A DNA stretch of 64,000 nt from an uncultured Verrucomicrobiae bacterium. Its GTDB lineage: Bacteria > Verrucomicrobiota > Verrucomicrobiia > Chthoniobacterales > UBA10450. Each line of letters opens with the position of its first letter. The first letter of the stretch is position 1. The stretch is taken from positions 672,001 to 736,000 of the forward strand of contig CAVSDR010000006.1 in the NCBI GenBank assembly GCA_963726745.1, read 5' to 3'. The notes beneath the pieces were generated by a model. It was not told the origin of the DNA. It ran no database searches and saw nothing but the letters and a program-made list of their open reading frames with translations. Position numbers and translations under genes: made by a program. Positions 1 to 64,000 of this stretch are shown here, piece by piece.

Positions 1-1722
1 AAGTGGCTTTCCGGCGGGCTCACCTTCGTTAACCTCGCCGTCTGCGCCGCGCTGCTGCTTGGCCTCGCCGCCGGCGGGTTAGGCAGCGGGATCGCACTCT
101 GCGCTGGTCTTGTCGGCCTCGGCGGAGCGGCCCTGGCTTTCTGGCGGACCGAAAGTGGCGAGGCCTCGGCAACAAATCGTTGCCTCGGATTTTGGCTGCT
201 GGCTGGCTGCTTCGGCTTTGTCGCCTTCCGTTCATTCTGCTGGCTTATCTTTAGCGACGGCACCGAGCTAAAGGTCCAATCGATTAATAACCTCGGCGAC
301 CTCTCGCTCCATCTCACCTACATCCGGAACTTTGCCAGCGGCGTCGCCTTGTGGCCGGAAAACCCGATCCACTTTGCCAGTCATCTCCGCTACCCGGCCG
401 GGACGGACCTGTTTAACTCCCTCCTGCTTCTCCTCGGGCTCGACCTCTATCATGGGCTCATCTGGGCCGGCCTGCTCGGGTCGCTGGCTACTTTCTATGC
501 GCTCCATCGCTGGGGCGGTAATTTCGCGATCGCCGGCTTTCTTTTTAACGGCGGCCTTGCCGGCTTGCAGTTCTTCCACAGTTGGAAACTGCTCGATTAC
601 CAGGGCGACAAGAGCGTTGCCTGGAAAAGCCTGCCGCTTTCCATGCTTGTGACCCAGCGCGGCCTGCTTTACGCGCTCCCCGCCGGTTTGCTGCTCCTGG
701 CGAGCTGGCGTTCCCGTTACGCGGAGGAAAAAAAGGCGCCGCTCCCCTTTTGGCTCGAGCTCTCGCTCTATGCCTCGATGCCACTTTTCCACATCCATAC
801 TTTCATGGCCTTAAGTATCGTGGCCGCCTGCTTGTTTGTCTTTGCGGAGCGCCCCTTGCGCCTCTACTTCGCGAAGCTGGTGGGGCTGGCTTTTCTCCCC
901 GCGACCTTCTTTGTCTGGACGATTACGGATCACTTCCAAGCCAGCTCGCTACTGACCTGGAAGCCGGGCTGGGTGCAGAACAATGGCGACTTCGCGATGC
1001 CTTTCCTTAAGTTCTGGCTGTTTAATTTCGGTCTCTGGCCGGTCTTCGTGTTTCTTCTCCTGGGTTTTTGTTTCTGGCAGGCCGGAAAAGCCAGGCGAGT
1101 AACTCCCAGCCTGGCTTTTCTCCTCCCGGCCAGCTTGCTGTTTATTTTCGCCTGGCTGGTGAAGACGGCGCCTTGGGAATGGGATAACATCAAAATCATC
1201 CTTTGGGCTTACCTGATCATGCTTCCTTTTCTTTGGCGGGAGTTGGTGGCCCGCTGGTCGATGCCGGTGCAAGTTGCTGTCTGTTTGGCGCTCTTTAGTT
1301 CCGGCGCGCTTTCCTTGCTTGGTGGTTTGGTCAGCAACCAAAGCGGTTTCGGTGTAGCTAACCGGGCCGAGCTCGACGCCGTCGGCGTAGTGGTGGCGAC
1401 GCTCCCGCCGGAAGCGCGCTTCGCGGCCTTCCCGACTTACAATCACCCGCTCCTGCTCCAGGGCCGGAAGGTGGTCCTGGGTTATCCCGGTCATCTCTGG
1501 ACCCAAGGCTTTGAGTATGGGCCGGCGATGGAGCAACTGAACGCGCTCATGCTGGGCGCACCCGGCTGGCGCGACACGGCCGGCAAGTTGCGCGTGCGTT
1601 ATCTCTTCTGGGGACGCGAAGAAAAGGCGAACTATGCCCGCAGCACCCGGCCTTGGGAACACGAGGCGACGTTAGTCGCAGAGGGCGACTGGGGCGCGAT
1701 CTACGATCTCGGCACTCGTTAG
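1..1722 (+). CDS. Polytopic membrane protein, GT-C-fold glycosyltransferase-like (5' truncated)
   Basis: Frame 1 is open from base 1 to TAG at 1720-1722. Many TM segments; NNLGDLSLH..YIRNF..WPENP loop; soluble C-terminal region with LGYPGHLW. Confidence 0.6.
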   Translation, partial: KWLSGGLTFVNLAVCAALLLGLAAGGLGSGIALCAGLVGLGGAALAFWRTESGEASATNRCLGFWLLAGCFGFVAFRSFCWLIFSDGTELKVQSINNLGDLSLHLTYIRNFASGVALWPENPIHFASHLRYPAGTDLFNSLLLLLGLDLYHGLIWAGLLGSLATFYALHRWGGNFAIAGFLFNGGLAGLQFFHSWKLLDYQGDKSVAWKSLPLSMLVTQRGLLYALPAGLLLLASWRSRYAEEKKAPLPFWLELSLYASMPLFHIHTFMALSIVAACLFVFAERPLRLYFAKLVGLAFLPATFFVWTITDHFQASSLLTWKPGWVQNNGDFAMPFLKFWLFNFGLWPVFVFLLLGFCFWQAGKARRVTPSLAFLLPASLLFIFAWLVKTAPWEWDNIKIILWAYLIMLPFLWRELVARWSMPVQVAVCLALFSSGALSLLGGLVSNQSGFGVANRAELDAVGVVVATLPPEARFAAFPTYNHPLLLQGRKVVLGYPGHLWTQGFEYGPAMEQLNALMLGAPGWRDTAGKLRVRYLFWGREEKANYARSTRPWEHEATLVAEGDWGAIYDLGTR

Positions 1723-2533
1723 GAGCGGACGCGTCGCCGGCGCCAGTTGGTCCGGGCCCAGGACGACTTGCCGCACCTTCAGCTTTTGCGCGACAAAGTA
1801 AGGCACGCCGCCGCCCGGGACAATGTCCTCCGCAGCGAGAAACACGATCAGCTTGCCTTCCCGGCCGTCGCTGCGATACCCGCGCACGATCTGCTCCGCG
1901 GCGAACTCTTGCCGGAGGAGTTGTGCGCGATAGGCCGCCGGCAGGTCGGGCTCACGGCCGGCCATCCGCTCTGCAAAAACCTGGTAGCCCTCGCGCGGCG
2001 TCTTGTAACCCGCGGGCAGAGAAGCCGCGCTCTTCACTCGTTAGGTTCTCGCCGCGCGCGACTTTTTCCCGCAGCGGTCCCGGCAAACCGAGCGCGAGCT
2101 GCGGCACCCCGGCAAGCTCGCGCAGGACTGCGCGGCAATGCTCGCGCGCCCGCCCGGTGCCGCCGACCTCCAGACGACTGACCAACTCGCCTCGCGCGCT
2201 CCCGTTACGTCCAGTCAGGTCGTCGAGCAGCGGCTGTTGCGTCGCGGCCACGCTCCCCCAGGCGATCACCAGCGGCAGGCCGCTCTGCTGCGCCGCTTCC
2301 ACCAGGAGGGCGGCAGGCTCTGCGCGGGCGCCGAAGACGGCGCGTTCCTGCGGGAAGTAGATAATGTCGGCTGCGCGCACGAGCGCGCTGTAATCGGTCG
2401 CAGCCGCAGGACCGCCGGCGTGCTCGATCGAGGAATGGCGCGGCAAAGGCGGCTGCGAGGAAAAAAGGGCGCACCCCCCGAAGGCGACGGCCAGGGTCGC
2501 AAGTAGCACTAGCCTAACGAGTCGTCTAGCCAC
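1672..2533 (-). CDS. Lipoprotein, possibly ChaN-like (frameshift near 2020)
   Basis: GTG at 2533 and lipobox AFGG-C. ORF 1952..2638 (ADIIYF.E) continues in ORF 1672..2037 (AAYRAQLLRQEFAAEQI..GGGVPYFV) after one extra base. Confidence 0.45.
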
Positions 2534-3344
2534 AGCGTTCCGGAAGGCGAATGGGCGGAGCGCAAGCCTCCGCGGAAGCAGCCGCGAACCGCCGGTGAGT
2601 TCGCCAGCCAGCCGCGAGAATGCGGCAGCCGATGGCAAAAGTGCGCCGCCAGTTCACCCCCGAGACCTTCTGCTCCCCGGCGCGGCGCGGACGCTCGGCG
2701 GCGTTCGTTTCCAAAATCCCCGCGCCCAGCCGCGCTGCGGCCACCTGGGCCTCGATCGTCCAGCCAAAGGTCATCTCGCGCGGGGCGATTCGCTCGAAGA
2801 GCGTCCGCTCAATCAAGCGCAACGGCGCGAGGTCGCTGAACCAGCGCCGCCCGAGCAAAGCCGCCCAAAGGCCCAAGGAAAAATTAGCCAGCACATGCGA
2901 CCAGCCCATGATTCGCCAATTCCTCCGCAAACGGGTGCGCGCGCCCAGGACAAGCGCGTAGCCCTGCTCCCACGCCCGGCTGAGCACGAGCACATCGGCC
3001 GGATCGCTGGCGCCATCACCGGCGAAAAAAACGTAAGCCCGCACGTCCGGCGCGACCGCCGCGAGCGCATCGATGGCCGCCTGGCAGCCGTGGCCATAGC
3101 CGCGCGCCGTGGTCTCGGCCACGACCACCGGATAACGCCGGGCGATTTCCGCGGTGCGATCGCAGGAAGCGTTCACACCCACGGCGACGATAAATTTCGG
3201 GGAAGCCAACGCGGTCAACAACTCCTCGAGGACGGCGCCGATGCAGGCCTCCTCGTTGCACGCCGGGATGACGATGGCGATGCGCGCTTCCTCCGCCGGG
3301 CGCGGGACGCGGCGAGCGGTCGGAAGCAGAATGGAGGAGTTCAC
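2526..3344 (-). CDS. GT2 family glycosyltransferase
   Basis: IVIPACNEE, GYGHGC, DGASDP, FGWTIE and R..GEQKVSG motifs. Confidence 0.85.
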   Translation of the reverse strand: MNSSILLPTARRVPRPAEEARIAIVIPACNEEACIGAVLEELLTALASPKFIVAVGVNASCDRTAEIARRYPVVVAETTARGYGHGCQAAIDALAAVAPDVRAYVFFAGDGASDPADVLVLSRAWEQGYALVLGARTRLRRNWRIMGWSHVLANFSLGLWAALLGRRWFSDLAPLRLIERTLFERIAPREMTFGWTIEAQVAAARLGAGILETNAAERPRRAGEQKVSGVNWRRTFAIGCRILAAGWRTHRRFAAASAEACAPPIRLPERCG

Positions 3345-3391
3345 CGGGAAAGTGTTACGGATGAGCGAAGGGGCGGGTTACCCTTCTTCTA

Positions 3392-3811
3392 TCACCGAGC
3401 GAGCGCCAAGACCAACTGCCCTTCGGCCACCGGCACGCCCTCGACCGAGGCGCGCACGGAAAACTGCCGCAGCTCGCCCATGGTCCCGATCTGTTCCGCG
3501 CGCAGCGCGATGACTTCTGCGGGGCGCGCCGCGCGGTGGAATTTCATCCCGCGAATCGCCGAGAGCAGGAAAAGCGGCCGCGCATTCTCCGGAAAACCGG
3601 AGGCCGCGGTGATGCCGGCTATTTGCGCCAGCGCCTCGGTCAAGATCACGCCCGGGACGAGCGGGTTGCCCGGGAAATGCCCGGCAAACATCGGGTCGCC
3701 CGCGTCAAACCAGGTCGCGCCCTCGGCCCACACGCCGGCCTCGAGGGCGCGCAACTCGCGCACGAAAACGAAGGGCGGCCGATGCGGCAGGCCAAGAAAT
3801 TCCGCCTCCAC
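3392..3811 (-). CDS. fabZ: 3-hydroxyacyl-ACP dehydratase, FabZ/FabA family
   Basis: LPHRPPFVFV and FAGHFPGNPLVPGVILTEALAQ hot-dog motifs. Confidence 0.85.
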   Translation of the reverse strand: MEAEFLGLPHRPPFVFVRELRALEAGVWAEGATWFDAGDPMFAGHFPGNPLVPGVILTEALAQIAGITAASGFPENARPLFLLSAIRGMKFHRAARPAEVIALRAEQIGTMGELRQFSVRASVEGVPVAEGQLVLALAR

Positions 3812-3812
3812 C

Positions 3813-4277
3813 TCAACCGTTCACGAAGTAAGCAAACTTCCAGCTGCCGTTGACCCGCCGGATGCCGGCGCGGTAGCCGGTGTAATCGACCGTGGGATTC
3901 GCGAATTGCGCGGGTGCGACCATGTAATCGCCCTTGGTCACGAAATTTTCCGTGATGATGCCCTCGAGCTCCGGCCAGAGGCCGTTCTCATCCCAATAGC
4001 GGAAGACGCCGTCGCCTTTGCGATCGGCCTCCGGGGTATCGCCCATGACGAAGGCAAAATCTTCCGTCATCATCGAGGCGATCGTGTGCACGTCGTGCGC
4101 CTCGATCGCCTTTCGCAAGCGCCCGAGGAAAGCATTGAAGTCCTGGTCCGCGGTCGGCTGGGCGGGTTGCTCTTTCTTGGTCTGGGCCGGCTCTTTTTTC
4201 TCCTTCTTCCCCCCGGAGCTTTTACAGCCGGCGAGGAAGACCGCGGAGAGGAGCAAGGAAAGAGCGAGGCGTTTCAT
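3813..4277 (-). CDS. Lipoprotein of unknown function (NTF2-like)
   Basis: MKRLALSLLLSAVFLAG-C lipobox; ends RRVNGSWKFAYFVNG. Confidence 0.7.
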   Translation of the reverse strand: MKRLALSLLLSAVFLAGCKSSGGKKEKKEPAQTKKEQPAQPTADQDFNAFLGRLRKAIEAHDVHTIASMMTEDFAFVMGDTPEADRKGDGVFRYWDENGLWPELEGIITENFVTKGDYMVAPAQFANPTVDYTGYRAGIRRVNGSWKFAYFVNG

Positions 4278-4312
4278 GTCGCGACAACGTCTTGCAGGTT
4301 CCCCCGGTGGAT

Positions 4313-5071
4313 TCAAGGCTGGCGTGCGCGCGCGCCTCCGTGCTGGTGACCGCCATGGCGCCGCTTTTGCAGCGGATGGCCGATGAAGATGAAATACATC
4401 GTCTTGAAGAGATCGCGGAAACTGCACGCTGGACTCGTTAGGCGACCCTCGCCCCGGCGCAGTGCGGCGAAGATATTCTCCGCGGTCAGCGCCGGCGGAC
4501 GCGGGATGCTGGTGTAGTGGTGGCCAAAGGCGCTCAATTGATGCGCATCGGACGTCGCCAGAAGTGGTCGGCTAAATTCTGCGGCAATCCGTCGCGCCGG
4601 GCGGTTACGATCGAACCAGCCCTTGTGGAAATGGCAGATCTCGATCGCATCGAAGCAATCGATCTGGGCCCGCAGGCGCGCCCCGCCGATGGAGCCGCCC
4701 ATGACGTAAAAGGGGTGCGGCGCGAAGGTAAAGAGCGAGTCCCCGCGCGCCGCGCGCAACCGGCGCAGATCGTCGAAGTCGTGCAGCCCCGCCGCTTCGG
4801 CCGCGGTCACGTTGAGCAGCACCACGTCCGCCCCGCGCAGCCGCATTTCCGCCGCCGGGATCAACAGGATGCCCATGGCCGCGGCATCGGCGAAGACTTC
4901 CGCCCGGTCGAAGACCGAGTCATGCAGGGTAATAGCCAGCACTTTGATCCCGAGCGCCCGCGCGCGCTCGAGCAATTGATGCGCGGTGTAGTCGAGGAAA
5001 TCCTTGGTGTCGTCGAGCGTATGGATGTGCAGGTCGAGCTTGATCGACTCTGGTTCCGGCGGCGGCGACAT
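4313..5071 (-). CDS. PHP-domain metal-dependent phosphoesterase
   Basis: DLHIHT, AITLHD, PHPF and TSDAH motifs. Confidence 0.85.
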   Translation of the reverse strand: MSPPPEPESIKLDLHIHTLDDTKDFLDYTAHQLLERARALGIKVLAITLHDSVFDRAEVFADAAAMGILLIPAAEMRLRGADVVLLNVTAAEAAGLHDFDDLRRLRAARGDSLFTFAPHPFYVMGGSIGGARLRAQIDCFDAIEICHFHKGWFDRNRPARRIAAEFSRPLLATSDAHQLSAFGHHYTSIPRPPALTAENIFAALRRGEGRLTSPACSFRDLFKTMYFIFIGHPLQKRRHGGHQHGGARARQP

Positions 5072-5256
5072 GGACCACGATGAAAGCAGACCAGAGGCCA
5101 TTCAACCCGCGGAGACCGGTTAAGAATTTTCGCGGCCGGCTGTTCCAGGCTTGACCCGGAACAACACCTTCAAGTAGGCCATCTCCTCGTCACTACCCCC
5201 GCCGCGGCTGGCGCTGCGGCTGGGCGCCCCCTCCTCCTCCTAACTCCGCCCCCCTT

Positions 5257-7848
5257 ATGAAGCTCTTTTCCTTGCACCCGCGGTGTGTCCTGCCTGCGGC
5301 TTCGCTCCTCGTTCTGGTCTTCTTTTTGCAACCCGAGGCTCGCGCGCAGCGCGAGACGCGCTCGAGTGCCTCCGCCGCCGGCGCGCAGGTCGGCGTGCCC
5401 GAAGCCGGCGCCGTCGCGATCAGCGCCACCACGGCCGAGATCATGGCCAACCCCAAAGCCACCGCCCCGCGCGACATCCAGTGGATCAAGCGCGAGCGCG
5501 ATGTCCCCGGCCGGGAGAATCGCCCGCCGCATCCCGCGGCCCAGCCAGTCTCGGGTTACCCGGAGGCCAGCGCTCCGGCCGAGCCGCTCCGCCGCGCGCT
5601 CCAGGTGGACGCTCCCCAAGCTGTCGGCACCAACTTTGCCGGCGCCACCCTGGCCGAGACCTTTTCCGTTCCGCCCGATTCCATGGGCGCGGTCGGCCCT
5701 TCGCAATTTGTCGTCTTCGTGAACGGCCGTCTCCGCACCTTCAACAAAAACACCGGCACGCCGGACGGCGTGCTCAATGCCAATCCCGACGTCTTTTTCG
5801 CCCCGGTCATGACCCCGGTGGTTTCGCCGGTTCTGCAAAACTTCACCAGCGATCCGCAGGTGCGCTACGATCGCCTCTCCCAGCGGTGGTTCCTCATCAT
5901 CATCGATGTCCCCTGCACCGACGCCTCCTGCGTCAGCACCGCGCCCAACCGCGTCCTCGTGGCTGTCTCCGATGCGGCCAGCGCGGGCGTGCTCAGCAAC
6001 ACCACCGTCTGGTCGTATTTCTATGCGCAACAGGACACCGTCGGCGGGGCGAATACGAATGAGTTCCTCGATTATCCCTCGCTGGGCGTGGACAAGAACG
6101 CGCTCTACATCGGCGGGAACATGTTTGACGCCACCGGCGGCACCTTCAACGGCTGCTCCGTTTTCGTTGTCCGGAAAAGTTCGATCCTGGGGGCGGGTCC
6201 GATCGTCACGACGGCTTTCCGCGGGGTGGTCCCTTCTCCAAGCTCCGACGGCCCTTACTCCCCGCGCGGGGTGGACAACTACGACCCCAGCGCCACGGAG
6301 GGATACTTCATCGGCGTCAGCAATGCGTTTAGCGGCAGCCTCATTCTTCGTCGCATTACCAATCCCGCAGGCACGCCGACGATCTCGGCGAATATCCCTT
6401 TCGCCGTTTCCAGCACTGCGGCTCCCATCCCGGTGGCTCACCTCGGCAATACGGGAGGCAATAACGGCCGACTCGATGCCCTCGACGATCGCCTTTACGC
6501 GGCCCACATCCGCAATGGCCGCCTCTGGACGGCGCACAGCATCGCCGTTGCCGCCACAGGCGTAGCTTCGGGCACCAACAGCGCCCGCCGCACCGCGGTG
6601 CGCTGGTATGAGTTGAATGTCCCAGCCACCACCGGCACGCCCACCGTAGTCCAGTCCGGCACGGTCTTTGACAGCGCCAGCACCGTCGCGGCCGCACGCC
6701 AGTTTTGGATCCCTACGATTATGGTTTCGGGGCAAGGCCACGCCGCCCTCGGCTTCAGCACCGCGGGCACGCCAAACTACGCCAACGGCGCCGCCAACGG
6801 GCGCCTCAAGAACGACACTCTCGGCACGCTCGGCGCCTTTAGCCTGATCAGCGCCAGCTCCACGGCCTACAATCCAGCGAGCGATCCCGGCGGCACCTCC
6901 GGCCGGCGCTGGGGCGATTACTCCTACACCAGTCTCGATCCGAACGACGACATGACCATGTGGACCATTCAGGAGTATTGCGACAATACGAACTCCTACG
7001 CCGTCCGCGTCGCCCGCTTGCTGGCCCCGCCCCCCGCGACTCCGGCTTCCACCAATAGCAGTGTGCCGCCTAACCAGTCCTCCACCAGCGTCGTGCTCAC
7101 CGGCACCTCCACCGCCGGCTCCGGCTTCTTCGATCCCGGCTCCGGTTTTGCCAGCCACATCAACGTCACCGTCAGCGGCGGCGTCGTCGTGAATTCCATC
7201 ACCTACACCGACCCGACCCACCTGACGCTCAACCTCGACACCACCGGCGCCACCACTGGCGCGAAGAACGTCACCGTGACCAATCCCGACGGCCAGGCGC
7301 TCACCGGAAACGGCATTCTCACCGTGGGCAATCCGCTTGTCCTCACCAGCGCGGCCTCCCGCCTGACCCACCAGAATGGCGGCGGCGATTTCGACATCGT
7401 CTTGCCCCTCAGCGGGACCGCCGGGGTCGAGCCGCGTAATGGCAACGGCAGCTACCTCCTCGTGCTGACCTTTGACCATCCGATCAGTGCCGGCAGTGCC
7501 GCCGTCACTTCCGGGACAGGCACCGCTGGAGCCATCACTTTTAGCGGCAATGAAATGCGGATTCCGCTCACCGGCGTGACCGATCAGCAAGAAACCACCG
7601 TTACCGCCACCAACGTCAGCGGACCGGGCACCATCACCCTCGCTTCCACCGTCGTGAAGGTGGGCTTCCTCATCGGCGATGCCAATACCGACCGGATGAT
7701 CAACTCGGGCGATGCCATCGTGACCCGCAACCGCTCCTCGGCCGCCCTCGATGCCAATACCTGCAAGTCAGATGTGAACCTCGACGGCCTGATCAACACC
7801 GGCGATACCATCATCGTGCGCAACCGGGCGGGTAACGCCCTGCCTTAG
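5257..7848 (+). CDS. Secreted beta-rich protein with Ig/IPT-like domain and C-terminal dockerin-like module
   Basis: Signal peptide; PPDSMGAVGP, DPQVRYD, DYPSLG and RWGDYS motifs; VTVTNPDGQ; paired Ca-loops GDANTDRMINSGD and SDVNLDGLINTGD. Confidence 0.75.
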   Translation: MKLFSLHPRCVLPAASLLVLVFFLQPEARAQRETRSSASAAGAQVGVPEAGAVAISATTAEIMANPKATAPRDIQWIKRERDVPGRENRPPHPAAQPVSGYPEASAPAEPLRRALQVDAPQAVGTNFAGATLAETFSVPPDSMGAVGPSQFVVFVNGRLRTFNKNTGTPDGVLNANPDVFFAPVMTPVVSPVLQNFTSDPQVRYDRLSQRWFLIIIDVPCTDASCVSTAPNRVLVAVSDAASAGVLSNTTVWSYFYAQQDTVGGANTNEFLDYPSLGVDKNALYIGGNMFDATGGTFNGCSVFVVRKSSILGAGPIVTTAFRGVVPSPSSDGPYSPRGVDNYDPSATEGYFIGVSNAFSGSLILRRITNPAGTPTISANIPFAVSSTAAPIPVAHLGNTGGNNGRLDALDDRLYAAHIRNGRLWTAHSIAVAATGVASGTNSARRTAVRWYELNVPATTGTPTVVQSGTVFDSASTVAAARQFWIPTIMVSGQGHAALGFSTAGTPNYANGAANGRLKNDTLGTLGAFSLISASSTAYNPASDPGGTSGRRWGDYSYTSLDPNDDMTMWTIQEYCDNTNSYAVRVARLLAPPPATPASTNSSVPPNQSSTSVVLTGTSTAGSGFFDPGSGFASHINVTVSGGVVVNSITYTDPTHLTLNLDTTGATTGAKNVTVTNPDGQALTGNGILTVGNPLVLTSAASRLTHQNGGGDFDIVLPLSGTAGVEPRNGNGSYLLVLTFDHPISAGSAAVTSGTGTAGAITFSGNEMRIPLTGVTDQQETTVTATNVSGPGTITLASTVVKVGFLIGDANTDRMINSGDAIVTRNRSSAALDANTCKSDVNLDGLINTGDTIIVRNRAGNALP

Positions 7849-7863
7849 CGCAATTTTTTTCAC

Positions 7864-7907
7864 CGCCCGCCGGGTCGCGCCTGGGGCGCCGCACGGCGGG
7901 CGTTTTT
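7864..7907 (+). terminator. Rho-independent terminator
   Basis: CGCCCGCCG...CGGCGGGCG stem followed by TTTTT, between convergent genes. Confidence 0.6.
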
Positions 7908-7913
7908 GTTTCG

Positions 7914-8447
7914 TTAGGCGCCGGGCGCGCTTTTCTTCGCCGCCTCCAGGATCATCTGGCGGAAGGCGTCGCCGGCGGCTTTCACCGTCGCCGCCGGGCC
8001 GGTCAGCTTCACGTAAACATCGCCGCCCGCATCCTCCAGGATCGCGCCGCGGAGCGCGTAGTCGGCCATCGGTTGCGTCGGACCGCCCGGCATCCCGCTG
8101 CTAAAAGTTCCCTCGGTGGTCGCGAAGGTCACCTTTACCGCGCCCACCTGAACCATCTCGGTTTTTTGTTTCGCTTCACTCCCGGCGAATTGGCCAAACC
8201 AGCGCTGGACGTTATCCGTCGCCGTCCCGCTCCCGCCGCCAAAGTGAAAGAAAGTCACGTCCGCCTTGGCCGCGTCCTGGCCCACTGCGAGCTGCGCGTT
8301 CCGCATCGGCGAACTCGGCTCCACTTTTTGCCAGCCCTCCGGCACGGCGAAGGTGAACGCCGCCACCTTGAAAGACTCGCCCGCGTGCAGCGGCGCCGCG
8401 GCGAGCAGGAAATGAAAGGCCAGCAAGGCGAGGAATCGTGAGCTCAT
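7914..8447 (-). CDS. Secreted hypothetical protein
   Basis: ATG 8447, signal peptide ending LHA; VPEGW..SPMR..GG..DNVQRWFGQF..VYVKLTGP. Confidence 0.7.
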   Translation of the reverse strand: MSSRFLALLAFHFLLAAAPLHAGESFKVAAFTFAVPEGWQKVEPSSPMRNAQLAVGQDAAKADVTFFHFGGGSGTATDNVQRWFGQFAGSEAKQKTEMVQVGAVKVTFATTEGTFSSGMPGGPTQPMADYALRGAILEDAGGDVYVKLTGPAATVKAAGDAFRQMILEAAKKSAPGA

Positions 8448-8567
8448 GCAGGACCTTGCCGCAACTGCTGCGCCCCGTCCAAGGCCGCAAAAAACAAAAC
8501 GCCGGCTCTCTTGCTTTCTCGTGTTGCTGACTAAATTGGAGGCCGCGCAAAACTCTGCGCCCACTCC

Positions 8568-8647
8568 GCTCGGGTGGTGAAATGGCAGACACGTACGTTT
8601 GAGGGGCGTATGCCGCAAGGCATGGGGGTTCAAGTCCCCCCCGAGCA
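8568..8647 (+). tRNA. tRNA-Leu(GAG)
   Basis: Acceptor GCTCGGG/CCCGAGC; anticodon arm TACGT-TTGAGGG-GCGTA; long variable arm; GGTTCAAGTCC T-arm; CCA not encoded. Confidence 0.95.
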
Positions 8648-8670
8648 CTTCTTTGCGCGGCGTTCCGCGC

Positions 8671-9211
8671 TCAGCGCCTAACGACCACCGGCGTGCCCGG
8701 CTTGACCGCTTCGTAGAACTGCTTCGCCCGCCAGTAGGGCATGCGAATGCAGCCGTGCGACGCTGGCTGGCCCGGGAGGTAGCCCGCGTGCAACCCGTAG
8801 CCCGGCGAGAACTGCACGAAGTACGGCATCGCCGCGCCCATGTAATGCGTCCCGCGCGGCTTGCGCTCGCGCCGCACGTCGACGTTCGCTCGCACCACCC
8901 GGCCCCGCGCATCTACGTAGGAACCGTAAGGCTGAGCGATGATCGGCGTCTTTCCGCTGCACCGCGAAAGTGCCACGCGGCGTCCCGTGCCCTTCGCGTC
9001 CGCTGGAGATGCGCGAGACCGCGGCCACGCCCGCCGCGATAGAGGTAGGCCCGCTGCTCGCTCAGGTCCACGACCACGCGGGCGCGACCAGAGTGCCGCT
9101 CGGGCAAATGCGTGGCCACGAGATCGCCCACGGTGCTGCAGGCGTTCAGGCCGCAGAGACTCGGAGCGCGAGCAGGAAAAGGGAAAGTCGGCGCACGCTC
9201 CTCCTTCGCAT
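8671..9211 (-). CDS. L,D-transpeptidase (YkuD-like), several frameshifts
   Basis: VVVDLSEQRAYLYRGG in one frame; MPYFVQF..GLHAG.LPGQPASHGCIRMP in another. Confidence 0.75.
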
Positions 9212-9274
9212 CCCGCCAACGCGCCGCAAGCCCCTTGCGCGCGGGCGCGGCGAAGGGGAAGGGAAATTGCCGCC

Positions 9275-10033
9275 ATGACGCACCTGCTCGTCCTTTGCGC
9301 TTTCTCGATGCTCGCCGGTTTCGTCGATGCCGCAGTCGGCGGCGGCGGCCTGATCCAACTTCCGGCTGCGCTCATCCTGCTGCCTGGCGTGCCCATCCCC
9401 ACGATTCTCGGGACAAATAAATTCGCCGCGCTCTGCGGGACCAGCTTTGCCCTCCAGCGTTACGCGCGGCATGTGCGGATCGATTGGCACCTCGTCGGGC
9501 CCACGGCCTTGGTCGCCTTTCTCTGCGCCTTCGGCGGAGCGCGCGCGGTCAACTTGCTGGACCCAAAGCTCCTCCGCCCGGTCATTCTCCTGCTGCTCGT
9601 GGTCGTGGCGATTTACGTCTTGCTGGCTAAAAATCTCGGCCTGGTCCACGCGCCGAAGCACACCCCGCGGAAGGCGCTGGGCCTCGGTCTCGTGGTCGGC
9701 GCGGCGCTCGGCTTTTACGACGGCTTTTTCGGCCCGGGCATGGGCAGCTTCCTCATCTTCGCCTTCGTCGGCTTGTTTGGCTTCGACTTCCTTTCCGCTT
9801 CCGCTTCGGCCAAGGCGGTCAACTGGTCGACTAATTTCGCCTCCTTGATCTACTTCGGCCTAACGAATCAAATCCTCTTCAAGATCGGCCTGGCCATGGC
9901 CGCGAGTAATGTCGTCGGCGCTCTCCTCGGTTCGCACCTCGCGATCGCCAAGGGCAGCCGCTTCGTCCGTGGCCTTTTCCTGGTGGTCGTCGGCGCGCTC
10001 ATCTTGAAGCTCACGCAGATGATGCTGTGGTAG
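9275..10033 (+). CDS. TSUP (TauE/SafE) family transporter
   Basis: AGFVDAAVGGGGLI, LGTNK and GFYDGFFGPG.GSF motifs. Confidence 0.9.
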   Translation: MTHLLVLCAFSMLAGFVDAAVGGGGLIQLPAALILLPGVPIPTILGTNKFAALCGTSFALQRYARHVRIDWHLVGPTALVAFLCAFGGARAVNLLDPKLLRPVILLLLVVVAIYVLLAKNLGLVHAPKHTPRKALGLGLVVGAALGFYDGFFGPGMGSFLIFAFVGLFGFDFLSASASAKAVNWSTNFASLIYFGLTNQILFKIGLAMAASNVVGALLGSHLAIAKGSRFVRGLFLVVVGALILKLTQMMLW

Positions 10034-10042
10034 GGTGCAGCT

Positions 10043-10684
10043 ATGAGCTCACTCGATCATCTCTTCGCCAGCAATCGCGCCTGGGCCGAGCGCATTCGGA
10101 AACAGGATCCGAATTTTTTCGCCAACCTCTCGAAGCAGCAGGCTCCGGGTTATCTCTGGATCGGCTGCTCGGATTCGCGCGTGCCCGCGAACGAAATCGT
10201 CGACCTCGCGCCGGGCGAACTTTTCGTGCATCGCAACGTGGCCAACATCGTGGTGCATACCGACCTGAATTGTCTCTCGGTGATGCAATTCGCGGTCGAT
10301 ATCCTCAAGGTCCGGCACATCATCGTCACCGGGCACTACGGCTGCAGCGGCGTGGCCGCGGCGCTCCTGCGCAAGCGCATTGGCCTGGCGGATAATTGGC
10401 TGCGCCATGTGCAGGACGTGCGCGAGAAGCATCAGGCGCGGCTGGAGAATCTGGACGATACCCGGGCCGCCTCGCACCTCTGCGAATTGAACGTGATCGA
10501 ACAGGTGGCCAACGTTTGCCAGACCACGATCGCGCGCGACGCCTGGGAGCGCGGCCAGGAACTCACGGTCCACGGCTGGATCTACGGACTCCACGACGGG
10601 CTGCTGCGCGACCTTGGGCTGAACGTTTCCGACTTCGCCGAGGCCGAGCCGGCTTATCACGAAGCGCTTGCCGCGCTCGCCTAA
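10043..10684 (+). CDS. can: Beta-class carbonic anhydrase
   Basis: WIGCSDSRVP, FVHRNVAN and GHYGC zinc ligands. Confidence 0.95.
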   Translation: MSSLDHLFASNRAWAERIRKQDPNFFANLSKQQAPGYLWIGCSDSRVPANEIVDLAPGELFVHRNVANIVVHTDLNCLSVMQFAVDILKVRHIIVTGHYGCSGVAAALLRKRIGLADNWLRHVQDVREKHQARLENLDDTRAASHLCELNVIEQVANVCQTTIARDAWERGQELTVHGWIYGLHDGLLRDLGLNVSDFAEAEPAYHEALAALA

Positions 10685-10702
10685 ACCGCAGAGAACTGCG
10701 GC

Positions 10703-10984
10703 ATGAATCACCTGCAAAAGCTCGGCCTCGCTTCCTTTTTCTTCTTCGGGCTCGGCGTTTTTGCCGGCGCCTTGCGCGTCGTCGCCGGTTGGAATCCGCA
10801 AACGCTCGTGGCCGTGGCCCTCGTCTGCTACGCAGTCGCGCTGGTCTTCGCGCTGGTGGCGTTCATGAAGTCGCGCCGCGGCCAAAGCCTCGACGGCACC
10901 ACGAAATTCCTCGCGCGCGCCCCGCTCGCGATCGTGACCCTCGGCGTGCTCGTCTTTTTCCTGCGCGCGATGGTCGGGGTCTAA
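10703..10984 (+). CDS. Small membrane protein (3 TM)
   Basis: 93-aa hydrophobic ORF starting 18 bp after can. Confidence 0.6.
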   Translation: MNHLQKLGLASFFFFGLGVFAGALRVVAGWNPQTLVAVALVCYAVALVFALVAFMKSRRGQSLDGTTKFLARAPLAIVTLGVLVFFLRAMVGV

Positions 10985-12771
10985 CGAGGCGTCGCCGGCC
11001 ACATCAGCGGGATGCAGACGCTGGCCACGCCCCAGAGGAGAAAATTAAGCAGCAAGCCGACCCGCGGGAAATCGGCGAAGCGATAACCGCCCGCGCCGTA
11101 GACGTAGGTGTTCGTCTGGTAACCGATGGGCGTGGCGAAGCAGGCGCTGGAAGCGAAGATGACCGCGACCACAAAGCCGCGGCCATCGACGTGCATCTGC
11201 TCCGCGAGCTGCAGGACGAGCGGCGTCAGCAGCGCGGCGGTGGCGTTGTTGCTCACTAGTTCCGTGATCACGACGGTGACGAAGTAAATCACCGAGACCA
11301 TGACCACCGGGCCGAAGTGCCCGAAGGCATTGATCGCGCCGCTGGCGACGAGCGCCGCCGCGCCGGTTTTCTCCACTGCCACCCCGACCGTGAGCATGCC
11401 GATGATCAGAAAAATTACCTTCCACTCGATCGCCTGGTAAGCCTCGGCGGCATCGACGCAGCGGAACAAAACCACCGCGATGGCCGCGAGGATCGCGAGC
11501 AAAACTACCGGCACTTTGAAAGTCGCGAGCGCGACCACGAGGACGATCGCGGCGATCGCGATCGGCGCGCGGGAACGCCGATACGATTGCTGTTTCGGCT
11601 CGCTCAAGCTCAGGAAATCGCGCTCCTCCATCAGGCGATGGATTCCTTCCGCCGGTCCTTGCACCAACAAAGTGTCGCCAAAAGCGAGGCGCACATTCTC
11701 GAACTTCTCGCGCAGATTATGCCCTTGCCGATGGACCGCGAGAATAAGCGCGCCGTATTTTTGCCGGAAGTTCAACTGCTGAAGGGTGCGCCCGACCATG
11801 CTCGATTGCGGGCCGATGATTCCCTCCATCAGCACCGCGGAGCGCGTCTCCACGTTCGTTAGGCCGAGCGCTTCCTGCGGCTGGAAATCGATCCCCGCCG
11901 TTTCCTGGATGCCTTTGACCCCGGCGGTGATCGTCTTCAAGAGCAGCTGGTCGCCCTTCTCGAAAATGAGTTCGTTCAACGGCGTGCGCAGACGCGCGCC
12001 GTGGCGCAGGACTTCGATGATCCGGACCTCGCGCATCTTCGCCAGCGGCGTTTCCGCGAGCTTGTGACCGACCAGCGGCGAGTCCTGCGTGATCACCGCC
12101 TGGGTGAGGAATTCCTTGATCTCGCTCGGGTTGATCATCGAGGAGAGGGTCTCGCGTTGCGGGAGCAAGAGGCGGCCAATCGTGAGCAGGTAGGCGATGC
12201 CGACGACGGCGTAGATCACGCCCAGTTTCGAGAACTCAAACATCCCGAAAGGCGCCATCCCGTGCCCGCGGGCGATGCCGTCGACCACGAGATTCGTCGA
12301 GGTGCCGAGGAGGGTGCAGGTGCCGCCGAGCATCGCCGCGAAAGAGAGCGGGATGAGCATGCGCGAGGCTTTCACCCCCGTGGTGCGCGAGAGGCCGAGG
12401 ACGATCGGCATGAAGACGACCACCACCGGCGTGTTGTTCACGAAAGCCGAGGCGGTCGCGACCACGAGCATGAGCGTGAGCAGGACGCGCAGCTCGGTCT
12501 TGCCCGCGACCCGCGCGAAGAGATGCCCCATGGCGTCGATCGTGCCGGTGCGCTCGAGCGCGGCGCTCAAGACAAACATGCAAGCGATCGTGATCGGCGC
12601 GTGATTGCTGAAAGCCGCGAGCACATCCGGCGTTTTGAGAATGCCGGCTAAAACCAGCAGCGCCATCGCGCTGAGCGCGATCAGGTCGGCGCTGGCCCAC
12701 TCGCGCAGGAAAGCCAGAAAAACGCCCACGACGACGAAGCCGATAACGACGAGCTGGAAGGTGGGGCTCAT
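10981..12771 (-). CDS. SLC13 family permease with TrkA-C domains
   Basis: SAFVNNTPVV, LGGTCTLLGTSTN, ELVSNNA and FATPIGYQTN motifs; two central TrkA-C-like segments. Confidence 0.92.
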   Translation of the reverse strand: MSPTFQLVVIGFVVVGVFLAFLREWASADLIALSAMALLVLAGILKTPDVLAAFSNHAPITIACMFVLSAALERTGTIDAMGHLFARVAGKTELRVLLTLMLVVATASAFVNNTPVVVVFMPIVLGLSRTTGVKASRMLIPLSFAAMLGGTCTLLGTSTNLVVDGIARGHGMAPFGMFEFSKLGVIYAVVGIAYLLTIGRLLLPQRETLSSMINPSEIKEFLTQAVITQDSPLVGHKLAETPLAKMREVRIIEVLRHGARLRTPLNELIFEKGDQLLLKTITAGVKGIQETAGIDFQPQEALGLTNVETRSAVLMEGIIGPQSSMVGRTLQQLNFRQKYGALILAVHRQGHNLREKFENVRLAFGDTLLVQGPAEGIHRLMEERDFLSLSEPKQQSYRRSRAPIAIAAIVLVVALATFKVPVVLLAILAAIAVVLFRCVDAAEAYQAIEWKVIFLIIGMLTVGVAVEKTGAAALVASGAINAFGHFGPVVMVSVIYFVTVVITELVSNNATAALLTPLVLQLAEQMHVDGRGFVVAVIFASSACFATPIGYQTNTYVYGAGGYRFADFPRVGLLLNFLLWGVASVCIPLMWPATPR

Positions 12772-12876
12772 GGCGCGTCCTACTTGCAGCGCGCGCCGCG
12801 CCGAGGTCAAGCTCGATGGCGCCGCTGCAGAATCGTGATCGCTTTTCCCGCGCAGCCACGGCAGAAACGAAAGACG

Positions 12877-13330
12877 ATGAAACTTCGCTTCCTCCTTCCG
12901 CTGGTTTTAGCCAGCACTCTCTTGGCGCAAAGCGCGCCCGACGCCGCCGAGCTGACGAAATTGCTGAAAGATTTCCTGGCCGGCGCCTCGAAGAATGATC
13001 CCGCAATGCACGAGCGTTTCTGGGCCGATGACGTGATCTACACCGGCTCCGGCGGACGCCGCCGCGGCAAGGCAGAGATCATGCAGGACGTCCGCGCGCC
13101 CGCGAAAAAAGAAGCCGGAGCCCGAGCCGACCTACACCGCCGAGGACATCCGCATCCAGCAATATGGCGACACTGCGATCGTCGCCTTCCGGCTCGTTTC
13201 CACCGCGGAAAAGGAGGGCAAACCGGAGATCAAAAATTACCTCAACACCGGCACTTTCCTGAAACGCAACGGCGAGTGGCGCGTGATCGCGTGGCAGGCC
13301 ACGGTGAAACCGGACGCGCCCGCGCCGTAG
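12877..13330 (+). CDS. Secreted NTF2-like (DUF4440-like) protein, frameshift near 13110-13125
   Basis: Signal peptide, FWADDVIYTGSGG; shifted frame gives YTAEDIRIQQYGDTAIV...FLKRNGEWRVIAWQAT, TAG at 13328-13330. Confidence 0.75.
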
Positions 13331-13331
13331 C

Positions 13332-15734
<2,403 letters not shown>

Positions 15735-15738
<4 letters not shown>

Positions 15739-16331
15739 GCGGCGGCCATTTCCCGTTTGAGCCAGAGCTTGGCCACGGCCCACTCGCGTTTCACCGTGGC
15801 CGGCGAAATCTCCAGGACTTCCGCGATTTCCGAAATGCTTAAGCCGCCGAAGAAGCGCAACTCCACGATCTGCCCCTGCCGCGGATCGAGAGCCTCGAGG
15901 TCCTGCAGCGCCGCTTGCAGCGCTTCGGCCGGGATGTTTCGCCGCTCAAAGACTTCGAGCGCGAAGTCGAGGCTCAGGCGCGGGACGTTCTGCCCGCGCT
16001 TGGCGGTGCCACGGGCTTCTGCGTGGCGAATGAGAATGCGGCGCATGATGCGCGCGGAGATGGCAAGGAGGTGGGCCCGGTTTTGCCAACTGGGCGTGCG
16101 TTGATCGACCAGGCGGAGGTAGGCCTCGTGCACCAGCGCGGTGGGTTGCAACGTGTGATCGGACCGTTCCCGCTGCAGGTAGCTCGCGGCAAGCCGCCGC
16201 ATCTCGTCGTAAACCTCCGGGAGCAATTGCGTTAACGAAACGCCTCCCTCGCGGAAGAATGTCCGGGTCGCTTCCGGCAGCAAGGCCAGCAACTCCTCGA
16301 CCTCGGCGGACTGACCTTGAACCCCTGACAC
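15735..16331 (-). CDS. ECF sigma factor, kinase-associated (TIGR02999-like)
   Basis: HTLQPTALVHEAYLRL, WQNRAH, VELRFFGGLS..EIAEVL.IS.ATVKREW. Confidence 0.92.
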
Positions 16332-16435
16332 CTGATAATTCTAGGCCAAGCGGAGTTGTTTCGTCATCTACGAAAAACTTCTTTGAGCCGTTTCGTCTGC
16401 ATTTCCGGCGTCTTTGGAAAAGGACCGTTCCGCTG

Positions 16436-16861
16436 GTGCGCGACTCATTCTCATTTTTCTGCCTGGTGCTCGCCGCGGCGAGCGTCTCCCAACTACCTGC
16501 GCAGGTGCCGAACGCCGTTCCCCGAAATGTCAGTGAAGTCACGGCCACCGTGCTCGCGTGCCAAACGTGGCCGGCCGGCGCTTTTGCCAAGGCGCGCCCA
16601 GTTTTGCCACCGGAGCAGATGCGCCATTCGGTGACTCTGAAAATTTTAGCCAGCAAACTGGCGCCCGAAGGCAGCAACAGCCACGCAACCGTGGGGCAAA
16701 CGATCGAGGCCTTCACTGCCAGCGACCTCGGCGGCCTCACGCCGGGCCAGAAGATTTCCGCGACCGTCGTCCTCGTGGGCGACGAGCGCGAAGTGCGCTG
16801 GTCGCTGCGCGAATTTCAACCCCTCCCTCAATCAAAATCATCAAGCAACGCCCCACTTTGA
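16436..16861 (+). CDS. Small secreted hypothetical protein
   Basis: Signal-like N-terminus from GTG 16436; its TGA overlaps the TTG start of the next gene. Confidence 0.55.
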   Translation: MRDSFSFFCLVLAAASVSQLPAQVPNAVPRNVSEVTATVLACQTWPAGAFAKARPVLPPEQMRHSVTLKILASKLAPEGSNSHATVGQTIEAFTASDLGGLTPGQKISATVVLVGDEREVRWSLREFQPLPQSKSSSNAPL

Positions 16862-19800
16862 AACCCCGCACCCATCTCCTTCTCTCCGTGCTGACCGCCC
16901 TCGCTTTTTTGCCGCTGGCCCACGGCCAAACTCAAGCGCGGGCGCAGAAAACTTTCGCGCAAACCGAGGCCGAAAGAGCCGCGGAATTCCCCGCCATGAG
17001 CAAGCGCAAGCCCTACCAGCGCGAGGCCTGGAGCTTCCAGCAGCGCGCCTTCCCTACCGGTTTAATCCCGACCGGCGCGCTGGAAACCGCCGTGAAACAG
17101 ATCGAGGCCCAACAGGCTTCGCGCGCCGCCGTCGAAACCGACGCAGCCGCGATCGAAGGCGGCCGCCTGACCAACTGGGTCAATCTCGGCCCGAGCCCAA
17201 TCACCAACGGCCAAACCTCGCCTTCGCAGGCGGTCACTGGTCGCATCACCTCGATCGCGATCGATCCCGCGAATGGCAACCGCTGGCTGGTCGGCGCGGC
17301 GCAGGGCGGCGTGTGGGTGACGGAGGATGCGGGCGCCAACTGGTCGGCTAAAACCGACGGTATGCCCTCGCTCGCGATCGGCGCGATTGCTTTCGCCCCG
17401 GGCAGCCCGAACACGGTCTATGCAGGCACGGGTGAATCGGTCGGCTCGGATTCCTACGGTGGCATGGGTCTGCTGAAGTCGACCGATGGCGGCAATACCT
17501 GGATGCAGGTGTCGGAGTCGCTGCCGAACCCGTTTTCGACCCCGAAACTTGAAGGCGTTTCCGTGAGCGAACTGCGGGTCGATCCAGCCAATGCCAATAA
17601 CATTGTCGCCACGACTACGCAGGGTGCCTATGGGCGCAGCAACGGCGGAGCGCCAACCGTCGGCTCACGCGGCGTGCTCCGGTCGACCGATGGTGGAGAG
17701 ACCTGGCAGCGCACGCTTCCGGCGACCAATTCCCAGGATGCGAGCGACATCGAAGTCGACGGGTCAAATTTCAACAATCAGTTCGCCGCGATCAGCCACA
17801 ATTTCGGCACCACCTCCAACGGCGTCTATCGCTCGAGCGACGGCGGCCAGACCTGGGCACTCATCGACGGCCCGTGGACGAACACGACTAATTTTCCAGG
17901 CGGCATCGGGCGGATCGAGCTGGCCATTTCGCCGGCCGACCCAAACGTTCTTTATGTAAGCATCCAGGACCGGACCGACAAGGTCGGCAGCGATGGCAAC
18001 CTGCTCGGTATCTGGCGCACGGCCGACGCCCTCGCGGCCACGCCCACCTGGTCGCAGCTTCCCTCTCCTAGCGCCAGTCTGATGGCTAATCTTTGGTACA
18101 ACCAGCAACTGCTGGTCGACCCGACGGACTCGCGCCTGCTTTACTTCGGCACGAGCAATTTCCTGCGCTACGACGGCCGGCCGGGAGCCAATCCCGTCTG
18201 GAAAAATCTTCAGCGCAACCTGCACACCGACCAGCACGCGATGGCCTTTAGCGGCCAGAACCGCCTCGTGATTGGCAACGACGGGGGCGTGTATCGACGC
18301 GACGACCATGGGGCGACCACGGCCAACTGGGTCAACTGCAATACCAACCTCAGCACGGTGCAAATTTATGAAGGAGTCGCCCACCCGACCGAGCGCGATT
18401 TCCTCATTGCCGGCGCGCAAGACAACGGCACCTCGTATTATGCGGGCGCCCAGATGTGGGAGCGGGTCGGTTTTGGCGACGGAGCCGACGCGATCATTTC
18501 CTCGCAGCAGAGCTACGCGATCTCTTCGCAGGGGTTAACGATCCTACGGACGTCGAACGGCGGAGCGTCCTTCATCCAGGCGGATGTCGGCATCACCGAC
18601 AATGAAGATGATGGCGACGACGCGAACCGTGCGCCCTTCATCGCGCGGATCACGCGCCATCCGGCCAATGCCAACATCGTCCTGGCGGGCACGGATAACC
18701 TCTGGCGCTCAAACAATTTCTTCTCCGGCGCCACCCCTACCTGGGCGATCAACAGCCCCGACATGACCAGCAACGGAGAGGTCGCGCGGATCAGCGCGAT
18801 CGCCTTTGCCGGGAGCGACACCACGGCCAACACCTATGCCTTCGCGACCGCCTTTGGTCAGCTACGCCTGACGACGGACGGCGGCGCCACCTGGCGGAAT
18901 CTCGACGCCTCCGACGTGGTCCCACAGCGCTACGTGACCAACATGGTTTTCGACCCGACGAACGCGAACATCCTCTACGTCACGCTGTCGGGTTTCGACT
19001 CGAACACGCCCGGAAAGCCCGGCCACGTTTTCCGCACCAAGAATGCCCTCGCCGCCACGCCTACCTGGGACAACCTCACGCCGGCCATCGACGTCCCGCA
19101 CAACGCCATCACGATCGATCCGAACTTCCCGCAAATCATCTATGTAGGCACCGATCTCGGCCTCTGGGAGATCATCACCTCGGAGACGGAGCCGACCATT
19201 TTCACTCACATGGGACCCGAACAGGGGATGCCGAACGTGGCCGTCTTCGACCTCGACTTCCAAGGCGGTTGGAATCGCCGGATTACCGCCTTCACCCACG
19301 GACGCGGCGCCTTCATTGCCGATGTCCACCCGCGGAACGAATTCAAGGTCGACGCACGCCTCTTGCCCACGGCCAGCGGGCGGATCGCCAATACCAACAT
19401 CAACGCCGGGGTGGAAACAGGGGAGCCGGACCACTTCACGGCCACGCCGGAAAAGGGCGCGCACTCGGTTTGGTTTCGTTGGATCGCGCCCTTCGACGGG
19501 CAGGCGACCTTCGACACCATCGGCAGTTTTTTCGATACCGATCTCGCTGTCTATACCGGCGGCAATAACTGGAACGGCCTCGCCCTCCCTGCACTCACGA
19601 GCGACAACAACAGCGGCGGCAACGGCACCAGCCGGGTGGTTTTCCAGGCGACCGCGGGCACGGAATATTTCATCGCCCTCAATGGCTCCAGCCGGGACGA
19701 CGTGGGCCACTACGCGCTCTCCTGGTCGATCGTGGACAACGCGCCTCCGGGATTGGCCGTGACCTGGCCAACGCATGAAGGCGCAGTGCAGGCGTTGACC

Positions 19801-22800
19801 AACATCAGCGGGACCGCGCACGACTCCGGCGGCATCCAGGGGAACAAGGTCACCTTCACGCTTTACCATGCGGGCACGGGACAATTCTGGACGGGCAGCG
19901 ATTGGACCTCGACCCTGACCGCGCTCGACGCGCCGGTGACCGCGAGCGGCACCTGGACTTACACGAACCTGCCCACCGGTTCCAAGGTGCGCTCCGGGCA
20001 ATTCTTCATCAGCGCCAGCATGCGCGACACCGCGGGGAATCTCTCGCAAGCACTGCCCGGGGTAAACCAGACCTCGTTTACCCTCGATGCGAATCCGCCG
20101 AATGTGGCCATTACCTCACCGGCCAACGGCAGCAACATTTCGCAGCAGATCTTTCCCTTCACGGGAACCGCCAGCGACAGCGGCGGCATTGCGCGCGTGC
20201 TCCTCTTCATCCGTCGCAATGCGGACAACAAGTATTGGAACGGCAGCAGTTGGGTCGTGGATCCACTGCAAGCCAACCTGAGTTCCTCTTTCGACAGTTC
20301 CGCCGGCACCTGGTCCTGCAGCGCGAGCCGTCCCCTGCCGGGCTCGAACGCCTCGATCAACATGGTCAACGGAAGCTACAACTTCATCGCCATCGCCTTC
20401 GACAAGGCCGGGAACCAAACCCAGACAGACGCGCAGTTCACCCTCGAATACTATCGCTCGCTCGTCTGGAGCGGTCGTCGCAGCAGCGATTGGAACGACC
20501 CGGCAAACTGGGACTCGAGCGACATCGGCGCCGGCACCATCGTGCCCGACGAGAACGCCATCGTGCGGATCAACAACGGGCAGACGGTCGTCTCCTCTGG
20601 CAGCCGCACGGTGCGACAGTTACACCTCGGCTCGGGGCACCTGTATTTCCCCACCGCGGGCGACCAGCGACTCACGACGACGCACCAGTCCACTTGGGAG
20701 GGCGGCACCTTCACCGGCATCTGGCAAAACAATGCCGGCGCGACCATTAACGTAAGCGGTGCGGGCACGAAATATCTCAATGACGGCAGTGTGCTGGATA
20801 ATTTCGGCACCGTGAACTGGGCCGGCCCCGGCACCATCCAGGGACGCGGAAACTGCGCTTGGAATAACAAGCCCGAGAGTTATTTCGTGGCGGCCGACGA
20901 TGGCGACCTCTTCTCGCAATACAACGGCAACAACCGCTTCAACAACGAAGCGGGCGCACATTTCTTCAAGTTGCTCGGCGCGGCCAATTCCTCCTCCTAC
21001 ATCGACGAGTGGACCTTTAATAACGCCGGCAAAATCGAGTGCGGCGAGGGCACGATCCATTTCAATACCATCCTCAATCTCGCCCCTGGCACCGAGTTCG
21101 CCGGCGACGGACGTTTACTCCTGCAAGGCACGACGAACCTGGGCGCAGAAGTCGTCTCAACCGGTCACCCGGAACTTATCGGTTCCCTGATCGGCACGAC
21201 ATCCGAGGCCGGCTTTCGCGGCACGCAGCCATTCGTTTGGAGCAATGGCGCGATCAGTGGCTCCTTCACCCTCGCGCCAGGCAGCGTCCTCGACCTTACG
21301 ACCACAGCGACCAAGACCCTGGGCGGTGGTTCCGTCTTTACAAACCATGGGCATTTCCGCTGGCGCGATGGCGGACTCCTACGGGGTTACGACACGAGCA
21401 CGTTTAACAACGAGTCCGACGCCACCTTTGAAATCACGACCGATGGCGACGTCTTCGCGCAATACAACGGCAACAACAACTTCAACAACAAAGCTGGCGC
21501 ACTCCTCGTCAAGAGCGGACGGACCGCCGATCCCGACGGCAGTTCCTATGTCGATGAATGGACCGTGAACAACAACGGCACCATCCGCTCCGACACCGGC
21601 ACGCTGCGTTTCCACACGATCCTGAACCTCAACGCTGGTGGCGTGATCTCGCGCCTCGGAGCACTCAGCGCGCGGGTGCGTTCGACCTATTACTTCGTGC
21701 TCACCGGCACGACTACGGTCGCTAACACCACTTTCGAAGCCGGCGGCGACTGGCATGGCAATCTGACCGCGGGCACCGCCGGTAACGGCACCATCGCCAC
21801 GACTGGCAATGGCGTCTTCGAGTGGACCGCGGGCACCGCGCACAACACGGTCAACCTGGCCGCGAACAGCACCTTTGTGATCGCGGGCGACGCCACGAAG
21901 CAGATCGGCGGCGGCGGGCGTAATCAATAATTTCGGCAGCACCACCCTCTCAGGCGAAGGGTCGCTGCGCGGTTACGATACCTCCACCTTCCGCAACTAC
22001 GGCCTCTTCACCGCGACTTCCGATGCCGATTTCACCTACTACAACGGCAACAACCATTTCGTGAATCTCGCGGGCGCCACCTTCCAGAAAACCGGCGGCA
22101 CCGAGAACAATCGCTTCGATTGGGCCTTCGATAATGCAGGCAGCGTCCTCTGCTCCAGCGGCGCGATCACCTTTAACGAAGGCGGCCTTTCCAGCGGCAG
22201 CTTCGCGCCTTCGGGCAGCGGACTGGTGCAGTTCACCAACGGCACCCACGATCTGATCACCGGCGCGACCTTCGGCGGCACCGGCAAGCTCCAGGTCTAC
22301 GGTGGACTCGTTCGCGGAGTGAATCCGGTCACCTGGAATACCAGCGCCGGCCTGCTCGAACTCATCGGCGGCACAGTCACGAGCGCCCCGAGTGGCTCGG
22401 TCAACGTCCAGGGCAATATCACTTGGACTGGCGGCGCTATTGCCGGCACTTTCAACGTCCAGCCAGGCAGCAATTTCCTCATTACCGGCAGCGCCGGGCG
22501 CGACCTCGGGTCCGGCGGCGTGATCAATAATTCCGGCAACGCGATCTGGACCGGCCCAGCCGCCATCCGCGGCTACGACACCACTCGGTGGAACAACAAA
22601 TCTGGCAGCATCTTCACCATGGCGGCCGATGGCGACGTCTTCAGCCAATACAACGGCAACAACATCTTCACCAACGAAGCCGGCGCGACCTTCATCAAGA
22701 GCGTGGGCGGCAGCGCCACCGATGCCTGGAGTTACATCGATGAATGGACCTTCAATAATGCGGGGACCATCAGCAGCCAGCAGGGCACCTTGCACTTCAA

Positions 22801-25123
22801 CACCATCCTGAACCTCAATCCGGGCTCGGCCCTGGCCGGTGCCGGGCGCGTCCTGCTCAATGGCACTACCAACCTCAGCACCCAGCTCACCTCCAGCGGC
22901 CATCTGGAATTAGTCAGCACCTTGAATGGGACGAACCCGGACGCGGGCTACACCGGGACGCACCCGATGGTCTGGAGTTCTGGCGTGATCAATGGCCAAT
23001 TCCGACTCGCGGCCGGGAGCGTGGTGGAACTCACGAGCACCGCCTCAAAGTGGCTTGGGACCGGTGCCGTGTTGAACAACTTCGGCCTGGTCAACTGGCG
23101 CGATAGCGGCCTCCTCCGCGGCTACGACACGTCTACCTTCAACAACGAAGCCGGAGCCATCTTCGACCTCGTCGGCGATGGCGATGTCTTCGGCACGTAT
23201 AACGGCAACAACGTTTTCAATAACAAGGCCGGCGCGACCATCTTGAAATCCATCGGCGCCGCGACCAACGCTTCCGCTTATTTCGACGAGTGGACGATCA
23301 ATAATTCCGGCATGGTCAATGTCCTCCAGGGCACGCTGCACCTGAACACGACCTTCAACCTCAACGCCGGCTCGCAATTCGCCGGCGCCGGCAAGCTCCT
23401 CCTCGACGGCACCACCAACCTCAACGCCGCCCTGGTTTCGACTGCCAACCAGGAATTAGTCGGCATCCTGAACGCGACCACACCCGGCTCCTCCTTCACC
23501 GGCAGCCGGCCGCTTGTCTGGAGTAACGGCTGGATCACCGGCACCTTCCGGCTCGAGAGCGGCAGCGTTTGCGACCTCGCGACTTCGGCGACCAAAAGCC
23601 TCGGCGGAGGCAGCGTCTTCACGAACAAGGGGCGCGTAAACTGGCGCGATGGCGGGCCGCTTCGCGGCTACGATACCTCCACCTTCAACAACGAGGCCGG
23701 CGGGGTCTTCAACGCCGTCACTGACGGCGACATCTTCAGCCAATACAACGGCAACAATGTCTTCCAGAACAAAGCCGGCGCGCTCTTCCTCAAGAGCGGC
23801 CGTAGCGCCGATGCCGCCGGCGTCTCCTGGGTCGACGAATGGAGATTCAACAATTACGGCACCATCCAGTCCGATGACGGCACGCTGCAATTCCACACCG
23901 CGCTCTGGCTTTACCCGGACGGCTTGATCGCGCACAGCGGCACGCTGCCGGCGCTCGTGCGGAGCAGCTATTATTTAGTGCTCACCGGCACCACGACGGT
24001 GCGCAACATCCGCCTGCTGACCGCCGACTGGCACGGCAACCTCGAAGCGGGCACCGCTGGCAATGGCACCATCGCGACTGACCAAGGGGGTGTCTTCGAG
24101 TGGAGCGGCGGCACGGCGCATAACACCGTCAATCTCGCGCCCGGCTCCAACTTCCAGCTCACCGGCGGATTCAAGCAGATCGGTGGTGGCGGACACATTC
24201 AGAATGCCGGCACCGCTACCTGGACCAGCGGGGAACTGCGCGGCTACGACACGTCCACCTTTACTAATCTCCCCACTGCGACCTTCGTCGCCGCGGCCGA
24301 TGCCGCTTTCACCAACTACAACGGAAATAACACCTTTCGGAACGCTGGACGCCTGGTCCTCAGCGCGCCCGCAGGGATCACGCGGATCGATTGGAACTAC
24401 CAGCAAACTGCCACGGGCCGTTTGGACTTCGATCTGGCAGGGACCGCGCCCGGGCAATTCGATCAGCTTCAGCTCGGCGGCTTCGCGGACTTAGCCGGCA
24501 ACATCGGCGTCAGCCTGGTCGGAAATTACACCCCGGTGCCGAACAGCGCCTTCCCCGTGATCACCTTCCCGAGCCGAACCGGCACGCTCACGCCGATCCT
24601 TAGCCTCGGCGATTTCGTGACACACAATTACCAGTCGAACAGCCTCATCCTCGTGGCGAAGGATTACCCGCAGGAGAACGTCGCCTGGAAGCAATACCAT
24701 TTCGGCGATCCTAATTCGCCGGCGGCCCAGCCCTTGGCCAACCCCAGCGGCGACGGCGTGCCGAATTTGCTCAAGTATGCGCTCGGGCAAAACCCAAATA
24801 ACGGCGGCAGCTTTGGCCTTGGCCTCGGCAGCGTGGCCCAGGCCGAAGGCTATCCGTCGCTGACGGTGGAACAAGGCGGCCAGCGCTACCTTGCCTTCGC
24901 CTTCACTCGGCCGGCGGGCGCGGCCGTCCTCACCGACGTCGGCTACTCCGCGGAGCGCGCTTCCTCGGTGAGTTTGCGCGACTGGGCCGCGGCCGACACC
25001 GTGATCCACAGCATCACCCCCGGGCCCGGGCCGGATCGTGAGACCGTGATCATGCGTTCGACCCATCCGATGAGCGCAGCCAGCCGGGAATTCCTGCGGC
25101 TCCGGGTTAATCTCCTGCCGTAG
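16858..25123 (+). CDS. ~2750-aa exoprotein: BNR/Asp-box propeller, Ig-like domains, beta-helix-like repeats; frameshift near 21917
   Basis: Signal peptide; repeated S/T.DGG.TW boxes; ORFs 16558..21930 and 22061..25123 join if one G is removed at GGCGGGCGTAATC. Confidence 0.8.
20920..24331 (+). repeat. Seven ~180-200-aa intragenic repeats marked by YNGNN
   Basis: YNGNN at about 20920, 21463, 22040, 22649, 23198, 23744 and 24317, with recurring RGYDT and DEWT..N motifs. Confidence 0.85.
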
Positions 25124-25275
25124 CCACGAAAATAATTGAAATTTTGTGACCCAATCCGGCCAGAAATAACGCGTGATCAGACGACGGTCGGAAGAGGTCA
25201 GGGCGCCGCTTTATTAAGGCTAACCCCGTCCGCTGTTTTACGAGAAAAAGCGTCAATACTTTATACCGAAATACC

Positions 25276-25303
25276 TTGCTAAATCATCGGCAGTTTGTAA
25301 CCT
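25276..25303 (+). promoter_or_regulatory. Putative sigma70 promoter
   Basis: TTGCTA-N16-TAACCT in an AT-rich intergenic region, 31 bp before ATG 25335. Confidence 0.35.
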
Positions 25304-25334
25304 CTGCACCTCGTCCGGACTTCCGCATATCGTT

Positions 25335-26942
25335 ATGAAAACATCGTTCCTTCCCTCTCTCGCTGTCGCTGTTGCTCTCCTTTCGGGTAGCGCCGCCTCG
25401 GGCGTTACCGTCGCTTCCGATCCAGTCGGTTTCGCCACGCTGAGCCTCCCCGCCAACTCCGATTCCTATGTCTCGGTTCCCTTCACCCGGCCCCCGGAGT
25501 TCACCGGCGGCATCCAATCTGTTGCCGGTAATGTCATCACGGTGAGCGGCACACCTGGCTGGACGGCCAACCAATTCGTTTACGCTGGCACTGGCCAGCC
25601 GAAGCATTTCTACGCGCTCATTGGGCCCGGCGGGAGCAGCAATCCCAAGGAAGGTCACACCTACCCGGTGACCGCGAATGGCTCGAACACGATCACGGTT
25701 GACACTTCAGCCGACAACCTCACCGGGATTACCGCCAACACCCAGGTGGTGCTCATTCCCTACTGGACCGTCGCCACCGTTTTCCCGGCGACCGACGCGA
25801 ATATCTCCTTCGCCCCTTCGACCTCCTCGGCTTCGCTCAAGACCCTCGTCCGCGTGCCAAACGATGCCGCCAACGGCATCAACCTGCCCTATCTCGCTGA
25901 CTATTATTTTAGCAGCAACATCGACGGCACCAGTTCGAACGTCGGCTGGCGCAAAGTGGGCGACGGCAACACCGTGGATCATGGCGACGACGTCCTGCTC
26001 CCGGATAGCTACTTCGTCGTCCGCAATCAAAACGGCGCCCCGACCACGGCCCTGACTGCGCTCGGGTCGGTGCTCCTGAAGAAGCTGGCTGTTCCGCTTC
26101 GCACTTCCACCACCGGCCAGCAGGACAATCCCGTTTCGCTTCTGCGCCCGATGGACGTCGCCTTGAGCATGACCGGCTTGAATCCGACCGACGGTTCCTT
26201 TACGGCCAACGATCAGCTGCTGGTCTACAACAACGCGCAGATCGGCTTCAACAAGTCGCCTTCCGCCGTTTATTACCGCGATCCGGCGAATGGTTTTAAC
26301 TGGCGTCTTGTAGGCGATAACAACCTCCTCGATCACGGCAATGACGTCATCCCGCTCGGCACCGGTTTCGTGGTACGCAAAGCAGCGACCGCTTCCGGCG
26401 CGAACGTCTTCTGGACCAATACTCTCCCCGTGCAGGCCGCCAGTGCGGTTTCCCGCAAACTTCACGGCGGCACACCGTTTGACATCAATCTCCCGCTTAC
26501 CACCGGCACGCCCGGCATCGAGCCTCGCAACCTCGGCTCGGGCTATCAGGTCGTCGTCAATTTCCCGGCAGCGGTCACCTTCACCGGTGCAACGGTGACT
26601 TCCGGCACGGCCACCCTCGGCACGGTTTCGGGCAGTGGCACCACGCAGGCGACGATCAACATCACCGCGGCGAACACCGCGCAGTTCGTCACCTTGAACC
26701 TGGCCAACGTAAACGACGGCGTGAACACCAACGATGTGCCGGTGACCATGGGTATCCTCGTAGGCGACGTGAATCAAAACGGGACGGTAAACGCCGGCGA
26801 TACCTTGGTGACGCGGAATCGAGCCGGCGGCCCGGTCGATGCAACGACCTTCTACTCGGACATCAATGCGGACGGCTCTGTGAACGCGGGCGATACCCTG
26901 TCCGTGCGGAATCGGTCCAACGACACGCTGTTCCCGAACTAA
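25335..26942 (+). CDS. TIGR02597-like secreted protein with C-terminal dockerin-like module
   Basis: SDPVGF.TL....NSDSYVSVPF.RPP N-terminus, IPYWT, duplicated W..VGD..DHG.DV motif; Ca-loops GDVNQNGTVNAGD and SDINADGSVNAGD. Confidence 0.75.
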   Translation: MKTSFLPSLAVAVALLSGSAASGVTVASDPVGFATLSLPANSDSYVSVPFTRPPEFTGGIQSVAGNVITVSGTPGWTANQFVYAGTGQPKHFYALIGPGGSSNPKEGHTYPVTANGSNTITVDTSADNLTGITANTQVVLIPYWTVATVFPATDANISFAPSTSSASLKTLVRVPNDAANGINLPYLADYYFSSNIDGTSSNVGWRKVGDGNTVDHGDDVLLPDSYFVVRNQNGAPTTALTALGSVLLKKLAVPLRTSTTGQQDNPVSLLRPMDVALSMTGLNPTDGSFTANDQLLVYNNAQIGFNKSPSAVYYRDPANGFNWRLVGDNNLLDHGNDVIPLGTGFVVRKAATASGANVFWTNTLPVQAASAVSRKLHGGTPFDINLPLTTGTPGIEPRNLGSGYQVVVNFPAAVTFTGATVTSGTATLGTVSGSGTTQATINITAANTAQFVTLNLANVNDGVNTNDVPVTMGILVGDVNQNGTVNAGDTLVTRNRAGGPVDATTFYSDINADGSVNAGDTLSVRNRSNDTLFPN

Positions 26943-26971
26943 GCGCTCGTCCGTCCGAAAAGTTTCTCGAG

Positions 26972-27007
26972 AACGCCGCGTGGTTTTCCACGCGGCGTTT
27001 CTTTTTT
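26972..27007 (+). terminator. Rho-independent terminator
   Basis: Perfect stem AACGCCGCGTGG-TTTT-CCACGCGGCGTT followed by a T-tract. Confidence 0.9.
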
Positions 27008-27028
27008 TAGGCTATAACTTCGCAGCTC

Positions 27029-27877
27029 ATGAGTCGCGCTTCCGCCCGTAATCATTCCCTCGGACAGATGGTGCTCAGTTACATCTTGCTGGCTCTTTTT
27101 GGCGCCTTCGCGCTTTTTCCCATTCTTCAGATCGTCACCATTGCGCTGCGTCCGGGCGACCAGTTGCTCTCGACCTCGCTTAGCCTCATCCCCCAAGGCG
27201 CAACGCTGGCGAATTTCCGGATTCTTCTCACCGAGACCGCCTTTCTCCGCTGGGTGCTCAACTCCACCTTGATCGCCCTGGCCGTCACCATTACCGGGGT
27301 CGTCCTCGCTTCCACCGCGGGCTACGCGCTCTCGCGCTTCCGCTTCCTCGGTCGCAGCTCGGTCCTAAACGGCCTGCTCGTGACCCAGATGTTTCCCGCG
27401 ACCATGCTCCTGCTCCCGCTGTATCTCATCCTGATCAAGCTCAGCCTGATCAACTCCTACCTCGGCGTGATTGTGATCTACGCCGCCACCGCGCTCCCCT
27501 TCTGCATCTGGCAGCTTAAGGGCTACTACGACACCATCCCCTTCTCCCTCGAGGAAGCCGCCGGCATCGATGGTTGCTCGCGCTGGCAATCCTTCTACCT
27601 CATCGTCCTGCCATTGGCCCAGCCGGCGATGGTTATCACCGCGCTCTTTTCCTTCATGACCGCCTGGAATGAATACGTCGTCGCGGCCCTCATCCTCCAG
27701 GACGCGGAGAAATTCACTCTGCCGCTGGGCTTGAAAATGTTTCAGGCCAACATGAGCAGCCAGTGGGGCCTCTACGCCTCCGGCGCCTTGCTCGTGAGCA
27801 TCCCGGTGGTCCTCCTTTTCCTGCTCCTCAGCCGCTACCTGGTTTCCGGTCTTAGCTCCGGCGCGGTCAAAGGTTAG
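27029..27877 (+). CDS. malG: Maltose/maltodextrin ABC permease (MalG-like)
   Basis: GYALSRFRF.G, QMFP, KGYYDTIP.SLEEAA.IDG EAA loop, GL.SGAVKG end. Confidence 0.85.
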   Translation: MSRASARNHSLGQMVLSYILLALFGAFALFPILQIVTIALRPGDQLLSTSLSLIPQGATLANFRILLTETAFLRWVLNSTLIALAVTITGVVLASTAGYALSRFRFLGRSSVLNGLLVTQMFPATMLLLPLYLILIKLSLINSYLGVIVIYAATALPFCIWQLKGYYDTIPFSLEEAAGIDGCSRWQSFYLIVLPLAQPAMVITALFSFMTAWNEYVVAALILQDAEKFTLPLGLKMFQANMSSQWGLYASGALLVSIPVVLLFLLLSRYLVSGLSSGAVKG

Positions 27878-27941
27878 CCCCCGCGCTTTTTCCGTTCGAC
27901 TCCCCCGGCGCTCCGCGCGTAAAAGCTTAGACCTCCAAGCT

Positions 27942-28715
27942 ATGAAAAGACTCGTCTCCTTCGGTGCTCTCACTCTCCTCGTCACCTGCGGCCTTGCCTT
28001 GGCCGAACCGACCAACCTCGCCGAGGACGATGCCGCCAGTTATGGCAACTGGGAAAACGACAAGGGCAGCGGCACCGGTTTCGGCAATTGGACCCTGGTC
28101 ACGGAAGCGGGCGGCGAGAATCGCCACGCCGGCTTCTTCATTGCCAGCAAGGAGAACAATCCCGACCTCGAAGGCATCGGCAAGGATGGGAAAGCTTTCG
28201 GCCTTTACGCTAATGGCGATGGCTTCGAACAGGCCGTGGCCTTTCGTCCTTTCAACAAACCGCTCGCCGTCGGCGACTCCTTTTCCTTCATGATGGAGAC
28301 CGGGAAATTTGAGAAAAAATCACCGAAAGACGAAGGCGTAAATGGCTCCGTCGGCCTCGTCCTGCGCTCTGGAAACGCCAATGCTGCCACGGGCGATTAC
28401 AACCATGGCGCGCTCTTCGAATTCGGCCATTACCAGGGGAAAGAGAACTACCAGATCTACGATGGCTCCGGCGCCTCGGCGAACGACTCCGGGGTCCCCT
28501 TCACCGATCAGGGCGTCATCGTGACCGTCACGGTCACGGGCGACGACACCTACGACCTGGAAATCCAGGCCTTGCCCGAGAAAAAGCTGACTAAATTGCC
28601 CGGCCGTAAGTTCAGCAGCAGCGGCAAGGCGGAAAGCTTCGCCATCTTCAATCGCAACAGCGAAAAGAACGACGCCTTCTTCAATCAATTCCAGGTCACG
28701 CACGACGAGAAGTAA
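27942..28715 (+). CDS. Secreted beta-sandwich-like hypothetical protein
   Basis: Signal peptide; aromatic- and Gly-rich; lies between malG and the MFS gene. Confidence 0.7.
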   Translation: MKRLVSFGALTLLVTCGLALAEPTNLAEDDAASYGNWENDKGSGTGFGNWTLVTEAGGENRHAGFFIASKENNPDLEGIGKDGKAFGLYANGDGFEQAVAFRPFNKPLAVGDSFSFMMETGKFEKKSPKDEGVNGSVGLVLRSGNANAATGDYNHGALFEFGHYQGKENYQIYDGSGASANDSGVPFTDQGVIVTVTVTGDDTYDLEIQALPEKKLTKLPGRKFSSSGKAESFAIFNRNSEKNDAFFNQFQVTHDEK

Positions 28716-28755
28716 TCTCGCTGTCTAAACCTCTCGCCCTTTCCGGAGCTTTGCC

Positions 28756-30270
28756 GTGAATCAACCGCGCCTGACTTTTTGGCAGATCTGGAATATGAGC
28801 TTCGGCTTCCTGGGCATCCAGTTCGGCTTCGGCTTGCAGCTCGCGAACATGAGCGCGATCTACGCCAAGCTCGGCGCGGAGCCGGATAAGATTCCCATGC
28901 TCTGGCTGGCCGGCCCGATGACCGGCCTGCTCGTCCAGCCGATCATCGGCTCGATGAGCGATCGCACCTGGAATCGCCTCGGCCGTCGGCGCCCCTATTT
29001 CCTCACCGGCGCAATCCTTTCCAGCATCGCGCTTTTCTTTATGCCCGATGCACCGCTTCTCTGGGTCGCCGCCGGCATGCTCTGGATCCTCGACGCCTCG
29101 ATCAATGTAAGCATGGAACCTTTCCGCGCGTTCGTGGCCGATAAGCTCAACCTCGAGCAGCGCACCGCCGGCTTCGTCATGCAAAGTTTCTTCATCGGCG
29201 TCGGCGCCGCGGTCGCGAATGCCCTGCCCTCGATCTTCAAATACTTCGGCGTCGCCGGTCAGGCGGCCAATGGTGTCCCGCTCACCGTGCAGTATTCCTT
29301 CAAGCTCGGCGCGGCAGTCTTCTTTCTCGCGGTCCTCTGGACCGTGCTGACCACGAAGGAAACGCCGCCGGCCGACATGGAAGCCTTCGAGCGCGAACGT
29401 CGGGAGCGAATACCTTTCCGCCTCCAGCCAGTCTTCCTTGCTGTCGGCGTCGCTGCGGGTGCCACTCTCGGCGCTTCGCGCGGCGCGCTCGTGGAGCACG
29501 AGCTCACGCTCTGGCACATCCTCGCCGGCGGCGCCATCGGCGGCGCGATTGCCGCCGTTCTCTCGAAGCCCGAGGTCGCGGTCGCCATTCGCGAAATGCC
29601 CAAGACCATGCGTCAGCTCGCGGTCGTGCAGTTCTTCACCTGGCTGGGGCTTTTCTGCATGTGGATGTTCTTTAGCCTCGCGACCGCGCAACAGATCTTC
29701 GGGGCGACTGATCCGAAGTCCGCGCGCTTTGACGAAGGCACCGAGTTTGGCGGCCAAACCTTTGCCATCTATTCCATTGTCTGTTTTGCCGTCGCTTTCA
29801 TCCTGCCGAAGTTCGCCCGCCTAACGAGTCGCAAAACCGTCCACACCGTCGCCCTGACCTGCGGCGCGCTCAGCTTGCTGTCTACTTTCTTCATCCACGA
29901 TCCCACGTTGTGGCGCTGCACCATGATCGGCATCGGCATCGCCTGGGCCTCCATCCTCTCGATGCCCTACGCGATCCTCTCCGGCGCGCTCCCCTCGAAT
30001 CGCATGGGCGTTTACATGGGCATCTTCAATTTCTTCATCGTCATCCCCGAGATCCTGGCCTCCCTCGCCCTGCAGCCGGTAGTCAAACAGCTCTTCAATA
30101 ACGACCCCGTAAAGGTCGTCATGCTCGGCGGTGGCTCGTTGCTGCTCGCAGCCATCGCCACCCAGTTCGTCTTCGAACCGGCACACCAGGCCGATGCCCA
30201 GCTCCCGGAGATCGCCCGCGATGAAGCGGTCAGCCTTTCCGCCGTCCCGCCGGAAAGTCCGCTTCCGTGA
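28756..30270 (+). CDS. MFS sugar (maltose/sucrose-type) transporter
   Basis: [41 protein letters not shown] and [15 protein letters not shown] motifs. Confidence 0.9.
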
Positions 30271-32722
30271 AGTCGGTCCAGCGCATGGCCGCGCTCGCCC
30301 TTCTAAGCTCGGCTATCTCCCTGCAGGGAGCAGGAGACGGGGCAATCCTGCGCTTTGCGCGCACCGAGAACGCACTCGTATTGCGTTATGGCCTAACGAA
30401 ACCAAGCACCGATCGCCAGACGGTCTTCCTGGCCCTCGGCGACCGCTCCCCGGGCGGGTCGGCAATTCTCCCTTTCGGCGAGAACGCCGAGGGCTCGACC
30501 GTTTTTCTCCCCTTTCGCGCACAGCAGCTTTTCCTCCTGCGACCAGGAAAAAATAGACAGCGCCTTTGGCAAGACTGGCAGTGGGGTCCCACGGCGGACC
30601 TGCCACCGGCCATCCAGGTCGAGTTCAGCGAGAGTGAAGTCAGCGTGACCCTGCCTAACGAGTGGCTGACTGAACGCCCGCAGCTCCAGGTCGCCGCCTA
30701 CGCCAAGGATTTTGGCAGCCAATCCTGGGGCTGGTTTTTCGGCGCGAGCGATCCCACGGTCGCTCCCGGCTTGGGCGACAAATACCTCCCGCGCTTCCTC
30801 GAGCTCGATCTCTCTACACCGGAGAAAGTGTCGGCAAAATCTCGCGCACGCCTCGAGGCCGGCGAACGCCTCCGCATTTACCAGCTCTTCGTGCGACTCT
30901 TCGGCAACACCAACGAGACCCGCCGGGAAAATGGCACCCTGGCCGAGAATGGCGTCGGCAAGTTTGCCGACCTCAACGACGCCGCCCTTGCTTCGCTGCG
31001 CGCTCATGGGCTGCAGCCACCTCTGGCTCACGGGCGTGCTGCAGCAGGCCACCGGCACTGATTATGCCAGCATCGGCCAGCCCGCGGACGACCCCGATCT
31101 CCTCAAAGGCGTCGCCGGCAGCCCCTACGCGATTCGCGATTACTTCGACGTCTCGCCCGATTACGCCACCGACCCCGCGAAGCGAATCGAGGAATTTCGC
31201 GCGCTCCTTGAGCGCATCCACGCTCGCGGGCTCAAGGCGTTGATCGACTTCGTCCCAAATCACGTCGCGCGCAGCTATGCCTCCGACGTCCGGCCGGAGC
31301 TGGACTTCGGCCGGCAGGATGACCGCTCAAAGTTCTTCGACCCAGGGAACAATTTCTTCTACCTCGCCCCGGGCGCCGGCGGCCCGCCGTTGCGCCTGCC
31401 AACGTTGCAGAAAGGGAAGGTCGTTAGTCCTACCTGTCAGCTTCCGGGTTTCGACTGCGATGGCCTCTTTCCCCCGGAGACCGAGCATGGTCGCGTGACC
31501 GGCAACAACCGCGTCACCTGGACGCCGGAGCTTGGGGATTGGTATGAGACCGTGAAACTTAATTACGGCTACGATTTCACCGGCAAAGCCTCCGCCCCGA
31601 AGTTGTATCCCCATGCGGGCGCCGCCGGGGAAACCGCTGCCCGATACCTGGAAGAAGATGGACCAGGTCCTGGCCTATTGGCAGTCGTTAGGCGTGGATG
31701 GTTTCCGCTGCGACATGGCGCACATGGAGCCGCCGGAGTTCTGGCATTGGGCGATCGCGCAGGCTCGCGCGCGCAATCCGGAAGTGGTCTTCGTGGCCGA
31801 AGCTTACGACAACGATCCGGCGAAAGTTCCCGGGAGCGACCCGGTGGTCGCGCAGCTGCACCACGGAAAATCGAACGTGATGTTCGACTTGCTCAATGCC
31901 GGCTTCGACGCGGTCTACGATGACCCGAGCTACAAGGCGGTGAAGAAGATCTACGAGGGCGGCGGCTGGGCCAACGACCTCGATCGCGCCCGCAGCGACG
32001 ACTTTATTTTCGATAATTCCCTCCGCTATGCCGAAAACCACGACGAGGTGCGACTGGCCGCGAAATCGCAGTGGGGCGGACTGGGTCAGGATGTCGGCAA
32101 ACCGGTTACCGCGCTGCTTTACAGTTTGGGACGCGGCGCGGTCATGCTCTACAACGGCCAGGAAGTCGGCGAGCCCGGCGCGGGCGTGGAAGGATTTGGC
32201 AGGGACGACGCTCGCACGTCGATCTTCGATTACTGGTCGATGCCGGAAATGGTGAAGTGGGTGCGTGGCGGAAAGTTTGACGGCGCCGCGCTCGCGCCGG
32301 AGCAGGCCGCGCTGCGCGACTTCTACGCGCGCTTGCTGCAGCTGGTAAACGAGCCGGCCTTTCGCGACGGCGGCTTCTTTCCGCTGAACGCGGCGAATCA
32401 TGACAACCCAAAGTTTGGCCGGCTGGAAGGCGAAAGCGCGAGCGGCCACTGGCTCTACGCCTGCCTGCGGTTCGATCCCCTTTCCGGCCAGCGTTTCCTG
32501 GTGGTAATTAATCTCCATCCCCACGAAAGCGTGCGCGAGGTCGAGCTGCTCCTGCCCGCAGCGGCCCGGAAATTCCTCGAGCTCCCTGAGAAAACAGCCC
32601 TCCGCCTGACGGAGCGGCTCCGTGCTGGCGGCCGCTTCGAAGCCGAGACCGCCGACCACATCTCGCTGCCTGTTTTACCTGCGCTCACCCCTTACTTTTT
32701 CGAGCTCGAGGCCATCCCCTAG
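30267..32722 (+). CDS. GH13 alpha-glucan-active enzyme with N-terminal extension; frameshifts near 31005 and 31630
   Basis: Across three frames: IYQLFVRLFGN, GSPYAIRDY, DFVPNH, DGFRCDMAH, VAEAY and ENHDE. Confidence 0.88.
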
Positions 32723-32784
32723 TCCGGGAGAAAGAACGCGCCGCCCGCCTTGCAAAGGAGGCGCAGAAAGCGAAAAGAGAAAGC

Positions 32785-33573
32785 GTGTACGAAGAAAGCG
32801 GCATTCTCATCGCGCTGGTTCTTTTCCTCGCACTCCTGCTCTCGATCGAGGTGGGTTATCGCGTGGGCCGGCCGGGCGCGACGGCGGTTAATGACTCCAC
32901 ACGCACGCACGTAAACGTGCTCCAGGGATCGCTCCTCGGGATGCTGGCGCTCCTGCTCGGGTTCTCTTTTTCCCTCGCGCTGCAACGTTACGAAAGCCGC
33001 AGCGCGGCCGCGATCGAGGAAGCGAATGCCATTGGCACGGCCTACCTTCGGGTCGATCTTCTACCGCCGGCAATGCAGGCGGAAGTGCGCGGGAAGTTCC
33101 GGACCTACCTCGACCTGCGTTTGCAATCCGGCGCCGTCACCATGGCTAACCCAGCTGAGCGGCGTGCGCTCCTCGCCCGCACGGATCTGGCCTTGCGCGA
33201 CCTCTGGACTTCGGCGCGGCAAGCGGTGGAATTGGACGGGCGCCCGGTGACCGCGGGGCTTTTCGTCCCCGCGGTGAACGCGATGATCGACAGCTATGGA
33301 TCGCGCAACGCCACCCTCGAGCGCCATGTCCCCGCACTGGTCATGTGGCTCCTCTTCAGCACCTTCATCTTCTCCGGCGCCGTCGTCGGTTACGCCGCCG
33401 GGCTGGCGGGCCACCGCGCTTCTTTCGCCACTTACATGATGGTCGCGCTGATCGTGCTGGTTGTTTTCATGATCATCGACCTGGACCGGCCGCGGCGCGG
33501 TTTTATCCGGGTGAATCAGGCCAGCCTGCTCGACTTGCAACAGGCGATCGCGCGCGACGTCCCGGCGCGCTAA
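32785..33573 (+). CDS. DUF4239/bestrophin-like membrane protein
   Basis: LALLLGFSFS.A..RY..R, EANAIGTAYLR, IIDLDRPRRG.I.V. Confidence 0.75.
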   Translation: MYEESGILIALVLFLALLLSIEVGYRVGRPGATAVNDSTRTHVNVLQGSLLGMLALLLGFSFSLALQRYESRSAAAIEEANAIGTAYLRVDLLPPAMQAEVRGKFRTYLDLRLQSGAVTMANPAERRALLARTDLALRDLWTSARQAVELDGRPVTAGLFVPAVNAMIDSYGSRNATLERHVPALVMWLLFSTFIFSGAVVGYAAGLAGHRASFATYMMVALIVLVVFMIIDLDRPRRGFIRVNQASLLDLQQAIARDVPAR

Positions 33574-33581
33574 GCACTCCG

Positions 33582-34472
33582 CTAGTAGGCCGCCTCGGCG
33601 GCGCGGGTCCGTTTCAAAAAGACCTGCGAGAAGGTAAAGAGGATCAAAAAGATCACGACCGACAAGGCCGCAGCCCAGCCGAAGCGATACATATTAAAGG
33701 CCGCCTTGTAGACGTAGGAGACGAGGATGTGCGTGGAATCGGCCGGCTCGCCGCCGTTCGAAACCAGCCAGACGACGTTGATGTTATTAAACGTCCAGAT
33801 CACCCCGAGGGTGATCGCCGGGATCATCACCGGACGCAGCAACGGCACGGTAATATTCCAAAACTGAAACCACTTCGAGGCGCCATCGACATCGGCCGCC
33901 TCGTAAAGATCGTCCGGGATCGATTGCAACCCGCCAAGCGCAATCACCATCATGAAAGGAAAGCCGAGCCAAATGTTAGCCAGGATCACCGCGAGGAAAG
34001 CTTCCGTGGGCGAGGTGAGCCATTGCACCGCCGGCAGGTGGAGATATTTAGTCAGCAGGATGTTCACCGCGCCGTATTCATAGTTAAACATGCTGCGCCA
34101 GGTCAGAGCGGTGATGTATTGCGGCAAGGCCCAGGGCAGGATCAAGGCAATACGCCAGGCGCCTTTTCCGCGGATGAACTTCTGGTGCAGGACAACCGCA
34201 AGAAGCACGCCGATGCTCACGTGGAAGACGATATTTACTGCCGTCCAGATGACCGTCTTAAGTAGAATAGCCCAAAACAACTGCTGCTGAAAAACCGAGG
34301 CATACTGCGCGAAGCCGATCAGCCGCCAGTCGCGGATGTGATAGATGTTCGCGTTTGAAAACGAGAGAATGACGTTGAAAGCGAAGGGAAAAGCGACCAC
34401 GGCCAAAACGACGAGCAGGGCCGGCGCGAGCAGAAAGCCAAGGAAAAGTCGGATCTTGGTCTTTTCGTTCAC
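33582..34472 (-). CDS. malF: Sugar ABC permease (MalF-like)
   Basis: ILPWALP, NIWLGFPFMM, LQSIPDDLYEAADVDGA EAA loop. Confidence 0.85.
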   Translation of the reverse strand: MNEKTKIRLFLGFLLAPALLVVLAVVAFPFAFNVILSFSNANIYHIRDWRLIGFAQYASVFQQQLFWAILLKTVIWTAVNIVFHVSIGVLLAVVLHQKFIRGKGAWRIALILPWALPQYITALTWRSMFNYEYGAVNILLTKYLHLPAVQWLTSPTEAFLAVILANIWLGFPFMMVIALGGLQSIPDDLYEAADVDGASKWFQFWNITVPLLRPVMIPAITLGVIWTFNNINVVWLVSNGGEPADSTHILVSYVYKAAFNMYRFGWAAALSVVIFLILFTFSQVFLKRTRAAEAAY

Positions 34473-34475
34473 AAG

Positions 34476-35708
34476 CTAAAGATTGCTGTCGGCAATGTTC
34501 TTCTCCGCCTCGCGCTGCATCCGGCGCGCAGCTTCCTCTGCGGTGATCGCGCCGTTCATGACCAATTGATAGGGCCCGCGCATGCCTTCCCAGATCTGCC
34601 GCATCTGCGGCAGGATTGGCATTGGCCGGCCATGCGCGATCTGCTCCATGGAAGCGAGGAGCGCGGGATGGTTTTGCATCACCGGGGAAGCGAGCACCGC
34701 GCGATCGGTCGGCGTGGTCGAAAGCTGCTCCGCCATCTCCGTCTGCACCGCGGCGCTCGTGAGGTAGTCGACTAATTCACGAATCGCCGGCAATTTGCCA
34801 GCCGCGGCGGTAGTGCTTACCGAGTAACCCTTCGCGGAAATCATCGGCTCGCAATATAAGCCCGTGGTTTCGTTTCGCGGAAGCGGCGCGATCATAGATT
34901 CATCCGGGATGTGGTAGCCGCCCCAGGACCAGGGGCCGTTGATGATCATGGCCGTGCGCTTCTCCTTGAAGAGCATGTCGGCGATTTCGTAATCCCCTTC
35001 CTTCGGGATGATTTGATACTTGTCGCGCAGGTCGAGCACGAACTGGATCGCGCGCACCGTTTCGGGGGTGTCGAGTGTGGGATGGCCCTCAGCATCCATG
35101 ACCCAGCCGCCAAAGCCGGTGAGAAAGGGAATGAAGAAGAAGGGCTCGCGATAGTTCCAGGTCAGCCCGTATTGGTCGACCTTGCCGTCGCCATCGAGAT
35201 CTTTCGTTAAGCTCTGCCCGAGCGCGACCATTTCCGCGAGCGTCTCCGGTGGCTTTGGCACCAGGGTCTTGTTGTAGACCATGGTCAGGTGATTCCCAAT
35301 TTGGTCCGCCACCAGCCAGCGCTTTCCCTTCCAGCCGACCACTCCCTGCGGGGCAAAGCGGGCAAAGAATTCCTCGGGGAAAACATCCTCGAGCGGCCGA
35401 ATGGTATCCGTGGTCACAAGCACGCCGACATTATCGGCTGGCCCGTAAATTAATTCCGGTCCCTGCCCCGCGACCGCGGCGATGACAAACAGATTCCGCA
35501 GTTCTTCGTTTTCCTTATAGAGCGTTTCGACCACCACCTCGGGATGGGCCGCATTGAAGCGCTTGATTTGCTCGTGAAAAAGGTCGCGCTCCGCGCTGAT
35601 CTTTTGGTGCCAGATGCGGAGGTGCGTCCGCTGGTCCGGCGCCTGGTCGCAAGCCCCGAGCGTGACCGCAAGCAGGAGCCCGGCAAGAAGTCCACGCAGG
35701 AGGCGCAC
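34476..35708 (-). CDS. malE: Maltodextrin-binding lipoprotein (MalE-like)
   Basis: GTG 35708, lipobox LGA-C; AGQGPE, YNK.LVP.PP, MIINGPWS and PMP..PQM..IW motifs. Confidence 0.85.
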   Translation of the reverse strand: MRLLRGLLAGLLLAVTLGACDQAPDQRTHLRIWHQKISAERDLFHEQIKRFNAAHPEVVVETLYKENEELRNLFVIAAVAGQGPELIYGPADNVGVLVTTDTIRPLEDVFPEEFFARFAPQGVVGWKGKRWLVADQIGNHLTMVYNKTLVPKPPETLAEMVALGQSLTKDLDGDGKVDQYGLTWNYREPFFFIPFLTGFGGWVMDAEGHPTLDTPETVRAIQFVLDLRDKYQIIPKEGDYEIADMLFKEKRTAMIINGPWSWGGYHIPDESMIAPLPRNETTGLYCEPMISAKGYSVSTTAAAGKLPAIRELVDYLTSAAVQTEMAEQLSTTPTDRAVLASPVMQNHPALLASMEQIAHGRPMPILPQMRQIWEGMRGPYQLVMNGAITAEEAARRMQREAEKNIADSNL

Positions 35709-35712
35709 GGCG

Positions 35713-37545
35713 TTAGTTGTAGCTAAAGACCACGCCGGTGAGCGGCGGCAAGGTAAGCTCCGCGCCGTCCGTCGTCTCCTTCGGCTCCATCGCCTCCGCT
35801 TCCTTGCTCGTCGCAAAAACTGCCTTCAACTTCTTCGCTGCGACATGGAGCGGGATCGTCGCGGGCTGCCCGCCGCGATTTAATGCCACCACGAGCGACT
35901 GCTTCGGCGTGCGTCGGGTGAAGACCATCGAGCGCTGGAGGTCATCGGTGGAAAGCACCGCATACTCGCCATGGTTCAGCGCGTCGCTGCTTTTGCGCAG
36001 GGCAATCGCGCGCTTGTAAAAGTCGAAGAGCTCCTGGTCGAATTCCACCTTGTCCGGCTCGTGCGCGGTCCCGCGGGGATCGATCACCTGCGGGTCGTAG
36101 GTCATGTCCGGCCAGACCATCGGCATCCGCTCGTCCGGATCATGCCCGCCCCACATGCCCGCTTCGTCGCCGTAGTAGATCATCGGTGCGCCCACATAAG
36201 TCATCTGGAAGAGGACGATCATCCGCTGGAGAGCGCGATCGGTCTCCGAAGGCTTCCGGATGCTGTAAGACTTCGAGGCACGGGCATCGTTATTATTGTT
36301 GTATTCGATTTGATCTTCGCCCGAGTAGTTCGCCAGGTCGCGGTTCACGATCATCGAGGCCAGGCGGTCGGTATCGTGCGAGTCCATCAGGTTCTGCATC
36401 ACCGCGGAAACACCGGGCGGAAACTGCCGGCGGCGTTCATCGAGAATCTTTGCGAACTTCGAGGGCGCGACCTTGTCGTCGATCAGGAAACCTTTCACCG
36501 GGATGGCGAAGGCATTGTAATTCATGCAGGCGGAGAACTCTCCCTTCGTCACCAGCTCGACGGCGTTCTTCCAAATTTCCGCCGAGGTATAGGCCTGCGG
36601 GTTTAACTGCCGGACAAGGCGATTCCAATCCGCCCAGAACTTTGCCGGGCGCTCATCGGCCACGTCCAAACGCCAGCCGTCGATCCCGTCCTCCATCTTG
36701 CCGTTAGGTCGCATCCAGCGCCTGGTCGCCTCGAAGATGTAAGCCTTCGGGCCGGCAGCGACGTCCTGATTATCCTTGGTCGCGGCAAAGACCGGGAGCG
36801 AGGCATGGCCCCACCAGCCTTTATAGGAAAATTCATTTCGCTTGGTTTTCGGGTCATCGAAACTGCTGACCACATACCAATCCTTGTAGGGCGAATTTTG
36901 TTGCTGCGTGCGCAGGTTCTGGAAGGCAAAGAAGTCGCGCCCGGTGTGATTGAAGACGCCGTCTAAAATCACGCGCATCCCGCGCGCATGGCATTTCTTT
37001 ACCAGCTCGAGGAAGAGCTTGTCGGCCGCGGTCCATTGCCAGGTCTTTGGATCGCTCGTCTCCTTGGCCATGAGCGCGAAGTCCCCCTTGGGGTCCGGTC
37101 CAAAGTAAGGATCGATGTGATGGTAGGAACTCCCGTCATACTTGTGCAGGGAGCGCGCGTAGAACACCGGATTAAAATAAATCGTGTTCACCCCCAGCTC
37201 GGCGAGGTAATCGAGTTTGTCGATGACCCCCTGGAGATCGCCGCCGTAACGCCGCTCGAAGACCCCGTGGCGGTAGAAGTCGTCGCCTAAATTTTTCTCC
37301 CACTCATCTCGCGCATACCAGTCAGCGGTCCACGGAGAGATCTTCCAGTCCGTCCCGGCGGCTGGCGGAGTCTCCAGGGAATCACGTGTCGGATCGTTCT
37401 TCGGATCACCGTTTCGGAAGCGTTCTGGAAAAAGCTGGTAGAAGATTGCTTCTGCCGCCCAGGCGGGCGTCGGCTCTTTCTGAGCCAGCGCTGACGACCA
37501 CAGAAAGGCGCCGAGTAAAATTGCGAAAGTCGTGGGTCGAAGCAT
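35713..37545 (-). CDS. Exported GH13 neopullulanase/cyclomaltodextrinase-like enzyme
   Basis: Signal peptide; FYQLFPERFRNGD, GGDLQG, LDGVFNH, DGWRLDVA, AEIW, SHDTDR and IYYGDE motifs. Confidence 0.92.
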   Translation of the reverse strand: MLRPTTFAILLGAFLWSSALAQKEPTPAWAAEAIFYQLFPERFRNGDPKNDPTRDSLETPPAAGTDWKISPWTADWYARDEWEKNLGDDFYRHGVFERRYGGDLQGVIDKLDYLAELGVNTIYFNPVFYARSLHKYDGSSYHHIDPYFGPDPKGDFALMAKETSDPKTWQWTAADKLFLELVKKCHARGMRVILDGVFNHTGRDFFAFQNLRTQQQNSPYKDWYVVSSFDDPKTKRNEFSYKGWWGHASLPVFAATKDNQDVAAGPKAYIFEATRRWMRPNGKMEDGIDGWRLDVADERPAKFWADWNRLVRQLNPQAYTSAEIWKNAVELVTKGEFSACMNYNAFAIPVKGFLIDDKVAPSKFAKILDERRRQFPPGVSAVMQNLMDSHDTDRLASMIVNRDLANYSGEDQIEYNNNNDARASKSYSIRKPSETDRALQRMIVLFQMTYVGAPMIYYGDEAGMWGGHDPDERMPMVWPDMTYDPQVIDPRGTAHEPDKVEFDQELFDFYKRAIALRKSSDALNHGEYAVLSTDDLQRSMVFTRRTPKQSLVVALNRGGQPATIPLHVAAKKLKAVFATSKEAEAMEPKETTDGAELTLPPLTGVVFSYN

Positions 37546-37602
37546 AGGATGGAGGGCCGCCACTTTGCGGATTCAGCCCCGGCGAAGCAACGCTTTTTCC
37601 GC

Positions 37603-40600
37603 TTAGGGCACGAGCTTTACACGGAAAAATGCCGGGCCCGCAGAGACTGTGGACGTGAGCGTGGGACCGCTCGCGGTAATGACTGGACCGATGCTGGTGA
37701 AGGTGCCCTTCAAGCTCGCCGCGCCCTCGACCTGGTATTTCCGCCCACTCACGCTACTCCAGCTAATCACCAATCCGCCGCCGCCGCGCGTGACCTCGGT
37801 GATGCGGAAGACCGAGGTGGGATCGAACGGATTTGTTCCGGCCGCGTCCTCCTCTGCATTCGTCCGGCCGTCGCCATCCTCGTCGCCCTCGGCCGAGAGC
37901 ACCGTGATCGAAGAATTCGCGCTCGTGGGTCCCGCCGGCGTGCTCGCGCTCAAGTTGTCATTGGGGTTCACCGCCTGCACATAGACGCTCAGGTTTGTGC
38001 CCGGATTTATTGCAAAAGTATGGCTGGTCAAGGTGGTGTAAAAGAACGCCGCCGGTCCGTGGTTTAGGCTGTAGGTCACCTTGTAGATCGGCTGAATGCC
38101 TTCCGCATCCGGCGGCACGGCCGCCCAGCTAACGAATGCCCCATTCCCGATGGTGTAGAAGTAGACGTTGTTCGGTAGCGGCTGCCCCGGGGCCGCTGTC
38201 GGCACGGTGACGTCGTAAAGCTTGAGGTATTGCGCCTCATAGGGATTCGTTCCCCACCCCGCATCCATAGACGGCACTTTGTTTAGGCCAACAAAAAGGC
38301 CATTCGCGAGCAATTGCGTGCCGCTCCGGCGATTCAGGAAGAGATTGCGCCGCCCGGGATCGCTCCCGAGGTAAGCGGCCAGGTTCTTGAAGTCGTAAGT
38401 CCGCCCGGCTTTGATCCCGTAATCATTCTGCCCGTTGCCATCGACATCCTGGTTCAAGTCGAAGCTTCCCTGCTGGTCGTTATTCCGGTCGAGGTTCACG
38501 AAACCGAAGACCACATCCCGGCTCGCGGGGGAACCATTCAAGGTCTCATACTTCGCGATCGAGAAGATCTTCTGCTGGATGCTGCCGCCGATCTGGTTGA
38601 GATAGTAACGATTCGAACTCCGCAACGCCGGGCTGAATTGCCGCGCCTGGGTGATGGCTCCGTAGACCGGGTAAAGCTGCTGCAGGCCAAAGGTTTGGTT
38701 GCCCATGATCGGGCCCAGATCGTTGAAGACCTTAAAGTTCGGAATGTACTTCCCGAAGTTTACCTCGTACTGACTAAAGCCAAAGGTGCGCGAGACGCCG
38801 TTCTCCTGCCCGTAAAAGATCAAGGGCGCACCGTCGACCGTGTTGCTCACTCCGTAGCGAACTAAAGCTTCGAAAGGATCATCGTAGTTTTCTTCGTCGT
38901 GCGAGGTGCTGTTGAGCAACACCAGACCCTGGCCGTAGGCGTTGCGGCGCTCGTCGAAGATTCCGCGGTAGTCGCTCGTCTGCGTGGCCGCCTTGAAGGG
39001 GAAAACAATGTTCTCGTTCAAAATGTCGAAGTGGCGGTTTGAGCGATAAGTCACGGCGCCGCCGTCGAGCGATTCCGTCATGAAAACGAAATTCCACTTA
39101 TGGCTGCGGGCGACGTTGATAATATACTCCCAACACTGCGGCGGCAGGCCCTGACCAAAGTCCGCGCGGAGGGCATCGATCCCTTTGCGGTCGAGCGTGC
39201 GCCGGGTGGCGGGATCGCCATCGGCCGGAGTGCTGTTCACGCCCGAATGGCCGGTCTGCGTGAGCCAATAGGGAATGTAGGCCGCGAAATAGCGCCAAAC
39301 ATTGCGGGTGATGTTTTGGTTTAAGCCGCTGCTGGTGAAGTCCGTACTGGTCCACTGCGGGTCGGTATAGTTAAAGACGTCGCCCTCGTTCTGGTAGTTG
39401 CCGTTGTCGGCGTTGTTCTGGCAAACCAACGCCGAGTATTGCCCATAGAAAACGTCGAAGGTGTCGCCAAATTTCCCGAAGTCGTTCCGGTCGGGCGCGG
39501 GCGCGATGTTCATGCTGCTGGAGGCGCGCAGGCAGTAGTTATTGTTTGAGAAGTTGAAGATGTCGCCGCGGGAATAGAAGCGGGCTTCAGCATTCCGGAT
39601 TTGATCGGTGGGGCTGGCGCCAGGTTTGAGGAGTGTGGTCCCGAGCTGCGCCAATTCCGCGTCGTAGGAAGTGTGGTTATACGGTGCATCCAGCATGATG
39701 CCGACCTGCTCGCTGTCGGCATCGGCCACGAACCCCTGGAACTCACTCATCGCTCCAGGCCGGGTATTGTCGCGCCCCATGAGTTCCATCACCTGGAAGA
39801 AATTCTTGACCGCATACGGGCTGCCGACGGTGAAAGGCTGTCCGGTATTCGGATCGATTTGCCTTCCATCGATGCCATTGGGATGGATCGGCTGAAACCA
39901 AAGGTAGTTTGCCCCCAGGTTCTTCAGGTAGGTTAAGTTGAAGCGTTTCGCCGGATCATGCAGATCGGCAAAGGTGCTCCGCTGGCTCATCTGGTTGCCG
40001 GTGGCGTCGATCGTGAGCGTGTTTAACTCATAGAGGCTGATATCGCGCGCCTCTTTCGGCGAAACCACGATCGCGTGATCGCGCCGTCCCGCATCGGTGT
40101 AGTAATTCCAGGTGCCGCTGCCGTTCAGCCGATAGCGCGCGGTCAAGCGATAGGCGCCGGTCTTTTGCGCGGGCAAAGTGACGGCAAATTGTTCGCCGCT
40201 CCCGGCCATCGCATAAGCCTTGTAATAGTGCGCGTCGTCCGTGCCGACGACGTTGCCATTCGGCGGCTGGATGCCTTCCTCGGTCGCCAGGCCATTCGCG
40301 TCGGTGTAAGCCAGGGTGGCGAAGTCGCGCCGATTCAAGTTGGTAAATACCTGCACCGTAGCCGGGTCGACGTTCGCCACGTTCGGGTTGAAGACCACCG
40401 TCAGCGGAATGGAGTCGCCGACGATCTCGTCCACAAAAAGATGACTGGTGGTGTAGTTCGCATTCACCCCGCTTACCGTCAGGGTGGGATTCATCTGGAA
40501 GGTAAATGCGTTTGTCGCGGCGACCGACTGCGTCGCGGTGACATTGCTCGTGCTGTTGGTGCCGTAGACGAAGGTATTCGCGTGGTCGCTGTAGTTAATT

Positions 40601-40971
40601 TGCAGGTAATACTGGATGACGCCATTGGCAGAAGGCGGCGCCGCGAAGCTCGCGCGCCAGAACTTATCGTTCCCATTCTGGGTGGCGAAGCTTAGCGCGA
40701 CCGATTGCCATGCTCCCGAAGCGGACTTGTAGAAAAGAGCGCCGCCGGTTTGGTTCCCAGGGTTGCCACTACCCTGGTATTGGTTGCCGTTGTAAATTGT
40801 CACCGTGGTCCCCGTATCCATCCCGGATAAGGGCGAGCGCATGTTGCCGCCTATATTCGGGACGGCATTCGCAGGCACATGCCAGGCATTGCCCAGGCCT
40901 TGGGCCGCCGCGAACTGCACGCCGGCCCAGCCAAAGAGGATAACGAAAAGGATCTTGGACAATCGATTCAT
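37603..40971 (-). CDS. Secreted multidomain GH13 enzyme
   Basis: Signal peptide; GSPYAVKNF, DAPYNH, DALRADFGQG, TESLD and SHDEE; C-terminal DxDGDG..GTNP domain. Confidence 0.85.
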   Translation of the reverse strand: MNRLSKILFVILFGWAGVQFAAAQGLGNAWHVPANAVPNIGGNMRSPLSGMDTGTTVTIYNGNQYQGSGNPGNQTGGALFYKSASGAWQSVALSFATQNGNDKFWRASFAAPPSANGVIQYYLQINYSDHANTFVYGTNSTSNVTATQSVAATNAFTFQMNPTLTVSGVNANYTTSHLFVDEIVGDSIPLTVVFNPNVANVDPATVQVFTNLNRRDFATLAYTDANGLATEEGIQPPNGNVVGTDDAHYYKAYAMAGSGEQFAVTLPAQKTGAYRLTARYRLNGSGTWNYYTDAGRRDHAIVVSPKEARDISLYELNTLTIDATGNQMSQRSTFADLHDPAKRFNLTYLKNLGANYLWFQPIHPNGIDGRQIDPNTGQPFTVGSPYAVKNFFQVMELMGRDNTRPGAMSEFQGFVADADSEQVGIMLDAPYNHTSYDAELAQLGTTLLKPGASPTDQIRNAEARFYSRGDIFNFSNNNYCLRASSSMNIAPAPDRNDFGKFGDTFDVFYGQYSALVCQNNADNGNYQNEGDVFNYTDPQWTSTDFTSSGLNQNITRNVWRYFAAYIPYWLTQTGHSGVNSTPADGDPATRRTLDRKGIDALRADFGQGLPPQCWEYIINVARSHKWNFVFMTESLDGGAVTYRSNRHFDILNENIVFPFKAATQTSDYRGIFDERRNAYGQGLVLLNSTSHDEENYDDPFEALVRYGVSNTVDGAPLIFYGQENGVSRTFGFSQYEVNFGKYIPNFKVFNDLGPIMGNQTFGLQQLYPVYGAITQARQFSPALRSSNRYYLNQIGGSIQQKIFSIAKYETLNGSPASRDVVFGFVNLDRNNDQQGSFDLNQDVDGNGQNDYGIKAGRTYDFKNLAAYLGSDPGRRNLFLNRRSGTQLLANGLFVGLNKVPSMDAGWGTNPYEAQYLKLYDVTVPTAAPGQPLPNNVYFYTIGNGAFVSWAAVPPDAEGIQPIYKVTYSLNHGPAAFFYTTLTSHTFAINPGTNLSVYVQAVNPNDNLSASTPAGPTSANSSITVLSAEGDEDGDGRTNAEEDAAGTNPFDPTSVFRITEVTRGGGGLVISWSSVSGRKYQVEGAASLKGTFTSIGPVITASGPTLTSTVSAGPAFFRVKLVP

Positions 40972-40979
40972 AGACAAAG

Positions 40980-43900
40980 TTAAGGAGCGAGACTGACGTC
41001 GAGTTTATAGAAGCGGCGCTGCGCCACGGTGGGAGGCGAACCGGTGCCGGAACCATCATCTAGGTATTCCGTGGCGGTGCCGCTGCCAGCGATGTCGCCG
41101 CCAGCCTGCTGCCACGGACCGGTAGGACTGGCAGAGTAGAGAATGCGGTAGATGCGATCGCGCACCGTGCCGAACTGCAACCGCATCGCACTCGGCGAAT
41201 TGCGGGAAATAATCAATCCGAAGCTCGCGCGGTCCGCAACCGCGGGGTTGGTGCCCAGAATGTATTCCTCGTAGTTAGTCAGGCCGTCCTGGTCGAGGTC
41301 GCCACCGGCCCCGTTCGCCCCGGCGGGATCATTGGGATTCAGGCCATATTTGGTTTCGAACCAATCCGGCAAGCCGTCGCCATCGCTATCGTAGGTCAGT
41401 GCGTTACCGGTCTCGAAACCAAGCTGGAAGTTCATGCCGCCGGTGCCTTGCAATTCCACCTGCTGAGTCTGCGCCTGGTTCCGCATGGAGACGGTATCGA
41501 GAACGTTTGGGTCCTGGTCGGAAGCGGCCGCGTTGTAGTTTGCGCCGCTCAGTCCCGCGCCGCCGTAGCGCAGGTAAGCCCGGACAGTGCGTTCATTATT
41601 CGAGTTAAAAAGATTCACTTCCTGCGCACCGTTAACGACCAGTGGGCTTAGGTGGCTCTGGCCATATTTGAGCAGGTCGAGTAAGTCTGGCGATAGGCCG
41701 AAGCGAATGAACAGATTGCTCACGCCGGTGGTGATGTAACTCGCCGAAAGCGCGCTCTTATTCGCTGGCAAAGTGATCGACTTGGCGATTTTCCCATCGC
41801 TGCTGGTAAACTTCCACCCGTTTGCAACCGGGGCGACCGTGTAAAGACTGTTCACGTAAGCTGAGGAGCCGGTGCTGCCGGTCTGCGCATACCAATCCTT
41901 AAAGCCGGAGGTGCGGAAGGCATTTACCGCCGTGCCGGCAAAATTAGTCGCGCCTTCTTCCTCGCCTTCGACTCCCGCGTAGCTCGTCATGTTGCCGACT
42001 ACCTGGACGACGACGCCGGTATCGAGGTCGCGCAGCCAGGCTCCGGTCATGCGGCCGCCCAGGCGTTCGAACAAAGCCAATAACCTGTCGTTGTAGATTA
42101 GGTATTCATCCTCGCCGTCGAGGTCGACATCCGCCTGCTCGGTTACGCTCCGGCCGGCATAACTATTCTGGCCGGCCGCGGTCGCCCAGCTACTCACGCG
42201 TGCATAGATCGCCGCCATGCGGGTCTGCGCCTGCGCGGTTTTCGAGAAGCCGGCCAAGGCCTGGAAGCTGGTATCGGGACTGATGTACGCCCCGGTGCTG
42301 AACTTGTTCAAGTTCGCCGCGGGTTGGAGATGGAAGCCAGTCTCGAAGCCGGCTGCGTGCAGCACAGAACGACCCAAAGCCAGCAGCCCGCTCTGCGCCG
42401 GCGCGGCGGTGATCCCACTGACTGCCTGCCAGGCACCCGCCAGAATTCCGGTTCCGCCTAACGAGCCGTAAGCCGTCGGCAGGGCCACGCCGGCGCGCAG
42501 GTCGAACTTTTTCGCGCTCAGGCTCTCCTCGTAGGGCGAGCCGAAGTACCAGTTATCATAGTTTTCCTCGGTGGCGTAATCGACAAAGTCCTTGGCTACG
42601 AGCGGCAGGCTCGGGGAACCACGATTCACGGTGCCCCAGACGCCGGTGCTGCCGCCGTTGTAAGGCACCTGGTTCGACGCAATTTGATCCGGCGTGACCA
42701 GCTGAATCCAAGGGCGCGAAGCAAGCCAGCGGATGTTCTTGTCGTAGGCATCGGCGTTGGCCGCGACCGCGAAGTCCTCCCATTGATTCAGAAAAGTGAT
42801 CACCTGATCCTGCTGGCTATCGCGCGCCTTGCGGCTGAGTAACTGCCGCAGCAGGACGGGCGCGCCATTGTCGTCATTGACAAAAAGCTGGCTGCTGACG
42901 CCATCATTGATCACGAACGCCTTGGTATTGCCGATCTGGTTAACCCGGTAGCCATCGCTCCCGAGAGCCGAGCTCCGGCCAAACCACTTAAAGACATGGC
43001 GCATCTGGTCGACGAAAGTGTAGCCAAAGCCGGCGCCGCTGACCTTTTGCAAGACATCGGAACTGGAGACGCGCTCGGGCGTCCAGAGGACACTTCCGGA
43101 AGGGGCGCGCCCGTAGATGCTGCTGAGGAAATTCCCTGCGAGGGCAATGTTGTCGACGTTATAATGCGTGGAGAAGTAAGGCAGGATGTGATCGGAGAAG
43201 GTCGAGCCTAACAAGTCGACCGTGCCCGCAGCTGCGAGACTGCCGATGCGGGCGTTTAAGGCGGGGCCGTCGCGGAAAGGCCGGGGCGAAGCTGCGGCGG
43301 TCTTAGCCCACTGGATCGCGGACGCCAGCGTCGGCGTAACGTGCAAGGCCAGCGGCGTGCTGAAAGCTTCGTGCGCATCGAGTGGCCGATAGTAACCCGC
43401 CCCGGAGCCATTGCTGATCAAGTTCTGGGTTACCGACCCCGGCTGGATCGCCTGGTTGCCATGAATAATAGACATCACTTTGACGCGCTTTCCGCGGTCG
43501 TTATCCGCCTGAAGGCCGACCCAGGAGCTAAGGACGCTATTGGCACCGGTGATGTTCGCCTGGTCTTGGTAATAATCGGACGCGATCCAATCATTCCGGA
43601 TGGAATCGCGGATGTCGGAACGGCCGCCAATATCGCCGCCGCCGGCGGGGCTGTTCTGCGTGCCATCCTTGGTGGTGAAAACCTGGTAGATCAGGCGGCT
43701 GGCATCATTCCCATCCCAGCCGGCATCTTTCAAAGCCTGCCGGCTAATCGAAAACTCCACCGCGTCGAGGGTGGAATCGTAATAAGCTTTCTTGAAACCA
43801 TTCGTCGCGCTCTGGTCGCGCACGGTTACGCCATTGGCGAAGAGATCCTGGCCGATGCCGGTGGTGTGGGTGGGCGAGTTCTTGTCCCAAAGGTAGACTC

Positions 43901-46900
43901 GGCCGTTATCCGTGCTGTAGCTCGCGATCACTGCCTGCCATTTCATCGCGCTGCCGGTATCGACCTGATCGGGCAGGTTAAATTCTCCGGTGCCCGGATT
44001 TCCGAAATTCACGACCACGTAGATGTCGAGCCGGCCTTGTTCCGCATAAGCCTGCAGGTCCTGCAGGTCGACGCGGAAGTAGAAGTTGCCGTCTCCGTTC
44101 TGGCCAGTGGAGGGATTGATCGCCGCAGGATCGCCGCCGTCGTGCGCATAAAAGGCTACGAGATCGCGCGACGAATCGAAGCCATCGTAACCATGGTAGA
44201 TATCTGCCTGCTGGTTATTCGAGCCATCGCCATCGTAAGGATCGAGCGCGATCAGATCATCCGCGGTCCAGTCGGTGAACTCATGGCGATTCGTCACCGC
44301 GCCCACGGTGGTGGTGATACCCGGGCCGATGGTGATCGCACCGGGCGGCGGAGGGGCCGGCGTGCCGCTGACGCGCGGGTCGGTGCCATTGAGAAACTCC
44401 TGGCCATTGTCGATCCCATCGCCATCGGGGTCGCCGCTCGGGCCGTTGTCCGTGTTGGTGATGACCTTGCCCGTGCGCAGGTTGTAATGGCCAATGACGC
44501 CGTCGTCGAAAGGATCGAGGCCATGCAAGACTTTCCAGCCATCCGGCAAAGTGTCGCCCGAGGTGCTGTAACGTCGCGGATCGGTCTCCAGCCAGATGAC
44601 GTCCAAACCATCGGCCCGGAGATTGCCGGCAGGACGGAAGACCGTATTGAGCTTGGCTTTCGAAAGCGCCGTGGAGAGGTAAGCCTTACCGTCGGTCGGC
44701 TCGGTGTAACTGAGACAAAAGTCGGTGTAGTAAAACGTCTGCTGCGCGCCCCCAGCGGAGGGCTGCACAGTTACCGGCGCGAGCGGATTATTCAGGACCG
44801 CGAGGACGACGAAGTTTCCCTGCGCATCAGTCTGGTTTCGATCGACGATTGCAAGATCGACGATGCCATTGTGGTTCGCATCTTCCTGCCCATCGCTCAG
44901 GCCGTCGCCATCGCTCTCGCCATTGTTCGGATCAGTCTCCAGCCAGACCGCACTGGGAGAAACAGCCAGCACGCGGCTGCGATCCACAGTCGAGCGGTTA
45001 TAGATCGTCGGCGGATGCCGAATGACCGCGGAGCCATCCACGCCGGAGGGCAGGATGTCGACCCGTCCATTGTGCACCTTGCGATAGGTCGCATGGCCAT
45101 TGGCATCGAGGATGGGATTGCCACCGGCATCCAGACGGGCGGCGAAGGTGAGGTCTTCGATGCCGTCGTCGACCCCATCGCCTTCCGTGTCGGCCTTGTT
45201 CGGGTCCGTCATGGAACCGGCCAGCAAATCGGTGCGGGAACGGTTTAAGTTATAAGGCCAGGGATTGAAGTATTCATAGAAGGCCGGCGCGTTGGCGTTA
45301 TCCGTTGTGTTGAAGATCGGCGGGTCGAGGTCGGGCTGGAAGTTCGGCACGCCGTCGCCGTTGGTGTCGGTCGCGACGTTGGTATCATCGACCGCGCCGC
45401 CCCAGCCCAGCTCGAGCCCATCGGAGAGATTATCGCCGTCGGTATCGGGACTTAGCGGATTCGTCCGCCCAGAGATGGCCCAGAGGTGCACCTGCGCGTT
45501 GGTCCACGTCTCTGAGTTCGTGGTTGGCAATGGGATCGCGGTGGTCTCGATCGCCGTGCCGTTATTCCAGCCAAGCCCGTCATCATCGACGTCGTGCTTG
45601 TTCGGGTCGGCCGCGACGAGTTGGCGGAATAGAATGTGGGCGTTGCGCGTGGCACTGCCGCTCCCTGCCGGAGTAGTCGCGGTGGCGACGAAGCGATAGT
45701 CACCCGGGCTGCTGATGTTGCTCCAGGTAAAGTCCCAGAAGAGTGAAGAACCGACGATATGCGGGTTAGGCGATTCCGCGGTGCCAGGATTTAGGGTAAC
45801 CGTGCCGCTACCGAGGTTGAAGCTAATCTGCACGCTGGTCGCGTTCTGGTCGGTCTCGACCCGGATGGGAAGAGCACGATCGGCCGGAGTCGGGTTAGTT
45901 ACATCTGGCAGGATAATTTCGTAAGGCTTGCCGTCGGAATCGACCTCCAGCGGCGTCACGATATTGACCTTGATCGTAGTGGCCGGTTGCGCCTTCACCA
46001 AACGGCGGGTTTGCAGCGTCGGCAGGCCGGTCGCGGAATAAGTCACATCGATCGTGTGCAGGAAGTCGGGCGTGCCGTTGTAGAGATTCGGCAACTGGAA
46101 GGCGAGTTCGTGATACTCGCTGTTGATGTCGTAGTTAATCTGGTAAGCGCTGCGGCTTTGCGCGACGCCATTCGCAGGCGAACCGCTCTCGCTACTGGCG
46201 AGCTTGATCAGGAAACGGTTGATCAAGCTTTGCCGGTCGAGGCCGTCGGCTAGCGACTTGCTGAACCAGACCTTCATGACGTAATTCGAGCCCACCGTCT
46301 GGCCGTCACTGTTAGGGAAGGCCACGAAGAGACGCGTGACCGGGCCGTTCGTGTTCACATTGCGCACCAGGGTGGTGTAATGCTTTGCGGCGTCGTCGGC
46401 AGGGCTGGCGGCGGCGGCAAATTGCGTGGCCGCGGCGGAACTGGCCTCTCGCAGCCGCACCAGAATTTGCGCGTTCCCAGCCGAAGGAATGTTTACGTAG
46501 TTAAAGCGCCACTCGTTCGGGTAGGTGCTTTGGATGGAAAGCGTGGGCGTGAATTGCGCAGCCTTGACCCAGGCATTGTTTCCATTGGCCACACCCGTCG
46601 CGCCGTCGTCGTTATTCGCGTCCGCGTCGACGATCTTATACCAGACCTCCGTGACCGTCGGATCCGTGCGCACAACGACTCCATATTGCTGGCCGCCCAC
46701 GCCATCGCCATCGTTCGACGGGAACTTAATTTCTCCCTTCGGCAGTTGCGCGTCGTAGTAAAACGTCTGGGTGAAAGTGTTATAGATCGAAGCGCGGCCG
46801 AAACGATTTAGGAAGGCGCGCGCGCGGAGGACATGGAAGCCTTCGGTCAAACCGGTCTGGGTTTGGCCGAAGTCGTTATGCGGATAAAAGACCGCGTTGT

Positions 46901-49563
46901 TCCCGTTGAAATGCGGCACTTGAAAAGTAGTCAGCATTTTGGTTTTGCGCGCGACCTCGGCGGCGCCGGTGGGAAACACGCTCGGCTGGCCGGTCTTGAA
47001 GATGCCGATCTTATACCGCAACGTCCCTGCGGGTTTCGCGATGCTGGCGGCGCCCCACCAGTTGCCGTTGTCGGCCGTATTCGGCGCCTGGTAATTCATC
47101 TCCGCGGCCTTCGTCGTGCCCAGGCCAACGCCGCCGGCGCCTTCGGGATTCGAACCGTCGCTGGTGTAGTAGAAGAACATCCGAAAACCGCCGCCGACGG
47201 AATCCGTCTTCGCGTAAACCGTAACCGTCGCGCCGTTGTCGGTGAAACTGTTTCGCGGGATGGGTGCCACTCCAGGTTCCAAAGTCTCCGTTCGGGTCGT
47301 GGTAGACGAAGACGGCGGCGGCGGCATCCTGCGGGTTGGTGCCGTTGCCATTGATCGTGGGCGCACCGGCGGTGTAGGTCTCGGCCCCGCCGAACCAAAG
47401 GTGCAGCGCGCGGTATTGATTGCGGCAAACTTCTCCGGGCCCTGGCGATCGATGTAGGCGGCCTGCTCGTAGCCGGTGAAAACATCCGTCGTCAGGCCGG
47501 GCGGCTGGTCGCGTTTGCCGACGGGATCGCTTGTCGGCCCGGTGCCGTTCAAATCGACGCCGCCATCGAGCGCGAGAAGAACATTCTCAGCCGAGCCGTC
47601 CACGCGCGCGACGAAAGAAAGGTCGCTGGCGTCCGTGATCCGCGGGACGGTGTAAGGATAGGAGTAGCTCCCGGGAACGGCGCCCGCGATCCCATAAGGA
47701 TTGAAGTTGGGATCGCCGTCCGGCCCGTCGGTGCGCAGGTAGGTCAACGTGCTCGTGGGTTGGCCGTTTTGCAGGATGGTGAGCGGTGCACCACCGCCGC
47801 CGGCCCAGAGCGTGGAAGGATCGGGATTCTTCCAGGAGAAGGCAAAGTAACCACCGGGCGGGACCAGGGTGGAGCCGTTGACGATGTTGCTGGCGTATTG
47901 GTAGAAGCCGCCGCCAAAGGCCGAGTAATTGTAGAGGTAAGCGTCGCTCCCGCCGGCGGTGTGGGGAAAGCTGGTGTTGAAAGTGCGGCCGAGGCCGTTG
48001 GCGAAGTTGTCGTTTAAAAGGAAAAGCAGGGTCACGCCATCGGCGTCGCTCATGCTGGGGTTCTCGCGCTTGTCGATCCGCTCGTAGGCGACGACATCAT
48101 TGTCGCTCCAGCGCCCGACCTGGGTGCCGCGAGCAAACTGGTTGTGGATGTAGAGCAGATTGGGAATTTTGTTGTCGCCGAATTGCCCCAGGAAATTGGT
48201 GTTCGCATGGCGCGGAAAAGCGCCGCCGCTTTCGCCTAGAGTTTGCGCCTGGTGATTGCCGTCGGTGTAGATCAAGCCAATGCCGGCGCGGGTAAAATAG
48301 AGCGCATGCTGAAGCTCGCGGCGGGAAGCGTAATCGTTGTCGTGACTCTGCGCGTGCGTGACCGCGAGACTGCTGGCAAAGCCATAGCTACCGTCGCTAT
48401 CCAAGCCGCCAAGGGTCGCGCTCGGGTTACCGAGAATATTGTTAAGGTTATTGCGCAGGACGTTATCCACCAGCCGCATGCCGACATTGAAGTAATCGCC
48501 ATAAGGTGGCGGCTCGCCGAGGTGCTCGCCGAACATCATCGCATTATGGCGCGGCTTCTCGGTGTCGAAGACCGACTCGCGCAGGTTCACGTTGGCGCCT
48601 TGGGGAGTGGAATTGAAACGCGAGTCGTTGAAGCCGCGAGTGAGATTATATTGCCGCTGCGCCTGCCCGAGGTAGCCGTAGTCGTTGTAGTCCTTGTCTG
48701 CGCCGTAGCTCGCGCCGAAGAAGTCGTAACGCACGTGCTTGACTGCATCGAGGCGCAGCCCATCGGCCTTGGTGCGATCCAGTAGCCAGCGGGCCGAGCG
48801 GTTGAGCATCTCCTCCACACGTTCGGAGTAGAAGGCGGAATTAGCCGACAAGATGGCGGCGGTAATCCCGTTGTTCGGGCCGAAGCCGACGTAGCTGCCA
48901 TCCGGCTTGATAGCAGTAGTATTCGGGATTGTTCGGATGGCGGACGAATTTGATCTTCTGGAAGGTGCTGCCTTCGGTATAGCCGAAGTTTTCATTCGTC
49001 GCGCCGGGCTCCTGCGCGATGTCGATCAAGTCGGCCAGGCCCAGATGCTGCACCTGCCAGGCGCTGTTCCAATCGCGGGTGTTATCCCATTTGCGATAGA
49101 AACCCTCCTGCGTCAGGCGCAGGTGGAAATCCTCCGGGACGAAGCCGGGATAGACATCGATCGGGGTGGAGGCGTTGTAGCCCGGCACGTCGAACGCATT
49201 ATGGTTCATGATGTTGTCGAGGTAGACGCGAATGCCGAAGCGGTGCGCGATCTCGATCATGCGCAGGAGCTCGGCCTCGGTGCCATAGCGGGTGCGGACG
49301 GAGCCGCGTTGATCCTTGCTTCCGAGGTCAAAGCGATCCCACAAATCGTAACCCACGGAGAGGCCGCCGGAACCTTTCGTCGGCGGCGGCACCCAGATGG
49401 AATCGTAACCGGCTTCCGCGAGCTCCGGCATCTTCTGCGCGATCTCGTTCCAGTCGGTGTTGAAATACTGGATCATGGCCTCGCCGTGGAGCGTGACCTG
49501 TCCGCAGAGCGCAAGAATCGCGCAGGCGAGGAGGACACGAAATCCGACGGGGCGAGACATCAT
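40980..49563 (-). CDS. ~2860-aa secreted GH13 alpha-amylase fused to a GH57-like module; frameshift near 48910 and a compensating pair near 47390/47250
   Basis: GH13 motifs GYDLWDRFDLG, RYGT, DNIMNH, DGLRLDAVKH, FGEH, SHDND. GH57-like motifs HGNQ, DLLGSTFSDH, WTPERV. DVDLDGEDEY..ND segment. Multiple DxDGDG Ca-repeats. Confidence 0.82.
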
Positions 49564-49688
49564 GAAGGGAACGTGAGACGGGTGAGAGAGACCGACGACG
49601 GATAACCCCTTCTGACGTGGCACTATCCTACCGCGATTACGAAAATAATTCGCGTGATTTCTGCCAAGGGGTTTTGTACAGTTCAAGG

Positions 49689-50772
49689 GTGGAAAAGGGG
49701 CCGACGATCCGCGACGTCGCACGCGCCGCGGGCGTCGGGGCGTCGACCGTTTCCCTCGCGCTGCGGAACGATCCGCGCCTGCGCCCTGCGATGCGCGAGC
49801 ACGTGCAAAAGATCGCCGCCGAGCTGGGGTACCGTCCGAACGCGACCTTGGCCAGCTTGATGACGCAACTGCGGGCGAGCCGGACCACAGGCTACCAGGC
49901 CACGCTGGCTTTTCTAAACGCGTCCGAGAACGAACGCATCCTGCGCGAGATCCCGACCTTTCGCGAGTGGACGCGCGGGGCGCTCCGGCGCGCGGCCGAA
50001 CTCGGCTACGCCGTGGATTTTTTTTGGCTCCAGAAACCGGGGCTTACGCCGACGCGCCTCCGGGAAATCCTGCAAGCGCGCGGGATCCACGGCGTGATCT
50101 TGGCCGCCCTCCAGAGCAACGGATCTTTACCGGCGGGCTACGATGATTTTTGGCCGCACTTTTCCAGCGTGGTCTTGGGAATGCGGCCGACGTCTCCTTC
50201 GTTGCACTTCGCGGCGAATGACCAATTTTCGACCGGCCGCCTGGCCGCGGAGAACGCCTTAAAGCTTGGCTACACGCGCCCGGGCCTGGTCCTTTCCTCG
50301 AGGATCGACCAATGGCTGGAGCGGCGTTTCAGCGCCGGTTTCCGGGCAGGACTTCCGGAGGGCGACGGAAACGTATTTGCCGCCGTTTTCTTTTTCACTC
50401 AAAGCCAGCCAAGCCTTCCACCAGTGGGTCGCAACCTACGAACCGGAGGTCATCGTGACGCTGCATGCGGAAGTGAAAGCCTGGCTCGAAGCGATGGGGC
50501 GGCAGATTCCACGGGACATCGGGCTGATCCACCTCGACCGCGGCGAGGACTTGGTCGACTGGGCCGGCTTGAACCAGAACAGCGAATGCGTGGGCGCGGC
50601 TGCTACCGATGTGGTCGTGGGTCAATTGCACCGGGGCGACGTGGGTGTCCCGGAGTTTTCCAAGGCCATCCTCGTCCAGAGCACCTGGGTGCCGGGCGCG
50701 ACAGTGCGCTTCCAGGAAAGCAAAAAGCCCCGCTTGCGGCGGGGCTTTTCGAAAACTGAACTCGCTGGCTAA
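49689..50772 (+). CDS. LacI family transcriptional regulator, frameshift near 50360
   Basis: PTIRDVARAAGVGASTVSLALRN helix-turn-helix, LGYRPN; C-terminus in ORF 50266..50772; divergent from the amylase genes. Confidence 0.9.
50723..50749 (-). terminator. Rho-independent (possibly bidirectional) terminator
   Basis: AAAAGCCCCGC-TTGCG-GCGGGGCTTTT just downstream of the minus-strand PEP-CTERM gene, inside the lacI 3' end. Confidence 0.8.
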
Positions 50773-50773
50773 A

Positions 50774-51412
50774 TTAGCCGACGCGACGGCGACGGATGAA
50801 GAACCAAGCCCCGAGCACTCCCGGGCCGGCGAGAAGCGCGAGGCTGGAGGGCTCCGGCACCACGGTGAAAGTCGCGGTGTAATTCGCACCGCCGTTGTTG
50901 TTGAAGATCGTCGGCGAGGCATTCACCCCATTGGTCGAGATCAGCGAGAATAATTCCAGCGTATAGGTCCCGGGGGTGAAGCCCGCGAGACTAATGTTGA
51001 TCGCGCCGTTACTGGCGTTGGCTCCCTCAACATTGGTGCCCCACTGCTGGTCACCAGGGCTATTGAGATTCCCGGGCGCACCCGCGTCGCCGCTGTTCCA
51101 TTGGAAGGAGTAATTGACCACGTTAAAGGTCCCGCTCGGCGTTCCCTGCCAGATCCGCCAATCGAGCTGATGACCGGTCACGTCCGTGCCGGTGTTCTTG
51201 TAGGACTTCTGCTGGCCGCCGAGGGATAGCGAACTCGCGGTGCCGAAGCTGCCAAGGAAGGATCCTTGATAGTCGGGATTCACCGTGGCGGCACCCAAAT
51301 CATAAAAAGTGCCGTTGACGATCGCGAACGGGTCGTAGATGCCGGCGTCGCCGAAGGCCACGCTGCCTGTGACCACAACTGCAAAGAGGGGAAGAAGAAG
51401 TTTTTTGAACAT
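50774..51412 (-). CDS. PEP-CTERM sorting-domain protein
   Basis: Signal peptide MFKKLL..; ends VPEPSSLALLAGPGVLGAWFFIRRRRVG. Confidence 0.92.
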   Translation of the reverse strand: MFKKLLLPLFAVVVTGSVAFGDAGIYDPFAIVNGTFYDLGAATVNPDYQGSFLGSFGTASSLSLGGQQKSYKNTGTDVTGHQLDWRIWQGTPSGTFNVVNYSFQWNSGDAGAPGNLNSPGDQQWGTNVEGANASNGAINISLAGFTPGTYTLELFSLISTNGVNASPTIFNNNGGANYTATFTVVPEPSSLALLAGPGVLGAWFFIRRRRVG

Positions 51413-51554
51413 AGATTTAATGAAGCTCGACTTGATAGGGAGCATGGGTGATTCGCATCGCGCGGTCAAGCGTGCCGTCTCGATCAAGCCATCCTTTCGT
51501 TGCACGGTTCAATCAGCCCCGCGCGTTGCTCGAGAAGATCGTGGCCCAGCGAGA

Positions 51555-52301
51555 TTAACCCTTCCGTCGGCGAGCCAACACGCCCAAGAGGAGGGGTGCG
51601 CTCAGGAGCACAATCGTCGAGGGCTCCGGGACGGTCACAAAGTTAGTGGCCATCGCTGCGTTGCGAGCAAAGTTGCCATTGCCGTCGCCAGCGGTGCCAC
51701 TGAGGCCGTTGCCGATCGACTCGTTCGAACGATAAGCATCATTCGCATTGAGGTAACTGGTAGTGATCTTGAAAGTGTTTCCTGCCGTCAAACCGATATC
51801 ACCGAGAGAAAACGAAAAAGTGTAGGTCGGCGCCGTCGTGTTGTTGTTCGGCGTCAACATCAAATCGGCGACAAAAGGCAGATTCGTTGGATCAGACAGG
51901 CTCCAAAGACCGCCAAACTGCGCAGGACCAACTGCCAGGGCAATCGCGAAGTCCGCTTGGAAACCTGCAGCAAAGCTCAGGGTCGAACGGTCCGTTCCAT
52001 TGAAGCCCGAAATCATCTTGCGGTTATAATCAGCGTTCATTCCGGTATCAGTCAGCGAGCTGGTATCGGTCAATCCGCCGGCGATCGAATCAATGTAGAT
52101 GACGAAACCGTCGTTGAATCCACCGCCCGTCCCACGGGTAAAAGTGCCGGTCACCGATGTGCCAGAGACATTGAAAGATAACGAGCCGCCGCCGACTGGT
52201 CCACCGAAGCCCGTCGCGCCGTTCCCGTTGAACGTCTGTCCGAGTGCGGCTCCGACGAGCGCTACTGAGATTCCAAGGAAAGTGACGAATGTTTTCTTCA
52301 T
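51555..52301 (-). CDS. PEP-CTERM sorting-domain protein
   Basis: Signal peptide MKKTF..; ends VPEPSTIVLLSAPLLLGVLARRRKG. Confidence 0.92.
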   Translation of the reverse strand: MKKTFVTFLGISVALVGAALGQTFNGNGATGFGGPVGGGSLSFNVSGTSVTGTFTRGTGGGFNDGFVIYIDSIAGGLTDTSSLTDTGMNADYNRKMISGFNGTDRSTLSFAAGFQADFAIALAVGPAQFGGLWSLSDPTNLPFVADLMLTPNNNTTAPTYTFSFSLGDIGLTAGNTFKITTSYLNANDAYRSNESIGNGLSGTAGDGNGNFARNAAMATNFVTVPEPSTIVLLSAPLLLGVLARRRKG

Positions 52302-52440
52302 ATGCTGATACCCGATTGCCGCTGCTGTAATGCCGAGTTTGCGAAAGACCGTCAACGAAATTTCCGATGTTCTTTCCACCAGCACTCAAGAGGTGGCCGA
52401 TAGCGCTTCCCCCGACGCACGGCCGCTGTAAACTAACCCC

Positions 52441-53460
52441 ATGGAATCCTTCACCCTCGTGGGCGGTGCGATCATTGCGATCCTCGTCTTCGTTTTCGTC
52501 ATCATCCTTTTCAACTTCTTTGGCCTCTGGCTGCGCGCCAAGATCGCCAACGCTCCGGTCAGCCTCGGCAAAATGATCGGCATGCGCCTCCGAAAAGTGC
52601 CCGTCGGCTTGATCGTCGATAACCGCATTACCGCGGTCAAAGCCGGGATCGATGTCCCGAGCGATCCGCTCGAGGCGCACTACCTCGCGGGCGGCGATGT
52701 CGGGCATGTGATCCTGGCCCTGATTGCGGCCGACAAGGCGGGCATCTCGCTCGATTTCAACCGCGCCTGCGCGATCGACCTCGCGACCAAGGGCACCGGC
52801 AAAACCGTCCTCGAGGCGGTGCGCACGAGCATCAATCCTAAGGTGATCGATTGCCCGAACCCGGCGATGGGTCGTCCGACAATCGATGGCGTGGCGCAGG
52901 ATGGCATCGGCGTGAAGGTGAAAGCGCGCGTCACCGTGCGCTCGCACCTGGACCGCTTCGTCGGCGGTGCGACCGAGGAGACGATCATTGCGCGCGTCGG
53001 CGAGGGCATCGTCAGTTCGATCGGCTCGGCTCCGTCCTATAAGGAGGTGCTGGAAAATCCCGACCGCATCTCGAAGACCGTCCTCGCCAAGGGCCTCGAT
53101 AGCGGGACCGCCTTTGAAATTCTCTCGATCGACATTGCCGACGTCGACGTGGGCGAAAACATCGGCGCGAAACTCCAGGCCGAGCAGGCCGATGCCGACA
53201 AGCGTGTCGCCCAGGCGAAAGCCGAAGTGCGCCGCGCCGCCGCGGTCGCGGTCGAGCAGGAAATGCGCGCCAAGACCCAGGAGCAGCGCGCCAAGGTGGT
53301 GGAAGCCGAGGCGCAGGTGCCGCTGGCGATGGCCGACGCCTTCCGCTCGGGGAACTTCGGGATCATGGACTACGTGCGGATGAAAAATGTCCAGGCCGAT
53401 ACGAACATGCGGGAAAACATCGCCACCGGCGAAAAAACGCGCACCGAATCGCAGAATTAG
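52441..53460 (+). CDS. floA: Flotillin-like protein FloA (YqfA)
   Basis: [50 protein letters not shown] motifs. Confidence 0.93.
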
Positions 53461-53492
53461 CCGGCAACTTCTCCCGCGCCTAACGAGTCCTC

Positions 53493-54102
53493 ATGGAGCA
53501 AATCTTCTTCATCGCCCTGGTCGCGATCGTCGGCCTGGTGCGCTGGCTGGCGCAGAACGCCGAGAACAAAAGGAACGAGGCCCAGGCCACGAAGGAAAAG
53601 CCCGCCTCGGCCGCGCCCCTCGCCCGGCCCGCGGGCCAAACCGAGGAAGAGCGCGTGCGCAAATTCTTCGAGGCGCTCGGCGTTCCGCCTACCTCCGCGC
53701 CCCCGGCGCAGCCGTCGCGCCGCCGCGAGATCAAGCCGCAGGTGCAGCCGGCTGCCGAAACGCCGCTTCCAGCCGATCGATCCCTTTCCGGTCCCGCGCA
53801 CCGCTGCCGTCCCGCGCCCGGTCGTCGTCGTTCCCACCCCGTTCCCGGCGCCGATCGCCGCGGATTTGCCGAAAGCCGCCCGCGCTCCCTTGGCCCCTGC
53901 CATCTTTGAGGTGCGCGAGAGCGACGAGGTCGAAGCCGAAACTCACCGTTCCACCCCCACGGTTGCGCGGCCAGTCCGCGCGGCCCAGAGCTGGACCGAT
54001 CGCCTGGCGACCCCTGCCGGCCTGCGCGATGCCATCGTCCTGCGCGAGATCTTCGGCCCGCCGCGCAGCCTCCAGTCGCTCGACGGCCACTCGTTAGGCT
54101 AA
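53493..54102 (+). CDS. Membrane-anchored Pro/Ala-rich floA companion (YqfB-like), frameshifted
   Basis: N-terminal TM; C-terminal LRDAIVLREIFGPPRSL in a second frame. Confidence 0.6.
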
Positions 54103-54106
54103 ATCG

Positions 54107-56314
54107 CTAGAGCGCGCGCACGCGGATACGCACCTCCCGGCGTTGGCCGGTCTTGGTGTCGGTCACGCTCAGCCGGTGCTCGCCCTCTTCGCCGAGGGCA
54201 AAGTCGCGGCCGTTTTCGTTCGTTAGGCGGAGCGAGGCGCTCTCCCAGCGCACGGCTTCCCCGCCGCTGGCCCCGAGCGGAATCCGCCGGCTCGAAGGCA
54301 CGTCGGGATCGAGCAGGTAAACCGCGTCTGGCAACGGCGAGACGATCCGAAATTCCTCGCCCAGCACCGCGCGCGCCCCCAGGAAATTCTCCGCACTCGC
54401 AAACCAGTCCGCATAATCAGCCGGCAACTTCACCCGCCCGCCCGCGTCGTAATCTTCCGCCGCCGCCAGCCCTGGCCGTTGCCCGGCGACGAATTTTTCC
54501 CGCACCCCACCGGCCGCGTTTTCCGCGAGCACCTTGCCGGTCAAAGGATCGATCTGCCGCTCGACCAAACCCGCCGGCGGCGCATACCAGCTCGTCCCGC
54601 GCTCCGCGTGCAATTTCTCGAAGATCGCATGCAGGATCGGCCCGGCGCCGGTCACCCCGGAGACCTCGTGCATCGGCGCGCCGTCGAAATTTCCCACCCA
54701 CACGCCGACGGTGAACTCCGGGGTGTAGCCGATCGCCCAGTTATCGCGAAAGTCGGTGCTCGTGCCGGTTTTGCAGGCTACCGGAAAATCGAAGCGCAGC
54801 GCCGAGTGAATCCCAAACGAGAGCGTGCGCGCGGCATTGTCGCTCAAGATGTCGGCTATTTGCCAGGCGAGCTCTGGCCGGGTGTAGCGCCGCGTAAACG
54901 TGGGCGCATCCGCCCGCAGGCGCCACGGCCGGTACTCGCCCAGGCGCGCCAGGCTGGCGTAAGCATTCGCGATTTCGAGCAGCCGGCCCTCGCAATTTCC
55001 CAGGGTCAGACCCAGTCCGTAAACCTCCGGCGCTTGCTCCAGACTCGTTAGGCCAACGGCTTGCAAGCGCGCCGCCAGCGCCGCCGGACCGCCGTTGGCT
55101 TGCAGCACTTTGACCGCCGGAATGTTCAGCGAACTGGCCAGCGCCGTCCGGTAAGTCACCGGCCCGTAACAACGGCGGTTGTAATTTTCTGGCCGATAAA
55201 AACCACCCGCTGCCGGGAAGCTGGCGCGCACGTCGGCCACGATCGTCGCCGGGGTCGCGCCCCGCTCGAGCGCGAGCAGATAAGTGAACGGCTTGAGCGT
55301 TGAGCCCGCGGAGCGCTTCGCCCAGGCGCCGTTCACCTGCCCGCTCCCGGGCGCGAAGTAGTCCGCCGAGCCGACGAGCGCGAGCACATCGCCACTGGCA
55401 TTGTCGAGCACGACCGCGGCGCCGTTGCGCACGTTTTGCTCGCGCAATTGCGCCAGCCGTTCCTGCAGGAGACGCTCGATCGCTTCGTTCAGCGGCAGGT
55501 CGAGCGTGGTCCGCACTTCGCCCGCGCCGGCCTCGAGCGGCTGGTTCAACAACAGGTCGGTGAAATGCGGCGCGCGGAAGCGGCGCCGCGGCGGGCGCAG
55601 GTGCAGCGGTTCCGCGGCCGCCATCTGCCAGCGCTCCCGAGACAGCCAGCCGTTCTCGTGCATCCGGCGCAGCACAAGTTGCTGTCTCTTTTGCGCGGCC
55701 GGAAGCGCGCGCTGCGGGTTGAGCTTGCGCGGATTCCGCGGCAAGCCGGCGAGGAGCGCGGCTTCCGCTTCGCTCAGGTCGCTCACGGGTTTGCCGAAGT
55801 AATAATCCGCCGCCGCGGCCAGGCCGAGGTTGAGATTGCCGAAGTCGACCCGGTTCAGGTAGGCGGCGAGGATTTGCTCCTTCGACCAGACTTGCTCGAG
55901 CCGGAGCGCGGTCAGCGCCTCGACTACTTTAGCCAGCAACGTGCGCGGGCGGCGCTGGCTAATTTTCACTAGCTGCTGCGTGATCGTCGACGCGCCGGAG
56001 GTGATGTGGCCGTGGGTGAGACCATTCGCAAGGGCGCGCGCCGTCGCCAGCCCGTCGACCCCGTGATGCGCGAAAAAGCGCTTGTCCTCGGCCGCGATGA
56101 TCGCCCGGACCACGTGCGCCGGGAGATCGGCCGCGGTGAGTTCGCGCCGGAAATGCTCCTCCGTGCGCGCCTCGCGCAGCGGCAGCCCGTTTCGATCCAG
56201 CAGCACCGTGCTCGCCCGCGGCGGCGCGACCAAAGCCGCCGGCAGCGGGAGGAAGCGCAGCGCCAGCCAGCAGGAGAGCGGCAGGACGAGCGTGCCCAGG
56301 AGAAGCCGCTTCAT
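54107..56314 (-). CDS. pbpC: Penicillin-binding protein 1C
   Basis: EDKRFF.H.GVD, SGASTITQQ, S.LK, SLN and KTGTS motifs; ATG overlaps the A2M stop (ATGA). Confidence 0.92.
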   Translation of the reverse strand: MKRLLLGTLVLPLSCWLALRFLPLPAALVAPPRASTVLLDRNGLPLREARTEEHFRRELTAADLPAHVVRAIIAAEDKRFFAHHGVDGLATARALANGLTHGHITSGASTITQQLVKISQRRPRTLLAKVVEALTALRLEQVWSKEQILAAYLNRVDFGNLNLGLAAAADYYFGKPVSDLSEAEAALLAGLPRNPRKLNPQRALPAAQKRQQLVLRRMHENGWLSRERWQMAAAEPLHLRPPRRRFRAPHFTDLLLNQPLEAGAGEVRTTLDLPLNEAIERLLQERLAQLREQNVRNGAAVVLDNASGDVLALVGSADYFAPGSGQVNGAWAKRSAGSTLKPFTYLLALERGATPATIVADVRASFPAAGGFYRPENYNRRCYGPVTYRTALASSLNIPAVKVLQANGGPAALAARLQAVGLTSLEQAPEVYGLGLTLGNCEGRLLEIANAYASLARLGEYRPWRLRADAPTFTRRYTRPELAWQIADILSDNAARTLSFGIHSALRFDFPVACKTGTSTDFRDNWAIGYTPEFTVGVWVGNFDGAPMHEVSGVTGAGPILHAIFEKLHAERGTSWYAPPAGLVERQIDPLTGKVLAENAAGGVREKFVAGQRPGLAAAEDYDAGGRVKLPADYADWFASAENFLGARAVLGEEFRIVSPLPDAVYLLDPDVPSSRRIPLGASGGEAVRWESASLRLTNENGRDFALGEEGEHRLSVTDTKTGQRREVRIRVRAL

Positions 56315-59300
56315 CGCAGCCCCTGCGCGGAGACACGCTCGGTAGCCGTCGTCCCGAAGCGTTCCGGATGATACATCTCCTCGATCTTCGCCGCGGGCGC
56401 GAGCGCTTCGCCGGCGCAGACGACGCGCGCGAGGTAGCGCAGGGTGTAGCGACCCGGCCGGAGGACATCGGCAAAAAAGACTGCGCGATCCGTCGCGCAG
56501 CTCGGAGTAATCGCTGACCCACTCCGTGCCTAACGACTCGCCGGCGAGCGTCTCCTGCGACTTGAAGGCCGGGTTGATCGGCGCGAGCACGCTCGGCAGC
56601 GGATCCTCCAGTGCGAGGAAAGTCGCGCGCCGGCGCGCCTCCACCTCCAGGGTCACGAGAATGCGGTCGCCCACCCGCAGGTTTTCCGCCGGGCTCAATT
56701 TCCCGTCGGCGCCGATCTTCGCGTAACGTCTCGTTAGGCCATAGCCCTGGTCCTGGCGCGGCTGCTCCGCCAGCTTCGAACGCGCGGTGACCGTGGTTTC
56801 CGCATAAACTTTCCCGCCGTGACGCGTGATCATCAACGGTTGCGCAGAGCGCTGGCCTTCCAGCGGAAAGGTTAGGCTCACCCTGATCCTTTCCTGGTCG
56901 AGTTCGTAGGCGGCACTGGCGCCCGGCCAGCGCACTTCGCCGCTGGCTTCGCGCGGGCCGGTCTCGACCAGCCGCAGATAATTAGCCAGCGAGATCAGCG
57001 CCCAGGCATTGCTTTGCGTGGTCCCCCAGTGGCCGTTTTCCCGGCGGGTAAAAAGCTCGAGCGCGAGCTGGTCGACCCGCGGCGACTTTGGCGCGTGCCG
57101 CGTCCAGGCGAGCAACTGGAGCGCGTGCTCGCGCGTGACCGAACCGAACCATTGCTCGACGTAGCCTGCATCGGTCGCCGGGCCGCGGAGCAATTCCTCG
57201 ATCATCGACCGCGGGCCCTTCGCCTCGATCACCGCGAGCGCGACCAAGGCGCGATCTTCCGCGCTCAACTGCGCGCGCTTTTGAAAGAGCAAATCGTGAT
57301 ACGCCGGCTCCGCCTTGCCCGCGAGCGCGAGCGCATAGACCGCGAGGCAGCGATCCGACAAGCCGTAGCCGCTGCGCTCGCGCGCGGTCCCGCGGAGCTG
57401 CTCGCTCAGGTAGCGTTGCAACCGCGCGAACTCCGCCTCCGGCACCGCGAAGCCTTGCTGCTGCGCAAGGGTGAAGGCAATCGCTCCGTAGGCGCTGCCC
57501 CAAAGCATCGGCTCGCGGCCTCGCGGCCAATAGCTCAGGCCGCCGCTGCTGGTCTGCATCGAGAGCAGCAGACGCAGGCCGCCATTGACCGCCTCCGCGA
57601 TTTCGCCCTCCGGCCGGTTCGAGCTCCCGGAACATCCTCGCCCAGGTCGCGGACCGTGAGCCACGGGAGCAAACTCGAGGTCGTCTGCTCGACGCACCCG
57701 TAGGGATAATGGAGCAGCTGCCGCACGGCCTCGCCGAGATTGAGCACGCGCGTGCTCGCAAGATTCACCGTGACCTCGCCGTGGCCTTCGAGGATTTGGC
57801 CATTGGTGATCCGAAGCAGCTCAGCCGACTCTTTTTCCACGCGCTGCGTCTCGACCTGGCGGATGAGCGGCGCAGGATCACCCACCTGCACGATCGCTTC
57901 CACCGCGTCCAGGTTGTCGGCTAATTTCACCGCCCACTTCCAGTGCGCCTCGCCCGGTGCCCACGATCTCCACCGGGAAATCCACCGCGACCGAGCCACC
58001 CGCGGGCAGGTCGAGCTCGCGCCGCGTTTCGCCGGTGGCGCGCGCGGTTTCGTCGAGAAAGAGCTGCACCTCGGCCTTCCCGCCGACAGCAGTGGTGTTG
58101 TGCGCAACCGCGCGGAGCGTGAGCCGGTCGCCTTTATTAGCGAAGGCCGGCAGCGCGCTCTCGATCATGACCGGCTTGTTGATCTCGAAGGCCGACTGCG
58201 CGCTGCCAAACGCCCCCGCGCGCGTGACCGCCACCGCGACCAGCCGATATCTCGTTAGGCTATCGGGCGCGGCGAACTCTGCCCGCACCTTGCCCTGCGC
58301 ATCGGTGCGCAGGGTGGCGTTCCAAAACGGGCAGGCGACGAAGTTTTTCCGGAGGCCATTCAGCAAGGCCGGGCCGCCCTTGCCGTCGCCCACGAGGTAG
58401 CCCTTGTTCGCGAAATCTGCTTCCGCCATGTCCTCGCGCAGGAGCGTTGGCAGCGTCAAATTCGTGCTCACGCCGAGGCCGCGCGGCTGATTGAAAAACG
58501 CCAGCGGGTCGGGTGTTTCGTAGCCGGTCAGGCTGAGCACGCCTTCATCCACCGCATAGAGCGTGACCTCCGCATCGGCCGCGATTTGCCCGCGCCAATC
58601 GCGCACTTCCGCCTCCACTTGCACCGGGTCGTTAGGCCGTGCGCTCGGCGCACGCGGCTTGCACCGTGACCGTAAGTTGGTCGTCCGGCCGCGCGACCTT
58701 CAAGCTGGCGTAGCCGATGCGATACTCCGGCACTTTCATTTTGCGCGGGCTCTCCTCGGCTCCGCGCAGGAGCAGCACCGAGACGAAGACATTCGGAGCG
58801 TCGGTCGCGAGGATCGGCACCTGCACGGAAGGAGCGTTGCCCGTGAGGCGAACAACGAAAGAGCGCAGCACCTGGTCGCGTTCCACGGTCACCAGCGCAT
58901 CGCCGGCGATCGGAGTTTTAACCAGCAAGTTGGCGGTTTCGCCCGGCGCGTAGGTGTCCTTGTCGGAGACTAAATCGATCACGTAGGGGTTGCGATAATT
59001 CCAGTCGGTCTCCGCTTCACCCGAGACCTCGAAGACGAGCGAGGTCAACACCGGCCGGCCGCCGGCATCCTGCGCGCTCACCTCGAGGAGATACTCGCCC
59101 GGCGGACCCGCGAGCGCGTCGGCCAGCGCCGCGGTCTTCGGCTTGCGGTCCTCGCCCCGGCCGGGCGCGGTCAGGAGCTCGTGCTCCCAAAGTTTCTCGA
59201 GCTGCGGGGTGCTTTCGAATTCGCTCGTGTCGCCGGCGGTTGCGAGCCGGTTGGTCTGCCAGCGAATGCGCGAGACGCGCACGTTCGCCTTCGCCGGCTG

Positions 59301-61996
59301 GTCGAGGGTCTGGCCATCCGGGCGGAGCGCGATCACCTCGAGCGGAAGCGGCGCGCCTTCCGTGAGCACGGCGTCGAAGCGCCGCACGCCGAGGTAAAAC
59401 TCCGAGGCGTGCTGGGTAAATTGGCGCGCCTCCGAAACCGTCTGCTGATTCTGGTCGGTCACTTCCACGAACAGCCTGGCCGCGCGCGGCTGCGGCGCTT
59501 TCGCATTCACCGGCAGCGGCGTCTGCACGAGCGCGACGCCGTGGGCATCGATCGCCACTTCACCCTGCGCATTGAATTGCGCGAGCTTGTCGAGCGCGCG
59601 GTTGAAGCGGTAATCGGCGATCGCGTTGCCGAAGGCAAAGTCGCCCAGGCCTTCCGGCGCGAAAGTCTCGTCGCGCGCGACCAGCGACCAGCTCAGCCGG
59701 GCCTGCGAGAGCGGCTGGCCCATGTAGTACTTCGAGGTCACGGGGAGCGCGAGCGCAGTGCTGCCTAACGAGTCGGGCGGCTTCGGGATCACGACCTCGA
59801 AGGCGTTCGGCTTGTATTCCTGCACCTGGAAAGAACAGGAGCCGCCGAGCCGCGTTTCCTTTTCGCCCACGGCCGCGACCTGAAATTTCCCGAGCGTGCC
59901 CGCAGGCACGGTGAACTCGAGCTCGAAGGAGCCGAAGTCCGAGAGCGTGACCGTGCTCGAGTGAATCTGCCGGTCCTTCGCGTCGTTGATCGTGACCGTG
60001 ACCGGCTTCCCCGCGGGGATGCGCTGCTGACCGCTACGGAGGTCCTGCGCGTAGCCCTTGAGGTGCAATTTGTCGCCTGGCTTGTAGACCCCGCGTTCGG
60101 TGAAAAGAAAAATCGTCTGGAGGAAGCGGCCTTCCTCGAAGTCGTTGATCCCTTGGTCGTAAACGCCCAGCCGGTAGAGCGGAATTTCGCCGGAGTAGAC
60201 TGGGATCACGTGCGTGTCGTCGCCGGCGGAAACGGAAAACCAACGAGGCTTTTCCGTCGGCGGCAGGTGCGCCTGGCCCTGCGCGTCGCTCGTGCTTTGC
60301 GCCACCGGAGCGGCCTCGGCATCGAGCAAGGCGACCGTCGCCTTCGCCAGCGCCTGTCCTGTCGCGAGCGAGAAAAGATGGAGCGTGTAGCCGCCGCGAT
60401 CGCGCTTCCAGGCCGCGCCGATGTCGGTCAATTGCATCAGCGTCTGCGTGCCCACGCGCTTGCCGGTGGCGGTCACCGGGTCGACCGATTCCGCGGTGAA
60501 GAGAATCGTCCCGGTGCGGCCCGCGCCGATTTCGTCCCACTTCAATTCCACCACCTGCTGGGTATCGACCGCGCCGCCGGGCGTGAACTCCTGTTGCCAG
60601 ATCAGCTCTCCCGGCAAAGCCTCCGCGTCGACCCGCGAGTAATACTCGTCCGACGCGTCTTCCGGCGGCTTGTTGTAGTCGTCGAAAGCCTTAAGCGCCG
60701 CGGCGATCTGCGGACCGCGGAAGAGCCGCGCAGTCACGCGCACCCGCGGGACATTCACCGAGACCAGGCGGAGCAAACGCGAACCGCCGGCACGCTGGTG
60801 GCCATCGAACTCGGGAAAATAAAGGCGCGCCTCGTAGGGCTGGAAGCTGAACTCGCGGGTGAAAGCGCTGGCTAATTCTGCCGGCTCGGCCGCAGGCATC
60901 CCGGCAGCGACGGTTACGCGATAGGTCGCGCCGAGGGCGAAATCGCCGCTCGCAGTCACGCTGCTGTCGTCGCGCGTCAGCTTGAGCTTCGGCACCGTCG
61001 GCTCGACCTGGACCCAGCGCGCGAGATTCTCGCGCGTGACGTCGTCCGCCAGCGTCTTGGTGAAATCAATCCGCAAGCGCCGGCCGGCGACGCGGTTTCC
61101 TTCCGCGGCCACGGCGCTGATCGCGAATGGCTGCACCTCCCCCACTTCGATGCGTTTCGGCGCGGGCAATTTTGCCGGCCACTCGGCCGCGGGCAGGCCG
61201 GCGTCGATCACTAGATGCCATGCTTTCCCCGGCGGGAGCGGTTTCGCTGGGCGCACCAGGAGAAGATTGCCGCGCGGCGGCGCTGGCTTCTCGGCGTCGG
61301 GCACCAGCGGCTCGCCGTTTTCGTCGAAGTCGTTGGCCGCTTCCTCGGGCTGCAGCTCTGCGGTCCAGGAGCCTAACGAGTTATCGTCGCTCTCCGAGCG
61401 CGCGAAGAGGCGCGTGCTTTTCGCGTCTGCGGCCTGCTCGACCTGCGCCTCGACCCGCTGGTGCGCCGCGTCCTCGAAATGGAAGAAGCCCGCCGCCGCG
61501 CCCGCCTGCACCCCGGCGTTAAACAGGACGGCGAGGCGCGGACGCATCGACGCGTTCGCCGGGTCGAAGCCGCCCAAGTGGGTCACTCCCTTGACCCGGA
61601 GCGGCGGCGTCTCCGCGCTTTCGCGAAACTTCGCGCCCACCTCGCGGCCGGCGAGGTCGCGGAGATTTTTTGCCAGCGAGATCTGGAATTTCGTCCCCAG
61701 CGGAAGGACGCCGGCGGGGGCGAAGGAACCGCTGCGCGTGCTCAGCCAGGTGAAGTCGCCGGCGACCGGCGGTTCGAAAAGCGAGCGGCGACGGGGCGGC
61801 CGATTTTGCCGACCTCCTCCGGGCGCACCATCTCGCTGCCAAAACGGACCTCGAAAGTGCTGCGGGGCTCGAGCGTGCGCGAGGGCAGGAGGAGTTGCGC
61901 CGAGGGCGCCTGGGCCAGCAATCCTTCGCCTAACGAGAGGAGAAGGCCGAGCGAGAGAAGAGAGAAAGAGCGCAAGCGGGAGCGATTAGGCGACAA
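56311..61996 (-). CDS. Bacterial alpha-2-macroglobulin, multiple frameshifts
   Basis: FTERGVYKPGD, YAVDEGVL.LT, PDSLTRY, thioester motif YPYGCVEQ, WGTTQSNA, EEMYHPE; directly upstream of pbpC. Confidence 0.88.
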
Positions 61997-62099
61997 ACCC
62001 GGAGGCGCGACAAACCTTTTCCGCCAACGCCGCCGCGCCGCTCAGCGCCCTACTTTGCGCTTGCGCGCGCGCCATCCTGCGGGACGATATCCGCCTGCC

Positions 62100-62183
62100 G
62101 CCGGCGTGGCGGAATTGGCAGACGCGCTAGACTCAAAATCTGGTACTCGCAAGAGTGTGTGGGTTCGAGCCCCTCCGCCGGTA
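62100..62183 (+). tRNA. tRNA-Leu(CAA)
   Basis: Acceptor GCCGGCG/CGCCGGT; anticodon arm CTAGA-CTCAAAA-TCTGG; long variable arm; GGTTCGAGCCC T-arm; CCA not encoded. Confidence 0.95.
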
Positions 62184-62227
62184 ATTCCCCTCCTCCGCCC
62201 ACTGCCGTGGCCGGGCGAAAGCGTCGC

Positions 62228-62803
62228 CTAATTCCCGGGCACGCCGCCCTGCATCCCGCGATCCTGCATATTCTGCACGCCCTCGCCGCTGATGCGGTGG
62301 AGATTCTGCGCTTCGGCGCTGCCTTCCTCGACCCAACGGCCGCCGATGTTGCTCCCGGTGCCGCCGCCGGCGACCCAGATGAAACGCTTGCCGTTCACGA
62401 TCTTCACTTTCGTATTGCTCGAGGCCGCGGCGACAGTCGCAACTTTCCCGGTGGAAACCTGGCCGGTGATGTTAAGGCCCTTGCCTACTTTCACTTTCAT
62501 GGCCACGCCCCCGGCGGCGAATTTCGAACCGGGCACCGCTTCCGCCATCACCTTCTGTTTCCCGGCGGAAACGACCACCGCGAGGTTGCCCTTGGGGGCG
62601 CCATTGCGGGCATTGAACTGCACCACGTATTCGCCTTGCTCGAGCGTCTTGGTGGCAAAGGTGCCGTCCGCGCCGGTGCGGCCTTTGAAGGCAACTTTGC
62701 CAGCAGGATCAGAGACGGTCACATCCAGCGCAGGCATGCCCGCAGCGGACGCCATCGCCGCAAAAGCCGTGGTGGCCAGGAGAGAAAGAAGAAGCTTTTT
62801 CAT
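62228..62803 (-). CDS. Secreted hypothetical protein (small beta-sandwich)
   Basis: MKKLLLSLLATTAFAA signal; G.TGADGTF....LEQGEYVV. Confidence 0.7.
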   Translation of the reverse strand: MKKLLLSLLATTAFAAMASAAGMPALDVTVSDPAGKVAFKGRTGADGTFATKTLEQGEYVVQFNARNGAPKGNLAVVVSAGKQKVMAEAVPGSKFAAGGVAMKVKVGKGLNITGQVSTGKVATVAAASSNTKVKIVNGKRFIWVAGGGTGSNIGGRWVEEGSAEAQNLHRISGEGVQNMQDRGMQGGVPGN

Positions 62804-62856
62804 GGTTCCGCAGGCTAGGCCCGGCCGCCCGCGCCAGCCAAGCCAAAACTTCCGCC

Positions 62857-63204
62857 TCACCGTTGCCCTACCTGGCTCCTGGCCGAACGGCTCGGCCGCT
62901 TCCGCGCCGCCACCCGCTCTGCTTTCTCGCGCTCGTTCTTCAAGATCTCCCGCAGGCCCTGGATGTTTGCGCGGAGATAAACCAGGTCCGCATGGAACAT
63001 GGACACTCCCCGCCGGAGCCGCGCGGTTTCGCGCGCATACTTCGGCGATTCCAGAATGCGCTCCAACGACCGCACATGCCGCAGCAGCGGCTCCAGGCGC
63101 AGCTTCCGCCAATTCGTTTCCGTGGCCGTAGCGGCAAACTCCACCCGCAACGCCTCCAGCGCGTGCCTGTATTTCGGGATGTCCTCCTGGTAAGCCTTAT
63201 CCAT
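62857..63204 (-). CDS. Hypothetical helical protein
   Basis: ATG 63204 preceded by GGAGG; plausible amino-acid composition. Confidence 0.55.
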   Translation of the reverse strand: MDKAYQEDIPKYRHALEALRVEFAATATETNWRKLRLEPLLRHVRSLERILESPKYARETARLRRGVSMFHADLVYLRANIQGLREILKNEREKAERVAARKRPSRSARSQVGQR

Positions 63205-63528
63205 GATTGCCTCGCGCCTCCGCGCCCGGGCGCAGCGCTCCGCCACCGAAAGCCAGTCCGCCAGCCACACCCCCCAGATTCCATCCCGCCCTCCCCAGCG
63301 GCATCGACGCCAGCCGCCGCCACCGCAAAAGATTCTTCATGGCGAGCACCATAACCAAGCCCGCCAGCTAAAGGCCAGACGCTCCTTCCCTGGCAACCAC
63401 GCCTTAACTACCGGGGAGGCCACACCGGGCCACCCCCAGCGCGAGGCCCTGGGACGGAGCTTTTCCCTCTCCCGTCCCCTTCTTCCTGCGCTTTACATTC
63501 CACCACCCGTTAGGCAAAATCCGCGCCC

Positions 63529-64000
63529 ATGAACGACCGCCAGGAAAACAAGCTCGGGATGTTTCGCGCCACCGCTCAAGTCCTCACCGACCACGCCAGC
63601 GCCTTTGCCGGCGTGCCCGCGATGGCGACGCAACATCAGAACCTCCGCGACAGCATCACCCTCATCGATTCCCTCGCCCAGGCGCAGGCCGCCGCCACCA
63701 CCGGCGTCACGGTCGATAAAAAGAATTTCCAGGAGCAGATGACCTCCTACGCCCTGCGCGTGGCCGGCGCGGTCAAGGCCTGCGCGAGCGTGGCCAACAA
63801 CCAAACCCTCGCGAAGAAAACCGAGCTGCACGAGAGCGATTTCTCCCGCGCGCGCGACGACGCTCGCGACGACCTCGCCCAGGGCGTGCACGACGACGCC
63901 CAAGGCGTCCTCGCCTCGTTAGCCGACTACGGCGTCACCGCCGCCACCCTCAGCCGCCTTGCAAACCCGGATCGACGCCTACCGCCTGGCCGTCTCGCAA
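63529..64000 (+). CDS. Hypothetical helical protein (3' truncated)
   Basis: Manual translation MNDRQENKLGMFRATAQVL..TGVTVDKK..LADYGVT; strong GC3 bias; runs to the window end. Confidence 0.65.
   Translation, partial: MNDRQENKLGMFRATAQVLTDHASAFAGVPAMATQHQNLRDSITLIDSLAQAQAAATTGVTVDKKNFQEQMTSYALRVAGAVKACASVANNQTLAKKTELHESDFSRARDDARDDLAQGVHDDAQGVLASLADYGVTAATLSRLANPDRRLPPGRLA

What the first reader, a model, noticed from the sequence alone, without database searches (positions are those of the whole stretch)
1714..61938. Non-palindromic motif GCCTAACGA(GT) iterated like a DNA-uptake sequence
Seen (manual count, may be incomplete): 27 exact CCTAACGA, 15 on plus and 12 on minus. 25 of them extend to GCCTAACGA and 12 to CCTAACGAGT. 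Five more have only CTAACGA (10981, 13922, 31421, 38130, 63916). A rough mononucleotide model at ~65% GC predicts about 0.4 copies of the 9-mer in this window. The motif lies mostly inside genes and is read in several frames (LTS/LTR/LTN via CTA-ACG, SLG via TCG-TTA-GGC, PNE/PND, LVR, and as stop codons), forcing CTA/TTA codons that are rare here, so the constraint is on the DNA rather than the protein. Established: Neisseria DUS and Pasteurellaceae USS are 9-12-bp non-palindromic, strand-unbiased motifs that behave this way; Chi and KOPS are strand-polarised and HIP1 is palindromic. Inference: a DNA-uptake signal, or a genome-wide protein-binding or modification site, in a soil verrucomicrobium. 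I know of no description of it.
Basis: partly seen in the sequence, partly recalled or inferred. Interest (0 to 1): 0.88.

Follow-up and report, generated by a model that had tools for sequence, protein, structure and literature searches.

The report
Stacked DNA tags in soil Verrucomicrobia
One large family of uncultured soil bacteria has written the DNA word GCCTAACGA into its genes hundreds to thousands of times, and many members carry a second, unrelated word as well. The words behave like the self-recognition tags that some bacteria use to take up DNA from their own kind, but uptake is untested and the protein that reads them is unknown.

Summary
GCCTAACGA (motif A) occurs 25 times in the window (0.37 expected) and 1,312 times in the 3.41-Mb genome. 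Genes hold 965 copies, against 8-17 after synonymous shuffling. It is not strand-polarised: 48% lie on the leading strand, against 78% for a KOPS-like control. It arose by base substitution, is kept at silent positions, and is scarce in rRNA, ribosomal-protein and accessory DNA. Within its class it is confined to one Chthoniobacterales family, at 4-1,350 copies per Mb.

This scan has noted the same word before (e1-3987626). Four things are added here:
- This genome has a second, private motif B (1,641 copies), and about half the family's genera carry a third, motif C.
- A sites avoid each other within about 300 bp but do not avoid B.
- A equals the 3' core of the family's integron attC sites.
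- Its 8-base core is also hyper-abundant in one Gemmatimonadaceae genome.

Best reading (0.5): DUS/USS-like uptake tags spread by molecular drive, with several readers. Pilus, comEC, dprA, comF and comM genes are present but do not track the motif. No receptor was found. Chi, Xer, integrase and methylase readings each failed a tracking or polarity test.

The parts
2512..61936 (+). Motif A (GCCTAACGA), 15 plus-strand copies starting at 2512, 8676, 9858, 13330, 13755, 14926, 29819, 30391, 30653, 42456, 53478, 56528, 59763, 61371, 61928
4435..58637 (-). Motif A, 10 minus-strand copies with low coordinates 4435, 7911, 11856, 31685, 54091, 54220, 55045, 56731, 58252, 58629
1716..2045 (-). Two CCTAACGA copies without the first G (1716-1723, 2038-2045)
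10981..63922 (.). Five core-only CTAACGA copies: 10981+, 13922+, 31421-, 38129+, 63916-
55045..55053 (-). Motif A copy in a penicillin-binding protein 1C-like gene; CTAACGA, with its rare CTA Leu codon, is kept in 7 of 7 aligned genomes of the genus while neighbouring silent sites vary
79..62231 (.). Motif B (SAWNNNGYYGNCTAW; full form about SAWNKYGYYGGCTAWWW), 24 copies: + at 4561, 9820, 14251, 17337, 19540, 28580, 36952, 37276, 40840, 42806, 50758, 54845, 60861, 62217; - at low coordinates 79, 4932, 13935, 22910, 24491, 34048, 38267, 48841, 53457, 56982
   Evidence: 0.44 expected by chance
55929..55937 (-). Motif B core where this genome reads RTLLAKV and 5 of 6 aligned relatives read RTWRTK: the word sits where the residues differ
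15000..29800 (.). Gap without motif A over genes for large secreted proteins (one of the genome's longest CTAACGA-free stretches, 14.9 kb)

Best explanation
A is a lineage self-tag read in double-stranded DNA by a sequence-specific protein on the DNA-uptake route (type IV pilus, ComEC, DprA, ComM). Fragments that carry the word enter and recombine more often, so a point mutation that creates the word spreads by molecular drive wherever the protein tolerates it. B (this species) and C (about half the family's genera) are further tags with their own readers, stacked on A. Shown: abundance, DNA-level constraint, origin by substitution, no polarity, scarcity in constrained and accessory DNA, same-motif spacing in this genome, lineage turnover, and presence of the machinery. 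Inferred: competence itself, uptake bias and the existence of the receptors.
For: 1) Kept at silent sites. Given the same amino acids, CTAACGA is identical in 24 of 35 aligned sites in A-rich relatives, against 28% for random 7-mers. Rare Leu codons are kept in 23 of 55 cases inside the word and 9 of 107 outside. In the A-less genome G059, 0 of 27 sites are kept. 2) Gained and lost by substitution without indels in two aligned genes. The words sit at more divergent residues (0.31-0.42 against 0.24-0.28), as reported for DUS (PMC2397512, passages). 3) Scarce in 16S rRNA (0), in genes with GC3 of 0.6-0.7 (0.24 against 0.65 per kb) and in low-GC windows; also in ribosomal-protein genes and rpoC, polysaccharide clusters and large secreted proteins. 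USS show the same pattern (PMC7811141; PMC2817400). 4) SLG occurs 764 times against 419-575 for its permutations, and 447 are written as the word. 5) The profile is graded over about 14 bp around a near-invariant CTAACRA core. 6) A pairs within one gene: 17 observed against 55 expected under 100 bp, and 48 against 105 under 200 bp. The shortfall ends at 300-450 bp, ignores orientation, and is absent between A and B. This fits the report that a second USS within 100 bp adds no uptake. 7) Machinery: intact ComEC, DprA, ComF, ComM, pilMNOPQ, PilB/PilT-type ATPases and several minor-pilin operons.
Against: comEC is in 60 of 61 genomes, including 15 of 15 outside the family and the A-less G059, so the machinery does not discriminate. 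No ComEA orthologue was found in this genome. The one candidate tip-pilin operon tested (PilX-like, DUF7305) was found in only 24 of 55 family genomes, not in several A-richest ones, and is present in G059. Close pairs are depleted here, whereas 23% of H. influenzae USS lie within 100 bp of another and DUS form terminator pairs. The spacing effect is not general: in 60 kb of the densest genome, G083, pairs under 50 bp are in excess (20 against 10), and motif C in G044 shows no shortfall under 100 bp (9 against 9). Two unrelated tags in one genome, and one word shared across phyla, are not described in the DUS/USS passages I read. No member of the family has been shown to be transformable in the papers I searched.
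Confidence: 0.5

Rival explanations
1. A is the site of an intracellular DNA-binding protein (nucleoid organiser or HIP1-like function), perhaps one with a tyrosine-recombinase-type binding domain, which would explain the match to the attC core. Selection favours one site every few hundred bases.
For: Same-motif exclusion up to about 300 bp could be a nucleoprotein footprint. The word equals the attC 3' core in this family and in Gemmatimonadota arrays, and the same 8-mer is iterated in a second phylum. HIP1 is a precedent for a selected word with a proposed architectural role (PMC5861425, passages).
Against: Gaps of 11-25 kb exist. Density varies more than 100-fold within the family, and one genome lacks the word. 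This genome has only XerC and XerD, and no integron integrase or stand-alone piece of one was found; the A-less G059 has an integrase. The best dif candidate, at a GC-skew peak, resembles neither A nor B. attC density does not correlate with A density (rho 0.10, n=94).
Confidence: 0.25
2. A is a Chi-like signal for the AddAB helicase-nuclease, promoting recombination at the word.
For: An AddAB-type pair is present here and found in 28 of 39 family genomes. Chi is enriched in core genomes, and non-polarised candidates exist in Vibrio (bioRxiv 10.1101/2020.08.13.249359, passages).
Against: A is 48% and B 50% on the leading strand, while GGGNAGGG is 78%. AddB is present in A-less G059 and was not found with this query in A-rich G061, G192 and G042. 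Two independent words in one genome would need two readers.
Confidence: 0.08
3. The word is a methylation target, created by methyl-directed repair (HIP model) or read as a methyl mark during uptake (Campylobacter type).
For: Alternative HIPs follow alternative methylases (PMC4390886, abstract). C. jejuni discriminates DNA by methylation (PMC12378983, passage). Motif C contains GATC.
Against: A is non-palindromic with a graded 14-bp profile. N4/N6 methylases are found in all 5 genomes tested, including A-less G059; m5C and type I methylases are patchy, each 3 of 5. The most depleted 4-mer is GTAC, not part of A. Methylation was not measured, and motif C was not tested.
Confidence: 0.08
4. The copies are scars of integron cassettes or of another inserted element.
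For: The word equals the attC 3' end, and this attC class is found in 138 of 151 family genomes.
Against: Only about 17 of 1,312 copies can be attC-linked. Flanks are unrelated beyond about 14 bp. Copies appear in frame without indels. The same attC class occurs in genomes without the iterated word (G059, G028).
Confidence: 0.03

Closest known systems
Uptake signal sequence (USS) of Pasteurellaceae (PMC7811141, PMC2817400, PMC12616744)
   Same: 9-base core with weaker flanks; about one per 1-3 kb; both strands; arises by point mutation; biased reading frames; enriched tripeptides; scarce in rRNA, constrained and newly acquired genes
   Different: Different phylum and sequence; close pairs depleted instead of common; a second unrelated word in the same genome; no uptake assay; no receptor candidate
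DNA uptake sequence (DUS) of Neisseriaceae and its dialects (PMC2397512)
   Same: Conserved word in permissive parts of the core genome; lineage-specific forms
   Different: No excess of inverted terminator pairs for A; B and C are unrelated words that coexist with A, not dialects that replace it; I did not search for ComP
HIP1 of cyanobacteria (PMC4390886, PMC5861425)
   Same: Hyper-abundant selected word with unknown reader; alternative words in some lineages
   Different: Not palindromic; no methylase tracks it; periodicity was not tested
Chi and KOPS
   Same: Non-palindromic word enriched in core DNA
   Different: No replichore polarity, although a KOPS-like control is polar in the same genome; no RecB or RecC; AddB does not track the word
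Integron attC R' core site (conserved triplet AAC/GTT, PMC4889954; the 7-base GTTRRRY consensus is recalled)
   Same: A is the reverse complement of the last bases of this family's attC sites; the 8-base core also ends Gemmatimonadota attC sites
   Different: About 99% of copies have no attC hairpin; no integrase found in this genome; attC number does not predict word density

Membership tests
DUS/USS uptake sequences | Short non-palindromic word, hundreds to thousands of copies, far above codon-aware expectation | tested here: met
   1,312 copies; 965 against 8-17 in genes
DUS/USS uptake sequences | No replichore polarity | tested here: met
   617 leading against 661 lagging, p=0.23; control 250 against 70
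DUS/USS uptake sequences | Arises by substitution, conserved at the DNA level, in permissive sites | tested here: met
DUS/USS uptake sequences | Scarce in rRNA, constrained and recently acquired DNA | tested here: met
   accessory status judged from GC3, GC and gene type, not from a pangenome
DUS/USS uptake sequences | Frequent close inverted pairs acting as terminators | tested here: not met
   3 inverted pairs within 60 bp among 1,312 A sites; B convergent pairs under 25 bp are 1.8-fold enriched
DUS/USS uptake sequences | Type IV pilus and transformation genes | tested here: inconclusive
   comEC, dprA, comF, comM and pil genes present; no ComEA orthologue found; same genes in motif-free genomes
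DUS/USS uptake sequences | Sequence-specific surface receptor (ComP, predicted ComN/PpdA) | tested here: inconclusive
   E. coli PpdA and PpdB gave no hit; one minor-pilin operon tested does not track A; the other pilins were not tested
DUS/USS uptake sequences | Word raises DNA uptake | not testable with these tools
   needs an uptake assay
Chi / KOPS | Leading-strand polarity | tested here: not met
Chi / KOPS | Cognate helicase-nuclease tracks the word | tested here: not met
HIP1-type | Palindrome with a cognate methylase | tested here: not met
HIP1-type | Periodicity of tens of kilobases | not tested
   only distances up to 3 kb were examined
attC sites | Paired R'' and R' boxes 45-130 bp apart, in cassette arrays | tested here: not met
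   28 candidate pairs genome-wide, about 12 of them true attC; none of the window's GCCTAACGA copies is among them

The most novel reading that the evidence does not exclude
A receptor tuned to the end of integron attC sites lets these soil bacteria take up gene cassettes preferentially from environmental DNA. Further receptors added species and clade tags (B, C), giving a layered code for kin recognition. Natural transformation is known to feed cassettes to integrons (PMC12614218, passages). For: A matches the attC end including the next two bases in this family, and the same 8-mer is iterated in a Gemmatimonadaceae genome. Against: attC density does not predict A density, and the Gemmatimonadaceae word does not mirror the ninth base of the attC sites seen in another Gemmatimonadota genome.
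Probability: 0.15. Interest if true: 0.95.

Novelty: new variant of a known kind. Interest (0 to 1): 0.8.

Why it matters
Sequence-specific uptake tags are established in two proteobacterial families, with a methylation-based variant in Campylobacter (PMC12378983). A family of soil Verrucomicrobia with at least three such words, stacked two to a genome and varying over 100-fold between genera, would be a third system with a new architecture. It offers 250 genomes for finding the readers by co-occurrence and for testing drive against selection. It would also imply frequent, kin-biased recombination in an uncultured soil group. If the attC link is causal, it ties uptake specificity to the integron cassette pool. 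Even without a mechanism, the words are strong lineage markers for binning and for dating acquired DNA.

Tried and rejected
- Xer half-site idea: rejected. The dif candidate at G000 C5:120896 lies 12 bp from a GC-skew peak and resembles neither word. A pattern search in 5 relatives was inconclusive.
- Integrase as the present reader: none found here by family search, tblastn or a profile of three relatives.
- PilX-like DUF7305 operons as readers: two operons and two motifs looked apt, but they do not track A, and 68-71% orthologues occur in genomes with little or no B. No solved relative was found.
- Apparent private motifs in G056, G041, G068 and the AACGCC runs of G000 are tandem repeats, repeat-protein genes or REP-like clusters. 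The CTAACCA variant in G053 is attC.
- B-like word in G015 and G018: at most about twofold, not established.
- Viral contigs: one paired-word scan gave 11 loci and none is an A-dense virus; L199 holds an attC array plus two copies. The scan is insensitive, so this says little.
- Sequencing runs: one soil run held a tenth of the sampled words. Its contigs cover parts of the stretch, partly from relatives, and add nothing on methylation or expression.
- Intragenic position: no 3' bias inside genes. The excess at stop codons (157 sense and 123 antisense against 10.6 expected) fits the word supplying TAA or TAG.
- The reversed-pattern control of the genome search is a poor null for A, because the reversed word is commoner than background. 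I used out-of-family genomes as the baseline.
- PMC8352920 was fetched but held none of my terms.
Full report
Observation. Every count in the finding holds. GCCTAACGA (motif A) occurs 25 times in the window against 0.37 by chance, and 1,312 times in the genome, evenly over all seven contigs. Low-order Markov models expect 16-84 copies. Orders 6-7 absorb the word into their own sub-words and show no excess. With proteins held fixed and codons shuffled, genes hold 8-17 copies instead of 965. Gene calls come from my own caller.

Anatomy. The core CTAACRA is nearly invariant, the outer bases are graded, and weak preferences reach from about 4 bases before CTAACGA to 11 bases after its start. They persist after correction for codon position and in intergenic and gene-edge copies. 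About 73% of copies lie in genes, mostly as SLG, LTx and PNx; 13% touch stop codons and 14% are intergenic. CTAACGA accounts for 310 of 1,335 CTA and 671 of 2,895 TTA codons. There is no replichore polarity: 617 leading against 661 lagging, while GGGNAGGG gives 250 against 70. Copies avoid one another: observed over expected is 0.34 under 75 bp and reaches 1 at 300-450 bp, in any orientation. Within genes there are 17 pairs under 100 bp against 55. Six other A-rich samples give 14 against 24, but G083 shows an excess under 50 bp. The word is absent from 16S rRNA and rpoC, and scarce in ribosomal-protein genes, low-GC3 genes, polysaccharide clusters and large secreted proteins.

Origin and upkeep. 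Codon alignments of two window genes with 6 and 10 relatives show gain and loss by substitution without indels, and sites shared across species. Across 674 orthologue pairs from 25 genomes, CTAACGA is identical in 24 of 35 same-residue sites in A-rich relatives (random 28%), 13 of 56 in relatives with low or middle density (random 26%), and 0 of 11 in A-less G059.

Range. The nearest XerD relatives are labelled Candidatus Udaeobacter, Chthoniobacterales or Verrucomicrobiae; the GTDB family name UBA10450 is recalled, not from a call. All 250 family genomes drawn contain the word, from 13 to 4,633 copies. Of 94 published genomes that I tabulated, 91 keep at least 20 per Mb after attC copies are subtracted; G059, G068 and G073 do not. 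Sixteen genomes of 15 other families of the order have 1-19 copies. In a draw of 200 genomes of the class, the rows outside the family show at most 15 copies, except one with 75.

More words. This genome has motif B, about SAWNKYGYYGGCTAWWW: 1,641 copies against 5-103 in 60 other genomes and 9-119 in 33 of its genus. B is also non-polar, sits in coding frames and lies where residues differ from relatives. A and B do not avoid each other. Motif C, WTGTCGATCTT, was found de novo in G044. It reaches 4,514 copies in G062, which also has 1,803 of A. In the 94-genome table, 15 of 30 genera have a median of at least 30 C per Mb, and 17 genomes carry both A and C at high density. De novo scans of 31-106 kb from 23 relatives found no further dispersed word; that depth would miss rare ones.

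The attC link. Just past the window end (C6:736572-744900) lies a cassette array without an integrase, and its attC sites end in the reverse complement of RYCTAACGAG. The same attC class occurs in 138 of 151 family genomes, in A-less G059 and in another family, so it is wider than the iterated word. I checked 11 Gemmatimonadota genomes: one Gemmatimonadaceae genome has 1,006 copies of GCCTAACG (control 92), one has 177, and the other nine have 5-74. There the word is exactly eight bases, and attC sites of another Gemmatimonadota genome end in the same eight. By inference, a random 8-mer would contain the recalled 7-base attC core in about 0.4% of cases, so the match is unlikely but possible by chance. 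attC density does not predict A density. The link is unexplained.

Candidate readers. The genome has ComEC, DprA, ComF, ComM, three secretins, ten PilB/PilT-type ATPases and several pilins, but no ComEA orthologue was found. None of the factors tested tracks A: comEC, a PilX-like operon, AddB, methylases, XerCD or the integrase. I could not screen whole proteomes of relatives.

Mechanism. Biased uptake followed by homologous recombination explains the origin by substitution, the reading-frame and tripeptide effects, the scarcity in constrained and foreign DNA, the lack of polarity and the lineage turnover. If one site per fragment suffices, it also explains the short-range exclusion, and the independence of A and B then implies separate readers. 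I put this at 0.5, an intracellular binding site at 0.25, Chi-like and methylation readings at 0.08 each, and insertion scars at 0.03. It works like DUS/USS but is not filed as a member: the terminator-pair feature is not met, and uptake and receptor are untested.

Literature. Ten full-text searches listed no paper on an iterated word in Chthoniobacterales; the library lacks most subscription journals. I read passages of PMC2397512, PMC7811141, PMC2817400, PMC12616744, PMC12378983, PMC5861425, bioRxiv 10.1101/2020.08.13.249359, PMC12614218, PMC8946536, PMC4889954 and PMC1939737, and the abstract and outline of PMC4390886. PMC8352920 held none of my terms. No supplements were opened; oligomer surveys in supplements could list this word. 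Within this scan the word was noted before on other DNA (e1-3987626, probably also e1-2962804). The stacked words, the spacing rule and the attC identity did not appear in the seven look-ups I made.

Noticed in passing
G000 C6:736572-744900 (L132), just past the window end: Cassette array of about 12 attC sites of 119-127 bp with no integrase found in the genome; scattered attC sites also on C3 and C4.
   Followed up: partly
G000 C5:120896-120923: Dif-like 11-6-11 site 12 bp from the contig's GC-skew peak, with arms unlike the recalled E. coli type; a site with a similar right arm is at G044 C4:90099.
   Followed up: partly
G000 C6:623578-626130 (L119) and C3:584422-586933 (L120): Two paralogous three-gene minor-pilin operons ending in a PilX-like protein with DUF7305 (30% identical); patchy in the family; no solved relative.
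   Followed up: partly
G000 whole genome; L177:1477-2223: GTAC is at 0.16 and CTAG at 0.28 of expectation; an N4/N6 methylase with no nuclease seen beside it is present, and the family was found in 5 of 5 genomes tested.
   Followed up: no
L059:814-1680 (G061) and G000 C4:17230-17874: Secreted protein that looks like a thermonuclease (my reading of the sequence), fused to a ComEA-type helix-hairpin-helix domain in G061; this genome's copy lacks that domain.
   Followed up: no
G000 C3:775709-781854 (L335): AddB/AddA-like pair typical of the family; addA is in pieces in this assembly, possibly from sequencing errors. G061 has RecB/RecD-like genes instead.
   Followed up: partly
G000 whole genome: Stop codons TAG, TGA and TAA are used almost equally (1,084, 1,059, 904), odd for 64% GC; motifs A and B supply part of the TAA and TAG stops.
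   Followed up: partly
G454 (other family of the class): 75 copies of GCCTAACGA, balanced on both strands; the only outlier outside the family; could be large cassette arrays or a weak expansion.
   Followed up: no
G000 C1:5129, C3:82899, C3:731715, C4:146750, C6:313692, C6:1027521; G068 L229-L230; G056 L023: Tandem 6-8-base simple repeats (AACGCC, CTCAAC types), very dense in G068.
   Followed up: no
G000 C1:104-7099 and C6:1021147-1029481: Near-identical gene runs on two contigs, probably an assembly overlap.
   Followed up: no
window 54107-61640: Bacterial alpha-2-macroglobulin and PBP1C genes; the macroglobulin C-terminal domain reads in frame with PBP1C, suggesting a frameshift or assembly error.
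   Followed up: no
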